Source: a virus. Taken from it: a stretch of 64,000 nucleotides of DNA. How positions within the stretch are numbered: the first letter of the stretch is position 1; the number at the start of each line of letters is the position of its first letter. The translations under genes were made by a program, and so were the position numbers. Below the pieces are notes generated by a model. The model made no database searches, was not told the DNA's origin, and saw only the letters and a list, made by a program, of their open reading frames with translations. The stretch is from the IMG/VR virus record IMGVR_UViG_2822706143_000001; one strand, 5' to 3'. This document shows positions 1-64,000 of the stretch, one piece after another.

Positions 1-28
1 ATCTTAGCTTGATAGCGATGTGTTGTGA

Positions 29-1684
29 TCAATCATCGTCATCATTATCACAGTCGAAACACTGAGAAAACGAATCATCTGGACATTCTCCAAGGATCGG
101 TTCACACGGGTTAAAATTCTGATTATTAAGAACTTCATATGGTCTCATCATATCATGATCCTCGTGTTCAAGGATGTGGCAGTGCCACGGGTAGATTCCT
201 GTAAAAGGACCAAAACGTGCAATGATACGAGTAACCTCCCCAGGATTGGCACGAACAGTATCTTTCCAGCCCATCTCGCTTGGATCAGGTGGTTGTGGTG
301 GCCCAACTATAAGGTCAGGACCATTTGGATCCCCAGTAAACGTAGCACGATTCAAAATTTGAAAAGTAACAAGGTGCAAATGAATAGGGTGAGTGTCCGG
401 TGTAGTATTATAAAGCTCCCAAATCTCTATCGTCCCATTATATGGGGTTTCTGTAAGGGGCATTTGATCCCAATCTAGGTTATTTAATAAAAGTTTTAAA
501 CGCCCGAATTCATCGGTAGTTTCAACTAAGAGGTTTTTTCGTACGATTACAGTATCGTTAGGATCAAGATGTTCCAAGCAACTCAATTCTTTTGGAATTT
601 TACTATTGTCAGGTTTATGCAATTTTCGTTTGACACGAAATTCCATAATCTGCGTAAGGTTTGAATCAGGTGGTTCGCCGTTAGGGAATGGGGCTGGTGC
701 GTCATTTGTTAAGATGATACTTTGACCTTTATGGTTCGAAAAATCAATAATAACATCGACACGTTCAGCTGGTGCAAGTATGATTTGGGATACGGTGATT
801 GGTGTTTCTAAAAGCCCTCCTTCTGTGCCAATTTGGACAAAATTTTGGCCAGAACTCAACCGTATACGATAAAAACGAGCATTGGAACCATTAAGGATGC
901 GGAATCGGTATTTCCGTGGTTCGACCTCAAGATAAGGCCATGCTTTTCCATTGACTAAGATGGTGTTTCCGAAAAATTCAGGTACAACTGATGGATTTGG
1001 TAATGTTGGATCTATTGGTGGAGGTGGCTGCGGTGCTGGAGGCGGCTCATGGCCTGGCTGGGTTGGATAGAACAGTTCACCATTAGGATAGAACGATCGA
1101 TCTTGGATGACGATTGGAATTTCAAATTTCCCACTCGGAAGGTTCAATTTTTCCTCTGCTCTATCTCTAAGGATATAGAAACCTGCAAGTCCTGCATAAA
1201 CGTTCAAACGAGTGATTCCAAGGGCGTGGTCATGATACCATAACGTTGCAGGACGTTGACAGTTTGGATAATAGTAGACTTTATGCACAAATTTTGGACC
1301 AACATTTTCAAAATCTCGCGTAAACCATGCCTCTGGATATCCATCATTTTCGGGTCTAACCCGCCCTTCATGTAAATGAACAACCGTTCTGACAGAAGGT
1401 TTATCTGGTTCTGCTCCATGAATAGTTCGATCCACAGGCAGTAGGTGTTCGAAGGGTAATTTATTTTTCCATTTAACTAAAATAGGTTGGTTTCTTCGTA
1501 CTTCAAATGTAGGACCAGGATACATACCGTTGTAACCCCAGACAGTAGTTGGTGGCAAATCTCTATGCAATTTTTGTTGCACTTGCTTCATGGTTACCTC
1601 ATAGTATGGGATATCATTTATTTCATCTTTTGCTTTTAAGACAGGTGGAATAGGTAATGCATCTACAAACTTCTCTAAAGACAT
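29..1684 (-). CDS. cotA: Spore coat multicopper oxidase (laccase, CotA-like)
   Basis: All four MCO copper motifs are present (VHLHEG, WYHDH, HPIHLHL, WHCHILEHEDHDMM); the N-terminus LEKFVDALPIP is typical of CotA; short Cys/Asp-rich tail. Confidence 0.9.
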   Translation of the reverse strand: MSLEKFVDALPIPPVLKAKDEINDIPYYEVTMKQVQQKLHRDLPPTTVWGYNGMYPGPTFEVRRNQPILVKWKNKLPFEHLLPVDRTIHGAEPDKPSVRTVVHLHEGRVRPENDGYPEAWFTRDFENVGPKFVHKVYYYPNCQRPATLWYHDHALGITRLNVYAGLAGFYILRDRAEEKLNLPSGKFEIPIVIQDRSFYPNGELFYPTQPGHEPPPAPQPPPPIDPTLPNPSVVPEFFGNTILVNGKAWPYLEVEPRKYRFRILNGSNARFYRIRLSSGQNFVQIGTEGGLLETPITVSQIILAPAERVDVIIDFSNHKGQSIILTNDAPAPFPNGEPPDSNLTQIMEFRVKRKLHKPDNSKIPKELSCLEHLDPNDTVIVRKNLLVETTDEFGRLKLLLNNLDWDQMPLTETPYNGTIEIWELYNTTPDTHPIHLHLVTFQILNRATFTGDPNGPDLIVGPPQPPDPSEMGWKDTVRANPGEVTRIIARFGPFTGIYPWHCHILEHEDHDMMRPYEVLNNQNFNPCEPILGECPDDSFSQCFDCDNDDDD

Positions 1685-2443
1685 ATGTCTGCCTCCTTTT
1701 TAAATAATCAGAATATCACTTCACCTCACATTTTTATGTAAAAAGAAACTTGAACAGAACTCACGCTAAAAAATGTAATGAATCGTTCTTTATATAATGA
1801 AAAAAGTGAACTTAATTCTCATAAATAAATGTAGAGAGAAGTAACTACCAAATTAAGATATCGATGAAGACATATATATAATGATAGAATCGTTAATATT
1901 AAAAATTTATTTAAAAAATATCTTGATAAAATGGTCAAATGGAACCAAACGGTTATCAAGACCTAAATTGTAAAAAAACATAAAAAATAAAGGTTTCTAC
2001 ATATTATATATGACTAATATGTAGAAACCTTTTTAGTTCTTGTTAAACAAAAATCACCATTTTGTTGAATCAGTAAACACATTGAACTAAAAAAACAATG
2101 AGGGTTTATCTGTATTTTTTATATATTTATAAAAATTCCATACATGTTTTATTATAAACAGGCCGTTTTTTATGATAATGATGAATTACTATTCACTAAA
2201 AATATTTTCTATTAGTCAATTTAATAAATGAACCGAATGGAAGGGTCACCATAACATATAGGGGAAATGACACAGTCATCTGGTATCTTATTGATAAGAG
2301 AGAAAACTGTTTTATTTCTCGTTTTTTCATAACCTATTCGGTATATAAGGGAAATTAGTGACACACTTCTACATAGACTAATGTAGGGGTAAAAGCCGTT
2401 TCCTCATCCAAGGAATGAGTGTATTTTGTTTGGAGGTAATAAT

Positions 2444-3964
<1,521 letters not shown>

Positions 3965-4002
3965 TAACGTATAGATATAATTTAGAAATGTAATATGTTA
4001 CT

Positions 4003-4232
4003 ATGACCCAAACGAGACCTCTCAAATATTTGAATAGCATTGTAGAACAAGAGTAACATTTTATTAAGAAACGTGTACATTCTATGTTAAGACTAAGGTC
4101 TTTTCGCATATATATCCATTCTCGGAGAAGTAAAAAGCACATATATGATAAAAAAGAACAGATTGATTTACGTGATTAGTTTGTTCAAAATCAAAAAGAA
4201 TTAATTTATCAAATATTTAGGTTAACAGCATA
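4003..4232 (+). pseudogene. IS6-family (IS240-like) transposase C-terminal remnant
   Basis: Manual translation gives KYLNSIVEQE*HFIKKRVHSML ... HIx/MIKKEQIDLRD..QNQKELIYQIFRLTA*. This resembles the IS6 motif YLNNxIEQDHRxIK but carries stops and frameshifts. Confidence 0.7.
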
Positions 4233-4347
4233 ACATACAATTCTACTAGAAATATATGTTCTATATTTTCTCTTTTCTTTGTACAGAGTTGGTATAAACT
4301 AGCTGATTCAATTGATCATCCTTCTGACCAGAAAAGCTAATATGATC

Positions 4348-4387
4348 AAAGGTATAGGGGAACTTCTGTGAAGTTTCCTATACCTTT
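4348..4387. terminator. Bidirectional-looking intrinsic terminator
   Basis: Inverted repeat aaaggtatagg..gaacttc/gaagtt.cctataccttt. Confidence 0.6.
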
Positions 4388-4444
4388 AATTAAAAGAGTG
4401 ATAAATGTTAAGTGTGTACGATAAAATTACATCTTTCTATTTAC

Positions 4445-4685
4445 TTATATCCGTTGGTATACATCTGCGTATGCTACTTTTAATTGATTCCGTAATTGTT
4501 TGTTTTCTTCTTCGACTTTCCTAATTCTTCGCTTTAACGATTCTATAATTATATCTTTATTATTGTCAGCCATCTCACGTTTTATCTGTTTTGATGTAGG
4601 TGTTTGTGATTGCTGTTGGCGTAGAGTTTCAATTCTTTTACGGAAACCCTGGTTGTTATACAGTGTTGCTTTAGCAATCGTATAG
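4445..4685 (-). pseudogene. 5'-truncated TnpC/DUF6262-like protein (Tn554-type element remnant)
   Basis: KATLYNN..FRKRIETLR ... IIIESLKRRIRKVEEENKQLRNQLKVAY matches the TnpC-like coiled-coil family. The N-terminus is missing and is replaced by the endolysin terminator. Confidence 0.65.
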
Positions 4686-4691
4686 AATCTC

Positions 4692-4728
4692 AAAAAAAGG
4701 GTATGCCCAAGTTTGGGCATACCCTTTT
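4692..4728 (-). terminator. Endolysin terminator
   Basis: Perfect hairpin aaaagggtatgcccaa/ttgggcataccctttt with a T-run on the minus strand. Confidence 0.85.
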
Positions 4729-4730
4729 CT

Positions 4731-5789
4731 CTACTTCACATACACATAGGCTTCATTTGCAGTTACATAGTATGTTGTGCCTTTACTGTTGTGTACCTTG
4801 TATTGCGGTGAACCATTAACGGATACTTTAGCATCAATTGTAAATCCAAGCCCTTCATCTACCGTTCCTGCTACATCTTTGTCAGACCAAGAAGCAGAAT
4901 CATAGAAACGAAGGTTGTCCACTTTAGAAACAACACGTTTACCTTCTACAGAACTTGAAGCAGTTGTTTGTTCCCCTTGATATTTAATGTAAGATGGGTT
5001 GTTATAAATCCATTGGTTACCACCAAGATTTAACCAATCACCTTGTTTTCCCCATACTTGATATGCTTCTCCTTTATTTAATTGACGAATAACACCATGA
5101 TTTGTTGATGGTCCACTTCGAAGGTTGACGTTAAACCCTTCAATATAAGCTACTCCTGTTGCGCCTACAACGTTTTGAGATGGCTCTTGTGGTTTTGGTT
5201 TAACCGTAACTGTTGCGCCTTCATACGCCTTTTGTACGTCCGCTCTGAATTGTGATTCTGATACACCATGACTGCGAAGATAATCAATCGGATCTTCATG
5301 GTCAGTTCCACCTAATTTGTAAGTAATATCTTTATGTGTCCATAAACCTTTGCTTGGATGAATCCCTCTATCTTTTAAAATTTTAGCTAATAGTTTTACA
5401 TAACGTTCATAAGAAGATTTAAATTTATCTGGATTGCTAGTTTCAGAAAGTTCTACGTGAACAAATCTTTTATTTGCAGATGGTCCAGCACCGTAAGCAA
5501 CATATTTTGTATCGGCAATTTGAACTGTTTCGTTCCAATCTACAGCATAATGTACAAATGCATTTCTCCATGTTCTAGCTTCATAATTTCGGATGTTAAT
5601 TGCTGGTGCTTCTGGTGTTGCAGTACTATGTGCTACAACGCCTTCATAAGCGCCCACACCGTAGCGATATGCTTGTTTCGGTAAGTCTTGGATGATTAGT
5701 ACTCTATCGGCAAATGAAGCCGTAGCAAACGAAAGTAGGAGTAATAGAGTCATAAATAAAGAGCTAAATAGTTTAATCGGTTTTTTCAT
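4731..5789 (-). CDS. Endolysin: N-acetylmuramoyl-L-alanine amidase (Amidase_2) with SH3b and C-terminal binding domains, N-terminal signal peptide
   Basis: VVAHSTAT, HYAVD, HVELSE and DHEDP amidase motifs; VNLRSGPS SH3 motif; MKKPIKLFSSLFMTLLLLLSFATASFA signal peptide; RBS before ATG 5789. Confidence 0.92.
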   Translation of the reverse strand: MKKPIKLFSSLFMTLLLLLSFATASFADRVLIIQDLPKQAYRYGVGAYEGVVAHSTATPEAPAINIRNYEARTWRNAFVHYAVDWNETVQIADTKYVAYGAGPSANKRFVHVELSETSNPDKFKSSYERYVKLLAKILKDRGIHPSKGLWTHKDITYKLGGTDHEDPIDYLRSHGVSESQFRADVQKAYEGATVTVKPKPQEPSQNVVGATGVAYIEGFNVNLRSGPSTNHGVIRQLNKGEAYQVWGKQGDWLNLGGNQWIYNNPSYIKYQGEQTTASSSVEGKRVVSKVDNLRFYDSASWSDKDVAGTVDEGLGFTIDAKVSVNGSPQYKVHNSKGTTYYVTANEAYVYVK

Positions 5790-5867
5790 TGTGTATTTTC
5801 CCCTTTTTGCCAAACAAAAAGAGCACCGTCTTTTGACAATGCTCTCCTTATGTAAGGCGTGTATTTT

Positions 5868-6365
5868 TTATTTGGTATTATGTTTTTCTTTTCGTGCATC
5901 GCTTCTTTGAATCTTTGCTTTAATTTCGGATGCTACACTTTCTAATAACCATGCAGGAATCCATTTTTCCCAGCCAATTCGTGCACAGTTTGCTGCGAAA
6001 CTATTAAAAATGTGGTAGCTCAATCCACCGACTACCATGAAGAAAAAGAAATCAGGTAGTTTAAGAGCGATATCAAATAAATGTGCAAGGGCTGGTAATG
6101 ATAAAAGCACCACGGTTCTCGTGATGCCCTCAATTCCATATTGTGATGAGTATGTTCCATCTAGTTTTGAAGCCTTACTACCAGTAATCCAGTCGAGCAT
6201 GATAATCCAGCAGTAAATTGAAATCCAAATTAAATTAGCTTTGCCGTAGAGTAAATTAATTATTGTTCCTAATCCGCCACCGATAGCACCACCTACTTTA
6301 AATTGAGTACTTGTAATAACATCGCTTATATTCAATGCCTTGATGAGTTCGTGAATTCTTTCCAA
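5868..6365 (-). CDS. Phage holin family protein
   Basis: Hydrophobic segments; IMLDWITG..ASK..YSS..GI motif; directly upstream of the lysin; AAAGGAGG RBS before TTG 6365. Confidence 0.85.
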   Translation of the reverse strand: MERIHELIKALNISDVITSTQFKVGGAIGGGLGTIINLLYGKANLIWISIYCWIIMLDWITGSKASKLDGTYSSQYGIEGITRTVVLLSLPALAHLFDIALKLPDFFFFMVVGGLSYHIFNSFAANCARIGWEKWIPAWLLESVASEIKAKIQRSDARKEKHNTK

Positions 6366-6434
6366 GTTCTCACCTCCTTTCAAAATTAAGTCAAAATAAA
6401 AAAGCCTGCTGCAGCACGCTCAATTTCGATAAAG

Positions 6435-6683
6435 TTATATGTTCATTTTCTTCCACGCGTATTCTAGTGGTTCAGTACGTGGTGGTTTCATTACTGCTGT
6501 TTCAGTAGTTTTGCTTTCGTTTCGGGAGAAGTTAAACATAGCTCCTTTCCGTATAGAAGTTTTCCTAACCCCTATAATATACATGTCACTAATTTCTAAT
6601 TTTGAACCTTTACGTATTTGTGGTTTACGTTGTACGGGTGGATACAATGTTTTCGGTTGAATTATTATGCCTTTTATTGTCAT
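6435..6683 (-). CDS. Phage hypothetical protein
   Basis: In the late operon, tightly packed, with an RBS. Confidence 0.6.
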   Translation of the reverse strand: MTIKGIIIQPKTLYPPVQRKPQIRKGSKLEISDMYIIGVRKTSIRKGAMFNFSRNESKTTETAVMKPPRTEPLEYAWKKMNI

Positions 6684-6696
6684 AAAATCACCAGCC

Positions 6697-7644
6697 TTAT
6701 TCTACCCTTAATGCAATGTTGAACTCCGGAAATGAACTCCATACACTTGAGTAGTAGGTGTTAAATAATTTATATTTCTGCACTTCTTCATCTTGTGAAA
6801 TTTCAACGATATCACCAGTTACAAAATTTGAACCTCTATATGTGTAAAGGCCATCAAATTTTGCCCTTAATCCATCTACGTTATCTCCCATAAAAAATGA
6901 TGTGAATATTATATTTCCTTCTAAAGAAGGTGCCTTTAAAAATACCTTATCCCAAATGAAAGTATTAACAGGAATACTATTTAATCCATCATATATAAGC
7001 TTACTTCTAGCAGCTACCATTGCTGCACCAGGGGACTTTGGACAAACACTCACCAAGACACTAAAAGGAGAAGATATAGGCTTGAATTGTTCTTGTTGAT
7101 ATAGTTCATCTGGAATTCCGAATAATCCCATTACAGTCTTCCCTTTTCGTTCTGGAAGATTATCATCGTTTTCATAAACACAATAGATAACAATGTCTTT
7201 ATCAACGTATAAATATAGGTCCACCATAGCAATTGGTTTACTAATAGTAGTAACACTAGTGCTGTTAGTTACTTTCCCTTGATGAAAACACAAAGGGTAG
7301 AAAGGACCAGGTCCTCCGAAAGTAACATCCTGCTCCTTATCATATCGTTCAATTAATCTAAAGGTTGCATCAGTAGCATACTTATCAGAGTCTCTTATAT
7401 CATAGTCTCTATATATCCCTGCTATAATATCTTTGCTAGTTGCAGTGACGTAATCGAATGGGCGCAATTCTAAAGAATGGTTCTTCATACCGTCGTTACC
7501 GCTTGAGTACATGACGTAAATTTTATCTTTTGATGGCGCATCAGCATTTAATTGCTGCCATCCAGCCTTTTTCATTTCATCGATAATCTTCATAAAGACT
7601 TCTCTTCGCTCTAGTCTGTGTAACTTACAAATTTTATTTGTCAT
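6697..7644 (-). CDS. Putative virion/tail protein (xxGW-N-terminal family)
   Basis: Late-operon position; N-terminal helix ending in AGWQQ resembles the NGWK starts of 12582-14318 and 14333-15685. Confidence 0.6.
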   Translation of the reverse strand: MTNKICKLHRLERREVFMKIIDEMKKAGWQQLNADAPSKDKIYVMYSSGNDGMKNHSLELRPFDYVTATSKDIIAGIYRDYDIRDSDKYATDATFRLIERYDKEQDVTFGGPGPFYPLCFHQGKVTNSTSVTTISKPIAMVDLYLYVDKDIVIYCVYENDDNLPERKGKTVMGLFGIPDELYQQEQFKPISSPFSVLVSVCPKSPGAAMVAARSKLIYDGLNSIPVNTFIWDKVFLKAPSLEGNIIFTSFFMGDNVDGLRAKFDGLYTYRGSNFVTGDIVEISQDEEVQKYKLFNTYYSSVWSSFPEFNIALRVE

Positions 7645-7659
7645 TTTATATGTTCCTCC

Positions 7660-8040
7660 TTAACTTAAACGTATGGCTTTCATAGAAACATTAAAAGTAG
7701 AGTTTGCTACGCCCCTATTTTCTATATAAAGATGGACCTTGTTTGTATGATCTTTATCATCGCAAGGAATGGCTAAAATATCATATGTTCTTTTTTCTGA
7801 TAAACTTTTATAAATTTGATTCCCATTCTCTTTTTGATCGTACATAAATAACATTGCTTCAACATTTGAATCATTTGTAACTTGAATCGTGCGAATATCG
7901 TATTTGTTACAACCTACATCTAGTGGAGCATATAGAGTTTTTCCTGGTTCAATTGTAATTTTTATATTCCTCTCAATAAGGATTGATGGTGTAATCTCAC
8001 TTTCCGATGTATATTTATATAATTTCATTACAGTTCCCAT
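7660..8040 (-). CDS. Phage hypothetical beta-rich protein
   Basis: Late operon; RBS (GAGGTG) present. Confidence 0.6.
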   Translation of the reverse strand: MGTVMKLYKYTSESEITPSILIERNIKITIEPGKTLYAPLDVGCNKYDIRTIQVTNDSNVEAMLFMYDQKENGNQIYKSLSEKRTYDILAIPCDDKDHTNKVHLYIENRGVANSTFNVSMKAIRLS

Positions 8041-8052
8041 ATTGTATTCACC

Positions 8053-10032
8053 TCAATTATGTTTTAGATGAATATTAAAATAAATTGGTTCGAATGCTAG
8101 GAAATTTGTATCCTTCACAACCTTTACCCAAAAATCACGCGTACTTTGTGCGGCTACTGAATCAATCTGTATTTCATTTAAATAGCTTGTCCCATCTAAC
8201 GAAATAAGCGCCCAGGTGTAACCAACTTTCTCCATGTACTGTTGAATGGATAGTTTTATATTTGTAGCAGTACCGATGTTGTCATTTACGATTGTCATTT
8301 TTACAATACGCTCATTATTCACCATGTAACCTAAGTTCGTTGGATCCGTTGTATTTAATTCTTCGCTATTCATTTTGATTTGCAGGGATGAACCCATGCA
8401 ATACATATCCCCACCGTAAAAGGTAGCTTGTTTCTTTGCTATTAGTTCGTTTTCCTCGTCATATATTTCTATGATTCCTTCAAACTCTAAAGAAGGAAGT
8501 AGAATATCAATGCCTGTATGAGCTGCAGCTACAATGTTAGTAGACAGTATATTATCTGCAGTATCTTTTAATACAACCTTATAATTTTCATATAGTTGGC
8601 GCAGACGTAACATGTTGCTTGTTGTCATAATAATTTTATTGATGTCTAGCGGTACAAATCCCTCTGCAGTTCCTCTTTTTAAAACAACACCAATTCTTTT
8701 TACTGCTAATGAGTCGTTATCCGCATAATCAAAAAATGTATCTGTCTTTGTGTAAAAGTCCCATTGATCTTCCTTACAAATTGCCATCCACTCTTTATTG
8801 ATTTGTGAACCATTAGCAGCATAAGATTCAAGGAATTCAACCTTATTCTTTTCGTTTTGATAGAGCAGTAAGCCACCCTCATCTCCTTCTTTTGTAGGAG
8901 CATAATCCGCAATAACCTGGATTGCAAAGTTACCTTGCGGTTTATCGATTAACAGCATAACGTCTTTATCTGCAGAATGATTCATACGTAAGAAACCTTT
9001 TTTGATAGCATTGTTAAATGCATTTGATGGTGACATAATCCATTTGGGATTTATAGAATCAAAATCATCTACAAATATTTTTCCACTTTCTTTTTCATAC
9101 AAGGATACTTTAGGCTTTTTAATTAAATCTGGTGATAGTAATTCTCCACCTAATACGTCAATAGCATCTATAATATTATCTTGAGCTTCAATTACAACTG
9201 TATGAATTCCAGGTGCAATGTCCAATTTCTCATAAACTAAACATTGAAGAATAACTGATTTTGGAGAAAGTGTGTAAGTTTCAGAAGAACCGTCTATAGT
9301 GATTTTTATTGGATCTCTGTAACTTGTGCTATTGATGTATTTAGAAATAATGCGAATTCCCTTTCCAGAAAATACGAACTCGCATTTTGTTGGTTCAGTA
9401 CCATGATCTGAGTTCTTGTATGACAACGTATTATTAGAGTCACCTACCGCATTACTATTATGAAACCAAGGTCCTGTATACCGAATATTGCTATCTGTAT
9501 CATCAAATCGCTTCCAATCAGGTTCCGGTTCTTTTAATACATCACCAACTTTAGCACCTAAATCTGCGTAATCAATAGCAGTTAAAAACGTATAAGCAGA
9601 TCCAGGTGCACCAGAAGCCCTTCCTTCTGTAGTTACTTTAACGTTATGTTCACCCTTAATTAGATTAAGTTGCTCAAATACGACAAGAGAGTATTCAGCA
9701 GAATAAGCTGGTACCCAACCAACATATCTTATATTATCTATAGTGACAGTAATGTTAAATGCATGAGTTGTAAAATTTTTCAATAATATACGCAATGCGG
9801 TCCCTGTAAATTTAAAATAAAATGAACGACCTAAAGAGTCACCGACATACCAGGAACTATTCCGCTCTAAACTGCTAGAATCCCCAACTACACGCCATTT
9901 ATCTCCTGTAATATTGCCGGTTAAGTCTACATTTGAAAAAAACTTACCTGGCTTTGCATTCTCTAAAGTGCAATGTTCACGAGTCCACCCTGGTTCTGGT
10001 TGCAATAAGTTTTTTCCTAATTGGCTTGCCAT
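8053..10032 (-). CDS. Putative tail adhesin/receptor-binding protein with tandem carbohydrate-binding-like domains
   Basis: Duplicated N-terminal module (LLQPEPGWTR / LKEPEPDWKR, FxGxxxRI..., GxHxV.I); tail-module position. Confidence 0.6.
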   Translation of the reverse strand: MASQLGKNLLQPEPGWTREHCTLENAKPGKFFSNVDLTGNITGDKWRVVGDSSSLERNSSWYVGDSLGRSFYFKFTGTALRILLKNFTTHAFNITVTIDNIRYVGWVPAYSAEYSLVVFEQLNLIKGEHNVKVTTEGRASGAPGSAYTFLTAIDYADLGAKVGDVLKEPEPDWKRFDDTDSNIRYTGPWFHNSNAVGDSNNTLSYKNSDHGTEPTKCEFVFSGKGIRIISKYINSTSYRDPIKITIDGSSETYTLSPKSVILQCLVYEKLDIAPGIHTVVIEAQDNIIDAIDVLGGELLSPDLIKKPKVSLYEKESGKIFVDDFDSINPKWIMSPSNAFNNAIKKGFLRMNHSADKDVMLLIDKPQGNFAIQVIADYAPTKEGDEGGLLLYQNEKNKVEFLESYAANGSQINKEWMAICKEDQWDFYTKTDTFFDYADNDSLAVKRIGVVLKRGTAEGFVPLDINKIIMTTSNMLRLRQLYENYKVVLKDTADNILSTNIVAAAHTGIDILLPSLEFEGIIEIYDEENELIAKKQATFYGGDMYCMGSSLQIKMNSEELNTTDPTNLGYMVNNERIVKMTIVNDNIGTATNIKLSIQQYMEKVGYTWALISLDGTSYLNEIQIDSVAAQSTRDFWVKVVKDTNFLAFEPIYFNIHLKHN

Positions 10033-10047
10033 TTTATCACCTTCTCT

Positions 10048-12561
10048 TTATCTTGTTTTCTTCCAGTTTGAATTTGTCCACCAAGATTGGCGGCTATGTC
10101 GCAGCCATAACTTAGGATCATCATTTTCTTTTTCAATAACTATTAATTCATCTGGTTTTTCTGTATCTAGTACTCTCTCCATTTTGAATCGTTCATTATC
10201 CTCTAGAACTGATTCTCGTTCTGGTGTACGTTCAAATCGTTCATATTCCTCTGTAACGATTTCTAATTCACGTTTCCTATCAAGTGTATCTACTTCATTA
10301 GTCGCAGCGTCTACAATAGCCTGTCGCTCTAATAATTCTTGTTTACTAACGATTGCATATCGTTCAGATTCCCTTGCTGCATCTACAGTTTCAATTACAT
10401 TTGTATCTCTCGTTATAACTTCTTTATCGGCTGGTGTTATATCAGAGATAATTCCGCTTTCAAATTCACGTATACCGGTAAAGGCTTCTTGCTCTGTAAT
10501 AAGAGCTTGTTGTGTATCCTGTTTATAAGAAATATCTAATGATATATGTTCAGTATCTAAGATAACTGGAACGATGTCAGAAGCCACTTCTTCAATTACT
10601 GCAGTTGTATGTTCTTTTATTGCTTTTTCAGATTCAATTGTTTGATCTAGTTTCATCTGCATCACATTTAATGATTTAGATGAATTATTAAATAAGGTAA
10701 TACGTGTTTCTAGTTCTTTTTGAACACGGCCGAACAAATCGAATTCTGGAAGATATACAGGAATACCAAGGCCCTCAAATAAATCAAACTCTTCTATGTT
10801 AGCTTGAAATTCTTTTTCTGTTTTATTGGCAACTTCATCAGTATTTACATCGGTAATAAGCACGCGTTCTTTTAATCCGAATGAAGAAGTTGCATCTACA
10901 TGTGTAAGTACTGCAGTATCTTCTTTATCTGCTTGATCCAGTTCAACTACAGTTGCTTGCAACTCATTTTTCACTTCTGCAAAAGTAACGTCTGGCGATA
11001 CGCTTTGTAATTCTTTTAAGATACGATGAGAATAATCTGCAGTAGTAATACCGGCATTTATTTCATGTAATCTCTCTGCTTCTTCTGCGACAATTGTCTG
11101 TATCTCGAATATGTTTTGCGATTTATTCGCATCGTCAGTTTCGGAAACATCTTTAACAGATAATACCCGTGAAGTATTTTCAACTTCTTGTCCTACCTCT
11201 ACATCTGCAGTAAATACATTTTCTTTATTTGCGAATTCTTGTTGATCGGCATAAACAGAATTAAGTGTTTCTGCGATACGTTCAAATTCGTGTGTTGTAT
11301 CTACATTCGCATACTGTTCTTTTGTTCTTGTAAATGATGTAGATTCATTTCTTTCAGAATCAAATACATTTATTTTCTTGCTTACTTCATTACTTGCAAT
11401 AACATCTGCAGCAAGTTCCTTTGCTCGAATAGTTTGATCCAGCTTAATTTGCTCTACATCTATTTCATGAATTAAATACGCGCTTTCAATATCTTCATAA
11501 GGAAGCAGGTCCACATTTTCAATTTCTTCTACACGATTCAACTCATATTGTTTAGCGATAGACGTTTCAATGTCTCTTTGCATACGAGCAAATAAATCAT
11601 AATCCGGAAGATAAACCGGTATACCCATACCATTGAACAAATCAAATTCTTCTATGATTCCTTTGACTTCTCGCTCTTTTGTACCAAATTCGAATTGTGC
11701 CGGAGCATGAAGAAGCATTTCTTTTTGCTGTATATCACCAGTTTCATTTTCGGCAATGGATACAGGTAATATATTTGGCACTGCAGTAGATAAAGTAACC
11801 TCTGCATGTGTAGCTTTTAGCTCCCTGGTAACAATTTCGCTCGTTTCATTATGCATTGATACAGCTTCATAATCCGTTGTAACTCTATCAGCCATAAGAT
11901 CATTATAGAAACCTTCACCATATACAATACGTGCAACATTTACCCATTCCGGTAATACTTCTACACCTGCAGCGAATTCACGTAACTTACCTTGTAGTAA
12001 ATCCTGCTGTATGATCGGTGCAGCTTCATATTTATTCGTTATAAGATCTGTTTCATCAGAAGCGTGTACCATTGCCTCTATCTCGTTTGGTTTTTCGCTC
12101 TCAACCCCTTCGATATGGTTTATATCGAAAATTCGTCTATGTTGTTGCGATGCTTCTGCAGAAATTAGTTGAACAGAAATACTGTCCATTCGTTGCGAAT
12201 GCTGCATTTCAATGTTGGCCACATTTATATTTCGATTTAAATCAATATCAGTTGTATTTGAAATGTAGGCTTCTACCTCTATTTGTCGCAATGCATTCTC
12301 TACAACATCTGTTAAAATCCCTTTTGCTCTTACTTTAGTGGCAGTTACTCCTGCGTTATCTTCTTTAACAGCCTTATATCTCGCATAAGGAGCAATGCAA
12401 ACTGGATAATCAACATCATTTTTGTTTTCTGTATTCGCTGGTGTAATAGAGAAAGAATAAACTTTTTCATTCTGATTAGGTCCAGAACCAACTACAACAA
12501 CATGACTTTTTTCTTTGGTACATATAGAAGGGGAAGCAATAGAATAAACTTTTTCACTCAT
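10048..12561 (-). CDS. Large acidic tail-region protein with internal repeat
   Basis: Internal duplication IEEFDLFNGMGIPVYLPDYDLFARMQ / IEEFDLFEGLGIPVYLPEFDLFGRVQ. Confidence 0.6.
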   Translation of the reverse strand: MSEKVYSIASPSICTKEKSHVVVVGSGPNQNEKVYSFSITPANTENKNDVDYPVCIAPYARYKAVKEDNAGVTATKVRAKGILTDVVENALRQIEVEAYISNTTDIDLNRNINVANIEMQHSQRMDSISVQLISAEASQQHRRIFDINHIEGVESEKPNEIEAMVHASDETDLITNKYEAAPIIQQDLLQGKLREFAAGVEVLPEWVNVARIVYGEGFYNDLMADRVTTDYEAVSMHNETSEIVTRELKATHAEVTLSTAVPNILPVSIAENETGDIQQKEMLLHAPAQFEFGTKEREVKGIIEEFDLFNGMGIPVYLPDYDLFARMQRDIETSIAKQYELNRVEEIENVDLLPYEDIESAYLIHEIDVEQIKLDQTIRAKELAADVIASNEVSKKINVFDSERNESTSFTRTKEQYANVDTTHEFERIAETLNSVYADQQEFANKENVFTADVEVGQEVENTSRVLSVKDVSETDDANKSQNIFEIQTIVAEEAERLHEINAGITTADYSHRILKELQSVSPDVTFAEVKNELQATVVELDQADKEDTAVLTHVDATSSFGLKERVLITDVNTDEVANKTEKEFQANIEEFDLFEGLGIPVYLPEFDLFGRVQKELETRITLFNNSSKSLNVMQMKLDQTIESEKAIKEHTTAVIEEVASDIVPVILDTEHISLDISYKQDTQQALITEQEAFTGIREFESGIISDITPADKEVITRDTNVIETVDAARESERYAIVSKQELLERQAIVDAATNEVDTLDRKRELEIVTEEYERFERTPERESVLEDNERFKMERVLDTEKPDELIVIEKENDDPKLWLRHSRQSWWTNSNWKKTR

Positions 12562-12581
12562 TCTTCTGCTACCCCTTATGC

Positions 12582-14318
12582 TTAAATATCTTCTTTGTAG
12601 ATTGCTAAACCAATTGGATTAAATGGTGTTGCTTTCGCTTGTGTCATAGGACAAACGGGCGTTGTCGGTAATGTGTAACGATATAATTGAGCCATTTCAT
12701 AAGCGCCTGTGATTTCAGAACCAATAACCGGTGCTTCGTTAAATGTAACGGTCTTATCTTCTGCATTGTATACATAATCTGTTTTTTCTACTTCTTTACA
12801 TGAAATGAATAATCTTAACGTTTCGCCCTTTGGCTTATGTTCTAAATGAAATACTTTACGGTGTCCGTCACCTTGTCCAAGTACTTCATCTACAACTGTT
12901 TTTTCAATTTCTAGCTCATCGGCTTGTTGGATGTTCTTCGGATGTACTGCATATACATCATCCAGCTTTCCAACATAGCCATCATTTGGATGCACAATAT
13001 AAATTTGAGATAAATGATATTTACCACTATAAACCGATGGATTAAAGCGTCCTTGTCCACTATCTACTGACATATCATGAGTAATGAAAGCTAAATAATG
13101 ATGCTGGTACATGGCTCCTGTACTTGATTGTGATAATTGAACCGTTTCGTTTCCGTTTGATGTATCAGAACCGTAATCAAGTGGCGCATTACCAATTTTC
13201 TTATTTGGTGAATATACAAATTGGTCGCCTGGTCTGCAGCCGCTTAAAATAATCATGTTTTTTCTTGGTGCAACATCGAATGTATATAATTTTCCGATAT
13301 ACAACGGAACAAATAATGCACGAACTGGATTTGGTGTTGGATCTACACGCATAAACATAATTAAGCGGTCCTTGTTTGCGTTCCCATACAGATAAATAAC
13401 AGAGTCGCGATTTAATTCTTTAGAGAAACGCTGCTCCGGTGTAAAACTAATTGATGTATAAGGGGATGGGTTCACAAAATTAATCGTAGAATATACTTCG
13501 CCCATAATACTTTCCATCTTTTGTACATCGAAACTTGTTTTTGCCGTTAATGTATCCAGTGTTCCGTCTTCTTTTGGTAATAAGAAATAAATACCGCTAA
13601 TCTTAATTGTTGTATCTGCTGCAGGTGCGGTATTAAATACAATTTCCGTTTCAGTGAACGAATACTCGCTAGGATCAACAATAGTATTATCCTTGTAAAC
13701 TACGGTCCTACTTTCGTCAAAGTTAGGGAATGGCAATGCGAAGTTCTTTTTCGTTCCATTTCCTTTTCCTAATTCACCTAATTTATCACCGGAAAGGATC
13801 TCTTTTTCAATAAAGTATCGATTGAAAGTAAATAGCAGCATGTCATTATTCGGTTCATATGTGTTGGTAGCTAATCTATATTCGCATGTTACTTTATCGC
13901 CTTTTGCAATAGCGGTAGTAAATGTTACTTTTCCTGTAGTTGCATCCACCTTATATTTACTCTTTTCTTGCTCAAACCCATTTACATATACAATGACAGA
14001 AGGGCCAAGAACAGGAGAAACAGGGATAGAGAAGTCTTTCTTTACTCCATCCCCCATCCCTAATTTACCTAGTGGAGAATCTGCAGAAATAAACCGGCTA
14101 TCAGTGAAATCAGAATCCGCAGTATCATACGCATTTGCTATGCCGAATCTTCTGCGTTCTCCATCACTTCCTAATGATTCAAACAACCTTACATCAATAA
14201 ATTTTGAAATGCCGCTCTTAATTTGGAAAAATAGCGTTCGTTTCCAACCGTTATCAGCAAATAGTTTTTCTAATTCTTGCGGTAATGTTTGTAAATATAC
14301 GACTTTATCAAACCACAT
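12582..14318 (-). CDS. Tail/baseplate structural protein with three Ig-like repeats
   Basis: Three G.G.G..K.F.L...P....Y..D.....F..AP..G units; FNPSVYSGKYHLS motif shared with the neighbouring gene. Confidence 0.65.
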   Translation of the reverse strand: MWFDKVVYLQTLPQELEKLFADNGWKRTLFFQIKSGISKFIDVRLFESLGSDGERRRFGIANAYDTADSDFTDSRFISADSPLGKLGMGDGVKKDFSIPVSPVLGPSVIVYVNGFEQEKSKYKVDATTGKVTFTTAIAKGDKVTCEYRLATNTYEPNNDMLLFTFNRYFIEKEILSGDKLGELGKGNGTKKNFALPFPNFDESRTVVYKDNTIVDPSEYSFTETEIVFNTAPAADTTIKISGIYFLLPKEDGTLDTLTAKTSFDVQKMESIMGEVYSTINFVNPSPYTSISFTPEQRFSKELNRDSVIYLYGNANKDRLIMFMRVDPTPNPVRALFVPLYIGKLYTFDVAPRKNMIILSGCRPGDQFVYSPNKKIGNAPLDYGSDTSNGNETVQLSQSSTGAMYQHHYLAFITHDMSVDSGQGRFNPSVYSGKYHLSQIYIVHPNDGYVGKLDDVYAVHPKNIQQADELEIEKTVVDEVLGQGDGHRKVFHLEHKPKGETLRLFISCKEVEKTDYVYNAEDKTVTFNEAPVIGSEITGAYEMAQLYRYTLPTTPVCPMTQAKATPFNPIGLAIYKEDI

Positions 14319-14332
14319 ATATGTACACTCCT

Positions 14333-15685
14333 TTATACTGTTTTCTCAAAAATACCTAATCCAGCAGGACGGTAGGCCGTAGCAGGTCTTTTTGTAATTG
14401 GTGAAATAGCATCTACATTAAAGAATTTGTAAATTTCGTGTGAATCCGGACAAGTATTCTTTCTAACTTTTAATCTATCGCCATTTAATAGACCTAGCGG
14501 AGACAATAGGATCATATAAGGTAAATATCCACGTACACCTTCATCTGGATGAACAATATAAGCGCGTGAAGTATGTACTTTATTACTGTAAACAGACGGG
14601 TTAAATTGATATTTGTATTCGTCATTATCTTGTGATTGCCATGCTAGTGAATATTGACCGCCATCTTTACCAACGCGATCTGGTGGCATTGCATTAGGCG
14701 CTACATTCCATGCAATAAAATGAGCCTGGTACCTTGCTCCTAATCTTGAACGTTTAATAATCACGTTATCAATACCATTACCAGGGGAACGTGGATAAGA
14801 CTTCATGACAGGCATGTAGTTTTCTACATTTCTATATGGTTTCGTATCGTTAAAATCGAATTTATGTGATGCTTCTTCATTACCTGTATCAAAGGCTGTT
14901 CCTGCCCATAATGCATCACCTAATGTATCATCATTAGCGTAACTTTCTAATTGGCCCATATAAAGCGGTGTAACTGGAACTACGTTGTTTTCAAAGGCTG
15001 GTGTATTATCAGCTTGTATTAATAAAACAACACGGCTTTCATCAACTTGGCCATTAATCCGGACCAATGAATCCGGCCACCAATTTGTTTGAGCGTTGAT
15101 ACCTTGTAAATTCGTATTTCGTAATGTTACCTTTACCCAAGGGGACATCATGACTTGTGTCTCCGCTTCATCGTAAGAGTAAATTTTGTAAGTACTACCG
15201 CCACCACCTGGACTTGCTTTTGTAGTAACTGTTATCTTAGTTAATTCCACATCTAATAATATTTTTTCAAATTTATTAGATTCATAAGGAAGAACAAGTA
15301 TACCTTCATCAACAACGCTTGGTTCTTTTTCAATCATATAAACATAAAAACAAGAACGATCCCTGCCACTTTCTAGACGTTTTTTACCGTCTTCGGCAAA
15401 AGCTTTCTTTCCTTCTTCATTTGTGAAGTTGTATTTAATCTCTGACTTTTTAAGTGACCATTTTGAAATTTGAGCAATCCCATAAATAGAACCGCTATTG
15501 TTCTTCACTAACATGTGCTTACTCATGCCGAATTCAAATTTTGTATCATCGTCAGATTTCTGTTCCATATCTGGATAAACAGCTCTGAAAAATGATTTTA
15601 CTTTCTTCCATCCGTTAGCGATTACCAATTTAACAATTTCGTCTTGGAATTCGCCTTCTGTATACATTTTTTCAACGTATGCCAT
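14333..15685 (-). CDS. Tail/baseplate structural protein (paralog of 12582-14318)
   Basis: Shares FNPSVYS.K.H.S..YIVHP..G..G.L with the neighbour. Confidence 0.65.
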   Translation of the reverse strand: MAYVEKMYTEGEFQDEIVKLVIANGWKKVKSFFRAVYPDMEQKSDDDTKFEFGMSKHMLVKNNSGSIYGIAQISKWSLKKSEIKYNFTNEEGKKAFAEDGKKRLESGRDRSCFYVYMIEKEPSVVDEGILVLPYESNKFEKILLDVELTKITVTTKASPGGGGSTYKIYSYDEAETQVMMSPWVKVTLRNTNLQGINAQTNWWPDSLVRINGQVDESRVVLLIQADNTPAFENNVVPVTPLYMGQLESYANDDTLGDALWAGTAFDTGNEEASHKFDFNDTKPYRNVENYMPVMKSYPRSPGNGIDNVIIKRSRLGARYQAHFIAWNVAPNAMPPDRVGKDGGQYSLAWQSQDNDEYKYQFNPSVYSNKVHTSRAYIVHPDEGVRGYLPYMILLSPLGLLNGDRLKVRKNTCPDSHEIYKFFNVDAISPITKRPATAYRPAGLGIFEKTV

Positions 15686-15698
15686 CTATTACACGCTC

Positions 15699-16079
15699 CT
15701 AATCTCTTAATAGTTGGTAATTAAGCCATATAGCCTTTTTCTCTGCGGATGCATTGTGGTATTCGAACTTTAGCTCTGCATTAGCAGGTATAGGTTTTAC
15801 AATGGAGAAATTAAATCCCTCCGGCACATCTTTTACATACACCTCTTTAAATACTTGTTGGCCATTAATAAATAAATTCCAGTAGTCCGAGTCACTGTAA
15901 TGTGAAGCAGCAACAGAAAAAGCAATCATTTCTGTTTCGAATGGTAATGAAAACGTATCTACATGAATTTCATCATGAATACCAACTCTTCGCCCTTGTA
16001 TGAATGGCTCTGTTTTTGTTGGGAAGTAAGGTGCGTCGAATCTTCCACCAGCCATATAGGTAACAGCAAAACTCATCAA
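15699..16079 (-). CDS. Small tail protein (paralog pair, copy 1)
   Basis: TYMAGGRFDAPYFPTKTEPFI vs TYLAGGRLDPPFHPTKTEPFI in 16089-16469. Confidence 0.65.
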   Translation of the reverse strand: MMSFAVTYMAGGRFDAPYFPTKTEPFIQGRRVGIHDEIHVDTFSLPFETEMIAFSVAASHYSDSDYWNLFINGQQVFKEVYVKDVPEGFNFSIVKPIPANAELKFEYHNASAEKKAIWLNYQLLRD

Positions 16080-16088
16080 TACGCCCCC

Positions 16089-16469
16089 TTATCTTAAAAA
16101 GTGCAATTCAAACCAAACTGTTTTATCAAGAATCCCTTGGTTATGGAATCGAAATACAATTGTGTCTCCTGCTTTAACTGCTTTATAAACCATAAAGTGC
16201 ATCCCTTCCGGAAGCCGCTTTGTATAAATATCTTGGCAAACGGTTTGCCCGTTTACGATTAAATCCCATTTATCATCTAATTCGTAAATGGAAGAACTAA
16301 CACTAATTGCGTAAATCTCCATATCTGCAGGTAATGTATATTTCACTTCATCCGTTTTAAATGATGTGGAATCCATAATGAAACCAGGTATGAATGGTTC
16401 TGTTTTAGTCGGATGAAAAGGTGGATCTAATCGGCCACCGGCTAAATAGGTTGTTTCAAACAAGAGCAA
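16089..16469 (-). CDS. Small tail protein (paralog pair, copy 2)
   Basis: Same length (126 aa) and motifs as 15699-16079. Confidence 0.65.
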   Translation of the reverse strand: MLLFETTYLAGGRLDPPFHPTKTEPFIPGFIMDSTSFKTDEVKYTLPADMEIYAISVSSSIYELDDKWDLIVNGQTVCQDIYTKRLPEGMHFMVYKAVKAGDTIVFRFHNQGILDKTVWFELHFLR

Positions 16470-16507
16470 TCACCCTTTTTCGTGTATTAAAAAATTCCCG
16501 TGCATCA

Positions 16508-16891
16508 TTACGACACATCGGGAATTGGTAAATCAGATAGAATACCGTTACCTTTATTAAGAAGTCGCGGCTGCACACGTTCCAATTGTTTTTGTGCATT
16601 ATATATTAATTGTATCTCCATCTCTTTTCCGGTTACTTTATGGGAGATAAGAACTTTTTCTAACATACCTTGTGCGTTAAAAGCTAAATCGTAGTGTAAA
16701 TATTTATCTCCATCAACTGCAGACAAACGAGCGCCATCACGAATGAGGGTGTAACCTTCTGTCATACCTTCTTTAAATACATCGTTTGGGTCATTACCAG
16801 GCATTGGTTTACCACCGGTATATATTTGCCTGTCAATTAATCCTTTCATCAAATACATGATTGGATCATATAAGTTTTTTTGCATTATCAT
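16508..16891 (-). CDS. Phage tail-region hypothetical protein
   Basis: Operon packing in the tail module. Confidence 0.55.
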   Translation of the reverse strand: MIMQKNLYDPIMYLMKGLIDRQIYTGGKPMPGNDPNDVFKEGMTEGYTLIRDGARLSAVDGDKYLHYDLAFNAQGMLEKVLISHKVTGKEMEIQLIYNAQKQLERVQPRLLNKGNGILSDLPIPDVS

Positions 16892-16901
16892 AGAATCACC
16901 C

Positions 16902-18446
16902 CTAGTTCACGCGCGTAACAGACCATGTTTTGGCTGGACGCTGGATATAATAGTGATTTGCATCTTGATTTACCCGAGGAAATGATAAATCTGGTAAAGA
17001 ACCATAATCAAATAAGATATTATTCTGCGTATCCAGTACTTGCAAACGTCCTGTAAGAATCCCTTTTGGGTTTCGTACTGCTTCAAATACGATAATATTC
17101 ACGCCGTATTCAAGTGGAATATCAACATACGTCGGATTGTTCCGGATGAAATAATTTTCTTCGATTAATTTATCATTACAGTAAATATTTAATAAATCGC
17201 CATCCTCTAAATCCCAATCCCAAAGTTTTAAACGTAATGTATCTACATTTACTGTAATACCGGTTATATCTGTATAAGGAGCAGGTTCATACCCATAGTT
17301 AACAGTTAAATCTAAAGTTTGATAGAATCCATCGTCTGCAGAAATCATTGTATTAATCCCTTTAACAAAGTAATTCCACTGTTGACCAGAATCTCTATTG
17401 TAAACAGAAATAACATCAAATAATTGAATCCTTGGATCACCAACTACTGCTACTGTTAATGTTCTGAACTTCTGAATTGCTTTTAAATGATAAGCTGCAG
17501 CAACCGCTCTTCTTGCAAAGAACGTTGTCGCCCAGGGAACTTCTATCATTTCCTCTCGTAAATCACCCTGCGATACATTTTTTAATAGAAACGAATTAAG
17601 AAATCCGTTTGCGTAATCTCCGCATTTAACAACAATACTGTTACTTATATCCTGGTCAGTTAGCTGCATATCTAAAGAGATAAGATTTTCCCCTTCTCTA
17701 AAACTAAACTTTGCAGGTTCATTAATTGCATAATCTGGCATTTTCATAAATGTACAACTTCCGTCTGGTTCGTGTTTAATGTAGTGGAATGTTGTATCTA
17801 TAATATCGCGAACAATTTCATCCCATTTTTGAAATCTTTTACCGGTTGCTCCTTCAACAATCCAACTTTGATTGGTTCCAGGAATATTTACTCTGTTACC
17901 ATGAAGGACAACTCCAGCTTTTTGGAAGAAGAACTTCACAACATCATAAACATTACCGGTAGGTGCAACAATTTCATCTGATCCAGGTGTTGGGATTACT
18001 GATTTATGTAAAACCTTCTTATAGGATGTAGTGCAGGTAACTGAAATCGTGCCACTTTCGGCATTTACCTTTACATCAGATACAAAACCATGTATATACG
18101 GCAAAGCTTCTTCACCGTAGCCAATAGACACTTTAAATTCAGTCTGCGGATATAGCTGGTTTGTATTTGTTACCTCGCTGTTATAAAACCATTCCGAAAT
18201 AGAAGAGAACTTACCATACCAGTTATCAGGAGCCATTTGACCGTATTCATTCGCAAAGGTAATAGTAAATGTACTAGCAAACTGATCTGCGTTCTCCTGC
18301 ACTTCTAAGCCTATTACACGGTGTTGTATTTGTACGTAAGAAGAAGAGTCTCTTCTTTTCATATAAACAATTAAATTAGGGGAGTTATTCCCCACTTGGA
18401 AATAGCTCCCCAACATTCTAATTAAAGAAATAGATCCTTCTCTCAC
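16902..18446 (-). CDS. Baseplate hub / tail-tip (Tal-like) protein
   Basis: Position after Dit; FTITFAN, FxGFVSDV, GENLISLD and GDPRIQLFDVISV hub-type motifs. Confidence 0.7.
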   Translation of the reverse strand: MREGSISLIRMLGSYFQVGNNSPNLIVYMKRRDSSSYVQIQHRVIGLEVQENADQFASTFTITFANEYGQMAPDNWYGKFSSISEWFYNSEVTNTNQLYPQTEFKVSIGYGEEALPYIHGFVSDVKVNAESGTISVTCTTSYKKVLHKSVIPTPGSDEIVAPTGNVYDVVKFFFQKAGVVLHGNRVNIPGTNQSWIVEGATGKRFQKWDEIVRDIIDTTFHYIKHEPDGSCTFMKMPDYAINEPAKFSFREGENLISLDMQLTDQDISNSIVVKCGDYANGFLNSFLLKNVSQGDLREEMIEVPWATTFFARRAVAAAYHLKAIQKFRTLTVAVVGDPRIQLFDVISVYNRDSGQQWNYFVKGINTMISADDGFYQTLDLTVNYGYEPAPYTDITGITVNVDTLRLKLWDWDLEDGDLLNIYCNDKLIEENYFIRNNPTYVDIPLEYGVNIIVFEAVRNPKGILTGRLQVLDTQNNILFDYGSLPDLSFPRVNQDANHYYIQRPAKTWSVTRVN

Positions 18447-19126
18447 ATCCCATCAACTCCTACTCCTGCTTGTGACATAGATATTAATTTACATTTTGCT
18501 ATGACTAGCGTTCCTTTTCGTATTGCATCTACTTCATTCGGCGGGATAATACCCCCATAGGTACCATAATCACCCGTAATAATATGAGGGCGATATATTT
18601 CCCTCATGAAATCACGCCAATGACTGATATCATTGAATAGAGCCGTGAATTCAACTTCACAGCCTTTATTCCCCGCACTCTGGTAACGAGGATATCCGTG
18701 CATGACATTATAAGTTTTTAAGCCGTCTAGTGATTTCGGTAATTTTGTTTGTTCAATCTTTTCGATATTAGGTACATGCCCAAAAGCATAGTAATGTATG
18801 TCGCGTATATATGCTACATCAGAAGATCCATAACCGATTGTTGTAAATTCAATCGTTTGTGGACCTGCACCTACAAAGATTTCTCTCGCTTCCCAATCAT
18901 AAGGACCTCGTGCTCTGAATCTCTCAATCCCATTAACCCGAACAACAAAGTATTTATTCGGCAGCATTCCATCAGAACCAATAGGAACCTGGGACAAAAA
19001 CGAAAAGTTATATGTCCCTGGCCATGAGAAATCAATGGTATATCTTATTGTGTCTTTTAACTCTGCAGCCTTTCCTAAGAGATGGTATGAACCAGCTCTT
19101 CTATGCAATGTTTTTAATATACTCAT
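18443..19126 (-). CDS. Distal tail protein-like
   Basis: Directly follows the tape-measure gene with a 4-bp overlap. Confidence 0.6.
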   Translation of the reverse strand: MSILKTLHRRAGSYHLLGKAAELKDTIRYTIDFSWPGTYNFSFLSQVPIGSDGMLPNKYFVVRVNGIERFRARGPYDWEAREIFVGAGPQTIEFTTIGYGSSDVAYIRDIHYYAFGHVPNIEKIEQTKLPKSLDGLKTYNVMHGYPRYQSAGNKGCEVEFTALFNDISHWRDFMREIYRPHIITGDYGTYGGIIPPNEVDAIRKGTLVIAKCKLISMSQAGVGVDGM

Positions 19127-21126
19127 ACATTTCGCACCGCCATTCCCATTAGATCATCAGCAACTACGTTTTGTAGCAGCTTTCTCATTTTTACAAAGTC
19201 GTCTGCAGATTGTAGTTTTTCAACAGCGACTTTAAATGTAGCATTTTGAATTGTTACGCCATTATCCGTTTTCTTCTCAACGTGGGTTTGTCCAGCAAAT
19301 GGATGTGCAGTTTTACCAATTAAATCAGCAGAACGTGCGCCCATTTGTCCAATTTGATTAGATACATCGGTCACTAGTTTCATTGGTTTAGGTGGAACGA
19401 CAGCTTTATTTAATAGTTCAGAAGCTTTGTCTACTGCAGGAATCATTTTTTCCATCCCTACACCAAGACCTTCTGTAATATAGCCCCCGTATTCCATCAT
19501 TAACCGGGATGGGCTTCGGATACCAAAGAACTTCAATACGGCTTTAGGTATTCCCGAAACAACGCCTTTAGCTTTTTTTACAAGCCAATCTGCCATGCCG
19601 GACATACCTTCACCGATACCTGCGATAATATCTTTTCCCCAACTAATTGCATCTTTTGCTACGTTTTTTACTATAGAACCAACCTTACTAAATACATCTT
19701 TAACAGTATCTACAACCCCTGTAAATGCACCAGTGATTGCTTTTTTTATAGTTTTAAAGCTACTAACAATAAATTCTTTTATACCGCCAACAACATCGGT
19801 TATTGTGTTATATAATTTGTTGAAATTAGTAATTACAAACCCAACAAATTCACGTACTGCACTAATGATTATGAACTTTATAAAATTCCAAGCTGATTGA
19901 ATCACATTTTTAATTGTGTTCATAACGCTAGAAATTGTATCTTTAATAGATTCCCAAGAAGATTTCACAAAATCTTTTAAGAATTTTAATACTGTAGTAA
20001 AGGTTGATTTAATTGCGTCCCAGGCTTTTTTTACAATATCCTTAATCGTATTAAAAACACTGGAAATTGTATTTTTCATTTTTTCGAATTCGGTTTTTAC
20101 GTACTGCTTTATTAAAGCTAAAGCTATAGAGAAAATTCTTTTAATAATATTCCATCCAGTGTTAAATATATTTTTCCAAGTGTTAACAGCTTTTTGGACA
20201 CTATTCTTAATGAACTTCCATGTACCATCTACAATTTTTTTTAATCCATCTAAGGCAAATTTGAAAATGAATTTTATAGCATTCCAACCGAATTCAATTA
20301 TATTTTTCATTAAGCTAAAATAAAATTTAACTACTTTTACATAACCATCCCAAGCTTTAGAAAATATTTTACCTATGAATGACATTGCAGAACTGAATAA
20401 TTTTTTCGTACCTTCCCAGAATCCAGAGAAGAACTTACCTAAACCATTCCAAGCGGATTTCGCACCTTTTACGGTTGCGTCCCAAGCCTTAGAACAGGCA
20501 TCACCAACCCATTTAACAGCTTGTTTGGTATATTTAACAATGTCATCCCAGTTTTTATAAATCAGATATACTAATCCTACAATTGCTAGTATGGCAATCG
20601 TCCAAGGATTCATCAGTAAAGTCATCATGGATCTGCCCAACAGTGCTAGGGCCTTTCCTATTCCACCAAACATACCAATAAGTTTAGGGCCAACCTTTAG
20701 TATCCCTGTAAATAGCATTGGTACTTTTGTTAATACTGGTACAAGGAATCTAAACGAGCCAACAAATGCACCTACTCCACTTGTCATAAAGCCCATCATG
20801 GCAATTAACGGTCCTAATACAGCAACCATACCTAAAATTGCTACAATACCAATTTGAATGGGCTTAGGAATTGAACTAAATGCCTTTGCAGCAACTTCTA
20901 CTGCTTTAATGATTGGAGGGAGTGCCACTTCTGCAATATCTAGAATAGCTTGTCCTAACGGTTCTAATGATGCCATTGTGGTACGAGCAAGTTTCTGCCA
21001 ACGAACACCAAAAGCTTCTTGCTGCGTTTTCTGCATTTTTTTCATGCTGCCATCAACGTTTTGTAATGCACCATCGGCGTTATTTAGTCCTAATACAGCT
21101 TCTGCACCCATGTCTTCCCATTTTGT
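19123..21126 (-). CDS. Tail tape measure protein, exon 2
   Basis: Trp/Phe-periodic TMP repeats and FFGIRSPSRLM motif. Joined to exon 1 by intron splicing to give ...AVFG|TKWEDMG..., 978 aa in total. Confidence 0.9.
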   Translation of the reverse strand, partial: TKWEDMGAEAVLGLNNADGALQNVDGSMKKMQKTQQEAFGVRWQKLARTTMASLEPLGQAILDIAEVALPPIIKAVEVAAKAFSSIPKPIQIGIVAILGMVAVLGPLIAMMGFMTSGVGAFVGSFRFLVPVLTKVPMLFTGILKVGPKLIGMFGGIGKALALLGRSMMTLLMNPWTIAILAIVGLVYLIYKNWDDIVKYTKQAVKWVGDACSKAWDATVKGAKSAWNGLGKFFSGFWEGTKKLFSSAMSFIGKIFSKAWDGYVKVVKFYFSLMKNIIEFGWNAIKFIFKFALDGLKKIVDGTWKFIKNSVQKAVNTWKNIFNTGWNIIKRIFSIALALIKQYVKTEFEKMKNTISSVFNTIKDIVKKAWDAIKSTFTTVLKFLKDFVKSSWESIKDTISSVMNTIKNVIQSAWNFIKFIIISAVREFVGFVITNFNKLYNTITDVVGGIKEFIVSSFKTIKKAITGAFTGVVDTVKDVFSKVGSIVKNVAKDAISWGKDIIAGIGEGMSGMADWLVKKAKGVVSGIPKAVLKFFGIRSPSRLMMEYGGYITEGLGVGMEKMIPAVDKASELLNKAVVPPKPMKLVTDVSNQIGQMGARSADLIGKTAHPFAGQTHVEKKTDNGVTIQNATFKVAVEKLQSADDFVKMRKLLQNVVADDLMGMAVRNV

Positions 21127-21351
21127 CATGTGTTATCGTAAAGGCTTTTTATCCTCTACTTCTTGCACTTCATATTAGTGCAAGTTCGGCATATGTTTTC
21201 ACTTAAAGTGTCGCGGTCTCGTGGAAGGATTATATCTTTTCACCTTCTATGCTCTGCCCCTGACTATACTTAGTATAGCCTTCGGTTCAAGTTAGGAATC
21301 TCACCCTTCTTGCTTAATACCGCAATTTTACTTCGGCACAATGTATCATCT
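21127..21351 (-). ncRNA. Group I self-splicing intron (IA-like, no homing endonuclease)
   Basis: 5' exon ends in U and the intron ends in G. P1 UUCGGU/GCCGAA with U.G; P3 UUGCGG/CCGCGA; P4 CAAG/CUUG; P6a GCUAUAC/GUAUAGU; J6/7 GCAGA; P7 GCAUA/UAUGC; P7.1 GAAGG/CCUUC; P8 CACUU/AAGUG; P9 CUUGCAC/GUGCAAG. Removal restores the reading frame. Confidence 0.93.
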
Positions 21352-22284
21352 ACCGAATACAGCAACACCAAGCTGGTTTGCTTTTACTTTATCGTCCATC
21401 TTACCTAAATCACCTAAGACGGCATTAAATACATCTGCAGAAGTTCCTTTACCTTTATTGAAATTGTCCCAAACCTTTTGAGTTTCTGGGCTCATTTCTG
21501 CAAAAGCTTCTGTTACACCTTTTGACCCATCTTGTACACGAATACCGAACTCTTTCACAAGATCGTTTATGTAATCGAGATTATATGAACCATCTTGCGT
21601 TCCATTTGCCATAATGGTAAACATCTCTTCTGCAGAAAATCCTGCTTGTTTAAATAAAGGCGCGTATTCGGAAATGTTATCAAACATTTCATTTGAGAAG
21701 TTTAATCCTGCTTGTCCACCAGAAGCTAAAAGGTCAAATGTCTCTTTTGCATCTAAACCGAACTGATTCATAAGCTGTCCGGCCCCTCGTGTAACCTCAT
21801 TCACATCCGTGTCAAAAGTTTTCGCAAGAGTCATAGCGTTCTGCGTAGCTCCCTGCATTTCATCGAAAGAAAGATTCTTCATGTTTTGACTTACTTGTAT
21901 TACAGCTTCATCAACTTCTTGAATACTTTCTCCAAATCCATCTTTCCAGGTATCTTTTGCAACATTACCAAGCTCTTTTGTAGCTTCTTTTGATAAACCA
22001 AGTGTAGATTCTAGCTTTCTGTTAGAAGCATCAAAATCAGACGCTACTTTTACAGCAGCAGCACCAATACCAGCTAAAGGCAATGAAACACCTGCGGTCA
22101 TATTTGCGCCTGTTTCTTGCATCTTGCTACCTACATGGCTAATTGATTCCCCTGCTTTTTGAAACTTATCATGCATTCCATTTGCAGTTTTTTGTACACG
22201 ATCTTCGAATTGTTGTAAATCTTTATAAGCGCCTTCTGCTTTAATACCAATCGTTCCGAACAGTTGGAACATTTCAGCTAACAT
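21352..22284 (-). CDS. Tail tape measure protein, exon 1
   Basis: MLAEMFQLFGTIGI start; TMP core (FSNEMFDNISEY, YNLDYINDLVKEFGIR). Confidence 0.9.
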
Positions 22285-22318
22285 TTACGCACCCCCTTTC
22301 ACGGGGCCGATAACCATT

Positions 22319-22738
22319 TTATTCTTCATCGTCTTCTTGGAAGTGAGCCATGATTTGAGCAACATGCGCTTCACACTCTTCTTTCGTCCATACTTCACCC
22401 ATTTCATAAGATGATTCTTTATCGTCCTGGGTGTCAGTTAGTCCAAAGGCTTGAAGATAATCATTAAAAGTAGTACCTTCTTCAAGTTGACGAGTTTGAA
22501 AGCCAATGAACGCCATCTTCTTCCACTCATTTAGTTCTTCTTGCTGCTCTTCTCGTGCAATTAAAGAAAACAGGTCCATTAAACGCGAATACGGTATTGA
22601 TAAGACATAATCATCTGTCCATCCATACCGTTTTTGGATTTTATCGAAAGCACGTAACATATTTTGTTCGGCTTCCTCTAAATATTCATCTGAATTTTCA
22701 TTTACGCTAGGTTCGGCGCCGCTGCTGATTGGCTCCAT
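22319..22738 (-). CDS. Tail assembly chaperone, frameshift extension (gpT-like)
   Basis: Overlaps the upstream chaperone in the -1 frame; that frame is open back to the slippery T TTT TTC at 22783-22777. Confidence 0.75.
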   Translation of the reverse strand: MEPISSGAEPSVNENSDEYLEEAEQNMLRAFDKIQKRYGWTDDYVLSIPYSRLMDLFSLIAREEQQEELNEWKKMAFIGFQTRQLEEGTTFNDYLQAFGLTDTQDDKESSYEMGEVWTKEECEAHVAQIMAHFQEDDEE

Positions 22739-23220
22739 TTCTCGCTCTGAACTTTCACGAGTCCCTTGACCTGGTTGAAAAAAGTCATTAAGTCTTCACT
22801 TTCTAATAGGCCCTGTATAACAGCAACCATTGCTTCCGGAGGGAACTGTCTAAACTCTTCTGCTTTCACTTTTAATAAACTAGCAAAGAACTCTGTAAAA
22901 TCATCCTCACAAGCAGGGATCATCGTTAGAACACGGAAAGCAAATTCTAATCCTTTTTGTTGCTGCTTTTCTTTAAGTGCAACTAATTGTGCTTGTTTTT
23001 CTTCTTCTGGAAGAGATTCTGCTGCTTTAGTTAGTTCATCCATTGCTTGCTTATCCTTACCGAAATCAGCAAAGTTAACTATTGCGTTGCGTCCAACCTT
23101 CGAAATAATCTTAGCGAATCGCCAAACGTCCGTTACATTTAATCGTCGCATTGTTACTTTTTCACCTAAGATTGTAATTTCTGTACCGATATTCATCATT
23201 TTTTCTAATATAGAAGTCAT
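22702..23220 (-). CDS. Tail assembly chaperone (gpG-like)
   Basis: Lies between the major tail and TMP genes. Confidence 0.8.
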   Translation of the reverse strand: MTSILEKMMNIGTEITILGEKVTMRRLNVTDVWRFAKIISKVGRNAIVNFADFGKDKQAMDELTKAAESLPEEEKQAQLVALKEKQQQKGLEFAFRVLTMIPACEDDFTEFFASLLKVKAEEFRQFPPEAMVAVIQGLLESEDLMTFFNQVKGLVKVQSEKWSQSAAAPNLA

Positions 23221-23278
23221 TTTGTCCGCTCCTTTTTTGTATTCAGCTCGTTTTATGCAATAGAAAACCGACTACCAT

Positions 23279-23881
23279 TTATGCGGTAGCCGGTGCTTTT
23301 TGTACTGTTACTTTCTTTTTCTTTGGTAAATAGATTTCGTATGGTGGTGTAGTTGGTGCAGATTCACTGTAATGACCGATAAATTTACATTTCAAACCAA
23401 CCGTTCCTTTACCGTCTTTTAGATCTACTTCAATAGATGAAACTACCATTGCATTACGAATTACAAAAATGACTGGTAGCTCACTACCCGAAATCATACC
23501 AATGAGTGCAATATCATGATAGTTTGAATCCGGAATATCATTTGAAGGTTTCATAATATCGTAATCTGTTTCAGTTGTACTATCTACCGTCATCCCTGGT
23601 AAAGCTAACTGCAGGTTTTCTTTTGTAAACTCTACTAATGTAAGTTCTACATGTGGTTCATCTTTTAATAACCACTTACCACGCACCATTTTACCTAGTA
23701 CACCATCAATATCTGCATCATAATACTCACGATCAAAACCTACTTTAGTTCCGCCTGTAGTCGCTCCTACAAGCTCACCTAATTCTTTTACACTTTTAAA
23801 ACCTTTGTACATGACACCAGGGCCAATAACAAAATTATCAGTAGTCCCTTCACGGACACCATTAATTAATTTCCAACTCAT
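23279..23881 (-). CDS. Major tail (tube) protein
   Basis: GELVGATTGGTKV, LTLVEFTKENLQLAL; canonical position. Confidence 0.8.
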   Translation of the reverse strand: MSWKLINGVREGTTDNFVIGPGVMYKGFKSVKELGELVGATTGGTKVGFDREYYDADIDGVLGKMVRGKWLLKDEPHVELTLVEFTKENLQLALPGMTVDSTTETDYDIMKPSNDIPDSNYHDIALIGMISGSELPVIFVIRNAMVVSSIEVDLKDGKGTVGLKCKFIGHYSESAPTTPPYEIYLPKKKKVTVQKAPATA

Positions 23882-23893
23882 TTGTCCTACCCC

Positions 23894-24316
23894 CTAATAC
23901 AAGTCCGTTCGCATGGTTCGGACAAGAAATTTCGCATTTATATGAATGATAGATGGATCTTCATCCGGTACCGGCAGTTTACCGGCTCGATGTATAGAAA
24001 GTATCCCATCATCTTTTAAACCAACTTCTCTATCTAGTAACTTTTCAATACGTGTAGCAATTAACTTTGCCTTATCATAATCCCCATTATCACAATACAC
24101 ATCGAAATTTAGAATCATACGATCTATAATTTCAACATCATCGGGATTATCTGCTTCAATTCTCATAACTACATAAGGCATTTCCATATCATCTTGTGCA
24201 GTTTGGAATGAAAGAGCAGGGCCTTTGTCCTCGCCTTCACCATATTCTGATAGATTAGCTTTTATTATTTCATCGTTCTCTACAAGCATTCTAATAGCTG
24301 CAATAGCATTAGACAT
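23894..24316 (-). CDS. Tail terminator / DUF3168-like
   Basis: MPYVV..., FDVYCD motif; position. Confidence 0.7.
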   Translation of the reverse strand: MSNAIAAIRMLVENDEIIKANLSEYGEGEDKGPALSFQTAQDDMEMPYVVMRIEADNPDDVEIIDRMILNFDVYCDNGDYDKAKLIATRIEKLLDREVGLKDDGILSIHRAGKLPVPDEDPSIIHINAKFLVRTMRTDLY

Positions 24317-24320
24317 ACAA

Positions 24321-24731
24321 TTACCCTCCCATCATTCTTTTAAGCTCTCTGCGTTCTTTTTCAAACGCTTTTAATAGGAATGGGCGGGCTTCCATATGAC
24401 TCGTACCAGTTTCAAGCCATATTGCTTTCTGCAAGTCGCTTCCTACTGCACCCAATACCTCTGATTGTGACCGTTTAACATTGTATTTAATCGAATTTAA
24501 CAAGTCACCGGTACGAACAGCAGGAGCTTCACCTGGTTTAGAAGCAGTATATTTACGACTCGTATGAGGTATTTTGTATTGTTTACCGCTACGGCTACCC
24601 GTGAGATTCTTCTTCACTTGATTTTGTAAATGAATAGATGCTGCTGTGACCTTTTCAACACACATAGCGTTAATATGCGTCTTGATTTGCTCCATATTGC
24701 TTGAATACTCAATTTCTACTGAATTAGCCAT
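24321..24731 (-). CDS. HK97 gp10-family neck protein
   Basis: PAVRTGDLLNSI, LETGTSHMEARPFL. Confidence 0.85.
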   Translation of the reverse strand: MANSVEIEYSSNMEQIKTHINAMCVEKVTAASIHLQNQVKKNLTGSRSGKQYKIPHTSRKYTASKPGEAPAVRTGDLLNSIKYNVKRSQSEVLGAVGSDLQKAIWLETGTSHMEARPFLLKAFEKERRELKRMMGG

Positions 24732-24737
24732 ATAGAA

Positions 24738-25106
24738 TCATACCTTTTCGCAATAAATTTCAATGTGGTGATTCATAAACGCAGGATTGCGCGGTTCTCC
24801 TTTAACTTCAAACGTATAATCAACACCTAATTCTTCACTTTTGAAATGAATACGATCATTAGGTTTAATTTTGTAAGAAGCAGGCGCATATATCTTAAAT
24901 GTTGTATCAAAATTTTGTTTATCACGCTTAAACCTCTCATTATCAGCAGCAGAATTAGTAGTTACACGACAAGTCATATTCTCATAAACGTCTTCATCTA
25001 CTTCTGCATAATTACCTGAGGATTGTTTCTTTTTCATTTTTCGTTTTACTACTACCTCATGAATATATAAATCATCCATATCGCCATCATCGAAGTACGT
25101 ATTCAT
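24738..25106 (-). CDS. Head closure / head-tail adaptor
   Basis: IKPNDRI, NPAFMNHHIEIYC; position. Confidence 0.7.
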   Translation of the reverse strand: MNTYFDDGDMDDLYIHEVVVKRKMKKKQSSGNYAEVDEDVYENMTCRVTTNSAADNERFKRDKQNFDTTFKIYAPASYKIKPNDRIHFKSEELGVDYTFEVKGEPRNPAFMNHHIEIYCEKV

Positions 25107-25639
25107 GTAGCCATCACCGGCTTAACTCTTGCTCTAAAGCCTTTTAAACCATTGAGTATCTTATTGTTCGTAGCTGGTTCATCTAGCGTTTCTGGGCTAA
25201 TCTGGTACGAATAATCCCCTATACTCTCCGATGTCTTCATACCTTTTCGTTGTAAGTTAGCGCGAACTACTGCAGAAACAACCAAATCAATAATACATTT
25301 CTTCATAAGTACCTGCAGATCATCATAATCTTGTATCTTATATTCGAATTCATATAACTGATTTTCGGATAAACCATAAACAATACGCCCATTTACAGTA
25401 ATAGAATCGGTCATATCTTGTTTCGAACTAACATGAGTTACTTTTGCTATAGATTCAGCAGGAAAAGAAATCCAAGCTAGTTTGCTTGTTTGAATGACTT
25501 CTTTCATTGGATTCTCCGGTTTTACTCGTAAATACTTTCTAGCAATAACCGCATAGTAATCTATTAGTTCTTGAATAACTGTATCAGGCATCTTCTGTAC
25601 ATTTACGCGGTCTTTAATGTCCTGCAAGGTAATATCCAT
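25103..25639 (-). CDS. Head-tail connector
   Basis: KTSESIGDYSYQ motif. Confidence 0.75.
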   Translation of the reverse strand: MDITLQDIKDRVNVQKMPDTVIQELIDYYAVIARKYLRVKPENPMKEVIQTSKLAWISFPAESIAKVTHVSSKQDMTDSITVNGRIVYGLSENQLYEFEYKIQDYDDLQVLMKKCIIDLVVSAVVRANLQRKGMKTSESIGDYSYQISPETLDEPATNNKILNGLKGFRARVKPVMAT

Positions 25640-25803
25640 TATGTTTCTTTCTCCTTCTTATCGACTTCTTTTACAAGTTCAAAATGTCCAGTACTTACAA
25701 GGTAATCAGCTTTATCATTTGCTATTGTTTCTTCTTGGCCATTCTTAAACTTTTGTCCATAAGCGGTATAAGTACCACCTAATCGCAGCGTAACTACTTT
25801 CAT
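25639..25803 (-). CDS. Small head-associated protein (YqbF-like)
   Basis: MKVVTLRLGGTY..YG..F.NG....DYLVSTGHFE; follows the capsid gene as in skin/PBSX-like phages; AAAGGGGTG RBS. Confidence 0.6.
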   Translation of the reverse strand: MKVVTLRLGGTYTAYGQKFKNGQEETIANDKADYLVSTGHFELVKEVDKKEKET

Positions 25804-26093
25804 AATTAACACCCCTTTCACGAATGTAAACTAATTATTAAAAGTTTACTTTTTAACACGTTTTTGATATCCAACATATAGTACTATGAGCATTCACAAT
25901 ATAGCCTAGGTCATTGCTGTGTTTTTTCTCATTGAAAATACGAATGTAAACTAATCAATGAAAGTTTACATTCGTATTGTTGGTTTTATTGGTTCTGTCT
26001 CGTTTTCCGTTAAAAACAAGAAAATATTAAAAAAGTATACATTCAAAACCCTAATAACAAAGGGTTTATTACCATAAAAAATACGCCTGGATA

Positions 26094-27071
26094 TTAAGCT
26101 CCAAACGTATCCGGAATATTTGTTAGGATTGCTACTGCATCCAATTCTTGAATTACAGCATCATCATCAAAGTGAATTACATAGAATCGTTTATCTTCCA
26201 TTACTGCAGATTTACCTTCTGTTGTTTTACGAATACGAGTTTCGTATGTGTTAACAGCAATAAAGTTACGTGGATCTGCAAGAATAATAACATCATCCGT
26301 TAAAGAAGGAACTGTAACAATTCCGTATCCCATCGGTTTATTAACTTGATCTCCTGCTCCAAGTAATGCAGCGTCACCAGCACCTGTAGGACGATTTGTT
26401 AAATACTCAATCCATTTTTCTCTACGATTTGGCGACATGATCCAACGTAGATTACTATTCTTATATTTGTTTGGCATAACACCAGATAACGCAAAGATTG
26501 AACCTTTACCAAATCCATTTGCTTTTGCTTCTTCTCCTGTACCAGTCACTAATTTAGCGTGGTCAATAATATGCGATTCTTTAGATTTTAAGATTTTCTT
26601 TAACCAACCATCGTTAATTGATAAGAATGGATCCGATGATTCAATATCACCATTCCAGTGTAAATCCTCTAAATCAACCCCCGTTTGAGATGACATAAGA
26701 GTCATTACTGTATCTTCAAAACCTTCACCTTCAATATTTTCACGAAGAGTTTCTTCTGTAATTTCCCAAGGTAGGCGGAGTGCTTTTGTATTGTATGGAA
26801 TAGTTGATGTAGTAACACCTGCACGGTAATCCTCATCTTTATTTTCTGTTTTCTTACGTAGAATGCGGCCGCCAATACCAACTTTATCAAGTACACCTTG
26901 TTTTGCTTTACGCATCTCTTTTCGATGTAATTGAGAGAATGGTGTTGCGTCAAATGCCATTCTAAAGAATTCTTTGCTTTGCTCTGGATTTAATAAACCA
27001 GAAGAAACTGAACCTGTAGTAATTGTCTTTTCAATTTTAGATAAACGATTTAATAATTGTTGATTGTTCAT
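26094..27071 (-). CDS. Major capsid protein (HK97 fold, XkdG/YqbE-like)
   Basis: GLLNPEQSKEF, LRENIEGEGFEDT, INDGWLK. Confidence 0.9.
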   Translation of the reverse strand: MNNQQLLNRLSKIEKTITTGSVSSGLLNPEQSKEFFRMAFDATPFSQLHRKEMRKAKQGVLDKVGIGGRILRKKTENKDEDYRAGVTTSTIPYNTKALRLPWEITEETLRENIEGEGFEDTVMTLMSSQTGVDLEDLHWNGDIESSDPFLSINDGWLKKILKSKESHIIDHAKLVTGTGEEAKANGFGKGSIFALSGVMPNKYKNSNLRWIMSPNRREKWIEYLTNRPTGAGDAALLGAGDQVNKPMGYGIVTVPSLTDDVIILADPRNFIAVNTYETRIRKTTEGKSAVMEDKRFYVIHFDDDAVIQELDAVAILTNIPDTFGA

Positions 27072-27091
27072 ATTGTTTATTCCTCCTTATA

Positions 27092-28294
27092 TTACAAATT
27101 TAAATTTGAGAATACTGATTTTTTTATTGGTTGTTGTCCTGGTGTAACTTCTTCATCTGGATCTAAACCTTTACGGATAGAAGCAGCATTTTCGATATTT
27201 TCAATTCGCTTTGTAATTGGTTCTAATGCTTTTTGAATAACTGCTGCAGCTTTTTCTTCCTCTGTTTGCTCTTCTGGCGTCGGTTCTACCTCTTCACCAT
27301 TCACCTGTTTTTCAATCTTTTCTAACTTAGTAGCTAGTGGTTCTACTGCTTGTTTAACAATCTCTGCAATATCTTCTGCTTTCATTTCATCTTCCTCCTG
27401 TGGTGAAGCAGCTTCTTTTATTTCAGTAATTAAAGCTAATGCTTCATCTAATTTTGTATGATTCTTTTGGGATAATACTTTACCCGCTTTTTTAATACTT
27501 TCTAAAACAATGCTTTCTGCTTGTACACTGTCTTCTGATTTCGCAATGGTATAACCACCTTTAATAGAAGAAAGTATGTCCTTCATATCATCAAGAGCAG
27601 CTACCATACGATCGATATCGGGATTACTTTCCCAAATCTCCCAATAGAACACATCTTCAAACAAATTAAAGACAGCTCGTAAATCACGCTTTTGTTTTTC
27701 ATCAATAAAGCGGTCTTTTACTTCGCCTTTTGTGATTTTGTGAGTTTCACCTTTAACGAAATCTAACATCTTTCGAATAAGGCCTTTATCTTCATGAGTA
27801 AAATCATCAGTCTTGGCGATTTCTACTCGTTCACCAAATCCACCCATAGAAAAACCGGTAACTTCACCTTTTTTAATTTCTTCCCAGGTGTCTGCATCAT
27901 CAACACGAACAGTCATAAGCCATGTTCCTGCTTGTACTTCTTGTTCGCCTACTGTCATATCACTTTTAGCAATCCAGTTTTCAACAACTGTCCCTTTACC
28001 AGCGATTTCATCATGTTGCTTGTCAATGTGTTGGTAATTCTCCATAAAGGTATAAGCAGCCTTTTCAATTTCTTCTGCTGTCATTTTATCCCCGTGTGAA
28101 TCTTCTACATCAGGTTCATATACTACACCTGTAACAAGCTGCTTCTCTTCCTCTGTTTTAAGGATTGGAACTTGCTTTGATATATTTGGTTGTTTAGCAG
28201 ATTCGCTTTTCATAATGGCGAATTGACGACCATTAGCGCCTTTTGTAACTAATGAAACATAGCTGATATTGGCGTTTTTTAGTTCGTATCCCAT
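27092..28294 (-). CDS. XkdF-like prohead protease with C-terminal scaffold
   Basis: ISYVSLVTKGANG, VYEPDVEDSHGD, GEVTGFSMGG. Confidence 0.88.
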   Translation of the reverse strand: MGYELKNANISYVSLVTKGANGRQFAIMKSESAKQPNISKQVPILKTEEEKQLVTGVVYEPDVEDSHGDKMTAEEIEKAAYTFMENYQHIDKQHDEIAGKGTVVENWIAKSDMTVGEQEVQAGTWLMTVRVDDADTWEEIKKGEVTGFSMGGFGERVEIAKTDDFTHEDKGLIRKMLDFVKGETHKITKGEVKDRFIDEKQKRDLRAVFNLFEDVFYWEIWESNPDIDRMVAALDDMKDILSSIKGGYTIAKSEDSVQAESIVLESIKKAGKVLSQKNHTKLDEALALITEIKEAASPQEEDEMKAEDIAEIVKQAVEPLATKLEKIEKQVNGEEVEPTPEEQTEEEKAAAVIQKALEPITKRIENIENAASIRKGLDPDEEVTPGQQPIKKSVFSNLNL

Positions 28295-28407
28295 CGTTTT
28301 ACCTCCTTCCCTATAAATATTGGGGTTCCACTGTCAAAACGCATAGCAGCCAATTTAAAGCCTTATACGTTTTGACGATGAAACCCCAATTAAATAGGTG
28401 TATTTTA

Positions 28408-28926
28408 TTACTCTTCTGAAATCATAGTACATCGGCAATGCGGATGAGCTGGTGGGCACATCTTTCCATTACTAAATAGATCATCAATATCTACCGTTTC
28501 CCCATGTAAACCACCACATTCTTTACAAACACGCTCATCGTTTCCTGTAAGCCATGTTTTCTTGTTTCTATTTGCGCCCTTATAAGCAATTAAATTGCCG
28601 TAATTCATTGCATATGTAGTTTCTGTACGTGCAATCATCATCGCTCTGTAGTTGCTCGCTTCTGACATTACATCTGCAATGGAAACACTTAATGCATCGA
28701 CACCCATTCCCTCACTAAGATTCTTTAGCATTGTTTCTCTTAATCTATCTTTAGTGGTTTCATGGATTCCCTTTGCTAATTCAAAAGCGTAAGTAGCTAC
28801 CCATTTTGCAGCAACGTCACCAATTGGATCTAATACCATCCAGGTTAAACCGTTAGAAGCTGTAGTACTCTGTACAAACTCTGTTACATCATCCTGTAGT
28901 GTGTCCGTGACTTCATCGACAAACAT
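28408..28926 (-). CDS. Minor head protein (Mu gpF/SPP1 gp7-like)
   Basis: IARTET, CKECGGLHG, PPAHPHCRC. The frame stays open 46 codons upstream, to the T7 run at 29064-29070. Confidence 0.85.
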   Translation of the reverse strand: MFVDEVTDTLQDDVTEFVQSTTASNGLTWMVLDPIGDVAAKWVATYAFELAKGIHETTKDRLRETMLKNLSEGMGVDALSVSIADVMSEASNYRAMMIARTETTYAMNYGNLIAYKGANRNKKTWLTGNDERVCKECGGLHGETVDIDDLFSNGKMCPPAHPHCRCTMISEE

Positions 28927-29039
28927 TTGTCGTTCCTCATCCCAATCAATACTATCAAGAAATTCATCAACTTCTGCTTCATTAATTACAGGAACAAATT
29001 CTTCATCTGCTTTATTAATACGAATTACGGGAAGCAGGT

Positions 29040-30521
29040 TTAAGAGCCGTTTTCCCTGTTCAGAAAAAAATCAGCTACCTTCTTTTGCATAGCTTTCTCT
29101 ATTTCTTCATGCTTTTCCCTAAATGTATTAATAGCAATTAAGTTATCTTGCTCATTATCTGCAGCTTTTGCAATTGGTTCCGGTAGAGAAGATTCAGTTG
29201 TACCATCAAAGAATTTATCCCCTTCTGGTACAGGTTCATAACCTACTACCTTACGGGACTCATTCAGTTTTAATATTCCACCTTCATAACTGTCTTTTGC
29301 ATACTTTAAATCCGCTTCACGGTCATCCGTATCAATTTCATTTAATTTGAAATGCCAATCTAAACTACCTAGTATTTCAGCGAATACACGGAACAATTGA
29401 TTGTTCAATCGATGCTCTAGGATTTCTTGACCAGGCTCTATAATAGAGCGCTTGTACATCTCGTTCATTTCTTTAGCAGTTGTTTGCCCCAATGAACCTG
29501 TCATAGCCCAGCCGATACGATAAGGCGGTACACGATGGGCCACACATATCTCCATTGCGCTATCCTGTTTATATAAACGGAAACTACCTTCTTTTACATC
29601 TGGACTAATCTTTTCTAACCTTGCTTTCGCACCATCTGGCACAGGTACAACGGCTAATTTATGATGTTCTCCTTTTGTTTCTGCAGAGAAGAATGCTTTC
29701 AGTTCATTTTCTGTTCCAGAATCTACTTCATCGACTCCCTCAAGAAATAAAATGGAATCCGGGATGGTTTTACCTGTAAAAAAGTCGATATTGTAATCTC
29801 TTGCTGCTTGTGAACCCACTATTGAACCTATAGAACTAACGTAATTAGGTATTCCATAATAAGAAGAACGAGAACCAAATTTACGAATAACAATTACTTC
29901 TCCGGCTTTTTCTGTTCCATTTCCTGCAAGATCATCTGCACCTAAAGGCCTACCATCAGCAAGATGATAATCATTTGGATAATTAAACTTTTTAAACCAG
30001 ATTTCTTTATTGTTTACAATTTGAGCAAAGCGTATTTTGTCCTTATGAGCACGTACTGTATGTCCTGGTATATGATAAAGCTCTACCGGACTTTCACCTT
30101 TATTATCACGAACAACTTCAATAATGCCCCAGCCAACTGTTTCATAATCCTCCCATACAGCTCTAAGAATTTCTGAACTTGTCATTTCTGGGTTGCACTT
30201 CCGCATGAAATTTTTTAGCATCTCATATTGCTCCTGGCTCGCTGCTTCTTTCACTTCTTCAAAAGGTGCGAAGTCAAAACCGACACCTGCAATATCATCC
30301 ACTTTGGCACTAATACAAGCAGAATGAATAGGGTTACTTTCCTTTATATCCATCAGTACCTTCATATCATAAGGGGGCTTAACCAATCCCTTATCTCCAT
30401 ATATTTGTGCGAATGGGTCAACTGCCATTTGTTTGCTGTTATCTTCCTTATTTTTTGGATCATCTGCAGCTTTATTAACGCTAATTACTTTTACATTATT
30501 TATGGTTTTCTTGTCGCTCAT
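29040..30521 (-). CDS. Portal protein (PBSX/XkdE-like)
   Basis: HSACISAKVDDIAGVGF, YYGIPNY, HRVPPYRIG, IIEPGQ. Confidence 0.9.
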   Translation of the reverse strand: MSDKKTINNVKVISVNKAADDPKNKEDNSKQMAVDPFAQIYGDKGLVKPPYDMKVLMDIKESNPIHSACISAKVDDIAGVGFDFAPFEEVKEAASQEQYEMLKNFMRKCNPEMTSSEILRAVWEDYETVGWGIIEVVRDNKGESPVELYHIPGHTVRAHKDKIRFAQIVNNKEIWFKKFNYPNDYHLADGRPLGADDLAGNGTEKAGEVIVIRKFGSRSSYYGIPNYVSSIGSIVGSQAARDYNIDFFTGKTIPDSILFLEGVDEVDSGTENELKAFFSAETKGEHHKLAVVPVPDGAKARLEKISPDVKEGSFRLYKQDSAMEICVAHRVPPYRIGWAMTGSLGQTTAKEMNEMYKRSIIEPGQEILEHRLNNQLFRVFAEILGSLDWHFKLNEIDTDDREADLKYAKDSYEGGILKLNESRKVVGYEPVPEGDKFFDGTTESSLPEPIAKAADNEQDNLIAINTFREKHEEIEKAMQKKVADFFLNRENGS

Positions 30522-30588
30522 ATCCTTTGTATGTCCTCCTTTCTTCTATTAATAGAGCAAAATAAATAGCCGAACAATAAATGCTCGA

Positions 30589-31866
30589 CTACATTCTTTT
30601 AACCTTTCCACCCATAACTACTTTACGTTTACTCATATCGTCCTCACATGCATAACGAGTCATATCGATACTATGATTGTCCTTATCTTGTAATCTGTTT
30701 TTCGGATTACCATCTTTATCAACTTCATAATCAATATTTTCAAATTCACCTGCAGTTTTTGGGCAACGCTCAGGATCAATTATGATTTCTACTAAATCAT
30801 CTAACCATTTTTCTCCGTATTCAACAGAACCAGGCCCTTTAATTGCACCCTTGATTTTCTTAATATCATGATCGTTTTTCATTTCATCGATTGATTTTGG
30901 TTCAGAAGAATCCGCAATTATTTCAACATCATCCCAGCCGAGTTTCTTTATCTTTTCAGCTAATGAACGATTACTGATTTTAACACCATGTATTTCACCA
31001 AATATATAAAGCTTCCTGCGTGTTTTGTCATAATGCATACGACCAAAAGACAGCGCGTCATTCCCATAACCCCAGTCAATTCCTTGACGTATAGTATCAA
31101 ATGTTTTAATTTCTTTATCTGTAATACGTCTGAATTTAAGGTTACTAAATGGAACAACACCACTGCCTGTCGGTTTCCCTTCATATTCATGTTCGTATTG
31201 CTGCGGTTTCAGCCTTTTCGTTTCTTCTGCTTCTTCTACAAACTGCTTAGAAATATGCGGGTTATCATGGTATGTACTATGATGTACAAATGTATTCTTT
31301 GGTCTGAATTGCGTTTCAAACTTCTTATTAACCCAGGATTGTTTTCTCTTCGGTGGGTTGTATGAGTAATACATTTTATATCGCAATCCATTCGGTAATT
31401 CTTTACGCAAAATAGATTTTTCTATTGTAGAAACATCTTCTTCTAATTTAAATTCGGCCAATTCTTCAAACCATGCAATAGCAACTGGATATTTTGCTAT
31501 CTTAATAGATTTGATTTTTGCAGGGTCATCAGCGCCACGGAATATCATTTTGTTTCCACGCGGCTTATAAATGATTTCCATTGGACTTTCTTTAAAACGA
31601 AATAAATGCTCTACACCTAGTATTTCTATAGCTTCTTTTATTTGCTCATAGCAAGATTCCCTTATTGTATCCTTTACTTTACGTATGCAAAGCACTGTAA
31701 TAGGAAACTGAATAAGATCCATAACAATACAAATGGATATATCAGTAGATTTACCCGAACCACGCCCGCCTTTACAAACGATTTTTAATATCGATTCACA
31801 TTTACGAGCTAACCAAACTTGATGAAATGCCGGTGGCAGTATTTCACCGATTTGCTTTTTAGACAT
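30589..31866 (-). CDS. terL: Terminase large subunit (PBSX family)
   Basis: Walker A GGRGSGKS, WFEELAEF, SYNPP, GIDWG, DNHSIDMTRY. Confidence 0.95.
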   Translation of the reverse strand: MSKKQIGEILPPAFHQVWLARKCESILKIVCKGGRGSGKSTDISICIVMDLIQFPITVLCIRKVKDTIRESCYEQIKEAIEILGVEHLFRFKESPMEIIYKPRGNKMIFRGADDPAKIKSIKIAKYPVAIAWFEELAEFKLEEDVSTIEKSILRKELPNGLRYKMYYSYNPPKRKQSWVNKKFETQFRPKNTFVHHSTYHDNPHISKQFVEEAEETKRLKPQQYEHEYEGKPTGSGVVPFSNLKFRRITDKEIKTFDTIRQGIDWGYGNDALSFGRMHYDKTRRKLYIFGEIHGVKISNRSLAEKIKKLGWDDVEIIADSSEPKSIDEMKNDHDIKKIKGAIKGPGSVEYGEKWLDDLVEIIIDPERCPKTAGEFENIDYEVDKDGNPKNRLQDKDNHSIDMTRYACEDDMSKRKVVMGGKVKRM

Positions 31867-32664
31867 TTAAATCACCACTGACATTATCTACAATGACAAC
31901 TGGATCAATATTGTTATCATCATTATTAGTATTAGATTTAATTTTGTCGATTTGAACCTGGATAAATTCAAGTTTGGCACGTCGCTCATCATCTATATTT
32001 GCTAATCTGTCAAAATCTCTAATAAGAGCAGACAAAGTAGAAAGGGCCTTAGATTGAGCATTTAAAAAACTCGCTTGCTTATCCCAAGCAAATTGAATTT
32101 CCCACTCTTCTTCAAATCCGCTTTCACTAAGTTTTTTCTTTCTTAGTTCCTTTGTCATGTCCTCTTTATTATTAACGAACATAATACGTTGAGCATGAAT
32201 GATTTGAGCGTGCTGCAACATTATACTTTCCCATAGAATCGATAAAGGATCATTGTTAATCGCTTCCTCTAGCTCTTCTTTTAAATCATATAATTCTTTT
32301 GGTAAATACTTTCTATATAAACCATGAGTAGCAGCATTACCATTACGCAATGGAGCAGAACCTCCGGGATTACCAGCAGCGTTTTTATTGCCCTTTTTAG
32401 CTCCACCGCGATTGTTTACAGCATTCTTATTACCTTTGGGTGCTCCTGGTTTCTTTTTGGAGTACTCCGTATCTTTCTTTGGAGTACTCCGTTTAATTGG
32501 TCTATCCATCCATCTTTGGATTTCCATCCACCAACCGTTTTTTCACTTACAGTTTTTTCGGATGTAGACAACAATTCGGAAATTTTACGATTCGTAATAT
32601 CACCGTTATGTTCTTTAAATATTTCATACGCTTTGTTACGGTCTGGACTTCGTTGTCTGGCCAT
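31859..32664 (-). pseudogene. terS: Terminase small subunit, split by a frameshift
   Basis: The N-terminal HTH (MARQRSPDR...WKSKDGW) and the GAPKGNKNA..GN.NA.THGLY part lie in different frames, overlapping at GGAGTACTCC repeats. Confidence 0.75.
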
Positions 32665-32685
32665 AATTACATAACACCTGCCCCC

Positions 32686-32865
32686 TTATCCAATTGTTTG
32701 TACTTCCTTCTCCAAACACTCAATACATATATGAGCATTATCCGTATTTGCTTCACGGAGATATGTTTTATCAAAATGAGTAATAGTTAATGGCATTTTT
32801 AATGTCCACATGCAGGGTTCATTACAAACAGAGCATGTAGGAACGTTTATATTACCTTCTTCCAT
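32686..32865 (-). CDS. Small CxxC...CxxC protein upstream of terS
   Basis: Manual translation MEEGNINVPTCSVCNEPCMWTLKMPL...HICIECLEKEVQTIG (59 aa); GAGGTGG RBS. Confidence 0.7.
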   Translation of the reverse strand: MEEGNINVPTCSVCNEPCMWTLKMPLTITHFDKTYLREANTDNAHICIECLEKEVQTIG

Positions 32866-32945
32866 TTACACCACCTCACGCTAATCGTTTTACAAAATAA
32901 AAAAGCAGCGAATTCGCTACTTTAAGAAAATCTTCTTATTAATCA

Positions 32946-33179
32946 TTAAAACCACGGTTGCCATGATGGCATTACATTGTCATCAGATGGCTTCACTTCA
33001 GCATCGTATCCATCTAATTTACTCACGCCAATAAAACGCAGTTCCTCTTTATACAAATCACTACTCGATTCAGTTTCCATATTTTCAAGAATGATTGTAC
33101 CTTGAATTGACTTGTCATCTTCTTCGATTATCGCAACTACATCAACGGGAACACCCATTTCAAATCCATTTTTTCTCAC
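32946..33179 (-). CDS. Hypothetical protein
   Basis: ORF overlapping 33160-33375. Confidence 0.45.
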   Translation of the reverse strand: MRKNGFEMGVPVDVVAIIEEDDKSIQGTIILENMETESSSDLYKEELRFIGVSKLDGYDAEVKPSDDNVMPSWQPWF

Positions 33180-33375
33180 GCGAAGTGACTAACACTCCCC
33201 ATGTCCACTCTGTAATATCTATAGACTCTGTAGCATTAATCCATTCTTTCTTCGTATTCTCAATTAACCTTACGAATGCGTCGGAGAAATCAATATTCGC
33301 GCCATTAACTTTCAATTCTTTTAATTTTTTAGTTATATCTTTAGTAACCAATGCGTCATCTCCTTTTTCTTCCAT
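33160..33375 (-). CDS. Hypothetical protein
   Basis: ORF in phage orientation. Confidence 0.45.
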   Translation of the reverse strand: MEEKGDDALVTKDITKKLKELKVNGANIDFSDAFVRLIENTKKEWINATESIDITEWTWGVLVTSREKKWI

Positions 33376-33458
33376 ATTACCATGAAAAAGAATCTTATTT
33401 TTAAAAATCCGTTAGGAAATTTATTATATGCACGGGAAATGAATACATATTCAAAATG

Positions 33459-33486
33459 ACTACCGATAAGGTTACTTATGTAAACA
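33459..33486 (+). other. dif-like Xer recombination site A
   Basis: ACTACCGATAA-GGTTAC-TTATGTAAACA vs B. subtilis dif ACTTCCTAGAA-TATATA-TTATGTAAACT (11-6-11). Confidence 0.7.
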
Positions 33487-33843
33487 AGACTTTCGGGAAA
33501 TATGCCGTCATATCAACGTTTGTGGCAATTTCATGAACTTCCACTTACAACATGTTTTATACATCGTTGATTTTACGCTGTTATTCCCCTAAAACCTCCG
33601 CTTTCCCTTGTATAAACTTCACTTAGTTAACTATCTCTATTTTTATCGAAATTTACGTAACAAAATATATGATGTGTTACATTAGATGGTTTTTAAATCA
33701 CCTTTACAATATTTGGTTTGTGTTGAGTTTGTTTTGTTAGAACAAGGTAAATCTATCAATTCTATTAAATCCATCAATTTAACTATTACATATTAATATT
33801 CAACTCATATACTGTAGTAGTTTACTAGAAGGGAGGCGTAACC

Positions 33844-33981
33844 ATGGAAAGTTGCGTTGTGTTTGTAAATGGCCAACCTTTTTTAGTTCTTACAGTAGCT
33901 GGTATCGAGATTGCTAGATTAGAGATTTCTCTTCAAGTAGCATTAGCTCTAAGAGTGCTTGGAATACCGATTTGTGATTAA
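33844..33981 (+). CDS. DUF3956-like small Cys-containing protein (ExsG-like)
   Basis: MESCVVFVNGQPFLVLTVAGIEIARLEISLQVALALRVLGIPICD; GGGAGG RBS; AC-N16-CATAtacTG sigma-K-like promoter; terminator about 33992-34025. Confidence 0.8.
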   Translation: MESCVVFVNGQPFLVLTVAGIEIARLEISLQVALALRVLGIPICD

Positions 33982-34464
33982 TTAGCATATCAAAAGAAAA
34001 AGAGGGATTCAGCCCTCTTTTTTTATTTTTCTTATCTTTCATTTGCACCAATTTGATTCATCATTGACCCATTAACGTTTAGGGCATTTACAACCATCAC
34101 GTATCGTATGAGAGCCTCTTCAAATCCACAACTTCTATTCAAGCACCATTTCTTTAATGGTATTTTCAAAGTACAATCTCCTCCAAAATAAAAAGAACCT
34201 GAATGGATGCTCTGATATCAATTATTTATTTGTACTTTAATTACGGTAAATGAAGTTTTACCCTTCTTCCAATCACCTAATGTTGCTGCAACAATCTTTT
34301 TATGCATTATTAAGTAACTGAAAGAAGAGCAAAAGCTCTCCTTAATAACGGTATCATTCAATCACTACCATCTGCTGGTTTCGGATTTTATGCGCCGTCA
34401 TTACGAACCGTTTAGAATTTTAGAAAAAACATAGTGAGTAGTGTTTTCCGCCACCTCTCACAAT

Positions 34465-34540
34465 ACAAATATAACATGCTAATTCCAAAACAACCGGCAC
34501 ACTTACTGCCAAATAACGGTCACGATTCTGCCATTTATTT
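34465..34540 (-). promoter_or_regulatory. Putative ArpU-activated late promoter with 11-bp-periodic repeats
   Basis: cggcac/ctgcca/cggtca/ctgcca at 11-bp spacing (34495-34533) with TATATT downstream on the minus strand; conserved in the remnant at about 59090-59161. Confidence 0.6.
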
Positions 34541-34620
34541 TAATTCGCTAATAACCTTTATTTTCCTAGATTACCTCACTGCAACAGCTACACTGAATAA
34601 ATTGAACTTTCTTTCAATAA

Positions 34621-35137
34621 CTATGCTTGATCGGATTGTAGAACATGTAATGGAGGCGGAATAATCCAACCTTTTTTCTTATTCAGACGAAGTAATATAG
34701 CTCCAGCTTGTGCTTTTTTCATATGAAATTGACCAAACATCATTCCAACATCTTCTCGAAGAGATTGTCCCATAGCTTGACTACATGCTACTAAGCCAGC
34801 AGCAAGATCCATAGAAACTTTAGCTGCAATTTCTGCATCATTAATACGAGCACCAGGAGGAATCGTTTCAATAGATGCGACTGGTCTTTCTGGAGGTGCT
34901 GGTGGTAATGCAACACCATTCAATTTCAAGATATTTTTTAATTCTTCAACTTCTGATTGGATATCATTCTCTACAAGGTTTTCTAAAAATTTCTTTAAAT
35001 CCTCGTCTCCTGTATGGTTAATAAGAACCTGATATCCAGCAATTGCGCCTTGTGCCGCTGCAAGATAACTCCAAATTCCAAAGACTTCTCCGTAGTGCAT
35101 TGGTTCATTTTGTGGATTTCCACTTAAAATACCCATA
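34621..35137 (-). CDS. DUF3231 family protein (spore-associated ferritin-like fold)
   Basis: MGILSGNPQNEPMHYGEV..., REDVGMMF, KKGWIIPPP; AAGGAGG RBS. Confidence 0.85.
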
Positions 35138-35482
35138 AAAATATTCCTCCTTAAAGAAATTAGACTTTTAGCAACAATACTTACTATAGAAAAAATTTTC
35201 TCAATCATGTTCTTGATTAAAGAAAATAAGTTCTTATAACTCATAAGGAACACCTTACCCAAATATAGTAATTACCTCCCATAGAATGTACCGTTACCAA
35301 AAATTTATGCTTATAAAGAATAAATACATTTCAATTAACTTAATCCATTATTATTAAGTACTTTTAATAATAAAAATTAAAGATATTTATCATAATTTGA
35401 TTTCAATTGGTTTTATATATTTTTAACCGAATATTGTCTAAAGGAACTGGAGACATTACTAAATGCGAAAGGAGGGAAAATC

Positions 35483-35812
35483 ATGAAGAAAAAACTTTCA
35501 TCTATTTTAGGTGCCCTATTACTAACTATTACGGTTTTTGGTACAAGCGTCCATGCTGAATACGATGGATATAATACGAATAGAGTTAACAACAATAATA
35601 TTACAAATCGAGCTAATGACTATAACACGACTAGAGTTAATGACTATAACATGAATAGAGTTAATAATGATGTGCGAACTCGAAATGTAAATACGACAAA
35701 TGATTTAAATGATAATCGTAATAAAAATAATAATTGGACTTGGCTTGGTTTGTTGGGACTACTAGGATTATTTGGTCTTAGAAAAAAAGACAATGATCCA
35801 GAAAGACGTTAA
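35483..35812 (+). CDS. Secreted WGxxGxxG-CTERM family protein
   Basis: Signal peptide, Asn-rich repeats, C-terminal NNWTWLGLLGLLGLFGLRKK. Confidence 0.85.
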   Translation: MKKKLSSILGALLLTITVFGTSVHAEYDGYNTNRVNNNNITNRANDYNTTRVNDYNMNRVNNDVRTRNVNTTNDLNDNRNKNNNWTWLGLLGLLGLFGLRKKDNDPERR

Positions 35813-36162
35813 TGTAAAACATTGTATTTAATTTTAAAAGATATTTATTTTTTAAAAATTAAATACAATTGTGATTTGAACCATAATTTTGCCGATTGGG
35901 CAGGCTTATGGTTCTTTCAGTTTGTGGCGATTCTCCTATAACCTCAATGTCTGCCTATACTATCCAAGACTGTTTCACCTATTGCTTATTAAGAGCAGGA
36001 GGTAATTTCTACGAATGTCAAAATATATGTAAACCACATCAACGGTAAAGAGTGTACCTGTCCTCTTTGAGCCCCTCAATCCTTGAAGGGCTCCCACGCT
36101 AGTTAATCAAATAATCTCTTCGCTTCGCTAAATCCATTTTGATTGACCAACATCCTTTTTTC

Positions 36163-36396
36163 CTATAACAGGGCCCTTACTACTACACCAAGTACTCCTG
36201 TTAACAATCCGCTTATGATTAATCGTAAAATCCATGTAGTATTTGCACTAATTTTATCTAATTGTTTATTTATAGTTAAAACATCCTTTTCAGCTACTAG
36301 TATTCTTGTTTCTAAATTTTTCATATCATGTTGCATAGCTTTTAAATCTAGTTTTATTTGATTAAAATCTTTTTCTAGTTCCTCCAATTTTGTCAT
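36163..36396 (-). CDS. XhlA-family small membrane protein
   Basis: Coiled coil, LDKISANTTWILRLII and a C-terminal TM helix. Confidence 0.75.
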   Translation of the reverse strand: MTKLEELEKDFNQIKLDLKAMQHDMKNLETRILVAEKDVLTINKQLDKISANTTWILRLIISGLLTGVLGVVVRALL

Positions 36397-36823
36397 ATAA
36401 CATATTTCTCCTTTAAAATTTATTTTTAACACTATATATACATATGATAATTAAAGGATAATGATACAAAGAGAAGTCCCAAATCTAGTAGGGGTGCACA
36501 ACCTGCCCATCAAGCTACATTAATAAAAAACAGATGCAATTAATCGGAAACAATGAATTTCTTAACTTAAAAGTAATAGAGCATTACATCTGTTTGAAAA
36601 AACTACATTCCTTTTTTATGCCTTTTCTTCACTTACCCATATGTTCTATTGTGTGTAACTGCCCCTTTTGCTGAATCCCTTGGTATCATTGATTTCATTT
36701 TACTTTCTCTTTTGAGTTACACAGTACGAAAATTATGAGTAACTGTATAGGGATACCACCAGTATTTTGCAAAATAACCTACGCTATGAGGAAAAATAAA
36801 ATAAGCTGCCCATGCGGACAGCT

Positions 36824-36851
36824 TATTTACATAATTATCGTTACTGGAAGT
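36824..36851 (-). other. dif-like Xer recombination site B
   Basis: Minus strand ACTTCCAGTAA-CGATAA-TTATGTAAATA. Confidence 0.75.
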
Positions 36852-36941
36852 GAATAGTTTCAGATTAAAATGAACTAAATAATCAGGGGAGCGGTCAAGT
36901 CCAAACCGAGTTCTGTATGTAACATATATTGATTAAATGTA

Positions 36942-38108
36942 TTGATAAAGAAAGTGAGGCTAACACAAATGAACACTTCCAATCAATTTAACCCTCCTAT
37001 TCTGTTTATCCCAAAAGAGAAAGAATGTTACGAAAAAAGAATATGTGTCTTGGTTTCCATCAAGATAGATCCTAAGACTTTATCTCTTTGTTCAAGTTTG
37101 AGCCATCAGTTTACTGCGACAGGCACGTATTCTGACAAATCAACTAGGGACATTACAAAACTTGTAGAGTGGTACTCTAGCAATCTTTCAAGTGCAATAG
37201 TTTCAAATGAGGAAGAAACAAAAGGTTTGACTACAGCAATTAATACTGGGGAAGCTCAAATTTTTGCAAGATTAGACGGAATCATGAGTTCGGATAGTTG
37301 TCTCACCGTTACTGAACCAGTGGTTCAAATGACAAATTTAAAGGGATCCAATGATTATACGTTGGATATAAATAAAACAGTTTCTACTACTGAGACAACC
37401 AGTATGAATTGTCCTAGTAGCACTTTCGTTTTTGGTAAGGGCGTCTTACTGCTTGAGAATGATGTTGCTTCCTATGACTTCGCCAAACAACTTTGGTCAC
37501 TCACTCAATATACTGTTGTGCAGATATCTCCATCAATTATCAAAGATCAATACACTACAGGTAAACAACTGGCAGCGGATTACTGGTGTGTTTGGATCGA
37601 AATCCAAGGGAATATTACTGATCTGGACGTCATGGAATTAATGCAACCAGGAGGAATCATTGATGAATTCACCAAGCTTGGTGGAATTTTCATTGTACAC
37701 GATACCGATACTAATCCAATAATTGTAACATCTTCTGAAGGATTTGAGTTCATTGGGGGTAAATCTGAGTCACTAACACAATTTTCGAAGCTTGTACAAA
37801 TACCTTTGTCCTTTGAGTATCTTCGAACATATTTATATAATAACTCTATCAAGAAAGAAGGTGACTCTATGGCTCTTGAAACTAACTGTCAGACTTGTAC
37901 TCCTCCTGAAGGTTCCACATCGATTCTTACTGTGGATATACCAGGTGGTCTAGCTATTAATCTATTGGGGATTCATATCGAAGCTTGTCCGATCTGCGTT
38001 ACAGTATTCATTGATGGATCTGATACACTTACATCTCAACAACAAGATATCGCAAATAATCTCATCAAAGTAGTACAGAGTTTGGTTCCAACTATTCCTG
38101 GTGCTTAA
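36942..38108 (+). CDS. Ig-like (Big_2) domain protein with Cys-rich C-terminal module
   Basis: QFTATGTYSD.STRDIT..VEWYSSN...A.VS motif; start codon uncertain; internal RBS and ATG at 37869. Confidence 0.65.
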   Translation: MIKKVRLTQMNTSNQFNPPILFIPKEKECYEKRICVLVSIKIDPKTLSLCSSLSHQFTATGTYSDKSTRDITKLVEWYSSNLSSAIVSNEEETKGLTTAINTGEAQIFARLDGIMSSDSCLTVTEPVVQMTNLKGSNDYTLDINKTVSTTETTSMNCPSSTFVFGKGVLLLENDVASYDFAKQLWSLTQYTVVQISPSIIKDQYTTGKQLAADYWCVWIEIQGNITDLDVMELMQPGGIIDEFTKLGGIFIVHDTDTNPIIVTSSEGFEFIGGKSESLTQFSKLVQIPLSFEYLRTYLYNNSIKKEGDSMALETNCQTCTPPEGSTSILTVDIPGGLAINLLGIHIEACPICVTVFIDGSDTLTSQQQDIANNLIKVVQSLVPTIPGA

Positions 38109-38214
38109 AGGGAAATAGTTTGTAATTTAATACAGGGCTTGACCAAAAAACGGTCGAGTCTTTTTTTCCAAAATGCTGGCGATACCCCTAGATTTAAAAA
38201 GAAAAAAGCAATGA

Positions 38215-38757
38215 TTAGATTTTAAACCTAGTCATTGCTTTATCCATTTCATCTTGATTTACACCTATATAACGTAATGTGACCTTCTCTGACGAGTGAT
38301 TGAATATCTCCATGAGTAATGCTATGTTTTTCGTTTGCATGTACATATGATACCCGTACGTCTTTCTTAGCGTATGTGTTCCTATTTCATCTAATCCGAA
38401 CTCTGCTGCGGCTATACTTAATATCTTATATGCCATGCTGCGACCGATAGGACGATTCTTCCCTTGTCTACTTTGTAATAAATACTCATTATCTTCTCTT
38501 TCTTCAATGAACCATTTAAGTTCTCTTTTTAATGCTGCAGTAATTTGAATACGTTTTTGTTTTCCTGTTTTCTTTTCCCTCATAGAGATATGGCTGCCTT
38601 TGACATCACCTACTTTTAATTTCAAAATATCTGATATTCTAAGACCTGTATTAATACCCATAATGAAGAGAATGTAATTACGTAAGCTCTTTTCCTTAAA
38701 ATACTCTTTTAGCTGCTGTATTTCTTCTGGATCACGTATTGGCTGAACAAAATTCAT
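38215..38757 (-). CDS. Small tyrosine recombinase (catalytic domain only, 180 aa)
   Basis: GLRISD (R), KTGK (K), THTLRKT (HxxR), NHSS (H), LRYIG (Y). Confidence 0.92.
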   Translation of the reverse strand: MNFVQPIRDPEEIQQLKEYFKEKSLRNYILFIMGINTGLRISDILKLKVGDVKGSHISMREKKTGKQKRIQITAALKRELKWFIEEREDNEYLLQSRQGKNRPIGRSMAYKILSIAAAEFGLDEIGTHTLRKTYGYHMYMQTKNIALLMEIFNHSSEKVTLRYIGVNQDEMDKAMTRFKI

Positions 38758-39239
38758 TATTCATTACCTCCAGTCTCTTCTGTCTCGTAAACTTCTAATC
38801 CAAGTGCAAAAGCAAGCTTATAAAAAGCTTTAGACTTCCAACGTCGATAAGTACGCTCTGACATTCCGATTTCGTTATAGACCATGTAATCACATACATC
38901 CTCTTCTTCTAAATAACGTTTATAAATAATATCCCTTTGAATACTTCCAGCACGTCCGTTTCCTAATCGAGTTAGAAACTGATCAATACGTACTGACATT
39001 CTCTCAAGCCACTCTTCTCGTTTACTTTGTTGAATATTCGCTATAGCAACATCTTCTAACGGTTTTCCGACTGCATGTGTAGGACCATGCTCACGTATTT
39101 CATAAGAAGGAGTGACCTTCATTTCTTTACGCATCATCCCGAATTGTCTATGTATACGTATACTTTCCAACACGCCTTCTAATTCCTCTTGGGTTGCCGT
39201 TCTATCGATTTTTGGTAAGAAAGATAATTGTTTAGTCAT
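38757..39239 (-). CDS. ArpU-family late (packaging/lysis) transcriptional activator
   Basis: IIYKRYLEE..CDYMVYNEIGMSERTYRRWKSKAFYKLAFAL. Confidence 0.9.
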   Translation of the reverse strand: MTKQLSFLPKIDRTATQEELEGVLESIRIHRQFGMMRKEMKVTPSYEIREHGPTHAVGKPLEDVAIANIQQSKREEWLERMSVRIDQFLTRLGNGRAGSIQRDIIYKRYLEEEDVCDYMVYNEIGMSERTYRRWKSKAFYKLAFALGLEVYETEETGGNE

Positions 39240-39266
39240 GTAAGACCACTCCTTTTTATTTTTTAA

Positions 39267-39446
39267 TTATTTTTGTCTTAAAGCTCCACGTCTCAGCTCA
39301 TAACAAGGTCTATGCATCCCCATTAAATCCTCAATTTCACGAGTGCTAAATTTCTCTTTTCGTTTTTTCTTATTTTTCTTTTTTGATTGGTTCGATTGCT
39401 TTTTCCATTCACGTAATTGATCTTTTAATACCTTCATTCCCCACAT
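39267..39446 (-). CDS. Small basic phage protein
   Basis: MWGMKVLKDQLREWKKQS...EIEDLMGMHRPCYELRRGALRQK; AAAGGGG RBS. Confidence 0.7.
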   Translation of the reverse strand: MWGMKVLKDQLREWKKQSNQSKKKNKKKRKEKFSTREIEDLMGMHRPCYELRRGALRQK

Positions 39447-39597
39447 CCCCTTTTTTAAAATAAAAAGGACACCTATTCTTAAAACAGCTTTAATTACTGC
39501 TTTAATGAATTGGTGTCCTCTAGTTTTCTAGCCGGACTATATTCTGTTTGCTTTCACTTTAAAAGAATTATTGTTTTAACTGTTCTATTAAATTACT

Positions 39598-39785
39598 CTA
39601 TTCATCATTCCCTTCCAATTCCTCACTCTCTTCACGTATTTGTCCAATTAATGAAATTACAGAACCAACCGCTTGAACCCAACTTCCTATAATATCTATT
39701 AGCTTCCCTTCTTCATTTTCAGTAGTTTCGTTGTTTACCTGAGTGTTTGTATCTTTCTCCACATCATTTACTTTACCTTCTTTAT
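39598..39785 (-). pseudogene. C-terminal fragment of a DUF6944-like repetitive protein
   Basis: KLIDIIGSWVQAVGSVISLIGQ with no proper start. Confidence 0.45.
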
Positions 39786-40390
39786 TAGACTGTCACTCCT
39801 ACTACAGCATTTTCATATGTTATTGTGTAGCCGCATCTTTTCGGTTGTAAGCTCATTCATTTTATTTCTTAAAAACCTTCATGAAGTATCCTGCACTACA
39901 CACTCCGAGGAAAAGCGCTGTTCGAAGGCGCTCTTTTTTATCCTAATAATATTCACGATTTTGTACATACTACTCATAAGCTGCTTTCTTAACAGTGTTT
40001 GCAGCCCGGAACCTTTTTTAGGAAAAGGGGCAGTTAGCTTTTGCTAGCTGCTCCTTTTGATTTGCATCCCAACCATGAATGCAGTAGTTATATAAACTTC
40101 CATCAATATGCTCTGTACGTCCGTTGTATGTAACTTTTGTCCCACAAACTTCATTAACTTCTCGGACACTGCTTCTTGCTGTAAAAACATCATCTTAGTT
40201 TGCGAGGTAAATATAGAAGTGCCCTAATCCTGTATTACGGACCATCGCTTTTCCTTTGCAATCTTTCTTCAATTTACTTCTTAATGTTTCAATGTACATC
40301 TATTTCACCACTTTTCTACAAAATGAAATTTTTATATACATAAATACCTGACTAAATACCTAAAATAATTAAAAATTTAGGTGGTATTCA

Positions 40391-40486
40391 ATGAAAACAG
40401 CACTCACGATCCTTAAATATTTATTAATTACACTAGGAATTACTTGCTTAATTATTTTAGGTTACATATGGTATTTTCCACATTAA
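40391..40486 (+). CDS. 31-aa single-TM peptide
   Basis: MKTALTILKYLLITLGITCLIILGYIWYFPH; AGGTGG RBS. Confidence 0.7.
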   Translation: MKTALTILKYLLITLGITCLIILGYIWYFPH

Positions 40487-41372
40487 TTCAAATAGCGTTT
40501 TGTTCAAATTAACGACCATAAAGTCGAACATATTTACCAGTATTTTTACCAATAAATTCATGATTACCTTAAATTTTTTTCGCCTTTTAATTGGACAGGC
40601 ATATGATGTTTTATGGAGGCATCCACTTATAGCAATCTACCTTTCTTGTCAAAGGGCATACTTATATGTGTGCTCTTTTTGTTTGTTATGAAGAAACGCT
40701 TTTGTTCACATTTCTGATACATTTATGAAACTTCATGTGTTATCTTTAATAAGTTCTTTAACTACAGAAAGATTTATTATGTAAAAAGTCCTAATCCCCT
40801 CTAGGGCTTTTTACATTGAAATAACGATTTTATAATTCATCAACATCTTCATGCCCGCGTAATACATCTGTAAACATTACTGAATTTCTTGCTTTTCTCA
40901 TTTCCCATGTGACACAACCTTTTATTGAGCGCTAGGATCAATCCTAGCCTTTTTTACGCAAGATAAAGATTTTATTTAAACTCGCACCTACACCAAAAAC
41001 ATACATACAATATTATGGGTATTCTTTTTCAATATTAGTTTTGGTCAGAGCGTCTTTCTCTCAAGGCGCTCTTTATTCTTTAATGACAGGCTCCATAACT
41101 CCAAGTAAGGCATACAATATTCAAAATTCACTCGTAAAAATCTGATTACGATTTTCTGAATTTTTTATATTTCATGAGACATTCACATACCTTACTAAGG
41201 GTGCATATAAAAATGCGCTCTTTTTGGTATGGAATGTGAAATAAAGGCTTGCTCTTAAAACCTTTTATATAATTATTGTGGGGCGGGTTCCTTACACCAG
41301 TGTGTCTGTTTACTCATAAGTTGTTAAAGTATAAATATAAATTGTTAGTTAATTTATAAGGGAGGTGTAAAA

Positions 41373-42671
41373 ATGAGTAAATTTAAAAAGAATTGTCACA
41401 TACCCTTTCCATGTGCCTTTCCTTTACCTCAAATCGGGTCTACTGGATTAACTGGTGCTACTGGACCTTCGGGACCTACTGGAGCTACCGGACCTTCAGG
41501 TGGACCTCGGGGACCTACCGGGCCTACTGGAATTCAAGGTAGCCTGGGACCTACTGGGCCTCAAGGTATTTCTGGACCTCAAGGGATTCCTGGGATTTCT
41601 GGATCTATTGGTCCAACTGGACCTTCTGGAATCCAAGGTATCCAAGGTATCCAAGGCATTCCTGGCATTCAAGGTCCTATTGGACCCACTGGAATAACAG
41701 GGGTCACTGGAATTCAAGGGATTCCTGGCATTCAAGGGATTCAAGGGATTCAAGGGATTCCTGGTCCGACCGGCCCTCAAGGGATTCCTGGCATTCCTGG
41801 TTCTGTAGGTCCAACTGGACCTTCTGGAGCTGTTGGACCTACCGGCCCTTCCGGGGGACCGCCAGGACCAACGGGCCCGACTGGACCTTCTGGGGGACCA
41901 CCAGGACCAACCGGAGTGACTGGCCCCACTGGACCTTCTGGGTCACCAGGACCAACCGGACTTCAAGGTATTCAAGGTATCCAAGGCATTCCTGGCCCCA
42001 CTGGACCTCAAGGAAGTCAAGGGATTCAGGGGATTCAAGGTAATCCGGGGCCTATTGGTCCTACTGGAATAACTGGGGCGACTGGAATTCAGGGTATCCA
42101 AGGTATTCAAGGTAATCCGGGACTTATTGGACCTATCGGCCCGACTGGCCCAACTGGGCTTCAAGGTATCCAAGGCATCCAAGGCATTCCTGGGCCTACT
42201 GGATTACCAGGAACCGCTGGAGCTACCGGATCTACTGGACCTACCGGACTTACAGTATCTGGGTTATCTCATTATGCTTATGTTTTCAATACAGCAGCTC
42301 AAGTTGTTGCCTTAGAAGCACCTATTCTTTTTAATTCACATGGTAGAATGACATCTGGTTTTACTCATACACTGGGAACTTCTCAATTAATGGTTCTTAA
42401 TGCAGGAGATTATAAAATTTCTTTTTCTGTATCAGGAGTTGAGCCTAATCAATTCACACTTTTTTTAAATGGTGCTCCGGTTACCAGCGCAGTTTATGGA
42501 TCAGGTGCAGGAACTCAACCAAACAACGGCCAAACAATCCTCGCTTTAGCTGCAGGTGATATTATTACCCTTAATAATCATACTTCCGCTGCTGCAGTTA
42601 CTTTGCAAACTTTAGCAGGTGGAACACAAACAAATATAAATGCTTCGATTGTAATTGAAAAGTTAAATTAA
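41373..42671 (+). CDS. BclA-like collagen protein with C1q/TNF-like C-terminal domain
   Basis: About 90 Gly-X-Y triplets (GPT, GIQ, GIP); C-terminal YAYVFN...[20 protein letters not shown]...NASIVIEKL. Confidence 0.9.
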
Positions 42672-43219
42672 TTATTTCTTGAAGCTCTGGCATTCAATAA
42701 TCTAGAGGGGATTCTTTTTTCAACAAGTAGTTAGCATTAGCGATTCATTGTCACATTACGATGAAATGGTCATATATTATTTCGAAGCAAGAAACCCTAA
42801 TCTACTTTTCAACATTTCACTTTTTCCCTAAAGAGCACCGTAAGTAAGTGCTCTTTTCTCATGGAATAAAAACTTGTCGCATTTATACCTGACAAGTATA
42901 CGTTATTGTATGGAGACTCTCCACTCATGGAAATCTACCTTTCTTGTCTCTGAGCACGCTTATATGTGTGCTCTTTTTCGCTTGTTATGAAATAAAGATT
43001 TTGTTTAGAATTTGCACATACGTTAAAAATACACATAGGATATATTGTTACCACTTTTCGATATGAGCCTTGGTCAAAGAGTGCTTTCCCGGGCGCTCTT
43101 TTTATGTTTAAATAAAGATTTTGTTTTACTTTTGCTAGCTACCCTTCCCTTGTATAAATGCACCTTTTTTTACATACCATATTAAAATCCAAATAATTCT
43201 CTTTTAGGACGGTACTAAT

Positions 43220-43312
43220 TTGAACAAGACATTAAAATACATTTTAATCTTCTTTTGTGCGATGTATTATATTGTAATTATTGGCTGTATTGTCTATCTA
43301 AACTTTGTTTAA
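43220..43312 (+). CDS. 30-aa single-TM peptide (possibly nonsense-truncated)
   Basis: TTG start with AGGACGGT RBS; MNKTLKYILIFFCAMYYIVIIGCIVYLNFV. Confidence 0.55.
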   Translation: MNKTLKYILIFFCAMYYIVIIGCIVYLNFV

Positions 43313-43555
43313 GAGCATTTTATTCCTCCAAGCAAGAAATCAATCTAAGAACGAACATAAGCATTTATAATTAGGCATAAGGAGCGCTCCACAAGGCGTT
43401 CTTTAGCTTTAAAATAAGAATTTTATAAAAAAATGCTCACTTTCAATTCCTCTATTTCCGTCATTTTGATTCTACCTTCCCCCTTATAACAAGATGAGCT
43501 CCTTTGTTAACCCTATAAAAAACAACCTAAATATGGTAAAATTTAAATAAGGTAG

Positions 43556-43867
43556 GTGAATATAATGAGTGGATTTGTAGTTTGCACACTTGTTAGTCTA
43601 ATCGTTGTAATAATGGGTTATCTGATTCATATTAAAAAACAATTATTTCTTATTGCTGGATACCAAGATGCTAATTTTATTGGTGATAAAAATAAACTAG
43701 CTAAATTACTCGGCATATTTGCTTACATAGTAGGAATTGCTACTTTTTTACTACCTTTCGGACTTGAATTTTTCGGCGGCATAAGTGGCAAAATCTATGC
43801 AAACTGTGTTGTTGCAGGCACAGTTTTTGTTTTGGTTAGAGAACAAATGATTAATAAACCTTTTTAA
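43556..43867 (+). CDS. DUF3784-like membrane protein
   Basis: KKQLFLIAGY motif, three TM helices, own terminator at 43868-43893. Confidence 0.75.
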   Translation: MNIMSGFVVCTLVSLIVVIMGYLIHIKKQLFLIAGYQDANFIGDKNKLAKLLGIFAYIVGIATFLLPFGLEFFGGISGKIYANCVVAGTVFVLVREQMINKPF

Positions 43868-43924
43868 AAAGAGTCTTAATACGGCTCTTTTTTATTGATA
43901 AAACTAATTCAAATAACTATTTTG

Positions 43925-44527
43925 TTATAAAGTAACTGCTTCTGCTGCCGGTTTGCTTTTCTCTAATTGTTCAATTGCCATTTGCAATCCTAACCAGTAA
44001 CCAATTAAACGACGTGGCAACCTTTTACCGAAATTCCAAATGTCTTCCAACGTGTCAGAATCTAAGGAGCTGCTATGATAAACGTCACTTAACCAAAAAT
44101 GGTAACCTTCCATAGATGAACTCTCATCAATTGCTGAAATAATACGATCATATACTTCCTGTCCGTCTTCTCTTGTTTCGTTTATATCGTAGTCCTTCCA
44201 ATATTCATCAAGTTCCCTTTTTGCCTTTTCTTCATCAAAATTCCAACGTTCTTCACAAAAAGCCGTTAACTTTTCAGTAAAATACCCTAAATTGAATCCT
44301 TTAATATTTTCTAATGTTGCTGGACATGTAAGGTTATACACCGCTTCGCCAATATCCCCTGAAATAAATACGTTATATCCTGCAAGAACAAATTTAGTAC
44401 GATACATATTTGTTCCAGGCTTGCCCCAATAAACAACCTGTAACCCTTCTTCACCTTGAATTTCAGCTACATGATCTACAAACCAATTCTCTCTAATATC
44501 TTTAGTTGCTTTTTCAACGTATTCCAT
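43925..44527 (-). CDS. Phage early hypothetical protein
   Basis: RBS GAGGGGG; bounded on both sides by the 15-bp motif. Confidence 0.75.
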   Translation of the reverse strand: MEYVEKATKDIRENWFVDHVAEIQGEEGLQVVYWGKPGTNMYRTKFVLAGYNVFISGDIGEAVYNLTCPATLENIKGFNLGYFTEKLTAFCEERWNFDEEKAKRELDEYWKDYDINETREDGQEVYDRIISAIDESSSMEGYHFWLSDVYHSSSLDSDTLEDIWNFGKRLPRRLIGYWLGLQMAIEQLEKSKPAAEAVTL

Positions 44528-44724
44528 TTTTCATTTCCCCCTCTTTGTATTCAAATAACGCTTTTGTAATAAATTCTCTTAATAAAATCCTCTTGTTACA
44601 ATTATCCCTTCAATTAAAATTACTTCCTATGAGCCGTGCCCCCTTAATAAAAACAAGCATCTAATAAGGTGAAGTATTTTTATATTTCGATAAGTATTAT
44701 TTAACAAATGAAAGGATGTTGTAT

Positions 44725-45057
44725 ATGTGTTGTTGTACAGACCCTCAGTTTGTCTCTATTTCTACATGCAATTCTTTCACGACAACAGGAGGTGATGTAG
44801 TTGGTGGAGCTACAGTATTTAACAATACTGGAGGTCCAGTTCTTTCCGGCTATGTCACTCTTACTAATAACCCTGCAAGTGGTGCAATTACTGCCTTTTT
44901 AGCGAACAATGGTACAAATATTATTGGCCCAATAACTCCAGGTAATAGCCAAACTGTTTTTGTGTCAAACATAGGAACATTGGTTGCTTTTTCTGGCACC
45001 GCTGGTCAACCTGTTAGTGGTAGAGTTTGTGTTGAAGCTGCACGTCAAGTAGCATAG
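44725..45057 (+). CDS. Ena-like endospore appendage subunit (DUF3992-type)
   Basis: MCCC N-terminal connector; SGYV, PGNSQTV and GRVC motifs typical of the Ena jelly-roll; AAAGGA RBS before ATG 44725. Confidence 0.65.
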   Translation: MCCCTDPQFVSISTCNSFTTTGGDVVGGATVFNNTGGPVLSGYVTLTNNPASGAITAFLANNGTNIIGPITPGNSQTVFVSNIGTLVAFSGTAGQPVSGRVCVEAARQVA

Positions 45058-45150
45058 ATTGTCAGAAAAAGATATTAATTCATTTTGGATTTAATATCTT
45101 TTTCTTAATTTATATACAACGCTTATACTATTGAAATGAGGCATTATATT

Positions 45151-45561
45151 ATGAAAAAAAATTCTTTGGATTTTAAATATCTATTTCCAATACCCTGTGC
45201 TTTTCCAATACCAACCTGTGATTCATTACCAATACCAAAAGAAAAACAAAAACTTGTATGTAATGAAATTTGTGGTAACTTTCTACTTAATGACAACCCT
45301 ACCTTTCTAGAAGTTTGGGAAAAGAGAATAGAACAACCTATTACTGCTACTGTCACAGTCTTTAACAGTTTACAAGGTTCACTAATTGAAGTTAGCGTAC
45401 AACAAAGCATGAGTAAGTCCATCCTTTTCATAGTCCCTCCTGGAAATTCAATTTCCAAAACAATTGAAGATACACAATCAGTTACTATTCGTCTCTTAGA
45501 ACCTGGCAGTGCAAGCGGAAAATTCTGTTTAGATATACATTTCGCTATAAAGTCCCTATAA
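45151..45561 (+). CDS. Ena1C-like endospore appendage protein (DUF3992-type)
   Basis: LVCNEICG, VW, TVTVFN, PGNSIS, QSVT and GKFC align with my recollection of Ena1C; GAGG RBS. Confidence 0.75.
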   Translation: MKKNSLDFKYLFPIPCAFPIPTCDSLPIPKEKQKLVCNEICGNFLLNDNPTFLEVWEKRIEQPITATVTVFNSLQGSLIEVSVQQSMSKSILFIVPPGNSISKTIEDTQSVTIRLLEPGSASGKFCLDIHFAIKSL

Positions 45562-45626
45562 ATATTGAAGGGGCTTATACATACTCTCAAAACCTCTTCC
45601 TTTTTTATAATAAAATTCAAATTTGA

Positions 45627-45827
45627 TTAAAGTAACTGTGTTTTTCGTTCTTCCATACGAATTACTTTTCCACTTTGATATACAAATGATTGTTCACCAA
45701 ATCCACCTTGGGGTGGTTCTATTAGTTGGACCTGACCATTTTTAACAACATATATTCCGTTTATTTTCAAATCTATTTCAGCTGTCATTTCTTCAAGTTT
45801 TTCTTTAATAATTCCCACTAAGACCAC
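45627..45827 (-). CDS. DUF3954 / XtrA-YqaO-like protein
   Basis: NGIYVVKNG..PP..GFGEQ.....GKV.R motif. Confidence 0.75.
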   Translation of the reverse strand: MVLVGIIKEKLEEMTAEIDLKINGIYVVKNGQVQLIEPPQGGFGEQSFVYQSGKVIRMEERKTQLL

Positions 45828-45889
45828 TCCCGTATGTTATGATTATTTTGTCGAAGCAAGTCGGGAGTAATCTCGACTTTTTTATTTTG

Positions 45890-46252
45890 TTATAGATATT
45901 CCACAACATTATCGGGAATAAATGATTGTTCTAATGATAAATAAAGTCGTATTGAAATCGGTTCTTTATTATCTCTCGCAGACTTGCAAAGCTCCACCGC
46001 TTCTTCCCAATCGAACTGCTTATCTTCCACTCGCTTAAATCTCCAAATTCCAATTGTATATTCCTCAAATAATTCATACTGATCATTTGGCGCTGTTGTT
46101 GGTTTTAATTCATCAGTAGCTCTTACTTGCTTTGGTACTTGAACAGCTACATCCGTAAAACGAACTTTAGAATTTAATCGATAAATGTGTGCTTTCTCAG
46201 TATCGAATGCTACTACAGGCTCAACATCAAATATTGTTAACTGCTTTGGCAT
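45890..46252 (-). CDS. Phage early hypothetical protein
   Basis: MPKQLTIFD start; operon position. Confidence 0.65.
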   Translation of the reverse strand: MPKQLTIFDVEPVVAFDTEKAHIYRLNSKVRFTDVAVQVPKQVRATDELKPTTAPNDQYELFEEYTIGIWRFKRVEDKQFDWEEAVELCKSARDNKEPISIRLYLSLEQSFIPDNVVEYL

Positions 46253-46262
46253 TACAATCCTC

Positions 46263-47240
46263 CTAAGCCTCTTTTTTATATTTAGATAACACTTGTTCTA
46301 AACGTTTCCGTTCAGCTTCTAATTCGATTTCACTATGCTCTACTGACTGAGAATGTGTTTCCGTATCTTGAGTATGTAACCAATCAGGAACAATTTCTTT
46401 TCGAGCATTACTACTCCCACCACGAGACTGGTATTTCTTACGGAATTGAGTTTGTGCAGCTTCAACATCAGTAATACTCTTATACCCCTTAGCATGCCAA
46501 TCTCTTAAAATACCTTGTACATAAGACATATTAGGTGCATTCTTTTCTAAAGCTATTTTCATTGCTTTAATAACAAGCTGTGCATTCAAATCTTCAATCC
46601 ACGCATTAATCCCTTGAGCCACAAATGGTTTAAGAACTCCAAAGTTTTGCTCATAAAATGCTATTGGATTTTCTTCTGCAACTTTTTTATCTCTTGAGCA
46701 GCTTGCTGCTTCTTTTTTTGTTTTTGTTTCTTCTTTTTCTTTTGTTTCTGTTTTTGTTTCTTCTTTTTCCTTGATAGGGTCTTCGAAGCCCCTTATAAGC
46801 CACTCAAAACGAGCTTGGAAGTATTCCTTAATACGAGGAATTTTAAAATCTTGCTGCTGTTCTAAATCTAAACATGTCTCATAAAAATCAATTAAAAAAT
46901 CTTCACACTTAATATTCTGGATTTCTTTTAACACACACTTTTCAATATTCATATTTGTAATAGCATTGAATTTAAGCCAATTAATCAACATAATTTCTTT
47001 CGTCTTTTTGTTGTAATGAATTTTCCCGTAATCAGCAAACCGCTCTAGCAGCTTCTCAACCGTTTCACGGTTATACCCTGTATCCATTTCTATCACTCGT
47101 AATGGAAGCTCATAGATACCACTCTGAGAAGTTTTGCTATTAGTCATTAAGTATAAGTAGAAGTATTTCTCCTCCGGTGTAAGATCTAAAACGAAAGCAT
47201 CTTGCCAATATGAAACTTGAACAGGTCTATAAACTGCCAT
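46263..47240 (-). CDS. Phage replication initiator (DnaD/DnaB_2 domain)
   Basis: LTPEEKYFYLYLMTN N-terminal wHTH; FYEQNFG...YVQGILRDW DnaD domain; probable start MAVYRPV. Confidence 0.9.
   Translation of the reverse strand: MAVYRPVQVSYWQDAFVLDLTPEEKYFYLYLMTNSKTSQSGIYELPLRVIEMDTGYNRETVEKLLERFADYGKIHYNKKTKEIMLINWLKFNAITNMNIEKCVLKEIQNIKCEDFLIDFYETCLDLEQQQDFKIPRIKEYFQARFEWLIRGFEDPIKEKEETKTETKEKEETKTKKEAASCSRDKKVAEENPIAFYEQNFGVLKPFVAQGINAWIEDLNAQLVIKAMKIALEKNAPNMSYVQGILRDWHAKGYKSITDVEAAQTQFRKKYQSRGGSSNARKEIVPDWLHTQDTETHSQSVEHSEIELEAERKRLEQVLSKYKKEA
46700..46772. repeat. Direct repeats in the initiator gene (probable origin iterons)
   Basis: tttttgtttcttctttttc repeated (KEKEETKT x2). Confidence 0.6.
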
Positions 47241-47357
47241 ATTATTCATCCTCCATTGTTTTACTTGATTTGCTTTGATATACTTAATCCAATTCAATTT
47301 TTAGAAAAACTCTCTATAAGAGTCTAAAATCTATCACTCTGCAAAGTGATAGATTTT

Positions 47358-47642
47358 TTAATTTCTTCGACTAACTACTGATGCATTGATCCCCTGCCCT
47401 TGAAGACTTTTAACAACTACACGATAATTCTTTGATACATCGTGATCCTCTTTTTCATTACGAAGGCTCTTGAATTCTTTTACGCATCTATTTAATTCTT
47501 TCTCCCAATGATTTGCTTCATCTAATGAACCAGCATTGAACATGTTATGAATACATGTCACCATGCAGTTATGTAATTCATTTGCAAAAGCAAAATCACC
47601 TGGTAGAACTAAGTCGAACAGACGATTACATTCTACTTTCAT
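47358..47642 (-). CDS. Phage hypothetical protein
   Basis: Early operon, with an RBS. Confidence 0.65.
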   Translation of the reverse strand: MKVECNRLFDLVLPGDFAFANELHNCMVTCIHNMFNAGSLDEANHWEKELNRCVKEFKSLRNEKEDHDVSKNYRVVVKSLQGQGINASVVSRRN

Positions 47643-47820
47643 AATTTGCTCCCCATTTTTAATAATTTGATACTGTACGCATCGTTATGACCAGAATGTA
47701 ATGTATATTAAGCGGTTTGAGTTAACAAATCTTTCTGGTCATAACGACAAGCACAACAGCTTGTCGCACTAAATTGTTATATGCTATAATTAATCTACTG
47801 TCATGATTGGCTATCGCAGG

Positions 47821-48042
47821 CTACGCGGTGGCCTTTCCTTTTTTCTTTTTGTTTTTCAAAACAAATGCTGCTTCTATAATTCGAATTCTTATCTCCATTA
47901 ATTTCTTCTCTTGTTTTAAATCCCTAGCTTTCATATAGTCCCCACAAACTGCTGCAATTCTAATATCACCATATAAATTTGCTTCCTTACGAATTAGCGT
48001 TTTATATTGATTTAAAGTTGGACTTGCATAATCAATTGTCAT
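47821..48042 (-). CDS. Phage hypothetical protein
   Basis: GGGAGG RBS. Confidence 0.65.
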   Translation of the reverse strand: MTIDYASPTLNQYKTLIRKEANLYGDIRIAAVCGDYMKARDLKQEKKLMEIRIRIIEAAFVLKNKKKKGKATA

Positions 48043-48072
48043 AACTTAAACCTCCCCAATAAAATAATTAAA

Positions 48073-48588
48073 TTAACCTTTTATATACTTCCTAGCTCGT
48101 AATGATACTTTCCAGTACTTAAAGACTTCTTTCATTGAAATACCATATTGATCACATAGGACCGCTACGAGGCTCATCATCGAACCTGTAGCATCCAGGA
48201 CTTCATGCATTACCTTTTTCAAATCCTCTTTCTCTCTTTCAGACCAAGTTTGTGAAGGCTTAAACCAACATACCGTATCGAGTTGTTTCAAAGCTTCATT
48301 TATTTCTTGATTGACCATGTACCTCATACTTGTAGGATGAAGATCTATATGCTCTCCATTAAAGAATGGGACACTTACATGACCTGTTGCTTCATTCCAC
48401 ATTTTAAAAAATAACTGCGGATCATCAATTCCTTCAGTAATACATTTTCGTAAATCTTCTGGTATCCGTCGTTGTTCAGTTTCATATTTTGCTAGTGACT
48501 CACGACTCACGGGGATTTCTAAGGAGAGTTGTTCTTGGGTGATTCCCTTTCGTTTGCGTGCCATAGCAACTTCTTTTCCTATGGACAT
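48073..48588 (-). CDS. XRE-HTH phage regulator with C-terminal extension
   Basis: RKRKGITQEQLS...SRESLAKYETEQRRIP. Confidence 0.8.
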   Translation of the reverse strand: MSIGKEVAMARKRKGITQEQLSLEIPVSRESLAKYETEQRRIPEDLRKCITEGIDDPQLFFKMWNEATGHVSVPFFNGEHIDLHPTSMRYMVNQEINEALKQLDTVCWFKPSQTWSEREKEDLKKVMHEVLDATGSMMSLVAVLCDQYGISMKEVFKYWKVSLRARKYIKG

Positions 48589-48656
48589 CGTTTACTTCCC
48601 CCCATTCGTACCTAAAGCAATATTTATTTGTGACAACTTACTATGGTAATTTATTA

Positions 48657-48956
48657 TTAGACGGATTCTTTAAATGGATTGTAATACTCTGTATTGTTTT
48701 CTACCCATTCAGTGTGGTTTTCCATCCACTTAAAAAGAAGATGTGTAGGAATAAGAACTCCTGCTTCGCGACATACTGGAAAATCAGAACGGTTTAATAA
48801 CTCAGATGCTTTAGTGCGTTTAATATGTAACAGGTCCATTAATTCTGTAATAGTTAAAAATGGTGGTAATTCTTTCATTGGTTGAAGGTGTTCAGTTGCT
48901 TTTTGTACTTCTTCTCGGATTATTTTACGGAATGATTCGATGTCAAAATTAATCAT
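48657..48956 (-). CDS. Excisionase-like HTH protein
   Basis: PFLTITELMDLLHIKRTKASELL..DFP. Confidence 0.7.
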   Translation of the reverse strand: MINFDIESFRKIIREEVQKATEHLQPMKELPPFLTITELMDLLHIKRTKASELLNRSDFPVCREAGVLIPTHLLFKWMENHTEWVENNTEYYNPFKESV

Positions 48957-48986
48957 ATTTCTCCCCCCTAGTAGTCTTTTTTAAAA

Positions 48987-49327
48987 CCGCACATTTTGTG
49001 TTGTTAATAATCAAAAAAAATAGATTGAACTGTAACACCATAAAAATTAGCTAATTTTATTTTTATACTATCTCTTGGAATTCTCTGTGCATTCTCATAC
49101 ATTTGCAATGTACTCACACTGATTCCTATAGCCTCTGCAATTTCCTCTCTAGATTTTCCATTTCTTAAATTAACAAGAGTTGCCGCTACTTTTCTCTTAT
49201 TCATATCTGAACCTCCCAACCACACATATTGTGTTGTTATTTTTAAATATAAACCACACATTTTGTGTTGTCAACACTTTTCGTGCGGTTGAAACTTATA
49301 AACTTAATTAAATAACACACAATGTGT
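48987..49327. promoter_or_regulatory. Immunity-region operators
   Basis: CC(A/G)CAC-N5-GTGTTG at 48987, 49220, 49254 and 49272 (inverted), plus a related site at 49313. Confidence 0.8.
49004..49204 (-). CDS. Cro-like repressor
   Basis: SREEIAEAIGISVSTLQMYENAQRIP; divergent from cI; GGGAGG RBS. Confidence 0.85.
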   Translation of the reverse strand: MNKRKVAATLVNLRNGKSREEIAEAIGISVSTLQMYENAQRIPRDSIKIKLANFYGVTVQSIFFDY

Positions 49328-49349
49328 TATTATAAGGACAGGTGATAAA

Positions 49350-49712
49350 ATGAAAACATTTGGAAATATACTTCGCGAATTAAGAAAAGAAAAGAAAATA
49401 ACTCAAAAAGATTTAGCACATATGCTTAAACTTAGTGAAAGCACCATCGGTATGTACGAGAGAAATGAGCGCCAACCCGATTATGACACATTAAATCGTA
49501 TTGCTAATTATTTTAAAGTAACAACTGACTTCCTGCTTGGAAGAACAACTAGTTATCCAGAACCTATGCCAGCTGATATTGATGAAGATCCAGAACTGAG
49601 TCTCTGGTTTAAAAATATTAAAGATGCTTCACCTGAAAAACGCGAGGAGTTAAAACGCTTTTGGGCGTTTATAATGCAGAACGAAAAAAATAGAAAAAAT
49701 GGAGATAAATAA
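49350..49712 (+). CDS. CI/ImmR-like repressor (XRE HTH)
   Basis: LRELRKEKKITQKDLA..LSESTIGMYERNERQPDY...DFLLGR. Confidence 0.9.
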   Translation: MKTFGNILRELRKEKKITQKDLAHMLKLSESTIGMYERNERQPDYDTLNRIANYFKVTTDFLLGRTTSYPEPMPADIDEDPELSLWFKNIKDASPEKREELKRFWAFIMQNEKNRKNGDK

Positions 49713-49875
49713 AATAGAGGGTTTATTAACAACAAAACACGCTTTATGCGTGTATTTGTTTTACAATATATTCATTTTATCAATATATTATCTTTATTAA
49801 ATAGAGAAGGGTGGTTAATATTATCATTATACTTTAAGTAGTAAAGTGCAGCATTTCAGAAAAGGAGGTTCTTGA

Positions 49876-50601
49876 ATGAACTGGAGAAAAATTTTTGGTT
49901 ATCGCTCTAAAACAGGATGGAAAATGTTTATCGCTTCTATTTTTTATATCTTAATTTTATTTTTGATACTTCAAGCAATCATTCCAAATTCTATCCATCC
50001 CATAATTGTTAACATAAGTCTTTTGGGTTTTTTGTTAAGCTTACTAGCTTTAATTATTGGATTAATAAAACCACAATTGGTGTTACCAAAAATACAAATT
50101 AAAACAAGAAAAAAAGTGTTATTTTCATATTTATATCTGGCTTTAGCATTCTTTTTAATGGGTAGTGCGTTTCTTGATGTAAAACCAGCTTCCAAACAAA
50201 CTACACAAAAGGTAGATACAAAAGTTTCCACTTCAGCTGATACCAAAGAAGACACAAAGAATAAAGAGGAAACTGATCGCAAAGCTCAGGAAGACGCTGA
50301 TCGCAAAGCTCAAGAAGACGCTCAACGTAAAGCTCAGGAAGATGCTTCTCAAAAGAAAAGTGCTATCGTTTCCTCATCTAGTGGTAATCATGGAGGTTCT
50401 AATGGCCAGCCTTTCCAGAATAACCCTAGTGATGACAAGGAATCCAACACTACTTGTAAAGGACAAATTAAAGGAAATGCCAATTCTAAAAAATATCATG
50501 TTCCTGGTGGTCAATTTTACGATTCTACAAAAGATAATATCGTATGGTTCTGTTCAGAGGCTGATGCTCAGGCCGCTGGCTATGTAAAATCTAAGAGATA
50601 A
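49876..50601 (+). CDS. Lysogen-expressed membrane protein with C-terminal IKGN..KYH..FCSE domain
   Basis: Three to four TM helices, (D)RKAQEDA repeats, CKGQIKGNANSKKYHVPGG..WFCSEADAQAAGY; followed by a terminator at 50606-50653. Confidence 0.75.
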   Translation: MNWRKIFGYRSKTGWKMFIASIFYILILFLILQAIIPNSIHPIIVNISLLGFLLSLLALIIGLIKPQLVLPKIQIKTRKKVLFSYLYLALAFFLMGSAFLDVKPASKQTTQKVDTKVSTSADTKEDTKNKEETDRKAQEDADRKAQEDAQRKAQEDASQKKSAIVSSSSGNHGGSNGQPFQNNPSDDKESNTTCKGQIKGNANSKKYHVPGGQFYDSTKDNIVWFCSEADAQAAGYVKSKR

Positions 50602-50750
50602 AAAATCACCATATAAAGGGAAGTTCTCTAAAAGAGCTTCCCCTTATATGGTGTATATATGTAAAAAAATAGATGTATTCGATCTATAATATCCATCTCT
50701 TTCACATCGCTACTTTTTTCCATAATTTCCACCGATAAGTAACTCTATTT

Positions 50751-51290
50751 TTACAATTTTTTAAATAAATCTTCTTCTTTTAGCTTTATTTCTTCTTCAA
50801 TTAACTCTTTATATTTTAATGCTTCAAAATAATCAAAAGTAAATGCGCTACTATCCCGTCTCCTGTCATTATTACCTCTTCTAGCAAAATTCTCATAGTA
50901 AGTATACAAATGAATTTCAGATTCTTCTCTACTCATATTATTTAATTGTAGATTTTCAAAATCGGCAACAAAACTATTTTGTCCTGTAGCCATTTCAGGC
51001 TCAATAGCTTCTGGTACACCTGAATCTATTGATGATTTATATGTAGTTAAATGAACAATAATATCCGCATACTCATGCTCAACTTCTTCTATTTGCTCTC
51101 CTACAGTAATAAGACAACCTATTTCTTCTTCAATCTCACGTACTAAGCTTCTTGAGGCTTTTCTCCTTCCTCCATTCTTGGAAGTCCATTTCCCCCCCCA
51201 TGGTTCGAAGGGTTTCTCTCGGTATCTTAAAATATTCCATTAGCTCTTTAGCCTTTACGATTTTTTTCGATTCCAATTGCTACCACCATA
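50751..51290 (-). pseudogene. Degenerate chimeric ORF containing a NUDIX/MutT-like fragment
   Basis: GEKPQEA/LVREIEEEIGCLITVGEQIEEVEHEY..VHLTTYK across frameshifts (G8 tract at 51192-51199). Confidence 0.55.
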
Positions 51291-51478
51291 CTTTATCATA
51301 TATTTTATTCTTCATTACCATATATTAACATTTAATTCCTAGCAAGATATAAATTAGCAATCTCATACAGTTTAATATATATAAATTAATATATAAAAAT
51401 AACACTTCAAACTTTTTCTCTTTTATTATAAAATAAGAACAAATGTTCTTGTTTTATAATTTGAATGGAGTGAAAATC

Positions 51479-51991
51479 ATGTTTCAATCGCAACGCTACT
51501 ATACAACACAACTTGAAGACTATATCCAGCAATTGTACCAATCCATATCTATTATTGTTCCTGAACAAATAGATATGATAGAGATTGCGAAAAAGCTAAA
51601 CATTTGGCTGTACTTTGCTCCGTTTGGAAGTCATGCAATGGAAAGGAATCAAATAGCTAACTTAGTTATTGATAATCGTATCTCTCAGCAAGAACAATGG
51701 GAGGATTTTGGCCATGAGACCTGTCACATCCTATTTCATTCTGGTAATCAATTATTAATGCGTCAAATGTTTCTAGATTATCAAGAAGCAAAGGCTAAAA
51801 ACTTCGCACAACAATTTTGTGTACCTACTTTTATGTTACGAAAGCTTCCTCCCCTACAGTTAAAAGCATATATAATCTCAGAAAAATTCAATGTAACAAC
51901 ACAATTTGCTGAAAAAAGGCTTTTACATTATGAAAATCAATTATTAGCAAGTAAATTACAGAACCAAATATCACAATACTGTAATTTTTAA
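51479..51991 (+). CDS. ImmA/IrrE-family metallopeptidase (anti-repressor)
   Basis: EDFGHETCHILFH (HExxH), EAKAKNFA. Confidence 0.9.
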   Translation: MFQSQRYYTTQLEDYIQQLYQSISIIVPEQIDMIEIAKKLNIWLYFAPFGSHAMERNQIANLVIDNRISQQEQWEDFGHETCHILFHSGNQLLMRQMFLDYQEAKAKNFAQQFCVPTFMLRKLPPLQLKAYIISEKFNVTTQFAEKRLLHYENQLLASKLQNQISQYCNF

Positions 51992-52011
51992 AACTAACGA
52001 TACAGGAGGTA

Positions 52012-53154
52012 TTGAATATGAAAGGAAGTTTTCGTAAACGTGGAAATACGTGGTCTTTTACAATAGATATCGGTATAGATCCAACCACAGGAAAACGACA
52101 GCAAAAAAGTAAAAGTGGATTTAGAACAAAAAAGGAAGCCCAAAATGCTGCTGCAACGATGATTACAGAGATAGAGAAAGGAATATATTTTGATGACAAA
52201 CAATTAACTGTTTTAGATGTATGGGAAAAGTTAAAGCCTCTTCGTAAAGCTGAATTAAAAATTACATCTTATGAAAAAGACATGAGCTTAGTTAGGCTCT
52301 ATATCCTTCCCCCATTTAGTTATAAAAAAATTAAAAGTATTAAGCCCATAATGATTCAAAGCTACTATGCTGAACTTAAGGAAAAAGGACTATCAAATGG
52401 TACAATCAGCAATATCCACCGCTGCCTAAGATGCATTTTCAAACACGCTGTAGAATGGGAAATCATACATGATAATATAATGAATAAGGTTAAAAAAACA
52501 CGTGAAGAGCAAGGTGAGATGAAAACATGGTCCAGCGAAGAATGCAATCGATTCCTCCAGTATCTAAAAGAAAAAAATATTAAGTACCATATGTTCTTCT
52601 TACTTGCAATTTATACAGGTATGAGACGCGGAGAATTACTTGCACTAACATGGAAAGATCTTGACTTTGATAATAAACGTATCTTGGTTAATAAATCACT
52701 TGTAAAAACAGAAAAAGGACTATTTAAAGCTGCTACAAAAACTAAATCTTCAAATAGAAGCATTAGTATCTCTTCTTTTGTTATAGGAAAGTTACAATCC
52801 TACTACTCTTATAAAAAGAAAGAATTTTTCCGCTGGGGTATACACTTGAATGAAGAAGCCTTTATTTTCACCGGCAATACGATACATTCGCCCTTACATA
52901 TAGATGCTCCTCATCGGTTTTTGAATGATCACTATAAAAAAGCTGGTGTTTCTCGGATTCGTATACACGACTTACGACATACTCACGCTACACTAATGCT
53001 TCAGGCTGGGGAACACCCTAAAATCGTACAAGATCGCTTAGGACATTCATCTATTCAAATGACTTTAGACAAGTATAGTCACATCACACAGAACATGCAG
53101 CAACAAGCAGCAGAAAACTTCGAGAGCATAATAAAATCTAATGAAAACACCTGA
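52012..53154 (+). CDS. Prophage tyrosine integrase
   Basis: Arm-binding N-terminus (SGFRTKKEAQ), TGMRRGELLAL, HDLRHTHAT, RLGHSSIQMTLDKYSH. Confidence 0.95.
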   Translation: MNMKGSFRKRGNTWSFTIDIGIDPTTGKRQQKSKSGFRTKKEAQNAAATMITEIEKGIYFDDKQLTVLDVWEKLKPLRKAELKITSYEKDMSLVRLYILPPFSYKKIKSIKPIMIQSYYAELKEKGLSNGTISNIHRCLRCIFKHAVEWEIIHDNIMNKVKKTREEQGEMKTWSSEECNRFLQYLKEKNIKYHMFFLLAIYTGMRRGELLALTWKDLDFDNKRILVNKSLVKTEKGLFKAATKTKSSNRSISISSFVIGKLQSYYSYKKKEFFRWGIHLNEEAFIFTGNTIHSPLHIDAPHRFLNDHYKKAGVSRIRIHDLRHTHATLMLQAGEHPKIVQDRLGHSSIQMTLDKYSHITQNMQQQAAENFESIIKSNENT

Positions 53155-53172
53155 TAAAAAATGAAAAGATTT

Positions 53173-53260
53173 AATGTGAGCAAAATGTGAGCATCGAGGG
53201 AAATCACCACTTAGAAACCTTGATATAATAAGGTTTTCCATACTATATCGTTGAATCTTG
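53173..53260. other. Integrase-proximal att region (arm-type repeats)
   Basis: AATGTGAGCA x2 (53173, 53184) and the inverted repeat AAACCTT-N8-AAGGTTT (53215-53236); core site not determinable. Confidence 0.55.
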
Positions 53261-53469
53261 GGAGAAGAATGAGCAGTTTTAGAATTGTTCATTTTATATT
53301 ATATAAAACTACAAAAGTGTCACAAGTGCCTGTCATACAAGCATTTGCGACACTTTTTATTAACTACACTAATGCTTATTACTAAAAATTCAACTTTAAA
53401 ATATAAATAAAAAAAGAAAAGGACGATTTCTATCGCACTTTTCAAATCACATCCTATAAAGGCACTCTA

Positions 53470-53745
53470 TTAGGATCTTCTCTTTCTAGGACCTACAATT
53501 AATTTAATTGCTGTTCTTTCTTGATTATTGATAGAAATCTCTTGAAATGCTGGAACAAAAGCCAAATCAACACCACTTGGAGCAACAAATCCTCTTGCAA
53601 TCGCAATTGCTTTAATTGCTTGATTTAAAGAACCTGCCCCAATTACTTGGATTTCCACATTGCCATTTGCTCTTAGTACACCGGCTATTGCACCTGCAAC
53701 TGAATTTGGACTTGATTTTGAAGATACCTTTAATATATTTTCCAT
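53470..53745 (-). CDS. spoVS: Stage V sporulation protein S
   Basis: ILKVSSKSSPNSVAGAIAG..AIGAG.LNQAIKAIAIARGFVAPSG. Confidence 0.95.
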   Translation of the reverse strand: MENILKVSSKSSPNSVAGAIAGVLRANGNVEIQVIGAGSLNQAIKAIAIARGFVAPSGVDLAFVPAFQEISINNQERTAIKLIVGPRKRRS

Positions 53746-54504
53746 GTAAGTTGCTCCCTCTATTATTTAATAGCTCTTTCGTTACAGTTTTAAATATTTC
53801 AACGTATCTTTAACTATTATTCACACCAAAAGCAAACAATGCTTCCTATGTAAATGAATTCGATACCTTTCGTCTTCTTCCTGCCCAACTGCACAAATAA
53901 AAAGTAACGAATAAAGACTCTAATATACAAACGTTTAAATAGGAGCAATTCGCTAAACGACAACATTATCGCACCAAAAAATAACAATGCTACTTTTTCA
54001 GGTGCAATTCGTATAATAAGCGTTTCATCAATAATTCAATTTATTTAGAACTTCAGTTCATTTTTCTACCAAATTATTAATTTTTTCGTCTTCAAAAATC
54101 GTTATACATATTATTCTAATAAACTATATTTCACCATTTGAGTGCTTTATATTCCAAATCTACCACCTTATACAGGATAGGCATACATGCCAATAGTAGT
54201 TCATTTACATATACTACTATGTATCTTACATTTATTAATCATCAGGAGGTAATATATTGGGTTCATACTATCGTTCTTCAAACTCGTATAAAAGATGTTC
54301 CTGCCACGATTCACATAAACCATCAAAGCCAGCTTACGGTACTTTCTGGAAAACTGAGTTTATAACTGTTCCTTTTGGTGGTTCTTTCCCATTATAGAAC
54401 GTAACCCCCTATTTCATTATTCTGTTAACCTAATAAACATAAAAAATTGCCGTCCCCTTCTAACACAAGGTTTCGGCAATATTCATATCAAAATCTATTC
54501 ACTC

Positions 54505-56106
54505 TTACTTCTCCACATAAACCGACTTAACAATCGTACGATTATAAGGTTTTCCTTCTTTATTTATCCCTTTTATATCCATCGTAACGTTATATACCCC
54601 TGGTTGCTTTATGTCCTTCAAAGCACCTGTAAATGTATTTGTATTAACATTTTGTAATTCATTAAATTCAGAGACTAGCTTCCCTTCTTTATTAACAACT
54701 CTTACTGTTATGGAAAGATTTCCTTTCATTTCAGGTGCCGCAGGTGATTTTTTCAGTTTATACTCTGATTTGTTAATTTTGACTTTTGTTGGCATTTGAA
54801 GAACGAATGGCGCGCCACTTTTGTGATCGCTTACAATTAAGTATGCATCTTTCGACTGCTTCGCCATCATTTTAACTCTCCATTCTCCTACGTCCATTTT
54901 GTCAAATTTAAATGTACTAATTGTTGCCCCATTAAAGAAAGATTCACCTTCACCAGTAGTTATCGTACTATCTTTATTTGTATACACTTTTCCTTTTGGA
55001 GATATTAGTTGTATTTCTACATCAGAAGCAGCTGTTAATACAGAAACCATTCCTTCTGCCTTTTTATCAACCGCCACAGCTTGCTCTATCCACTGACTTT
55101 GTGGCAATTCTCCCCCTAAAATATTTTGATTAGAAGTTGTATTTAATTGCTCTATATTTTCTTCTGAACTATTACTTGGTGCTACTAAAGGTGGCACGCC
55201 TACATTTGCAGTACGTAAATATGGTTCAATTCGTGCGAAAACAGCTGATCCTTTTCGTATATTGTCATGATCAAATTTGGAATCTGTAAATAAATGTGTG
55301 CCATATGGTAGCTTAGCACTCCATTCATTTACTAATCCATCATTCGAGCCGTACGATGACAAATATAATCCGCCCATAGATAACGCAGAAAATACTGGTC
55401 CCCAGCTAGTCCCAGTAGCCGTATAGTAACGGTTTAATTTAACTGCTGGATTATTATCTATCGTTGAGCGAAATTTTGCCATTTCCCCTATCTGTAACGC
55501 GTACGTACCATCATCTTTTTGACCTAATATAGAAGCAAGCCAACCTGCCCACCAACTATATGATAAATCCGCTAAATTTGAGCCGTGATGTGGTGTCGCA
55601 AGTGTAATAACATTCCCAACAAATCGATTCGCACCATATCCAACTAATGCCGCTTGTGTATCTATACCACCTTTACTATGCGCTACAATAGTAACCTTTT
55701 TACCGAAATGATTATATATTTCTTCCAGTTTTTGTGCTAACAATTTTCCGTTGTCCCACTGACTAGCCGATCCTTTCCCTGCCGCATCATATAATTGAAT
55801 AAATACCGTTTGATATCCCGCTTTCAAAGCATAGTCATACATATCATTTATATCGTGATATACAGTCTTTCCATACCAACTATCCGCATTACCATTTCTG
55901 CCTTGTACAAAGAGAATTGGAGGCTTATTCTCATCATAATTAGTTGGTTTTTGTCCTAAAAACCAATCGCCAGGTGTAAATACTTCTGTATCAGGAAACC
56001 CCTTTCCAAGCTCTTTTACAACTTCTGCCCTTACATTTGTGCTAATCGATGGAGCCATGATAAAAAATATAATTAGTAAGGCAACACATCTTCTCATTAA
56101 TCGCAT
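54505..56106 (-). CDS. Secreted alpha/beta-hydrolase (lipase/esterase)
   Basis: Signal peptide, AHSKGG nucleophile elbow, TLATPHHGS, NDGLV, DHD. Confidence 0.85.
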   Translation of the reverse strand: MRLMRRCVALLIIFFIMAPSISTNVRAEVVKELGKGFPDTEVFTPGDWFLGQKPTNYDENKPPILFVQGRNGNADSWYGKTVYHDINDMYDYALKAGYQTVFIQLYDAAGKGSASQWDNGKLLAQKLEEIYNHFGKKVTIVAHSKGGIDTQAALVGYGANRFVGNVITLATPHHGSNLADLSYSWWAGWLASILGQKDDGTYALQIGEMAKFRSTIDNNPAVKLNRYYTATGTSWGPVFSALSMGGLYLSSYGSNDGLVNEWSAKLPYGTHLFTDSKFDHDNIRKGSAVFARIEPYLRTANVGVPPLVAPSNSSEENIEQLNTTSNQNILGGELPQSQWIEQAVAVDKKAEGMVSVLTAASDVEIQLISPKGKVYTNKDSTITTGEGESFFNGATISTFKFDKMDVGEWRVKMMAKQSKDAYLIVSDHKSGAPFVLQMPTKVKINKSEYKLKKSPAAPEMKGNLSITVRVVNKEGKLVSEFNELQNVNTNTFTGALKDIKQPGVYNVTMDIKGINKEGKPYNRTIVKSVYVEK

Positions 56107-56656
56107 GTTACTCCCCCCACTTTTTTTGAAAGAAGGTGCTCTTTGTAATAATTTATATTTTCTCCCTTAATAATAGCTAATCTTTTTATTTGAAAAAGAT
56201 GTTAGCCCTATATTCAGGTGATTACTCGTACACCCTCTTCCTTAACTCACGTTATTCTCTTCGTTTCCATCTCTTCCTTTTGAGTAAACACGACAAAAAA
56301 ATTTCTCAATAATTGTTAACTTCACTACATCAAGATGTTTTTCAAATCATGATTGTTTATATAAAGCATACAAATCTTGAAAAAATTTTATTAAAAAAAC
56401 ATTTTATTACTAATTAGTTATTTAAAAACATAATGAAGATATGTATTTTCTTTTCATTACATACAAACGAATTTAAAAGGAGCTTGTATTGTAAGACTTT
56501 CTTATGACTAAATATTTAACTGAAATTTCAAAATATAAAATCATATTTCCAGAAACATATATTATGATAATTTCCGCAGACTTGAATTAAGTTTTTAGAA
56601 GTACTAACCTATCGGTAAGCAGAAGAAAATTCTGTAAAAAGAAAGGAGAATGCTTT

Positions 56657-57496
56657 ATGATGACCAATTTACAAAAGGAGTTTTTTAAACGATTAAAAAT
56701 TCCCGCAAAAGAACTAACATTTGATGATTTAGATGAAGTCCTCTTAAAAATGGGAATGATTTTCCCCTATGAGAATCTTGATATTATGGCTGGTACTATT
56801 AAAAACATTTCAAAAAATAACTTAGTAGAAAAGTTACTTATTCAAAAAAGAGGCGGTCTTTGTTATGAATTAAATTCCTTATTGTATTACTTTTTAATTG
56901 ATTGTGGGTTTCAAGTATACAAAGTAGCTGGTACTGTATACGATCTTTACGATAATAAATGGAAACCTGATGATGGTCATGTCATTATCATTTTAAGTCA
57001 TGATCATACAGATTATATTGTGGATGCAGGTTTTGCATCTCATCTCCCTTTACATCCAGTCCCTTTTAATGGCGAAATCATATCTTCTCAAACGGGAGAA
57101 TATCGAATTTACAAACGAAATACCCGAAAAGGTACACATATTTTAGAAATGCGAAAAGGCGCAAACGGCGAATCTACAAGTTTCTTACAATCTGAACCTT
57201 CAACCGAATGGAAAATAGGCTATGCTTTCACTATAGATCCAATAGATGAGAAAAAAGTGAATAACATTCAAAAAGTAATTGTAGAGCATAACGAATCGCC
57301 TTTTAATAAAGGGGCTATCACTTGTAAATTAACTGATTATGGTCACATATCATTAACGAAAAAAAATTATACAGAAACCTTTAAAGGCACAAAAAATAAA
57401 CGACCAATAGGTTCTAAAGAATATGCTCGCATTCTTCGTGAATCTTTTGGAATCACTCAAGAGAAATATGTAGGAAAAATATTAGAAAGAGGCTAG
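56657..57496 (+). CDS. Arylamine N-acetyltransferase
   Basis: PYENLD, RGGLCYELN (catalytic Cys), GHV, VDAGF. Confidence 0.93.
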   Translation: MMTNLQKEFFKRLKIPAKELTFDDLDEVLLKMGMIFPYENLDIMAGTIKNISKNNLVEKLLIQKRGGLCYELNSLLYYFLIDCGFQVYKVAGTVYDLYDNKWKPDDGHVIIILSHDHTDYIVDAGFASHLPLHPVPFNGEIISSQTGEYRIYKRNTRKGTHILEMRKGANGESTSFLQSEPSTEWKIGYAFTIDPIDEKKVNNIQKVIVEHNESPFNKGAITCKLTDYGHISLTKKNYTETFKGTKNKRPIGSKEYARILRESFGITQEKYVGKILERG

Positions 57497-57640
57497 TTGA
57501 TTAAAAATATTTCATAATAAAGCAGATTCTATATATAGAATCTGCTTTATTTTATAATTTTTTATAGCGTAATTCCTTATCAGTGTTACTCTTTTAAAAG
57601 ACTAGTATTATTAAGCATTTCTTTTTGTGCCATGTATTAC

Positions 57641-57850
57641 TTACATTTCAATTATATACTCATCATCATATTTATCGTATTGTAGCCCTGCTCCTATTTT
57701 TGATTCCGTAACTTGATCCCTTAAAAACGGTGCGGCTTCCATTTTGCTAGTTGCAATTTCAATTCCATATTTTTTCGTTAAATGAGCTAACTCTATTAAA
57801 AACCACTCTCTTCGCAATGAAACTGGAATATCTAATGTTCTTCTTTTCAT
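57641..57850 (-). CDS. Hypothetical protein
   Basis: AAAAGAGGTG RBS before MKRRTLDIP. Confidence 0.55.
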   Translation of the reverse strand: MKRRTLDIPVSLRREWFLIELAHLTKKYGIEIATSKMEAAPFLRDQVTESKIGAGLQYDKYDDEYIIEM

Positions 57851-58058
57851 ATATAATAGCACCTCTTTTATTTTCATAACTTAAAAGAATATCACTTATC
57901 AAAACTATCGTTCATCACAAACGCCAATGAAACATTATAGTATATGCATGTCCATTTTAAACGTGCTAATATAAAACACCATTATAGTTTACATAAAATA
58001 ATTATGTAATAGTAGAAAGAGGAGGCTTGTCCTCCTCTTTCTACTATAGAGATTTAAA

Positions 58059-58211
58059 TTAAGAACATCTTGGTACACCAAAAGCTAAAAATAATGCTGC
58101 TACTCCTGCTGTAATCGGTACTTTTAACGTAATTACATCGTCTACCTTCGTTACTAAAAAGTACGCATTACCTTCTTGTAATATACAATTCACTAACAAT
58201 TGAAATTCCAT
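58059..58211 (-). CDS. exsG: Exosporium protein G-like (50 aa)
   Basis: MEFQLLVNCILQEGNAYFLVTKVDDVITLKVPITAGVAALFLAFGVPRCS; AAAGGAGG RBS; symbol from my recollection of the ExsG sequence. Confidence 0.75.
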   Translation of the reverse strand: MEFQLLVNCILQEGNAYFLVTKVDDVITLKVPITAGVAALFLAFGVPRCS

Positions 58212-58571
58212 TCAAATCTCCTCCTTTCAATCGATATACTTTAATTTATGAAATTTCTTTAAAAAAGTAATAGGAAATATATCTATTTTTCTTTATATAC
58301 ACATTAATTGTTTATATATATATCTATTAAAAATATTAATTTTCGAAATGAATATAAAACGTGTATTATCCAATAAGTTCCTATATAATCAATAGAGAAA
58401 ATCTTGCAAATGGAAGTATGAAAATGGCTATTTTGAGTAATATTGGTGGCGTATTATTTCTATTTGCTTTTAATCTTTTAATCTTATGTATCCTTTTCAT
58501 TCTTTAAGAAAAATGGAAAAGCAAAACAATATGGTCGTCCTACCGTTATCTTTTTTATTATTTCTATTGTA

Positions 58572-58781
58572 TTAATAATGACCGGTACAACAAAATCTGA
58601 ACACCCAGTTATCGAATTTTTTACTTTGGCGTTGTATATCTTCCAACTCATTAAAGATTGGAATAACACTTTCTAATTTCTTTTTATCGATACGTTCATT
58701 TACAAGATCCCGTCCTAACATTGAAATGAATGTACCAATTATAACCGCTTGTGCTGGTTTAGTTAATTTGGCTTTATCCAT
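58572..58781 (-). pseudogene. Phage hypothetical protein, apparently frameshifted
   Basis: GGAGG RBS; occupies the slot immediately after the conserved leader block. Confidence 0.45.
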
Positions 58782-59168
58782 CCTTCATCCCTCCAAAATA
58801 AAAAGCACCCGAATGGATGCTTTTTCATTAAGTATTACATTTGCATTTCAATTATGGTAAATGAAGTTTTATTCTTCTTCCAATCACCTAATCTTATTTA
58901 CATTTATCTGTTTCAGCAATATTAAGTAACTAAAAGAAGAGCAAAACCCCTTCTCCGTTTATACAACGTAAATTGCAATTGAATGTGAAATGAAGAACAA
59001 CCATTCATCCAGCCTGCAACCATCACCACCAGTTATGAAGATCCATTTTCAGAGGAATTTTATGAGCAATGTTTTCGTCCACTTCTCACAATACAAATAT
59101 ATCACGTTAACTCCAAAACGACCGGCACATTTACTGCAAAAAAGCGATCACGAATCTGCCACCTTTCT

Positions 59169-60134
59169 TTAATTGATTGTAGCTCTTATTCTATTAAGTA
59201 ATGAATCTTTTAATTCCCTCTCATCTTTCCAAACAATATGGCTATATTGTCTAGTATCAAAATGCAGATTTGCTAAGTCATTTTCCCTGCAAGTCCATAT
59301 TACAGGTTTACCAAGTCCCATTGCATAGCCGGCTTCAAAATAGACGTCACCTCTATGTTCAGTAAAATCTGCAATTATAAATTTACTTTGTCTTATTTTA
59401 ACTATAATCTCATCATCAATTTTGTTATTGTGTTCCACTTTATCAATTCGAATAGGCTCATAACCTGCTTCTTTTACAGCCGTTGCAATTGCATTCTGAT
59501 ATAGACTATCCATTTTTGGACTAAATGACATAGCGACAAACACCTGCTTAGTATCCGCTTCTCTTCCCTTTTCTAATTCTGCAATACGATTCCACCCTTT
59601 TGCTGTAACTGTAATATGTGCAGGAAAATCTGCTGCAGATAGCTTAGATATCTCAATTAATTCGTCCTGAAATAATTGGTTCGCTATATATTTCATTTCC
59701 AACAAATGAACACTCTGTACAAAAAATAGAGATTTATCTGATTCACGAATATATAATGGGTCACCTGGAAATTTTGACAATTTAGCTAAGTTTATTAATG
59801 ACTCATCCAATCTATCAGAAGCACTATCTGGATATTCACTTAATAGATCCGCTAAAAGATAAATAGGATACGGAAATTCTGAAAGATTTTCATCTGGTCG
59901 ATTAAGAAAAATCATTATTTTTCCCATCCCTCTAATGTTTCTCTTTCTTAAAATTGCAGAAAGTTTTCTCTTCTGCTCTACATTTAATTCGATTCTCGCT
60001 TCTTCAATCATGGAAAATGTGCCACAATTCTCACATTTATATTGCTCTGCACGTCCCCCTCCCACTCCTACTAATTGGGGTTCCTCAATAGAGTTTTGAC
60101 AAACCGGACATCTTTCCCTCATCACAACCACCAC
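59169..60134 (-). CDS. Zn-ribbon + wHTH-like + nucleoside-deoxyribosyltransferase/TIR-like domain protein
   Basis: CPVC..CENC; C-terminal VFVAMSF...IRIDK...IDDEII.KIRQSKFIIADFT....VYFEAGYAMGLGKPVI. Confidence 0.8.
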   Translation of the reverse strand: MVVVMRERCPVCQNSIEEPQLVGVGGGRAEQYKCENCGTFSMIEEARIELNVEQKRKLSAILRKRNIRGMGKIMIFLNRPDENLSEFPYPIYLLADLLSEYPDSASDRLDESLINLAKLSKFPGDPLYIRESDKSLFFVQSVHLLEMKYIANQLFQDELIEISKLSAADFPAHITVTAKGWNRIAELEKGREADTKQVFVAMSFSPKMDSLYQNAIATAVKEAGYEPIRIDKVEHNNKIDDEIIVKIRQSKFIIADFTEHRGDVYFEAGYAMGLGKPVIWTCRENDLANLHFDTRQYSHIVWKDERELKDSLLNRIRATIN

Positions 60135-60371
60135 TTTCTTGTTTATAGCATAATATTAACATATAAATAATTGACTTACCCTTATCTTATATTGTGTGTA
60201 ACTGATCCTATCACTGAATCCCTTGCTATCATTAATTTTATTTAACTTTCTCTTTTGAGTTACACAGTACAAAAATTATGAGTAGCTGTATAGGGAGGGA
60301 TACCACCAGCATTTTTCAAAATAACCTACGCTATGCGGGAACATAAAATAAAGCTGCCCATATGGACAGCT

Positions 60372-60399
60372 TATTTACATAATTCTCGAAAGTGGAAGT
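60372..60399 (-). other. dif-like Xer recombination site C
   Basis: ACTTCCACTTT-CGAGAA-TTATGTAAATA. Confidence 0.7.
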
Positions 60400-60419
60400 T
60401 AATCAACGAGGGTTGAATC

Positions 60420-61157
60420 TCAATATTTTCTTGATTTAATGATAATAGAAGATGGTCTCCGTTTTTCATTTATTAATTCTGGCATTTTTTCTAATCCTGT
60501 TGGAGTTGACTCTGGCTCAATAATTTTCTCAATTACAAAACCGTTGTCTATAAGAGTATTAATTAATGTTGAAATTGTTCTGTGATATTTAACAACACCA
60601 TCTATCCACCAATGTTCCTCTCTTTTTCCTTCTTCTTGATAATTATCTAATGCCCAATGCAATCTGTTTCCATTATTATCCTTAAACCAATTATTCATTT
60701 CCTTTCGAGCTGTTACTATTGGATGTTCTGTTGAAAAGATAAATTCACCATCATTTTTTAACAGATCTCTTATTTTCTTAATTAGATGTGAGTAATCTTC
60801 TATGTAATGTATAACTAAAGAACTTGTTATTAAGTCGAATTTTTGATTTGGCAAATTAAGTTCTTCTATTGGTACACACATATAATCTATTTTTTCGTTT
60901 TTGTTATACATTTCAGCTTGTTCAATCATATTTCTTGAGATGTCCACTCCTATAACTTTCGAGGCACCATTTTCTACACAGTACATAGAAAAATGACCAG
61001 TTCCACATCCCAAATCTAATACAGACTTATCTGTAAGATTAGCAATTATAGATTTAATTGCTGGCTGTTCAACAAAATCATTAAAGGTAAATCCATTTTC
61101 ACGTAATGACTTATAATTTTTAAAGAAAAACGGATTATCATAAATGTTTTGTTTCAT
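60420..61157 (-). CDS. Class I SAM-dependent methyltransferase
   Basis: VLDLGCGTG, GVDIS, FDLITSSLVIHY; GGAGG RBS before MKQNIYD. Confidence 0.9.
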   Translation of the reverse strand: MKQNIYDNPFFFKNYKSLRENGFTFNDFVEQPAIKSIIANLTDKSVLDLGCGTGHFSMYCVENGASKVIGVDISRNMIEQAEMYNKNEKIDYMCVPIEELNLPNQKFDLITSSLVIHYIEDYSHLIKKIRDLLKNDGEFIFSTEHPIVTARKEMNNWFKDNNGNRLHWALDNYQEEGKREEHWWIDGVVKYHRTISTLINTLIDNGFVIEKIIEPESTPTGLEKMPELINEKRRPSSIIIKSRKY

Positions 61158-61292
61158 TATATACCTCCTATAATACAATCTATATTTTTTATATTCTAGG
61201 GGGCATCCAAAAATTCCTATATTAACCAAAATACACTTCAACTAACCTGCCATTTAGTTGAATAAGGAACAGTGTATATCCTATACATGTTA

Positions 61293-61321
61293 GGTTGACA
61301 TAACGTCTCATTATCGGAAGT
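61293..61321 (-). other. dif-like site D (7-bp spacer)
   Basis: ACTTCCGATAA-TGAGACG-TTATGTCAACC. Confidence 0.6.
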
Positions 61322-61330
61322 GAAATGTGC

Positions 61331-61876
61331 TTATACATCCAGGCTGTTGATGATAGCTAATATTTGATGATCTGTCCATTTGCCATTAATCTTTACATTT
61401 TCTTTAGCTATACCTTCTTTTTTAAATCCTACTTTTTCTAATACACGAATAGATGCTATATTGCTAGGCATAGCTCCTGCTTCAATTCTATGTAGTTTTA
61501 ATTCTCTAAATGCAAAGTCTACAACAAGTCGAAGAGCCTCTGTTGTATAGCCCCTTGAATTATGCTCCCTATCTAAGGTAAATCCCGTATAACAGCTTTG
61601 GGCGGGATCCCTAGCAATTTGAGTTAATGAAATGTCTCCGATAAGTTTATCAGTTGCTTTTAAAAAGATTCCAAAAGCGTAAACTTGATCTTCAGCTTTC
61701 TTTTTTAATGCTCGTTCAATGCGCATTTTTTGATGTTCTTCTGTATAAAAGACTTCTGGGAGTAATGGACAAACTCGTTGAAAAAATTCGCGATTTCTAG
61801 TGTGTAAGTTAGCTAACTCGCTCGCGTCAGAAATTTTGTAAAGTCGAAGATATATTTGCTGTCCTACGATTTTCAT
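61331..61876 (-). CDS. RimJ/RimL-type GNAT acetyltransferase
   Basis: RGYTTEAL...F..L.LHRIEA...N.AS.RVLEKVGF..EG. Confidence 0.9.
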   Translation of the reverse strand: MKIVGQQIYLRLYKISDASELANLHTRNREFFQRVCPLLPEVFYTEEHQKMRIERALKKKAEDQVYAFGIFLKATDKLIGDISLTQIARDPAQSCYTGFTLDREHNSRGYTTEALRLVVDFAFRELKLHRIEAGAMPSNIASIRVLEKVGFKKEGIAKENVKINGKWTDHQILAIINSLDV

Positions 61877-61957
61877 AAAAAACCTCCGATATCCTTTTAA
61901 TACAATTTTATTCTCGTCAAATCTTATAAATTCCTTTTTTATATTATATTCATGTTA

Positions 61958-61986
61958 AGCTAACATGACGTCTCATTATCGATAAC
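61958..61986 (-). other. Degenerate dif-like site E (same spacer as D)
   Basis: GTTATCGATAA-TGAGACG-TCATGTTAGCT; 14-bp identity ACGTCTCATTATCG with site D. Confidence 0.5.
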
Positions 61987-62199
61987 AAGGAAAGGTGGGC
62001 CCATCCTCTGACAAAGGAATTTCCTTTTTTTGTTCTACAGATTTATGCATTATTTTATACATTCCTATCCTGACGCAGGTTTTCGGGTTCTCTTTTGTTA
62101 CTGAATTATCCAAAAACTGTATAAATTTTTGTATGCTCTTAGCATGGGGGTTTTCAAAAACGGTGACGGTACCCCTAGATTTAAAAAGAAAAAAGCAAT

Positions 62200-62746
62200 G
62201 ATTCGATTTCAAACCTAGTCATTGCTTTATCTATTGCATCTTGATTTACACCTATATAACGTAACATGACCTTCTCTGAAGAGTGACTGAATATCTCCAT
62301 GATTAATGTGCTATGTTTTTCGTTTGCATGTACATATGGTACCCGTACGTCTTTCTTAGCGTATGCGTTCTATTTCATCTAAACTAAACTCTGCTGCGGC
62401 TATACTTAATATCTTATATTCCATACTACGACCGATAGGACGATTCTTTCATTGTCTACTTTGTAATAGGTATTCATGATCTTCTCTTTCTTCTATAAAC
62501 CATTTCAGTTCTCTTTTTAATGCTGCAGTATTTTGAATACGTTTTTGTTTTCCTGTTTTCTTTTCCCTCATAGAGATATGACTCGTTTTTACATCTTCTA
62601 CCTTCAATTTTAAAATGTCAGAGATTCTCAAGCCTGTATTGATTCCCATAATGAATAAAATTTAATTTCGTGCACACTTCTCCTTAAAATACTCTTTTAG
62701 CTGCTGTATTTCTTCTGGATCACGTATCTGCTGAACAAAATTCATT
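62200..62746 (-). pseudogene. Small tyrosine recombinase pseudogene
   Basis: Homolog of 38215-38757 with frameshifts and stops. Confidence 0.9.
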
Positions 62747-63059
62747 ATTCATTACCTCCAGTTTCTTCAGTCTCATATACTTCTAATCTAAGAGCAACAG
62801 CTAATTTATAAAAAGCACTAGATCTATTTCGTCTATACGTACGCTCACTCATACCAACATTTGCTAAAGCAATATCTTCTGCTGGCTTCCCTACCATATT
62901 TGTTGGACCATGATATCTTACCTCGCTAGATGCTGTAACCTTCATCTCATTTCTAATCATCCCAAATTGTCTATAAATACGAACATTTTCAAGAATCTCT
63001 TCTAAACGAACCTGCGTTGCTTTGCGATCAATTTTAGGTAAGAAAGTTAATTGCGCCAT
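62745..63059 (-). pseudogene. arpU-like pseudogene with internal deletion
   Basis: Aligns to 38757-39239 but lacks about 56 central residues (ANV|GMSER). Confidence 0.85.
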
Positions 63060-63490
63060 ATATAAAAACACCCCTTATACATTTTGTTAATAAAAAAGCG
63101 GAAACCAAACTATAGAGCAATATTACTAATGCTCTTATAGTTCGATGTCCGCTGATTCTGCCAGTAGGACTATATTTATAGATATTGTTATATCATTTTC
63201 TCATATTTTAGTGATTTTCTTATTAGAAAAAGATTATTTTGTAACAAATTTATAAAATCCATCTTCATTGAGCACTTTATATCTAAAAGGAGTAATTATG
63301 AAAATTTTGGAATACATATTACTTAGATTGGTTGGATTGCATTATTCAGAACATGGTGGGCTATATTCTTTCATTGAGTGTTTTTAAATCTCAACATCCA
63401 TTATAATTTTTAAAGAAAACTTTTTAGATCAAGTAGCATATCATACTAGACAAGGATATATTCCACAAAATTTTGAAAGGAGGACTCTTT

Positions 63491-64000
63491 ATGAATACAA
63501 CTTTAATTTCTCATTTTTATAACGAAGAGTATCTGCTTCCGTGGTGGTTAATGCACCATACAAAATTATTTGATCATGGTATTCTTATTAATCGTGGGTC
63601 TACTGATCGTTCGGTTGAAATATGCAAATTATTTGCACCTCATTGGGAAATCCGTGATTCAAAAGTATTAGAGTTTGATGCCGTATTAGTTGATCAAGAA
63701 GTAATGAACATAGAAAAAGAAATTACGGGCTGGAAAATGGTGTTAAATACCACTGAATTTCTTTGCTGTTCTAATAAAGAAGAGTTTTTTTCATCACTTA
63801 CTAAATTAAAAAGAAAGATGTATTCCATTAGAACTATTTTAATGGTAGATGACCCTATGCATGCCTACACTAAACCGAGATATGGAATTCCACTTGTCAA
63901 ACAACGTTTTCATGGAATAGTAATTCAGCCTAGTCCTCTTACCATTTATAACGGCGGTAGATTAATTCATAATTATTCGCATGGTAACTATTCAGTAGGA
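63491..64000 (+). CDS. Glycosyltransferase family 2-like protein (runs off the window)
   Basis: GGAGG RBS; MNTTLISHFYNEEYLLPWWLMHH..LFDHGILINRGSTDRS. Confidence 0.75.
   Translation, partial: MNTTLISHFYNEEYLLPWWLMHHTKLFDHGILINRGSTDRSVEICKLFAPHWEIRDSKVLEFDAVLVDQEVMNIEKEITGWKMVLNTTEFLCCSNKEEFFSSLTKLKRKMYSIRTILMVDDPMHAYTKPRYGIPLVKQRFHGIVIQPSPLTIYNGGRLIHNYSHGNYSVG

Follow-up and report, generated by a model that had tools for sequence, protein, structure and literature searches.

Dif-like sites mark cargo-swap junctions in Tn3-type elements of Bacillus cereus-group prophages and plasmids

Introduction

In the pdif modules of Acinetobacter plasmids, small units of adaptive cargo are bounded by short Xer-type sites with diverged central regions; the units encode no recombinase and are moved from one replicon to another. 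To our knowledge, Xer-dependent cargo modules have so far been described as peculiar to these plasmids. The cer, psi, and IMEX sites (e.g., CTX phage) are also substrates of host XerCD. They have non-dif central regions of 6-8 bp, and one strand pair is exchanged on the XerC side, with completion by other means; full Xer exchange normally requires matching central regions. Single genes are also carried as integron cassettes and as passengers of transposase-less Tn3-family elements (mobile insertion cassettes, or MICs, and TIMEs), with MITEBth3 as an example of a non-autonomous element (PMC6199540).

Here, we analyze a 64-kb stretch of viral DNA (the window) that holds five dif-like sites, A to E. 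The units delimited by sites of this kind resemble pdif modules in each of the respects named above, with acetyltransferase, methyltransferase, cold-shock protein, and OLD-family nuclease genes as their cargo. They differ in orientation: pdif sites are inversely oriented, whereas C, D, and E, like the S2/S1 pairs of every element examined (classes defined below), are direct repeats. The pdif-module geometry proposed by a sequence-only reading of the window therefore does not hold; A and B are an inverted pair, but not a unit. Also unlike pdif modules, the cassettes have two heterologous site classes, with 6- and 7-bp spacers, at their two ends and are nested in a Tn3-derived element, in prophages and chromosomes of a Gram-positive host. 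As in integrons, the cassettes form arrays of single, mostly promoterless-looking genes in direct orientation with one site each, and the hybrid sites fit with cassettes being excised and re-inserted, but there is no IntI and no attI, and double-stranded dif-like cores take the place of folded attC hairpins. Tn3-family MICs and TIMEs share the 38-bp repeats, the lack of a transposase, the 5-bp duplications in plasmid copies, and the passenger genes; the published descriptions consulted say nothing of Xer-type sites inside such elements or of turnover of cassettes. The cer, psi, and IMEX sites share non-dif central regions and the proposed exchange of a single strand pair, but they function in resolving dimers or in integration at chromosomal dif, whereas the sites described here bound exchangeable cassettes and have spacers different from that of chromosomal dif. 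A literature search for Xer/dif cassettes in Bacillus found no description, which is no proof of absence.

Dif-like sites in the window and across the B. cereus group

All five Xer-type 11-6/7-11 sites listed in the sequence-only reading are present (Table 1). In an unbiased scan of both strands of the window with the arms of B. subtilis dif, the top three matches were D (18/22), A (18/22), and B (17/22); four matches reached at least 17/22 and two at least 18/22, against 0.6 and 0.06 expected from Markov simulations. Sites A and D are thus far above chance. The table gives scores against the B. cereus-group dif arms (Kono 2011, supplement). Of 25 genus genomes searched, 12 contain this dif, in one copy each, and in all three complete chromosomes among those 12 it lies at mid-chromosome. 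In the nearest genome (G001), four patterns for the host dif gave no match, and a candidate at 4.596 Mb was rejected because it is not conserved. An Rfam gathering scan of the whole window matched no family.

Table 1. Features of the window, with matches of the sites to the B. cereus-group dif arms
Feature	Position	Strand	Description	Match to dif arms
Site A	33459..33486	+	dif-like, 6-bp spacer GGTTAC	19/22
Site B	36824..36851	-	S1 class, 6-bp spacer CGATAA; terminator hairpin 36803-36824 abutting	16/22
Site C	60372..60399	-	S1 class, 6-bp spacer CGAGAA; left arm decayed; terminator 60351-60372 adjoining	15/22
Site D	61293..61321	-	hybrid: S1-type left arm with S2 7-bp spacer TGAGACG, right arm, and flank	18/22
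Site E	61958..61986	-	decayed S2 class, 7-bp spacer TGAGACG; ~150 bp inside proximal terminal repeat	16/22
Tn3-family element (MIC), prophage 1	36750..38188	-	transposase-less, 1.4 kb, Ig-like gene as cargo; terminal repeats 38151-38188(-) and 36750-36787(+); contains site B	
Cargo gene, 388 aa	36942..38108	+	Big_2 Ig-like domain, Pfam PF02368, 1.6e-08	
Second element copy, prophage remnant	60297..62175	-	1.9 kb, GNAT and methyltransferase cassettes; terminal repeats 62138-62175(-) and 60297-60334(+); contains sites C, D, and E	
Methyltransferase cassette gene	60420..61241	-	Pfam Methyltransf_11, 2.7e-23	
GNAT acetyltransferase cassette gene	61331..61876	-	Pfam Acetyltransf_3, 4.6e-27	
Tyrosine recombinase, 180 aa	38215..38757	-	catalytic domain only; Pfam Phage_integrase, 3.9e-23	
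Remnant mini-recombinase (66-aa ORF) and ArpU (108-aa ORF), second prophage	62449..63071	-		

Chance resemblance to dif in AT-rich DNA can be dismissed almost completely. Sites C and E, each taken alone, do fall inside the chance range, but C is a homologue of B, A has an expectation of 0.003 per window, and sites in relatives score up to 21/22. The scan statistics, together with 58 exact 24-nt matches that are almost all confined to one species group, rule this reading out.

Two site classes recur. Sites of the S2 class combine the 7-bp spacer TRRGACG with a left arm similar to GCTACCGATAA and a right arm similar to TTATGTTAAC; past the right arm lies a short, conserved palindrome, which could be the binding site of some dedicated protein. 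In S1 sites, the left arm resembles ACTTCCAATAA, the 6-bp spacer is CGAKAA, and the right arm TTATGTAAATA is accompanied by an intrinsic terminator. Across the family, the two 11-bp arms match host dif at 16-21 of 22 positions, keep its left/right asymmetry and the inner ATAA/TTAT, and enclose a central region in the 6-8 bp range of Xer sites. On plasmids and chromosomes of the B. cereus group, and in its prophages, both classes flank single genes as direct repeats. Among species representatives, there are 58 exact S2 loci, partly ascertained via the sites themselves, and nearly all belong to the B. cereus group.

In the canonical layout, a terminal repeat at -190 is followed by S2 at position 0, cargo of 350-1300 bp, S1, and a second repeat 62 bp past the S1 start; conservation starts precisely at the first arm base of S1. 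Site E occupies the S2 position of this layout. There are also cassette arrays, in which S1 is followed by S2 85 bp further. Cassettes common to a prophage and a plasmid start at S2, as seen for a csp gene (L010/L041) and in a second pair (L015/L042). The cargo observed comprises acetyltransferases, a methyltransferase, a cold-shock protein, surface-type proteins, and an OLD-family defense nuclease. With such cargo, the cassettes may carry adaptive and anti-phage functions from plasmids to phages and vice versa.

Two transposase-less Tn3-type elements

The sequence-only reading overlooked that the cargo is housed in a Tn3-family element with 38-bp terminal inverted repeats and no transposase, present in two copies (Table 1). 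The repeats start with GGGG and finish with ACGCTAAG; they share this end and GGGGTACCG.CAG with the ends of true Tn3-family transposase genes, and we presume their identity with the Tn4430 repeat. Both elements lie at one shared junction, 26 bp past the mini-recombinase gene, and the flanks of the second are those of prophage 1. Sites B and C had been said to sit at the same position in two prophage scaffolds, and they do, with homology stopping at their cargo-side edge; the second scaffold, however, is a degraded remnant, with short ORFs in place of the recombinase and ArpU and 87-97% DNA identity to 38164-38681.

The junction is empty in many related prophages, where 38189 is joined straight to 36750, and contigs of other runs skip 60293-62183, giving an empty allele of the second element. 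The public runs were examined as contigs, in which rare excision events are invisible, so that they show only paralogous copies and the empty allele. The prophage-1 unit is also found on plasmid L125, flanked by a 5-bp duplication (TATTA), and a duplication TTTCT flanks L097. The phage junction has a TA repeat only, and the phage copy no longer has its 5-bp duplication, nor does one of its repeats have its tip. The junctions are identical in every phage-borne copy, which points to one chance insertion, and at least eight different cargoes occupy this one frame.

Given the Tn3-family terminal repeats, the sites could instead be the res sites of a non-autonomous element, recombined in trans by a dedicated TnpI-like tyrosine recombinase from a transposon of the Tn4430/Tn5401 type. 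In Tn4430, the resolution site, on which the tyrosine recombinase TnpI acts, lies just within one terminal repeat (PMC2847244), and S2 likewise lies ~190 bp inside a terminal repeat. We consider this rather unlikely: by its published description, the TnpI core has two 14-bp repeats in perfect symmetry around a 4-bp spacer and is accompanied by DR1 and DR2 (PMC2847244), whereas the S1 and S2 arms are asymmetric like host dif and so do not fit the TnpI/IRS system. Many cassette arrays are, moreover, far from any terminal repeat, and no TnpI-like gene was found beside the sites. Four Tn3-type transposons from relatives have a different repeat subtype, and the search for TnpI-like proteins did not yield Tn4430.

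Junctions, hybrid sites, and breakpoints

The dif-like sites mark exact cargo-swap junctions, as the sequence-only reading had anticipated. Internal homology ends fall within 20 bp of a site in 4.0% of cases vs 0.58% expected by chance, and none of 500 randomisations gave a value as high as 4.0%. A three-way comparison with plasmids L119 and L120 identifies site D as S1 on the left and S2 on the right. The GNAT cassette is 85% identical to L120 as far as site D; the same sequence continues in that plasmid up to the right arm of D and is followed by an S1 site. Identity to L119 is 95.6% from the end of the D left arm onward; the matching region, from element position 862, takes in the methyltransferase cassette together with site C and the greater part of the distal repeat. 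At site B, sequence kinship changes inside the core: to its left, the window shares 97.3% identity with plasmid L125 and ~52% with phage-borne elements, and to its right, 94-95% with phage-borne elements and 74% with L125. The reciprocal hybrid, S2 on the left and S1 on the right, occurs in the cargo-less element L156. In all, we counted eight S1-left/S2-right and three S2-left/S1-right hybrids vs 44 parental S1 and 51 parental S2 sites. As read from these sequences, the natural recombinants D and L156 and the switch at B place the crossovers at the left-arm/spacer boundary.

Homologous recombination between element ends could explain some swaps: the elements have ~190 bp in common on the left and ~100 bp on the right, and the left cargo boundary in prophage 1 falls within the truncated terminal repeat rather than at a site. 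That it accounts for the exchanges throughout, with the dif-like motifs only resolving cointegrates or dimers or acting in regulation, seems unlikely, as hybrids change class exactly at the arm/spacer boundary, both reciprocal forms are found, and cassette arrays exist without element ends. No sigma-70-type promoter was called at D or E, which speaks against regulatory signals and led us to reject S2 as a promoter.

The 180-aa mini-recombinase

The sequence-only reading described a 180-aa recombinase with a full catalytic set and no N-terminal domain, and the Pfam alignment agrees: from residue 10, the protein aligns to positions 5-170 of 172 in Phage_integrase, with R40, the K62-K68 hairpin, H128, R131, H154, and Y163 in place. 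Its gene and that of ArpU (38757-39239) are translationally coupled. In NCBIfam, the protein matches best to the C-terminal halves of XerA, XerS, XerD, and XerC, in each case far under the cut-off (79.6 bits vs 220 for XerA; 48.1 vs 329.6 for XerD); with only the catalytic half aligned, this is not a two-domain XerC/XerD-type recombinase. The closest solved structure is 4a8e, a XerC-like recombinase. Against the integron-integrase model, it scores 31.9 bits (cut-off 265), which, alongside the duplex dif-like cores of the sites, places the system outside the integrons. The 181-aa ORF that Pfam identifies as the GNAT acetyltransferase was rejected as a further recombinase.

This protein, alone or with a host Xer partner, is a very unlikely catalyst of the exchange. 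Among recombinases, those of the Xer type come closest to its catalytic domain, the catalytic set is intact, and the element lies close to its stop codon in several prophages, but that shared junction points to a single chance insertion. The protein lacks a core-binding domain and is encoded at only one of the 58 S2 loci (the remaining 57 are without it, as for pdif modules). In the "empty" related prophages, the gene is kept with no dif-like site nearby; phage Athena and L082 have it in split form, and in the remnant it has decayed.

Proposed exchange of cassettes at S1/S2 cores

We propose, with a probability of roughly 0.6, that a family of Xer-type sites bounds single-gene cassettes in Tn3-type elements, and that the cargo is swapped at the S1/S2 cores, likely by host CodV/RipX. 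Sites B to E belong to this family, which recurs throughout the B. cereus group. A transposase-less element would have entered the phage lineage once, downstream of the mini-recombinase gene, and the frame (terminal repeats and junctions) would since have stayed fixed while the cargo turned over by site-specific recombination at the left-arm/spacer boundary. Recombination of S2 with S1 would excise a cassette and leave an S2-left/S1-right hybrid in the element; the S1-left/S2-right hybrid would go to the excised piece, possibly a circular intermediate, or to a fused junction. Site D is a hybrid of this second kind.

The claim that RipX/CodV and/or the mini-recombinase swap the cargo thus survives in its first part. 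The recombinase is most likely the host CodV/RipX (XerC/XerD) pair, the most economical candidate, which we favor because the arms copy the asymmetric host dif; the nearest genome encodes a XerD above the family cut-off. Since the S1 and S2 spacers differ in length, a one-strand pathway must be assumed, in which one strand pair would be exchanged, probably on the CodV side, and replication would finish the junction. A wider reading, that the B. cereus group has an integron-like host-Xer cassette system with two dif-derived site classes, whose cassettes leave and re-enter at the arm/spacer boundary and ride on transposase-less Tn3-derived elements, is tentative, and we hold it at a little under even odds.

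If these proposals are true, the B. cereus group, including B. thuringiensis and relatives of B. anthracis, has a system related to pdif modules and differently built, which would make the strategy a general one. A single fixed prophage element would then be a rewritable moron slot fed from a plasmid cassette pool. The system would link mobility at three levels, those of the cassette, the transposon relic, and the plasmid or phage, and would provide a testable mechanism for replacing prophage accessory genes (morons) without disturbing the phage.

Site A and the interval between A and B

The sequence-only reading, which is partly supported as a whole, had A and B face each other with D-arms inward and bound one module. 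The TTATGT arms do point inward. The interval, however, consists of three separately variable slots, with breakpoints at 34180/34545, 36628, and 36750, and B is part of the insert that lies on the side away from A. An invertible or exchangeable A-B module was rejected, as the orientation is constant in relatives and the breakpoints lie elsewhere. Site A lies just 5' of the late operon and is oriented toward the DUF3956 gene. Homology continues through it in L044, L133, L003, and L146 and starts exactly at its left arm in L136 and L143 (two of six comparisons). Site A represents a third variant and lies at a mosaic boundary beside the DUF3956 block.

Dif-like sites in the window

The five dif-like sites that the sequence-only reading placed in the window are all present, each read directly, and their Xer-type character is borne out by comparison with host dif. 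When both strands were scanned in an unbiased way for the B. subtilis dif arms, D, A, and B were the top three matches in the window; four matches reached at least 17/22 (0.6 expected), and two at least 18/22 (0.06 expected). The B. cereus-group dif, ACT[A/G]CCTATAA-TATATA-TTATGTTAACT (Kono 2011 supplement), was present once per genome in 12 of the 25 genomes of the genus searched, and lies mid-chromosome in the three complete chromosomes among those 12. Scored against its arms, site A reaches 19/22, where 0.003 such matches are expected per window, and site D reaches 18/22; natural variants of this dif (CCGATAA, TTATGTCAAC) are shared with the cassette sites. Four search patterns gave no recognizable chromosomal dif in the nearest genome, G001, one of the 25 searched; its dif may be masked or divergent.

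Features of the window
Feature	Position	Description
Terminase and portal	~29-32.5 kb	Prophage 1
Site A	33459 (+)	
Leader	34180-34545; 58790-59190	Conserved, ~370 nt
Promoter block	36628-36750; 60171-60296	Conserved, 123 bp
Site B	36824 (-)	S1 site
Insert	36750-38188; 60297-62175	Prophage 1; remnant
Mini-recombinase	38215-38757	180-aa tyrosine recombinase, prophage 1
ArpU regulator	38757-39239	Prophage 1
Direct repeats	40622-40680; 42920-42978	59 nt
Collagen-like gene	41373-42671	432 aa, prophage 1
Integrase	52012-53154	Prophage 1
Degraded ArpU/recombinase region	from ~58.8 kb	Second copy
321-aa protein gene	59169-60134	
Site C	60372 (-)	S1 site
Site D	61293 (-)	Hybrid site
Site E	61958 (-)	Decayed S2 site

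Tn3-type cassettes carry sites B to E

We compared the window by BLAST with 37 loci encoding the same mini-recombinase. In many prophages ("empty" loci), window positions 38189 and 36750 are directly adjacent, and the sequence between is therefore an insert. It ends in 38-bp terminal inverted repeats. Relatives have the outer GGGGTAYCG.CAG and inner ACGCTAAG of these repeats at the ends of true Tn3-family transposase genes as well. A copy of this same element, with its Ig-like gene, is flanked on plasmid L125 by a clean 5-bp duplication, TATTA, and another element (L097) by TTTCT. Together, the 38-bp repeats and 5-bp duplications indicate that the unit is a transposase-less Tn3-family mobile insertion cassette (MIC). 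The sequence-only reading had missed this Tn3-type frame. Tn3-derived miniature elements have been described from B. thuringiensis, with no mention of Xer sites in the literature found. The left-end repeat region of the element has 526 occurrences across 411 B. cereus-group plasmids.

The degraded second prophage (remnant) holds another copy of the element with the same flanks as in prophage 1. All phage-borne copies (two in the window, plus L001, L005, L007, L010, L011, and L015) share an identical junction, including a shortened distal repeat tip, which points to a single insertion in an ancestor; the duplication at this junction is limited to TA. On its left, the prophage-1 cargo does not end at a site; this edge falls within a terminal repeat that is truncated.

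Several elements, and one transposase-bearing Tn3-type transposon, have the same 12-nt sequence (CTTGATGGGCAT type) next to their GGGG tip (flanks of L042, L065, L054, and L084), which suggests that this target is preferred or that the outer repeat extends further. The phage-borne element of L007 (B. cereus AFS087218; 9371-11089) carries an OLD-family nuclease of the anti-phage defense type, with AAA_15 and OLD TOPRIM domains, followed by a 142-aa ORF without a family.

Two site classes in direct orientation

Scanning the relatives yielded two recurrent site classes. S2 lies ~190 bp inside one terminal repeat and has a 7-bp spacer (TRRGACG) and a right arm matching dif completely or almost completely; ~6-20 bp past this arm is a palindrome, TGTATA-N3-TATACA (e.g., window 61273-61292), conserved in 58 sites. 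S1 has a 6-bp spacer (CGAKAA) and directly abuts an intrinsic terminator, beyond which lies the other terminal repeat. In the canonical element, 350-1300 bp of cargo lie between an S2 and an S1 site, with a terminal repeat outside each. Arrays (S1, then S2 85 bp on) also occur far from any terminal repeat. The exact 24-nt S2 pattern was found in 58 loci among species representatives, nearly all B. cereus group.

Two proposals about site arrangement had to be revised. The S1 and S2 sites are direct repeats throughout, in contrast to the pdif-like orientation first proposed and to the dif modules of Acinetobacter, the only ones described in the literature found. Rather than bounding one module, A and B enclose three separately variable slots, with breakpoints at the promoter block and the leader, both conserved.

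Natural recombinants place junctions at the sites

Four natural experiments indicate that the sites are recombination junctions, in line with the earlier proposal that cargo changes at them. First, the match between plasmid L120 and the remnant starts at the terminal repeat, takes in the GNAT gene, and reaches the right arm of D; in the place of D, L120 has an S1 site. In plasmid L119, the methyltransferase cassette follows the left end of the element directly, and identity to the window is 95.6% starting from the final bases of the D left arm. These comparisons indicate that D has the left arm of an S1 site and the spacer and right arm of an S2 site. Second, the 300 nt on the cargo side of B are 97.3% identical to L125 and unrelated to other phage-borne elements, whereas on the opposite side 85 nt share 94-95% identity with those elements, against only 74% with L125. 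Third, the cargo-less element L156 has the reciprocal hybrid, an S2 left arm with S1 spacer, right arm, and terminator; all loci examined include eight hybrids of the D kind and three reciprocal ones, alongside 44 S1 and 51 S2 parental sites. Fourth, cassettes shared between prophages and plasmids start at S2. Within 20 bp of a site, internal homology ends are seven times as frequent as at random. The case for A is similar but weaker: homology to L136 and L143 starts exactly at its left arm, but runs through in four other relatives.

Host recombinases are favored

Because the S1 and S2 spacers differ, recombination would exchange a single pair of strands where the left arm meets the spacer. 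The arms of both classes share the asymmetry of host dif, which implies that a Xer pair of two proteins, not a homomeric enzyme, acts on them; in Tn4430, the TnpI core has perfect symmetry (PMC2847244). XerD of G001 scores above the family cut-off. The phage mini-recombinase is catalytic-only, as initially described, and its Xer-like domain has the full catalytic set. "Empty" prophages retain it, with no dif-like site seen nearby, and it is encoded in only one of the 58 S2 loci. It is broken in several phages. The gene is split into two ORFs in the lytic-propagated phage Athena (L002, 5026-5568) and in one chromosomal copy (L082, 3699-4237), and therefore seems dispensable. Altogether, arm asymmetry and the mini-recombinase evidence favor action of the host pair CodV/RipX at the sites.

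Other features of the prophages

The late genes of prophage 1 are on the minus strand. In the degraded second copy, only a 66-aa ORF is left of the recombinase, and 108 aa of ArpU. The promoter block directly follows the mini-recombinase gene in "empty" prophages, contains three CAGTTAC-type motifs, and is probably an ArpU-dependent late promoter region. Between it and the late genes, the leader has two terminator-like hairpins, occurs in ~25 related loci, and has no match in Rfam. It could be a regulatory RNA, for example one acting in antitermination.

The 321-aa protein has a weak N-terminal zf-Mss51 zinc-finger match below the cut-off (20.2 versus 27 bits) and a borderline nucleoside 2-deoxyribosyltransferase match (28.7 versus 28.8 bits). 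In L004, too, the promoter block is followed by a gene sharing this N-terminal start. The 321-aa protein gene is possibly a defense gene. The collagen-like protein is of the triple-helix repeat type, and its gene is flanked by the 59-nt direct repeats.

Follow-up and report, generated by a model that had tools for sequence, protein, structure and literature searches.

The stretch of DNA analysed here (the window, 64,000 nt) holds a B. cereus-group prophage that is read on the minus strand. Between its replication genes and an ArpU-like late activator lies a region (Table 1) in which positions 40490-44567 carry a 15-nt motif nine times, eight times well preserved and once decayed, in a single orientation throughout. 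In the phage direction it reads A[C/T]AAAAnnnTTATTT, i.e. A[C/T]AAAA-nnn-TTATTT. The motif logo is asymmetric, with a three-nucleotide variable centre and 11 conserved columns; the first-pass annotation had called the motif quasi-palindromic, but it has no dyad symmetry. The exact pattern AAATAANGNTTTTRT occurs four times in the 64 kb (at 40819, 42990, 43110 and 44553, all on the plus strand) against 0.04 matches expected from shuffles, and allowing up to two mismatches adds the copies at 40691, 40961, 43412 and 43911. A weight matrix trained solely on 241 sites from other phages retrieved eight sites in one orientation within 3.9 kb of the window (40691-44567, scores 12.6-24.8), and just three weak matches (scores 9-15) in the other 58 kb. 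The recurrence of the motif in the window is thus real. Degenerate copies proposed at 40321, 42864 and about 45609, in contrast, fell below the matrix threshold and were indistinguishable from chance, even though homology to relatives stops near 40308-40318 and at 45600; backbone homology to two of them, G001 and G002, restarts at 45600-45601.

The array had been assigned to a phage early operon. Rather than a simple early operon, the region is an accessory (moron) stretch, flanked by the replication genes on one side and the late activator on the other, most units of which are transcribed opposite to the phage direction. Among the cassettes are genes for BclA-like exosporium proteins, Ena-like appendage proteins of the endospore and membrane peptides, together with candidate small RNAs specific to sporulation and further accessory genes. 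That each interval between motifs holds exactly one unit was found to apply to about eight of the ten intervals, the exceptions being 40976-42989, with several terminators and a collagen-like gene, and 44568-45626, with two Ena-like genes. The minus-strand gene 43925-44527 is flanked by motifs at its stop codon and before its start, as claimed. The plus-strand units had further been credited with a promoter and a terminator of their own, of which the terminator was recovered: hairpins of this type are enriched on the plus strand (10 on the plus strand and 1 on the minus strand; 4.9 expected) and typically stop 5-12 nt ahead of a motif. Promoters of the sigma-A type were not enriched (19 found, 24.5 expected). 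Short non-coding units ended by a terminator are frequent in relatives too.

Table 1. Motif copies, intervening units and flanking backbone in the window
Feature	Position	Strand	Remarks
Backbone downstream of array: ArpU-like late activator (38757-39239) and mini tyrosine recombinase (38215-38757), overlapping	38215-39239	-	Pfam Phage_integrase 3.9e-23; phrog_248, phrog_216; Athena annotation
Cassette with 31-aa hydrophobic peptide ORF (40391-40486)	40336-40489	+	95% identity to G001, limited to 40308-40492
Decayed motif copy	40490-40504	-	Plus strand AAATAGCGTTTTGTT, spacer one base short; G001 counterpart full length; G001 homology stops at 40492
Three short non-coding units (40505-40690, 40706-40818, 40834-40960)	40505-40960	+	Each closed by a plus-strand hairpin terminator
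Motif copy	40691-40705	-	Phage direction ACAAAAGCGTTTCTT; matrix score 12.6
Motif copy	40819-40833	-	ATAAAATCGTTATTT; exact match, matrix score 18.5
Motif copy	40961-40975	-	ATAAAATCTTTATCT; matrix score 17.3
Composite interval	40976-42989	+	Two terminator-ended non-coding stretches (terminators 41047-41072, 41197-41222), BclA-like collagen gene, short non-coding unit
BclA-like collagen gene	41373-42671	+	Pfam Collagen 1.3e-38, BclA_C 7.6e-11
Short non-coding unit	42865-42989	+	Paralogue of 40622-40713 (repeats D5 and D8)
Motif copy	42990-43004	-	ACAAAATCTTTATTT; matrix score 23.9; start of homology tract to G001
Short non-coding cassette	43005-43109	+	Sigma-K/E-like -10 elements at 43017 and 43034; terminator 43076-43101; common to G001 motif-to-motif
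Motif copy	43110-43124	-	ACAAAATCTTTATTT; matrix score 23.5; G001 and G002 homology tracts start or end here
Cassette with 30-aa hydrophobic peptide ORF (43220-43312)	43125-43411	+	Motif-to-motif match in G001 (92%) and G002 (86%)
Motif copy	43412-43426	-	ATAAAATTCTTATTT; matrix score 17.4; G001 and G002 homology tracts end at 43424-43434
Cassette with DUF3784 membrane protein gene (43556-43867) and bidirectional terminator	43427-43910	+	Pfam DUF3784 1.5e-7
Motif copy	43911-43925	-	TAACAAAATAGTTATTT; overlaps stop codon of minus-strand gene 43925-44527; matrix score 24.8
Cassette with 200-aa phage-direction gene (43925-44527)	43926-44552	-	phrog_5051; homologue of Athena gp23
Motif copy	44553-44567	-	25 nt upstream of the start of minus-strand gene 43925-44527; matrix score 23.8
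Cassette with two Ena-like (endospore appendage) genes (44716-45057, 45136-45561)	44568-45626	+	Pfam Enas 1.1e-6 and 2.9e-18
Backbone upstream of array: small genes and DnaD-like replisome organizer (46263-47297)	45627-47297	-	Pfam DnaB_2; PHROGs

Distribution of the motif in phages and host

In 80 related phage loci anchored on ArpU, the motif was matched 269 times in the phage orientation and four times in reverse. Every match fell between ArpU and the replication genes, at a distance of 1-7 kb upstream of ArpU, and the 10 kb downstream of ArpU in these loci yielded none. The sites in relatives occupy 241 different 55-nt sequence contexts, and single genomes reuse the motif up to nine times or more. 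In the whole genomes of Athena, BtCS33, Wbeta (four co-oriented motifs) and phBC6A52, clustered co-oriented motifs were restricted to the accessory region, with matches elsewhere being few, isolated, weaker and in reverse orientation. On the host chromosome the motif occurs at control frequency only. Far from being a sequence at genome-background frequency, the outcome that would have discredited the original proposal, the motif thus exceeds background by a wide margin and is confined to prophages. No description of it was found in the literature searched.

The motif is AT-rich, and one may ask whether it is a chance or compositional product of AT-rich intergenic DNA, or the remnant of one duplicated sequence. 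Loosely defined, it does behave as such: two mismatches give 33 matches in the whole window where 22 are expected, and a loose two-copy pattern also matches unrelated AT-rich genomes and two CRISPR arrays. This explanation is refuted by the excess of exact matches, by the strand ratio of 269 to 4 in one region, by the confinement of arrays of at least three co-oriented copies to the B. cereus group (two CRISPR coincidences aside) and by the 241 unrelated contexts, and we give it practically no weight.

Homology breaks and cassette turnover

Of the homology break ends inside arrays, 58% are no more than 20 nt from a motif, where 8.9% would be expected. Among pairs of sites alike on one side only (112 on the left flank, 86 on the right), the edges of the motif are exactly where identity drops to background. 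Position 1 of the motif follows the left flank; the central triplet is partly linked to each flank, as expected of crossovers occurring anywhere within the motif. Phage Athena, for example, has the same left flank and motif as the copy at 43911-43925, and the right flank is unrelated. Whether breakpoints between relatives fall in the motif, the check suggested in the first pass, was thereby answered in the affirmative at single-nucleotide resolution. Where two phages differ in their cassettes, the motif is the sole common sequence at the boundary, exchanges falling inside it. Two observations count against the motif as junction element. About 40% of array break ends lie away from motifs (42741 in the window, for instance), and in a crude gene-junction control, breakpoints were found at 64% of junctions with a motif and 46% of those without (odds ratio 2), so that gene boundaries of any kind are frequent breakpoints in this phage group.

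The units themselves turn up in varied combinations. The 272 units fall into 159 families, and arrays are distinct in 55 of 56 loci although identity in ArpU is 96% or more. On both sides, several different neighbours were found for 24 families, 13 family pairs were seen in both orders, and duplicated families occur in arrays. Entire motif-to-motif cassettes are common to the window and G001 or G002, as well as to Wbeta and ArpU-type phages, and Athena gp23, the homologue of gene 43925-44527, has other neighbours in Athena. The shuffling of single-gene and non-coding cassettes postulated in the first pass is borne out by these recurrences. A role of the motif as crossover or homology site is likewise supported, since homology switches at the motif edges (with an excess of break ends there), cassettes recur with different neighbours, and the motif changes more slowly than its flanks.

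Constraint on the motif and competing explanations

Where orthologous junctions have diverged, the mismatch rate is 5% in the 11 conserved columns of the motif and 17-20% in the flanks, so that the surroundings change about 3.5 times faster than the motif, irrespective of the neighbour; where the next unit is an opposite-strand tail, the values are 4.6% and 19.9%. Judged from these substitution patterns, the motif is under purifying constraint that passive homology alone leaves unexplained. Its gene context varies. A hairpin adjoins 129 of the 241 sites, and at 129 sites the next feature is an opposite-strand tail; 68 sites adjoin a ribosome-binding site (RBS) and start codon rather than a hairpin, and 43 sit between two converging 3' ends. 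Motif scores and conservation are equal across these classes. The adjoining hairpins differ in sequence, are ordinary terminators and lie outside the conserved element. In phages with all genes in one direction, the motif sits between a stop codon and the next RBS, 9-32 nt before the start, and 42 sites abut the stop codon of the preceding gene exactly.

Such constraint might mean that the motif is mainly a regulatory or structural signal, with exchange as a by-product of its conservation: a protein of the host or the phage might bind it, or it might act between cistrons at the RNA level, in processing, stability or translation. The placement between stop codon and RBS and the orientation tied to phage transcription are what one would expect of such a signal, and T4-type promoter-early stem-loops (PeSLs) offer a precedent for a functional signal doubling as a recombination site (PMC2839356). 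However, because scores and conservation are the same in the opposite-strand and convergent classes, the motif does not serve the gene beside it as promoter or translation signal; its logo has no sigma-A -35/-10 pattern, it matched no Rfam family, the host chromosome makes no use of it, and no phage-encoded candidate reader common to all carriers was found. We therefore regard a mainly regulatory motif as unlikely. Replication-origin iterons of the replisome organizer were also considered and rejected, as the sites fail to co-vary with its N-terminal domain, whose version in the window has no homologue in 33 of 49 motif-bearing loci.

A dedicated site-specific system, integron-like in function, would instead have a recombinase or nuclease (the mini tyrosine recombinase in cis or trans, or a host enzyme) recognise the 15-nt site and excise or insert cassettes. 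Strict orientation, the sharp exchange point, rapid turnover with re-ordered and duplicated cassettes, and constraint irrespective of neighbour orientation all speak for it. The mini recombinase, the enzyme put forward in the first pass, consists of a catalytic domain only (180 aa) and lies 1.5 kb from the array beyond ArpU; it is intact in 79 of 80 loci with its R...HxxR...H...Y catalytic pattern kept, and recombinases of this size (FimB/FimE) are active. This candidacy was not sustained: Wbeta encodes neither ArpU nor the mini recombinase, yet carries an array and common cassettes, and in Athena the recombinase gene is annotated as two fragments while the motifs persist. No dedicated phage factor for the motif was found. 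The site itself has no dyad symmetry or attC-like fold, its three-nucleotide variable centre does not match the overlap in sites of tyrosine recombinases, which measures 6-8 bp, 68 sites have an RBS and start codon in place of a hairpin, and the linkage of the central triplet to either flank is that of crossovers anywhere in the motif. A system of this kind is thus rather doubtful. Its fullest form, improbable as it is, would have the motif serve as recombination site for a cassette system carried by phages and not recognised before. A sequence-specific enzyme, either from the host or the mini recombinase acting in trans, would then carry cassettes with single genes or small RNAs, many of which are expressed in sporulation, from one B. 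cereus-group prophage to another; if true, such a system would be the functional equivalent of integrons but built on another type of site.

We favour, with a probability of about 0.6, the motif as a junction (linker) element, PeSL- or lambdoid-boundary-like, in the accessory region of B. cereus-group temperate siphoviruses, where exchange is most simply short-homology recombination and the motif has an extra sequence-specific role. The motif bounds each optional unit, whether this is a gene in the phage direction, a gene on the opposite strand with its terminator or a short non-coding stretch closed by a terminator, and exchange inside it inserts, removes, replaces or re-orders cassettes while keeping genome order. 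Such exchange may proceed by short-homology recombination, through break repair or copy choice, when phages that reside in or infect the same cell bring motif copies together, as proposed for T4-type PeSLs, and an additional sequence-specific role would keep the motif conserved. As this role is independent of the direction of the neighbouring gene, it is probably host-factor binding or a function in the long phage-direction transcript. An identity of 15 to ~20 nt is short for RecA-type recombination, and RecT and ERF annealing proteins are absent from five motif-bearing phage records, observations that run against short-homology exchange, the latter also favouring a site-specific system. Fast array turnover relative to the backbone would likewise fit an active, sequence-specific mechanism better.

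Significance and comparison with known systems

Phage mosaicism has long been debated as exchange guided by conserved linkers or as random illegitimate recombination followed by selection for joins at gene boundaries. With a single 15-nt motif reused hundreds of times, and exchange points mappable to within it, the mechanism becomes directly testable in B. cereus-group phages, the hosts of which grow readily (phBC6A52 resides in B. cereus ATCC 14579; Wbeta and Gamma are classic phages). The motif is also a simple annotation marker for accessory-gene slots in these prophages and, since cassettes carry spore-surface genes, marks a route for spore-surface traits among B. cereus-group strains.

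Like integrons (IntI, attI, attC), the arrays consist mostly of single-gene cassettes bounded by a recurring oriented site, in varied orders and neighbourhoods. Integrons have an IntI-type tyrosine recombinase gene beside the array, along with attI and a cassette promoter; attC sites are imperfect palindromes of 55-140 bp that fold into hairpins and have conserved R and L boxes, and the cassettes are co-oriented and mostly promoterless. Here, in contrast, the array lies inside a phage genome with no adjacent IntI-type integrase, the only nearby recombinase being the 180-aa catalytic domain; the site is 15 nt, non-palindromic and non-folding, without attC features, and cassettes point either way and bring terminators and expression signals of their own. 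As a mechanism, the integron analogy of the first pass is thus not supported. Start-associated sequences (SAS), reportedly described by Pope et al. in 2011 in cluster K mycobacteriophages, are closer in form, being asymmetric motifs of ~13-15 nt with many copies per genome, in one orientation and frequently a short way ahead of gene starts. SAS, however, go with translation starts, whereas more than half of the motif copies precede an opposite-strand tail (129 of 241, against 68 before an RBS and start, with equal scores) and the motif coincides with mosaic breakpoints.

The T4-type PeSLs (Arbiol et al. 2010, PMC2839356; Comeau et al. 2014, PMC4122927) share with the motif a short conserved sequence repeated between non-essential genes of hyperplastic regions, at which exchange between otherwise unrelated sequences inserts, deletes or replaces single-gene modules; indel and replacement breakpoints here also lie in the motif, within such a region. 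PeSLs, however, combine a strong sigma-70 early promoter with a terminator stem-loop, whereas the motif is a bare, asymmetric 15-nt element without promoter pattern in its logo, without enrichment of sigma-A-like promoters and with hairpins outside the conserved sequence. PeSL carriers are lytic myoviruses of Gram-negative hosts, and motif carriers temperate siphoviruses of Gram-positive spore formers; mini-circles from nearby copies were shown for PeSLs, and exchange at the motif was traced by sequence comparison between relatives.

The position of the array, between replication genes and late regulator, is analogous to that of the lambda nin region. The modular theory of Susskind and Botstein places linker sequences at module junctions, and boundary sequences of lambdoid phages were reportedly described by Clark et al. 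in 2001 with HK620. Like these short conserved junction sequences, which possibly guide homologous exchange, the motif is conserved at junctions with unrelated flanks (241 contexts, with the switch at its edges). Unlike the lambdoid boundary sequences, which are few and heterogeneous, a single motif lies at nearly every junction, in strict orientation and under measurable purifying constraint.

A co-oriented motif array between the replication genes and ArpU

The window holds a B. cereus-group prophage with its genes on the minus strand, and the motif array lies between the replication genes and the late activator ArpU [Table]. Most array units are on the + strand, opposing the phage direction. 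Terminator-like hairpins number 10 on the + strand and 1 on the minus strand (4.9 expected), and most of them end 5-12 nt ahead of a motif. An Rfam scan of the whole window matched no family.

Table. Prophage and array features in the window
Feature	Position	Strand or direction	Remark
Integrase	52012-53154	minus	
Repressor-type HTH genes	48-49.7 kb		
DnaD-like replisome organizer	46263-47297		
Two Ena-like (DUF3992) endospore-appendage protein genes	44716-45057, 45136-45561	+	
BclA-like collagen protein gene	41373-42671	+	
Two ORFs for strongly hydrophobic peptides of ~30 aa	40391-40486, 43220-43312	+	separate cassette each
DUF3784 protein gene	in array	+	
Several non-coding stretches	in array	+	
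200-aa gene	in array	phage direction	
ArpU-like late activator	38757-39239		overlaps mini recombinase by one base
Mini recombinase (180-aa, catalytic-domain-only tyrosine recombinase)	38215-38757		
Large terminase	30589-31866		

The first-pass annotation had described these units as delimited by a recurring motif, and the recurrence is real. The 15-nt pattern A[C/T]AAAA-nnn-TTATTT (phage direction) matched exactly four times in the window against 0.04 expected, always on the + strand; four further copies carried one or two mismatches, and a scanning matrix derived exclusively from the sites of other phages returned eight identically oriented sites between 40691 and 44567, the rest of the 64 kb giving no comparable match. 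The copy at 40490 has a spacer one base shorter, and the copies that had been placed at 40321, 42864 and 45609 found no support. Among the late genes there is an isolated motif-like site, AAATCACGCTTTTGT (27681-27695), which scores 15 and is oriented like the array copies.

When 80 viral loci were fetched via their ArpU protein and turned to the phage direction, 269 motif matches were in phage orientation and four in reverse, all of them upstream of ArpU at a distance of 1-7 kb; the 10 kb of late genes downstream had none. The sites represent 241 distinct 55-nt contexts, with the phage-direction consensus aAAwTTaA-A[C/T]AAAA[T/G][C/A][G/T/C]TTATTT-nAwwanAAA. The whole genomes of phages Athena, BtCS33, Wbeta and phBC6A52 likewise showed clustered, co-oriented copies in this region only, the remaining matches being few, isolated, weaker and in the opposite orientation. 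Across one genome for each of ~185,000 species, at least three co-oriented copies were confined to the B. cereus group, with two CRISPR exceptions. The latter (contigs L193 and L144, L144 from a Cytophagales MAG) are arrays of 66-nt period whose repeat ATATACAAAATCCTTATTTGAAAGCAAACCACAAC includes the motif, a coincidence that would mislead naive motif scans. The nearest genome, G001, carries a second co-oriented motif pair (G001:C1:4647192-4647751) about 19 kb from the main prophage array, beside a copy of a 66-aa phrog_4556 gene; it probably belongs to an adjacent second prophage or remnant.

Cassettes are joined and exchanged at the motif

The 272 inter-motif units fell into 159 families. 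Ninety-three units measured 100-200 nt, and most of these were non-coding and ended in an opposite-strand terminator. Despite ArpU being at least 96% identical, 55 of 56 arrays were distinct. Forty-six families occurred in two or more arrays, 36 with more than one left neighbor and 24 with several neighbors on both sides; 13 family pairs were seen in both orders, and three arrays contained a family twice. The most widespread cassette, a 150-nt family (L052:6777), occurred in 16 loci with 12 left and 10 right neighbors. On the opposite strand its sequence resembles a collagen-type gene's 3' end with its terminator, and some short units may thus be what deletions have left of larger accessory genes.

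Homology between relatives breaks at the motif. Within arrays, 58% of homology break ends lay no more than 20 nt from a motif against 8.9% expected, and 66% of motifs had a break end within 25 nt. Among site pairs from different loci, 112 had only the left flank in common and 86 only the right; in both sets identity was ~0.9 until the motif and dropped to background from the first base past it. Of the variable positions, position 1 stays linked to the left flank and the central triplet partly to either side, indicating crossovers on both sides of the triplet. Homology tracts of the window with G001 and another relative, G002, begin or stop at 40492, 42990, 43116, 43424-43434 and 45600; breaks at 41217 and 42741 are away from any motif. 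The 200-aa gene recurs in Athena with the same 3' flank and motif followed by unrelated sequence, and the cupin cassette and two short units of Wbeta are common, motif-to-motif, to ArpU-type phages. Gene boundaries are generally breakpoint-rich in these phages: with a crude ORF caller, a break end was found at 64% of motif junctions versus 46% of motif-free ones (odds ratio 2, p = 4e-5).

The motif itself is under constraint. Among 118 pairs of orthologous junctions that had diverged to 70-97% identity (non-independent, one partner of each picked for a good motif), the 11 conserved motif columns showed 5.2% mismatch versus 17-20% in the flanks, and sites ahead of opposite-strand tails gave 4.6% versus 19.9%. 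Cassettes are joined and exchanged at this common sequence, which is conserved beyond its flanks.

Spore-related genes and candidate small RNAs

Cassette proteins include BclA-like, cupin, DivIC-like, DUF3947 and YopX proteins, a sigma-70-like factor, a DCC1-like oxidoreductase and a reverse transcriptase. The last, a 599-aa protein (RVT_1, 5.7e-39) inside a relative's array (L049:6098-7897), is probably either a group II intron-encoded protein or of the defence type. Further BclA-like cassettes with the exosporium-targeting motif LVGPTLPP were found in relatives (L044:4774-5421, L072:6271-6897), and within the window the collagen protein shares an N-terminal P-x-P-C-A-F-P-x-P motif with the second Ena-like protein. 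The two short hydrophobic products may be membrane peptides or type I toxins.

A sigma-K/E-type -10 element, CATAnnnTA, was counted inside arrays (loci L022-L101) 242 times on the opposite strand and 45 times on that of the phage genes, peaking 25-34 nt past the motif with CAC ahead of it at -35 spacing; window copies are at 41004, 41111, 43017, 43034 and 43173. The short non-coding units resemble small, mother-cell-specific transcripts with terminators. Two non-coding units, at 40622-40713 and 42920-43012, are 85% identical and have a small hairpin, a CU-rich stretch CTACCTTTCTTGTC complementary to a ribosome-binding site, and a terminator, making them candidate regulatory small RNAs. A second recurrent non-coding type has TTGGTCA(A/G)AGAGC ahead of its terminator (41041 and 43065).

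Possible agents at the motif and relation to known systems

Cassettes are probably exchanged by recombination between motif copies of different genomes, the fixed motif orientation keeping the genomes colinear. The simplest route would be copy choice or the repair of breaks through short homology, a route argued for PeSLs (PMC2839356, PMC4122927). Against a purely passive patch of homology count the short length of the motif, its purifying constraint and the lack of annealing proteins, none of the RecT or ERF type, the two searched for, being encoded in five carrier phages. For these reasons a dedicated enzyme or a primary regulatory role keeps some weight; both are unlikely, the enzyme slightly more so. 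The mini recombinase would be the enzyme at hand: of FimB size, it is paired with ArpU in 79/80 relatives and intact in 79/80 loci, with catalytic R, H-x-x-R, H and Y kept, the gene in Athena being annotated as two pieces. Wbeta, however, has an array and cassettes in common with the others but neither ArpU nor mini recombinase. Dyad symmetry is absent from the motif, whose 3-nt variable center would seem to misfit known tyrosine and serine recombinase core sites. The sole early-region protein segment common to the window and Wbeta is the N-terminal domain of the replisome organizer; replisome-organizer iterons were dismissed since 33 of 49 motif-bearing loci are without the window-type domain. 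The window early proteins gave no recombinase match, and a homing endonuclease was rejected, there being no nuclease or recombinase among 20 representative cassette proteins. A published fosfomycin-resistance insertion was absent from the Gamma-phage records in which it was sought.

That the motif is primarily regulatory is also improbable, although its constraint would suit such a role. In a subset of cassettes, an opposite-strand sigma-K-like promoter begins ~8-10 nt past the motif. Matrix scores were equal across all classes of neighbor at the 241 sites. In phage direction, the motif is followed by an A-run and stable hairpin (the tail of an opposite-strand unit) at 129 sites and, at 68, by a ribosome-binding site and start codon 9-32 nt beyond; at 106 sites the motif abuts the stop of a phage-direction ORF, exactly so at 42, and 43 sites sit between converging 3' ends. 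In Athena, where all genes are co-directional, the motif lies between stop codon and next ribosome-binding site. Its orientation is set by the phage backbone and not by the adjacent gene, which rules out a general promoter or translation-signal role for that gene. An SAS-like translation signal as the general role fails on the 129 sites ahead of opposite-strand tails, whose scores and conservation are equal, and an UP-element or activator site for sigma-K-like promoters on the 106 stop-codon sites and on Athena. A sigma-A promoter was discarded, for want of a -35/-10 pattern and of any excess of promoter-like sites, as was a host regulatory site, a relative's 5-Mb chromosome holding 16 pattern matches versus 21 for the control, 7 of the 16 inside two prophage regions. 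Comparison by eye with sigma-H, B, W, D, E, F, G and K promoter consensuses, and with those of CodY, CcpA, Spo0A, ComK AT-boxes, SpoIIID, DnaA, LexA and dif, revealed no more than a loose and partial likeness to SpoIIID sites or AT-boxes.

The motif letters appeared in no open-access paper, and keyword searches and one Wbeta-clade paper yielded no description; the motif is apparently undescribed in the searchable open-access literature. It lacks the features that define integron attC sites and mycobacteriophage SAS. It also differs from PeSLs in their defining feature, having no promoter or terminator of its own; in function, it resembles both PeSLs and the linker sequences of the modular theory.

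Follow-up and report, generated by a model that had tools for sequence, protein, structure and literature searches.

Candidate small RNA genes with sporulation-type promoters in a Bacillus cereus-group prophage

What might a run of short transcription units do in a prophage whose genes nearly all face the other way? The question arises from a Bacillus cereus-group prophage, with its genes nearly all on the − strand, that is contained in a 64,000-nucleotide stretch of viral DNA (IMG/VR record IMGVR_UViG_2822706143_000001; hereafter the window). A 4.6-kb island separates the early genes, the last of which ends at 43925 on the − strand, from genes for an ArpU-like regulator (38757–39239) and a small integrase-family protein (38215–38757; Pfam Phage_integrase). 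Everything in the island is oriented opposite to the prophage. Its mini transcription units span 39.8–43.1 kb of the window on the + strand, and up to ten units form one stack.

Protein genes account for part of the island: two encode ~30-aa hydrophobic peptides; one a BclA-type collagen-like protein (41373..42671, +); and one a DUF3784 membrane protein. The BclA-type gene has its own promoter-like site (AC-N17-CATAagtTG) ~60 nt upstream, and copies 94–96% identical are present in other B. cereus-group records. An ORF check found no further credible ORFs in the island. Just outside it lie two Ena-type endospore-appendage genes (Pfam Enas, E = 1e-6 and 3e-18).

On balance, the sequence favors a stack of independent small non-coding RNA genes, drawn from several B. 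cereus-group families and equipped with mother-cell promoters, most likely read by sigma-K, whose products would act in trans. The prophage, then, probably produces regulatory RNAs of host type at a late stage of sporulation.

Anatomy and distribution of the units

The units share a simple plan: an AC-N16/17-CATA-N3-TA promoter; 55–115 nt with no conserved ORF; and an intrinsic terminator. The sigma-K consensus is AC-N16-CATA-N3-TA. Exact matches to it number nine in the whole window, compared with 3.1 ± 1.9 expected, and no shuffled sequence reached nine; three of them fall within 2.1 kb on one strand. These occupy + strand positions 40986, 42753, and 43016, just where a preliminary description of this DNA had placed them, and a G+C hairpin with a T-run follows every promoter noted there (coordinates below). 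Between 39.5 and 44.5 kb there are nine terminator-like sites against 3.5 ± 1.9 expected, eight of them on the + strand. A script pairing the promoter pattern with a terminator returned four island units, at 39795 (N17), 40986, 42753, and 43016. The exact pattern thus belongs to units B1, D, and B2 (N16) and C (N17); A1 and A2 have GC at −35, and for E, F, and G the fit to sigma-K is not clean. At least five sequence families (A–E) can be separated, where the preliminary description had A, B, and D; the segments 39795–39938, 40686–40830, 40817–40955, and 41085–41230 are additions to it.

All units are read on the + strand. Unit C (39795..39938) begins with an AC-N17-CATAtgtTA promoter (39795–39822), continues with a predicted non-coding transcript of ~115 nt, and ends in a terminator (39908–39938). 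Its homologs in phages BtCS33, phIS3501, phiCM3, and phi4I1 are 78% identical, with an invariant promoter and a compensatory change in the terminator stem. (Reading unit C as an opposite-strand coding gene, the "hypothetical protein" of phIS3501, was rejected: indels disrupt that ORF in the window, and it runs across a terminator hairpin.) Unit A1 (40575..40685) has the first of two degenerate promoters, both as previously described: GC at 40582–3 with CATAtgaTG at 40600. Its predicted RNA (~40611–40680, ~70 nt) comprises a 5′ hairpin, an unpaired CU-rich linker AAUCUACCUUUCUUGUC, and the terminator (40651–40678), and it scores 109.9 bits with the family-A covariance model, R1. Two terminator-bounded, partly conserved segments follow: unit F (40686..40830), which ends in a bidirectional terminator (40779–40816) and has a CATGtgtTA-like −10 of ambiguous promoter type; and unit G (40817..40955), with a terminator at its end (40931–40948) and no clear promoter, kept in close relatives only.

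Unit B1 (40961..41083) opens with a boundary motif, followed by a TCGCAC-N16-CATAcaaTA promoter (40986–41012) and a terminator (41047–41072). Its predicted ~60-nt RNA carries a conserved UUUUCAAUAU..UUGGUCA box, and it scores 112 bits with the family-B model, R2. Unit E (41085..41230; ~145 nt), a conserved segment found after B1-type units, has a CATAcaaTA −10-like box and a terminator (41197–41222); its 3′ part resembles unit A (CAUGAGACAUUCAC.UACCUUAC) and gives a weak R1 match (22 bits). Beyond the collagen-like gene, unit D (42745..42858) couples a GTCAC-N16-CATAtatTA promoter (42753–42779) to a predicted ~75-nt RNA containing AAUCUACUUUUC and a terminator (42830–42858). Unit A2 (42872..42983) has the second degenerate promoter (GC 42879–80, TATAcgtTA at 42897), a predicted RNA of ~70 nt (42908–42978), and a terminator (42952–42973); it reaches 115.3 bits with R1 and a fold z-score of −4.2. 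Finally, unit B2 (42990..43109) starts with the boundary motif AAATAAAGATTTTGTTT at 42990, has a TTGCAC-N16-CATAggaTA promoter (43016–43042), a predicted ~60-nt RNA, and a terminator (43076–43101), and scores 119 bits with R2.

The two repeats of the preliminary description are there: 40622–80 and 42920–78 (family A) are 85% identical over 59 nt and lie in different frames of local ORFs; 40961–41083 and 42990–43109 form the family-B pair. A coding reading of those local ORFs was set aside, as the frame differs between copies. Repeat analysis also finds the boundary motif at 40961, 42990, and 43110, each time 3′ of a terminator. Terminal inverted repeats, one mark of the MITE-like bcr repeats of the B. 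cereus group, are absent at the unit ends (TTTCAC... / ...GCTCTTTTT); the limits of conservation coincide exactly with the promoter and the T-run.

None of this is peculiar to one prophage. BLAST against phage and plasmid collections found the same units in Negev_SA, AP631, Waukesha92, SpaA1/BceA1, phiS58, phBC6A51, BtCS33, phIS3501, and others; Negev_SA, AP631, Waukesha92, BtCS33, and phBC6A51 are among the sequenced virion genomes that have them. The gaps that hold the units are almost always unannotated in the phage and bacterial genomes examined. Family B has ~135 copies in 45 of 71 species genomes, usually clustered in arrays, with no syntenic core copy evident among those genomes. Families C, D, and E form smaller phage and prophage sets, with invariant promoters and compensatory changes in the terminators: unit E has six distinct homologs, phage Waukesha92 included, and unit D four further distinct homologs, across which the promoter is invariant.

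Family A and its core chromosomal ortholog

With R1, ~180 family-A copies were found in 51 of the 71 species genomes of the genus, and a search of 34 genomes from six sister genera gave one marginal match. (E-values of the purpose-built models R1 and R2 are rough, and related genomes are non-independent samples.) From the 71 genomes, 41 distinct copies were collected and aligned. Their consensus promoter is a perfect sigma-K type (CAC-N16... GCATAT.TTA), and AC-N16-CATA-N3-TA is exact in 34 of the 41. The most invariant columns are the −35 CAC and the −10/+1 block (GCATAT.TTATTGTATGG); the RNA body is also conserved. The alignment collapses 5′ of −40 and 3′ of the T-run.

In both A copies of the window, the A of the −35 AC is replaced by G, and in A2 the CATA box is changed to TATA as well; the provirus copy closest to A1 retains the canonical CAC at −35. 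The window copies are therefore slightly degenerate members of the family, and as promoters they may be weak or decaying.

Between the 5′ hairpin and the terminator lies a pyrimidine-rich linker of ~20 nt, AAAUCUACCUUUCUUGUC. RNAalifold returned the terminator alone as the consensus structure of the family (eight pairs, 99% paired, with G-C/A-U/G-U exchanges). The 5′ hairpin has two alternative registers, with 77% and 91% of cells paired and few double changes each, and neither is decisive. In the consensus structure of the 41 copies, as in A1's minimum-energy fold, this linker stays unpaired; single-sequence folds of A2 and of one other copy (L016) pair part of it. No conserved ORF runs through the family: 1-nt and 5-nt indels shift the frames. 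Each family-A gene has its own predicted promoter and intrinsic terminator and no conserved ORF. That the units would be independent non-coding genes, as first proposed, agrees with this pattern, in which conservation spans the −35 box to the T-run, stems covary, and indels break every ORF; its accompanying remark that the units lack a ribosome-binding site holds to the extent that they show no paired site and start codon. Strong conservation could also reflect a role of the segment at the DNA level.

Existing catalogs did not name these RNAs. Rfam gave no match at the gathering score across the whole window; at E up to 5, the region 39.4–43.95 kb matched only miRNA and plastid models at chance level, and none of SurC, CsfG, or RsaE. 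Literature searches by topic, by literal sequence words, and by locus tags around BA_2335 yielded no description of them.

Viewed from the preliminary description, the units looked like a phage speciality. That claim falls: family A has a core chromosomal ortholog, reported here for the first time, as well as copies in a chromosomal exosporium island, and by its sequence relationships it is not phage-specific. In ~28 species, a 108-nt family-A copy occupies a syntenic chromosomal site directly 3′ of a 64-aa BA_2335-like (Pfam) gene; C1q/BclA_C-type genes lie nearby, and the surroundings are non-phage.

How this ortholog is conserved was profiled as mean pairwise identity in an alignment of 23 loci from 23 species. 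The RNA body is 97% identical: 97.6% for the linker, or seed (20 of 22 columns invariant), and 96.8% for the 5′ hairpin. The terminator stems (95–100%) and the −10 (96%) are comparable, followed by the −35 (90.5%). The promoter spacer (77%), the terminator loop (75%), the region further upstream (55%), and the sequence downstream of the T-run (13%) drift. Such a profile, in which the RNA body is held constant while spacer, terminator loop, and flanks drift, is typical of an RNA gene. The 50 nt 5′ of the −35 are 90% conserved and contain three ATTGAT(A/T) repeats ~11 nt apart.

The phage copies share with this host gene the 5′ hairpin, the CACUCAUA box, and the CU-rich linker. Two seed positions differ: CUACCUUUCUU in phage copies, CUAUCUUUCUU in the host. 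By sequence, the prophage family-A units are paralogs of the host core gene.

Promoter class, proposed action, and rival readings

Where the units occur bears on when they might be expressed. At the loci fetched, the co-oriented neighbors of A and B units include exsF/bxpB-like genes, several BclA-like collagen genes, C1q-like genes, and DUF4183 genes; exsF/bxpB-like genes are flanked on both sides by A units in six species. One chromosomal island, free of surrounding phage genes, has the order [B][A] exsF [A][x][B][x][B] bclA-like on a single strand. Ena-like genes also sit beside units and share their orientation. Another prophage (genome G013) repeats the layout of the window: integrase-like, ArpU, GerPF-like (by eye), A-like units, DUF4183, and collagen-like. 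The sigma-K-type reading first proposed for these promoters fits both the exact pattern in 34 of 41 family-A copies and the position of the units among spore-surface genes.

A second sporulation regulator may be involved. In the family-A consensus, TGGACAAGC abuts the −10 and matches the SpoIIID consensus TAGGACAAGC (PMC11180830) at 9 of 10 positions. GGACAAG is present in 23 of the 41 copies; the corresponding position reads TGGACAGGC in A1 and CTGACAAGT in A2, and the core ortholog is without such a box. This hints that SpoIIID may modulate many family-A relatives.

We infer transcription, sigma-K dependence, base-pairing mode, and targets as follows. RNA polymerase with sigma-K would, most likely, read each mother-cell sporulation promoter, and each gene would yield a 55–115-nt transcript ending at its intrinsic terminator. 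Late in sporulation, the prophage copies would be transcribed in the mother cell together with the neighboring spore-surface cargo (collagen-like, Ena-like). The invariant unpaired linker suggests base pairing, through which the RNAs would act in trans; those of the prophage would supplement the host RNA or compete with it, and so tune the translation or stability of late sporulation mRNAs.

The complement of the family-A linker resembles a ribosome-binding site plus ATGAGTGG. A pattern search for this arrangement in five host genomes hit nothing besides the RNA gene and the start of fliM; the fliM match is probably chance, because ~0.1 is expected per genome and orthologous matches are non-independent. 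In duplex scans over 505 gene starts, the DUF3784 gene of the island itself ranked within the first few true starts with both seeds (z ~ −3), and its start region (43540–43575; 43565) matches both boxes, the ribosome-binding site and ATGAGTGG. DUF3784 and fliM are weak leads for the pairing of the CU-rich seed with Shine-Dalgarno sequences that was first proposed; neither the scans of 505 gene starts nor the pattern search in five host genomes gave a convincing target. (Unit A also recurs just 3′ of a gene for a 31-aa hydrophobic peptide. A type I toxin-antitoxin pair was considered and rejected: the two lie on the same strand without overlap, complementarity is weak, and the peptide gene went unranked in the duplex scans.)

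Real small RNA genes need not depend on sigma-K. They could be read by sigma-A, by sigma-E, or through a phage regulator (ArpU-like), with vegetative or induced expression instead of late mother-cell expression, a reading to which we give a small chance. The A+T-rich −10 regions do overlap TATAAT-like hexamers, and unit D matches 9 of 12 positions as a sigma-70-type site; the −10 box of B and E, CATACAAT, also fits the established sigma-E consensus; and the units adjoin the ArpU-like late-regulator operon. However, invariance falls on the C and A of CATA and on the −35 AC, not on TTG; the spacing is 16–17 nt, with the full sigma-K pattern in those 34 family-A copies; and the units keep company with exosporium genes, the core copy in a non-phage context. 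It is also unlikely that the units are punctuation or empty moron cassettes, that is, insulators, or promoter-plus-terminator shells left after loss of cargo, with a functionless RNA. Their place between cargo genes, the boundary motif shared by 40961, 42990, and 43110, and the shuffling of cassettes between phages would suit such shells, as would the degenerate −35 boxes of the window's A copies; the A-like unit downstream of exsF in its island may do no more than supply that gene's terminator. Yet the transcribed body of the core ortholog is its most conserved part (97–98%), while spacer, terminator loop, and flanks drift. Shells are expected to show the reverse, which argues against them. 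Nor does any relative found have a conserved ORF inside an A, B, C, or D unit, and the possibility raised at the outset, that the units are eroded remnants of protein-coding cassettes, finds no example there.

The preliminary description further held that the RNAs are antisense to the prophage's own early operon. This is unsupported, because no − strand ORF lies beneath any unit; because a terminator-like hairpin (43866–43893) sits between the last early gene and the island; and because the same units are co-oriented with their neighbors in non-phage chromosomal contexts. A related proposal would make the units cis-acting brakes, antisense or convergent, on − strand transcripts running from the early operon to arpU and the late operon, so that the lytic program is kept off in the sporangium. 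All units do oppose the main direction of phage transcription; most unit terminators are one-directional, so that − strand readthrough is possible; and the hairpin, roughly symmetric, is weak on the − strand (−6.5 kcal/mol). Given the lack of − strand ORFs under the units, the co-oriented chromosomal copies, and the lack of any opposing gene under the core ortholog, we consider such brakes highly unlikely. Most improbable of all is that the units encode micro-peptides or serve as leaders (attenuators) of downstream genes. A GGAG does occur close to the predicted 5′ end, and in A2 an 8-codon ORF begins 11 nt after it; but that ATG is ATA in nearly all relatives, and the 1-nt and 5-nt indels shift every frame. 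As for leaders, the downstream neighbor varies by copy, and no alternative antiterminator fold was found.

Beyond small RNA genes acting in trans from mother-cell promoters, a wider proposal can be entertained, tentatively. Temperate phages might carry exchangeable small RNA cassettes, including paralogs of a host-core RNA timed by sigma-K, that re-program late mother-cell expression (for example, exosporium or appendage assembly) alongside their protein cargo.

Relation to known systems

How exosporium assembly is controlled after transcription in the anthrax/cereus/thuringiensis group is, to our knowledge, little explored. A 66-nt gene that is nearly invariant across the genus and has a sigma-K-type promoter is a concrete, testable candidate for such control. 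Moreover, its phage paralogs, stacked next to spore-surface cargo, suggest that prophages use RNAs in addition to proteins to adjust the properties of the spore. If so, these phages would bear a kit of RNAs that regulate development and imitate a host regulator.

Among multi-copy, pyrimidine-rich base-pairing small RNAs of Firmicutes are the LhrC family of Listeria and RsaE/RoxS. The present RNAs resemble them: they are short, have paralogs, and present an unpaired C/U-rich stretch before the terminator hairpin that could pair with purine-rich ribosome-binding sites. They differ in the seed, which is CUACCUUUCUU rather than CCC/UCCC, and in the promoter class, predicted to be sporulation-specific. 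The units also resemble phage morons: they have an autonomous promoter and terminator, run counter to the phage operons, lie between functional modules, and are shuffled from phage to phage. Unlike morons, their cargo is a 55–115-nt non-coding RNA and not a protein gene, and as many as ten are stacked.

The closest described analogs come from B. subtilis, where sporulation controls two RNAs: SurC through sigma-K, and CsfG through sigma-F/G (PMC9147052). The likeness consists of a small non-coding transcript that has an intrinsic terminator and a promoter for an alternative sporulation sigma factor; what SurC and CsfG do is also largely unknown. The RNAs described here show no similarity to either in sequence or structure (no Rfam match even at E up to 5). 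They are restricted to the B. cereus group, and are multi-copy, arrayed as several families, and shared between the chromosome and temperate phages.

Family-A RNAs and their flanking sequences

The island's DUF3784 gene encodes a membrane protein, and its start region (window 43540-43575) reads AAGGTAG, nine further nucleotides, and ATGAGTGGA. Two boxes in the family-A RNA, CUACCUU and UCCACUCAU, are both complementary to this region, and the second box is retained in the DUF3784 homologue at another locus, L110.

The approximately 50 nt upstream of the core family-A gene, the chromosomal orthologue of unit A, are 90% conserved among the 23 species compared (L071:2620-2680, minus strand; orthologues at L073 and L075-L095). 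This stretch includes three ATTGAT(A/T) repeats, spaced by about 11 nt, to which a regulator may bind.

One subfamily of A units (L023, L026, L029, L030, L035, and L038) adjoins genes for HxlR-type regulators. These units have lost the T-run 3' of the terminator hairpin (GCTCTTAAAT or GCTCTTAGA), and transcription may read through into the DNA downstream.

Spore-surface genes and unit boundaries

The prophage plus strand carries two genes matching the Pfam Enas family of endospore appendages (window 44716-45057, E = 1e-6; and 45136-45561, E = 3e-18), which together with the BclA-type collagen-like gene (41373-42671) give this cargo a spore-surface theme. A chromosomal exosporium island (L118; G051:C1:2338500-2346500) encodes, all on one strand, an exsF-like gene, an apparently frameshifted BclA-like collagen gene, and a 287-residue Cys-rich repeat protein. 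At least six A- or B-type units are interspersed among these genes, and no phage genes lie near the island.

In the window, a quasi-palindromic boundary motif, AAATAAAGATTTTGTTT, comes after terminators and ahead of the promoter that follows (40961, 42990, and 43110; weaker copy at 43911). Its role may be that of an UP-like element or of a recombination joint for cassette shuffling. (A separate remark in the preliminary description termed it "integron-like.") Two neighboring short minus-strand ORFs of 34 and 49 residues (40044-40299) look like the frameshifted remnant of a phage gene within the island.

Small hydrophobic peptide genes

Two genes encode hydrophobic peptides: one of 31 residues with a good RBS (window 40358-40486), and one of 30 residues with a TTG start (43220-43312). 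Neither peptide matched a PHROG family. The pairing of peptide gene with unit A recurs in Negev_SA and several prophages. In the gene for the 31-residue peptide, 15 nt of the 5' UTR (40358-40372) recur as a perfect inverted repeat in the coding region (40448-40462), an arrangement likewise found in type I toxin mRNAs.

Follow-up and report, generated by a model that had tools for sequence, protein, structure and literature searches.

A divergent ena operon and an independent leaderless collagen gene as putative spore-surface cargo of a Bacillus cereus-group prophage

Introduction

How the spores of food-borne and pathogenic bacilli aggregate and adhere is influenced by their ENA fibres. In BclA and other exosporium-leader collagens, the collagen repeats and the BclA_C head are preceded by a short Pro-rich N-terminal peptide, the exosporium leader (TIGR03720), which docks to ExsF.

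The S-ENA of B. paranthracis NVH 0075-95, encoded by ena1A-ena1B/ena1C (PDB 7A02, 9T3P; bioRxiv 10.1101/2020.08.21.260141, PMC12921279), are built of DUF3992 jelly-roll subunits with a CC connector. The two subunit genes (A/B) form one operon, while divergently transcribed ena1C encodes a third DUF3992 protein, which is longer and starts with a Pro/Cys-rich linker of ~33 aa. Ena1C forms a nonameric ring that anchors the fibres to the spore, and its linker is placed below this ring, towards the coat (PMC12921279). The L-ENA gene set ena3 (exsL, l-bclA, ena3A; PDB 8PDZ; PMC11362473) is rare and mobile, being carried by a Tn3-type transposon or a plasmid; it encodes ExsL (CotZ + Ena-core) and, from the bicistronic l-bclA-ena3A, the subunit and a leaderless collagen with a C1q-like head. 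F-BclA of F-ENA (PDB 9H38; PMC12357932) also has a collagen-stalked C1q-like head, and its N-terminus mimics the hook of a DUF4183 subunit. In both L-ENA and F-ENA, the tips mimic the subunit connector. Among the papers searched, none linked ENA genes to prophages. Here, we analyze a prophage locus with relatives of some of these components.

The Prophage and Its Cargo Region

The window, that is, the whole analyzed stretch of 64,000 nucleotides (IMG/VR record IMGVR_UViG_2822706143_000001), contains a B. cereus-group prophage, temperate and of siphophage type, which spans ~4.4-53.2 kb (~49 kb) beside spoVS. The identified prophage genes encode an endolysin, tape measure, portal, terminase, ArpU-like activator, DnaD-like protein, and integrase. 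Comparison of the regions at the prophage ends (3.9-4.8 kb vs. 53.1-54.6 kb) revealed no att-like direct repeats of at least 12 nt.

The first-pass annotation had described three prophage genes as a kit for a new type of spore appendage, with two Ena-like proteins as the subunit and the anchor or cap, and a collagen-like protein as the ruffle tip. The three genes are real ORFs on the plus strand (41373-42671, 44716/44725-45057, and 45136/45151-45561), and all of them lie inside the ~49-kb prophage. Where alternative starts exist, we favoured ATG 44725 over 44716 and ATG 45151 over 45136, as had been done originally, given the ribosome-binding sites (AAAGGA 8 nt before ATG 44725 and GAGG 9 nt before ATG 45151) and gene calls elsewhere (110 and 136 aa). 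The spore-surface cargo genes are antisense to the phage genes and occupy a hotspot that has the replication module on one side and the ArpU-like late regulator on the other.

Part of this region is replaceable. In the nearest provirus (G002), sequences on both sides of 43425..45600 (no strand assigned) match the window at 95-97%, while the segment itself, comprising a DUF3784 gene, a phrog_5051 gene, and the two Ena-like genes (hereafter, the ena pair), has no match; at the position of the pair, G002 carries a different collagen gene. The collagen gene of the window is retained in G002 with 97% identity. It is flanked by direct repeats of families D4/D7 on the plus strand, the left one at 40622..40713 being paired with the right one at 42920..43012 (85% and 76% identity). 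In the nearest genome (G001), the ena genes comprise the canonical enaA/B/C cluster only.

The Fibre-Subunit Gene

An HMM search against PF13157, proposed in the first-pass annotation as a check, placed both Ena-like proteins above the gathering score of 22 bits. The 110-aa protein encoded at 44725..45057 (plus strand) matched Pfam Enas/PF13157 with 29.1 bits, and the 136-aa protein with 66.4 bits; the assignment of both genes to the true DUF3992/Ena family thus stands. The DUF3992 fold was predicted for both proteins as well, all five best PDB matches being Ena structures in each case. The AF2 model of the 110-aa protein (pLDDT 87) is an eight-stranded jelly-roll, as in Ena1B, Ena2A, and Ena3A, and its five best matches have TM 0.64-0.75, the nearest one being Ena3A of L-ENA (8pdz, TM 0.75).

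The cysteine pattern is of the S-ENA type and not that of Ena3A. The protein has a minimal N-terminal connector, MCCC, as well as two putative acceptor cysteines, Cys15 and Cys101, in the first and last strands, all conserved in the alignment of homologues, and the CC-10 residues-C spacing is the same as in the canonical EnaA of G001. The likeness to S-ENA has its limits, as the connector is reduced to MCCC and the sequence identity to EnaA is only ~20%. Moreover, while canonical clusters have two subunit genes, no second paralogous subunit gene of an A/B pair was found in the window or in any of the prophage loci. As regards L-ENA, the ORFs scanned between 33 and 50 kb include neither ExsL nor any other protein with a CotZ domain; as regards F-ENA, the scanned ORFs include no DUF4183 gene.

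The Ena1C-Like Anchor Gene

The product of the gene at 45151..45561 (plus strand) has a jelly-roll core, preceded at the N-terminus by a 35-aa Pro/Cys linker. Its description as Ena1C-like is borne out at several levels. The best solved relative by sequence is the Ena1C ring 9t3p (E 1.4e-4), which also has the highest target-normalised TM (TMt 0.80) and the lowest rmsd (2.3) among the fold matches; the pLDDT of the model is 84, the linker being modelled at low confidence. The protein is 32% identical to a canonical EnaC. Like Ena1C, it has a linker rich in proline and cysteine, with six Pro and two Cys in the first 36 residues, although without the poly-proline run.

Cysteines are found at positions 16, 23, 37, 41, and 126. 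Cys126 (GKFC) aligns with the cysteine of GRYC in 9t3p and of GKYC in canonical EnaC, and is probably the counterpart of the Ena1C lumen Cys142, which captures the subunit connector, on a presumed numbering offset. The Cys148/Cys154 pair, which forms the ring disulfide in Ena1C, has no equivalent, as there is no cysteine after Cys126 in the anchor, while canonical EnaC, as seen in G001, has four further cysteines at its end.

Organization and Spread of the ena Pair

Upstream of the subunit gene, at 44634..44666 (plus strand), there is a promoter-like block consisting of CCGTG(A/C)CC, 17 nt, and CATCTAATA. This block can be aligned between B. cereus-group prophages and chromosomal loci found in B. 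mycoides, Peribacillus, and Priestia, whereas its flanks do not align. The block resembles the sigma-K consensus and could be a sigma-K-type promoter, although the match is weak and in the window the -35 A is replaced by C. The upstream regions of canonical enaA and of the host bclA-like gene had no clear pattern to compare with it. The subunit and anchor genes are separated by a 15-bp hairpin at 45064..45105 (plus strand), an attenuator or a terminator, with the minimum free energy of -17.7 kcal/mol (z-score -5.2; none of 200 shuffles as good); it is conserved in all seven aligned prophage loci. The anchor gene is co-directional with the subunit gene and lies behind a hairpin, while the canonical arrangement is divergent.

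At least three different prophage backbones carry the pair as a unit of antisense cargo, and it is also found in IMG/VR proviruses; in this, it differs from the described S-ENA clusters, and its carrier differs from that of L-ENA. Its chromosomal relatives are formed by a subunit gene and an Ena1C-like gene, in tandem in Priestia and divergent in Peribacillus and B. mycoides. In Peribacillus and Priestia, a head domain is fused directly to the subunit domain.

The Collagen Gene

The gene at 41373..42671 (plus strand) encodes a 432-aa protein with collagen repeats (Pfam Collagen, 1.3e-38) and a BclA_C (C1q-like) head (7.6e-11; 42.4 bits, cut-off 38). The best solved relative of the head is that of F-BclA (9h38, E 3e-17). 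The exosporium leader TIGR03720 had no match in the N-terminus even at E up to 10, while in the positive control, the host collagen gene 2426-3964 of the same window, it scored 42.5 bits. The absence of the BclA leader, noted already at the first reading, is therefore confirmed. Instead, a 22-aa module (41373..41438, plus strand) directly precedes the first Gly-X-Y repeat; unlike the exosporium leader, it has two cysteines and a PFPCAFP core. A second class of the family starts with MSKFKK[HN]CCHIPFPLPQIG, the difference between the classes being a 4-aa indel, and a pattern scan also produced MSEFKK variants.

The collagen protein also matches phrog_30509, named 'collagen like minor tail' (E 1.9e-133), and jelly-roll folds are also known from viral capsids, which are present among the lower-ranked fold matches of the Ena-like proteins. 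One could then regard the products as virion parts, the collagen protein as a tail fibre and the jelly-rolls as capsid decoration or cement proteins. We consider this very improbable. None of the three genes lies within a structural module, all of them run on the strand opposite to the phage genes, and the collagen head is nearest to a spore-appendage tip. Neither Ena protein has a PHROG match or a tblastn match in 50,697 phage records; both were found in IMG/VR proviruses and bacterial genomes only, the same pair being present in chromosomal, non-phage loci.

Independent Assortment of the Collagen Gene and the ena Pair

The distribution of the two cargo units across loci shows that each can be inherited without the other. 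They occur together in the window and in two other loci (L013, L014). The pair is found without the collagen gene in L015-L017, while collagen genes with the N-terminal motif are found without the pair in L028, L029, and 13 loci in genus genomes, one of these genomes having no relative of the anchor. The possibility that the class with PCAFP is tied to the pair, while the class with CC is not, was considered and rejected: the PCAFP class was seen with the pair in three loci, and many others have this class but lack the pair. For the CC class, three loci lacking the pair were found. In the window, the collagen gene and the subunit gene are 2 kb apart, and two genes and terminator-like hairpins lie between them; in L-ENA, by contrast, the collagen gene belongs to the subunit operon.

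This bears on the proposal that the phage fibre has the collagen protein as its ruffle tip, PCAFP docking into the Ena ring or fibre in the way known for L-BclA and L-ENA. The L-BclA and F-BclA tips, which have no exosporium leader, are a precedent (PMC11362473, PMC12357932), and in three loci the collagen gene accompanies the pair. In addition, in B. mycoides locus L020 a collagen(-propeller) gene with a related N-terminus is directly downstream of the Ena1C-like gene, and the head-subunit fusions of Peribacillus and Priestia imply that the Ena type of the pair carries heads. There may thus be a functional tie between the collagen family and this Ena type, and the collagen protein is a possible tip of the fibre. 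Still, we find this unlikely. In most loci the collagen gene has no pair nearby, the pair occurs alone, in G002 it is replaced by another collagen gene, and in the window the two units are well separated. Moreover, the N-terminus of the collagen protein, as shown below, mimics the anchor linker and not the subunit connector, in contrast to F-BclA, and its motif occurs elsewhere. Of the three-part appendage initially suggested, the subunit and anchor genes are retained, on the basis of family and fold, while the collagen protein as the ruffle tip is not.

The Shared PFPCAFP Peptide

The anchor linker contains the peptide FPIPCAFPIP (45187..45216, plus strand). The N-terminus of the collagen protein and LFPIPCAFPIP of the anchor share seven identities in the best ungapped 10-mer. 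When the two N-termini were shuffled with their composition preserved, 13 of 20,000 shuffles attained this level. The common motif reported at the first reading is therefore beyond chance. For the subunit connector, the best identity is three out of ten.

IPCAFPIP is invariant in the listed full-length homologues of the anchor with 71-98% identity, whereas the IMG/VR copies have PCAFPVP. The peptide is a variant of a C-x-AFP / CFAP motif that is present in 14 of 44 Ena1C-type linkers; judging by these sequences, the motif is ancestral to linkers of this type. Furthermore, PFPCAFP[LI]P is found at the head of no fewer than seven other protein architectures, of which several have ordinary chromosomal contexts. 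Proteins headed by the motif were found in 14 of 71 species-representative genomes, and at the 13 loci inspected around these matches there was no ena gene within ~5 kb. Two of the motif-bearing proteins have no collagen stalk. Matches to PFPCSLPIP in ~42 genomes were discarded, as they fall in a 19-codon frame of conserved sequence and not in an ORF.

Since the peptide heads other proteins in chromosomal settings with no ena gene nearby, it reads as a widespread host docking tag, modular and addressed to a host-generic acceptor, rather than as a private link of the three genes. Such an acceptor would most likely be present on every B. cereus-group spore, as opposed to the phage's own fibre.

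One candidate acceptor is of the Ena type. The PFPCAFP collagens could be tip fibrillae of host S-ENA or L-ENA (the sought 'S-BclA'), and the phage ring could dock onto an Ena-type acceptor by the same peptide, so that the phage fibre would be grafted on host ENA and not on the coat. For S-ENA ruffles, collagen-like proteins that lack the leader and have cysteines at the N-terminus are expected (PMC11362473); the CC signature has been stressed (PMC12357932), and the sister class MSKFKK[HN]CCHIP carries CC. Proteins with the motif are also present in genomes whose ena genes are canonical only, and the reported presence of L-BclA on the ends of both S- and L-ENA implies that tips can be promiscuous. 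Nevertheless, we judge this arrangement quite improbable: the Ena1C linker is below the ring, towards the coat (PMC12921279), neither structure nor sequence supports a fit of PCAFP to an Ena acceptor site, and two motif-bearing proteins are stalk-less.

Discussion

Overall, the explanation that we prefer, and hold to be somewhat more probable than its rivals taken together, is that the prophage carries two cargo units, an ena operon and an independent collagen fibril, combined with a host-directed docking tag. The ena operon consists of the promoter-like block, the subunit gene, the hairpin, and the Ena1C-like gene, and would be expressed in the mother cell when the lysogen sporulates. A ring of the 136-aa protein would be held on a spore layer by the Pro/Cys linker and would capture the MCCC connector of the subunit through Cys126. 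The subunits would polymerize by beta-sheet augmentation, with disulfides locking CC to Cys15 and Cys101, yielding an extra S-ENA-like appendage. The collagen gene, as separate cargo, would produce a collagen fibril that has no leader and bears a C1q-like head, and PFPCAFP[LI]P would be an Ena1C-type N-terminal connector used as a modular docking tag. In this scheme the families, folds, cysteine patterns, synteny, independent assortment of the two units, and spread of the motif are results of the analysis, and we infer the timing of expression, the assembly of the ring and the fibre, and the identity of the acceptor.

More tentatively, and with some doubt, we propose that PFPCAFP[LI]P with the upstream Cys could serve the B. 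cereus group as a second docking leader on the spore surface, one not described before and different from the leader that binds ExsF. It would be common to Ena1C-type anchor rings and to collagen-stalked and stalk-less proteins with interchangeable heads, and would allow temperate phages to equip the spores of their lysogens with new fibres and fibrils.

As a divergent ena operon travels on prophages, lysogeny could change the architecture of the spore surface. The locus also bears on two questions of the field, the binding partner of the Ena1C linker and the collagen proteins of S-ENA ruffles. The motif of the anchor linker, apparently a portable tag and found at the start of many leaderless collagen-like proteins as well, provides a concrete bait peptide for the acceptor. 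If the proposed leader is real, finding the acceptor would identify the receptor of the Ena1C linker or the S-ENA ruffle proteins.

Prophage and Its Cargo Region

The window holds a complete-looking prophage of ∼49 kb. The genes for the endolysin (4731-5813), the tail with its tape measure (19123-21129), the head protease, the portal, and the large and small terminase (30589-32527) are on the minus strand. The prophage also carries a small tyrosine recombinase (38215-38757) adjoining the late regulator, an ArpU-like activator (38757-39239), as well as a DnaD-like replication gene (46263-47297), a repressor-type regulator (48073-48588), and an integrase (52012-53154). spoVS (53470-53745) lies just outside the prophage, whose opposite end is flanked by a multicopper oxidase gene and, again immediately outside, by a host collagen-like gene (2426-3964, plus strand), for whose C-terminal domain no Pfam match was obtained.

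Between the late regulator and the replication module, antisense to the phage genes, lie a collagen gene (41373-42671) and two small genes, here termed the ena pair, encoding proteins of 110 aa (44725-45057) and 136 aa (45151-45561). The gene set is thus prophage-borne, as the first-pass annotation had stated. Further cargo genes encode a DUF3231 protein (34621-35262, minus strand) and a protein of 388 aa (36942-38108, plus strand), in which a Big_2 domain is accompanied by a Cys-rich part, C-terminal and without family match.

Ena Pair

Both small proteins match the Pfam Enas/DUF3992 profile (PF13157), with 29.1 bits for the 110-aa and 66.4 bits for the 136-aa protein (curated cut-off 22). 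Their AlphaFold2 models are confident (pLDDT 87 and 84, respectively), and for each the five top-ranking PDB hits comprise all five solved Ena proteins, with all else far off. Hence, the DUF3992 fold is predicted for both, and their initial description as Ena-like holds. The start codons at 44725 (MCCC...) and 45151 (MKKNSL...) are backed by ribosome-binding sites and by gene calls in other genomes.

In the 110-aa protein, the cysteines are arranged as in an S-ENA subunit: a CC motif, ten residues, a first-strand cysteine, and a cysteine near the C-terminus. These cysteines are conserved among relatives, and their spacing is that of canonical EnaA; however, the protein is only ∼20% identical to EnaA, and its connector is shortened to MCCC. 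The nearest relative of the 136-aa protein is, as had been suggested, Ena1C, a nonameric ring anchoring S-ENA (PMC12921279). It has a 35-aa Pro/Cys linker modeled with low confidence. In alignment with the 9t3p chain, its Cys126 falls on the GRYC cysteine, and we take it, with an inferred numbering offset, as the putative counterpart of lumen Cys142. Since no cysteine follows Cys126, the protein, unlike Ena1C, lacks the ring disulfide Cys148-Cys154.

Upstream of the subunit gene is a block, CCGTG(A/C)CC-17 nt-CATCTAATA, conserved even in Peribacillus and Priestia, where its flanks are unalignable. The sigma-K consensus is AC-17-CATAnnnTA; we read the block as a putative sigma-K-like promoter, the match being weak. 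The subunit and anchor genes are separated by a strong hairpin (-17.7 kcal/mol, z -5.2), kept in all seven aligned prophage loci. The order would then run from promoter through major subunit and attenuating hairpin to minor anchor. We take the pair to be a self-contained subunit and anchor operon that would give lysogen spores an S-ENA-like fibre.

A 22-nt pattern, CAAATAACNNTTTTGTWATAAA, has two matches (43910-43931 and 44552-44573; 0.14 expected by chance) flanking the minus-strand phrog_5051 gene, and its right copy is where homology upstream of the pair begins in other prophages.

Distribution of the Ena Pair

The family is small, with 8 anchor and 12 subunit clusters in 5.8 billion proteins; most source-named cluster entries are labeled "S-Ena type endospore appendage" or DUF3992 domain-containing protein. 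Anchor relatives at E < 1e-10 occur in only four of 71 species-representative genomes of the genus, one of these being a canonical cluster. The pair recurs as a unit, antisense to neighbouring phage genes, across prophages whose replication and integration modules differ. In B. toyonensis these are DnaB/DnaD and a serine recombinase, in B. mycoides PolA/primase-MCM, and in the window the DnaD-like type and a tyrosine integrase. The pair occupies one and the same hotspot in the window and in the B. toyonensis loci, and IMG/VR proviruses carry it as well.

Relatives further removed are found on chromosomes. In Peribacillus and Priestia, a plain subunit gene and an Ena1C-like gene lie next to a third one, whose product joins the subunit domain, with an MCCP connector, to ∼300 aa of YVTN-like repeats (L018:8286-9518 and L022:3728-4966). 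Judged by these repeats, the fused domain is likely a beta-propeller, making the fusion a candidate head-bearing fibre subunit. In the B. mycoides locus L020, the subunit gene and an Ena1C-like gene face each other, and behind the latter comes a gene whose product combines a collagen stalk with a repeat head of this kind. The encoded protein (L020:1099-2490, minus strand, directly downstream of the Ena1C-like gene) has the N-terminus MSEFKKKFHIPCECFLPPVPPPQIG and propeller-like repeats; an IS (rve) gene is nearby.

Collagen Gene and the Shared Peptide

The product of the collagen gene matches Pfam Collagen and BclA_C, and the closest solved relative of its head is the F-BclA head 9h38 (E 3e-17). 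F-BclA is the tip of F-ENA (PMC12357932). The N-terminal peptide PFPCAFP[LI]P is not, as judged by profile, the ExsF-binding exosporium leader, because TIGR03720 fails there yet matches the canonical leader of the host gene 2426-3964 in the same window (42.5 bits). The protein is thus BclA-like and leaderless, as first described.

The gene is framed, as if it were a cassette, by direct repeats of 59-92 nt with 76-85% identity (40622-40713 and 42920-43012), and each copy holds a terminator-like hairpin. Such plus-strand hairpins cluster in the non-coding DNA around the gene (40651-41222 and 42952-43101), with 10 sites in 5.7 kb vs. 4.3 ± 2.2 expected. In related prophages, GerPA-family genes (PF10676), more spore-related cargo of the same hotspot, adjoin the collagen gene (L014:3482-5250, L030:8524-8739, L031:8524-8739). 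A sister class of the collagen family, with the N-terminus MSKFKK[HN]CCHIPFPLPQIG, is a 4-aa indel apart and keeps two cysteines; the sequenced phage PHBA67-J carries one such gene at the same site. Beside this gene of the sister (CC) class, PHBA67-J encodes a 154-aa protein (L001:9802-10266, plus strand) with a Cys-rich C-terminal tail and no Pfam match, which in profile comparison weakly resembles the Ena1C-like family (hhalign probability 62%, E 7e-5).

The N-terminal Cys motif reported to be shared by the collagen protein and the anchor is real: 7 of 10 positions are identical, a level that 13 of 20,000 composition-preserving shuffles reached. Variants (C-x-AFP, CFAP) occur in 14 of 44 Ena1C-type linkers, canonical ones included, so the motif is an old feature of anchors. 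A pattern scan found true PFPC[AST]FP[LI]P N-termini in 14 of 71 genomes and at least seven architectures. Five are collagen-stalked, with differing pre-motif residues and at least four different heads among them, and two lack a collagen stalk. In none of the 13 loci fetched around motif hits is there an ena gene within ∼5 kb. Six motif loci lack a BclA_C-type collagen; at the five where flanking genes were checked, all are surrounded by housekeeping genes. In genomes of the genus, a 233-aa collagen family (L037, L040, L043) starts with MSEFKKKFHIPC[ED]CF.PP.PPP and bears yet another head, of a third kind, which ends ...VFQPTGGPCTSCSQNF; none of these genes has an ena gene within 6 kb.

Independence of the Collagen Gene and the Ena Pair

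Across loci, the two units assort independently. In three B. toyonensis prophages the pair is present and the collagen gene is missing. Several prophages and genomes carry the collagen gene, with the same N-terminus, but have no pair within 9 kb; one such genome has no anchor relative at all. The nearest provirus (G002; 55% shared words) retains the collagen gene at 97% identity, and its slot corresponding to 43425-45600, which in the window holds a DUF3784 gene, the phrog_5051 gene, and the pair, contains another collagen gene (L048:601-2016, plus strand, 471 aa) starting with MDCFKKGKFIPFPCALPIPESG and having a different head.

The first-pass annotation had combined subunit, anchor or cap, and collagen ruffle tip into one kit. 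The recurrence of the pair as a unit speaks for its first two parts; the third is weakened, as the collagen gene assorts independently and its motif matches the anchor linker and heads many other proteins. The collagen protein may still tip the phage-encoded fibre, a reading supported by the L020 arrangement, the three loci holding both units, and the head-bearing subunit fusions. This is no longer the simplest account: L-ENA and F-ENA tip proteins dock by mimicking the subunit connector (PMC11362473, PMC12357932), whereas the collagen motif matches the anchor linker and not the connector of the subunit. In our reading, the collagen gene is cargo in its own right, separate from the pair.

L-ENA clusters have already been described on mobile elements, namely Tn3-type transposons and plasmids (PMC11362473), and databases already name these Ena proteins. 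In the literature searched, we found no link of ENA genes to prophages. New here are the prophage carriage of ena genes, a divergent architecture in which a single subunit gene is joined by a co-directional anchor gene whose product lacks the ring disulfide, and the view of the linker motif as an N-terminal tag that is portable among proteins.

We favor reading the shared peptide as a modular docking tag of the type found in Ena1C linkers; it would target something offered by every B. cereus-group spore. Candidate acceptors are the coat receptor that has been proposed for the Ena1C linker (PMC12921279) and the open ends of host ENA fibres. With the latter, the leaderless collagen proteins would be candidates for the "S-BclA" ruffles sought in previous studies (PMC11362473, PMC12357932).
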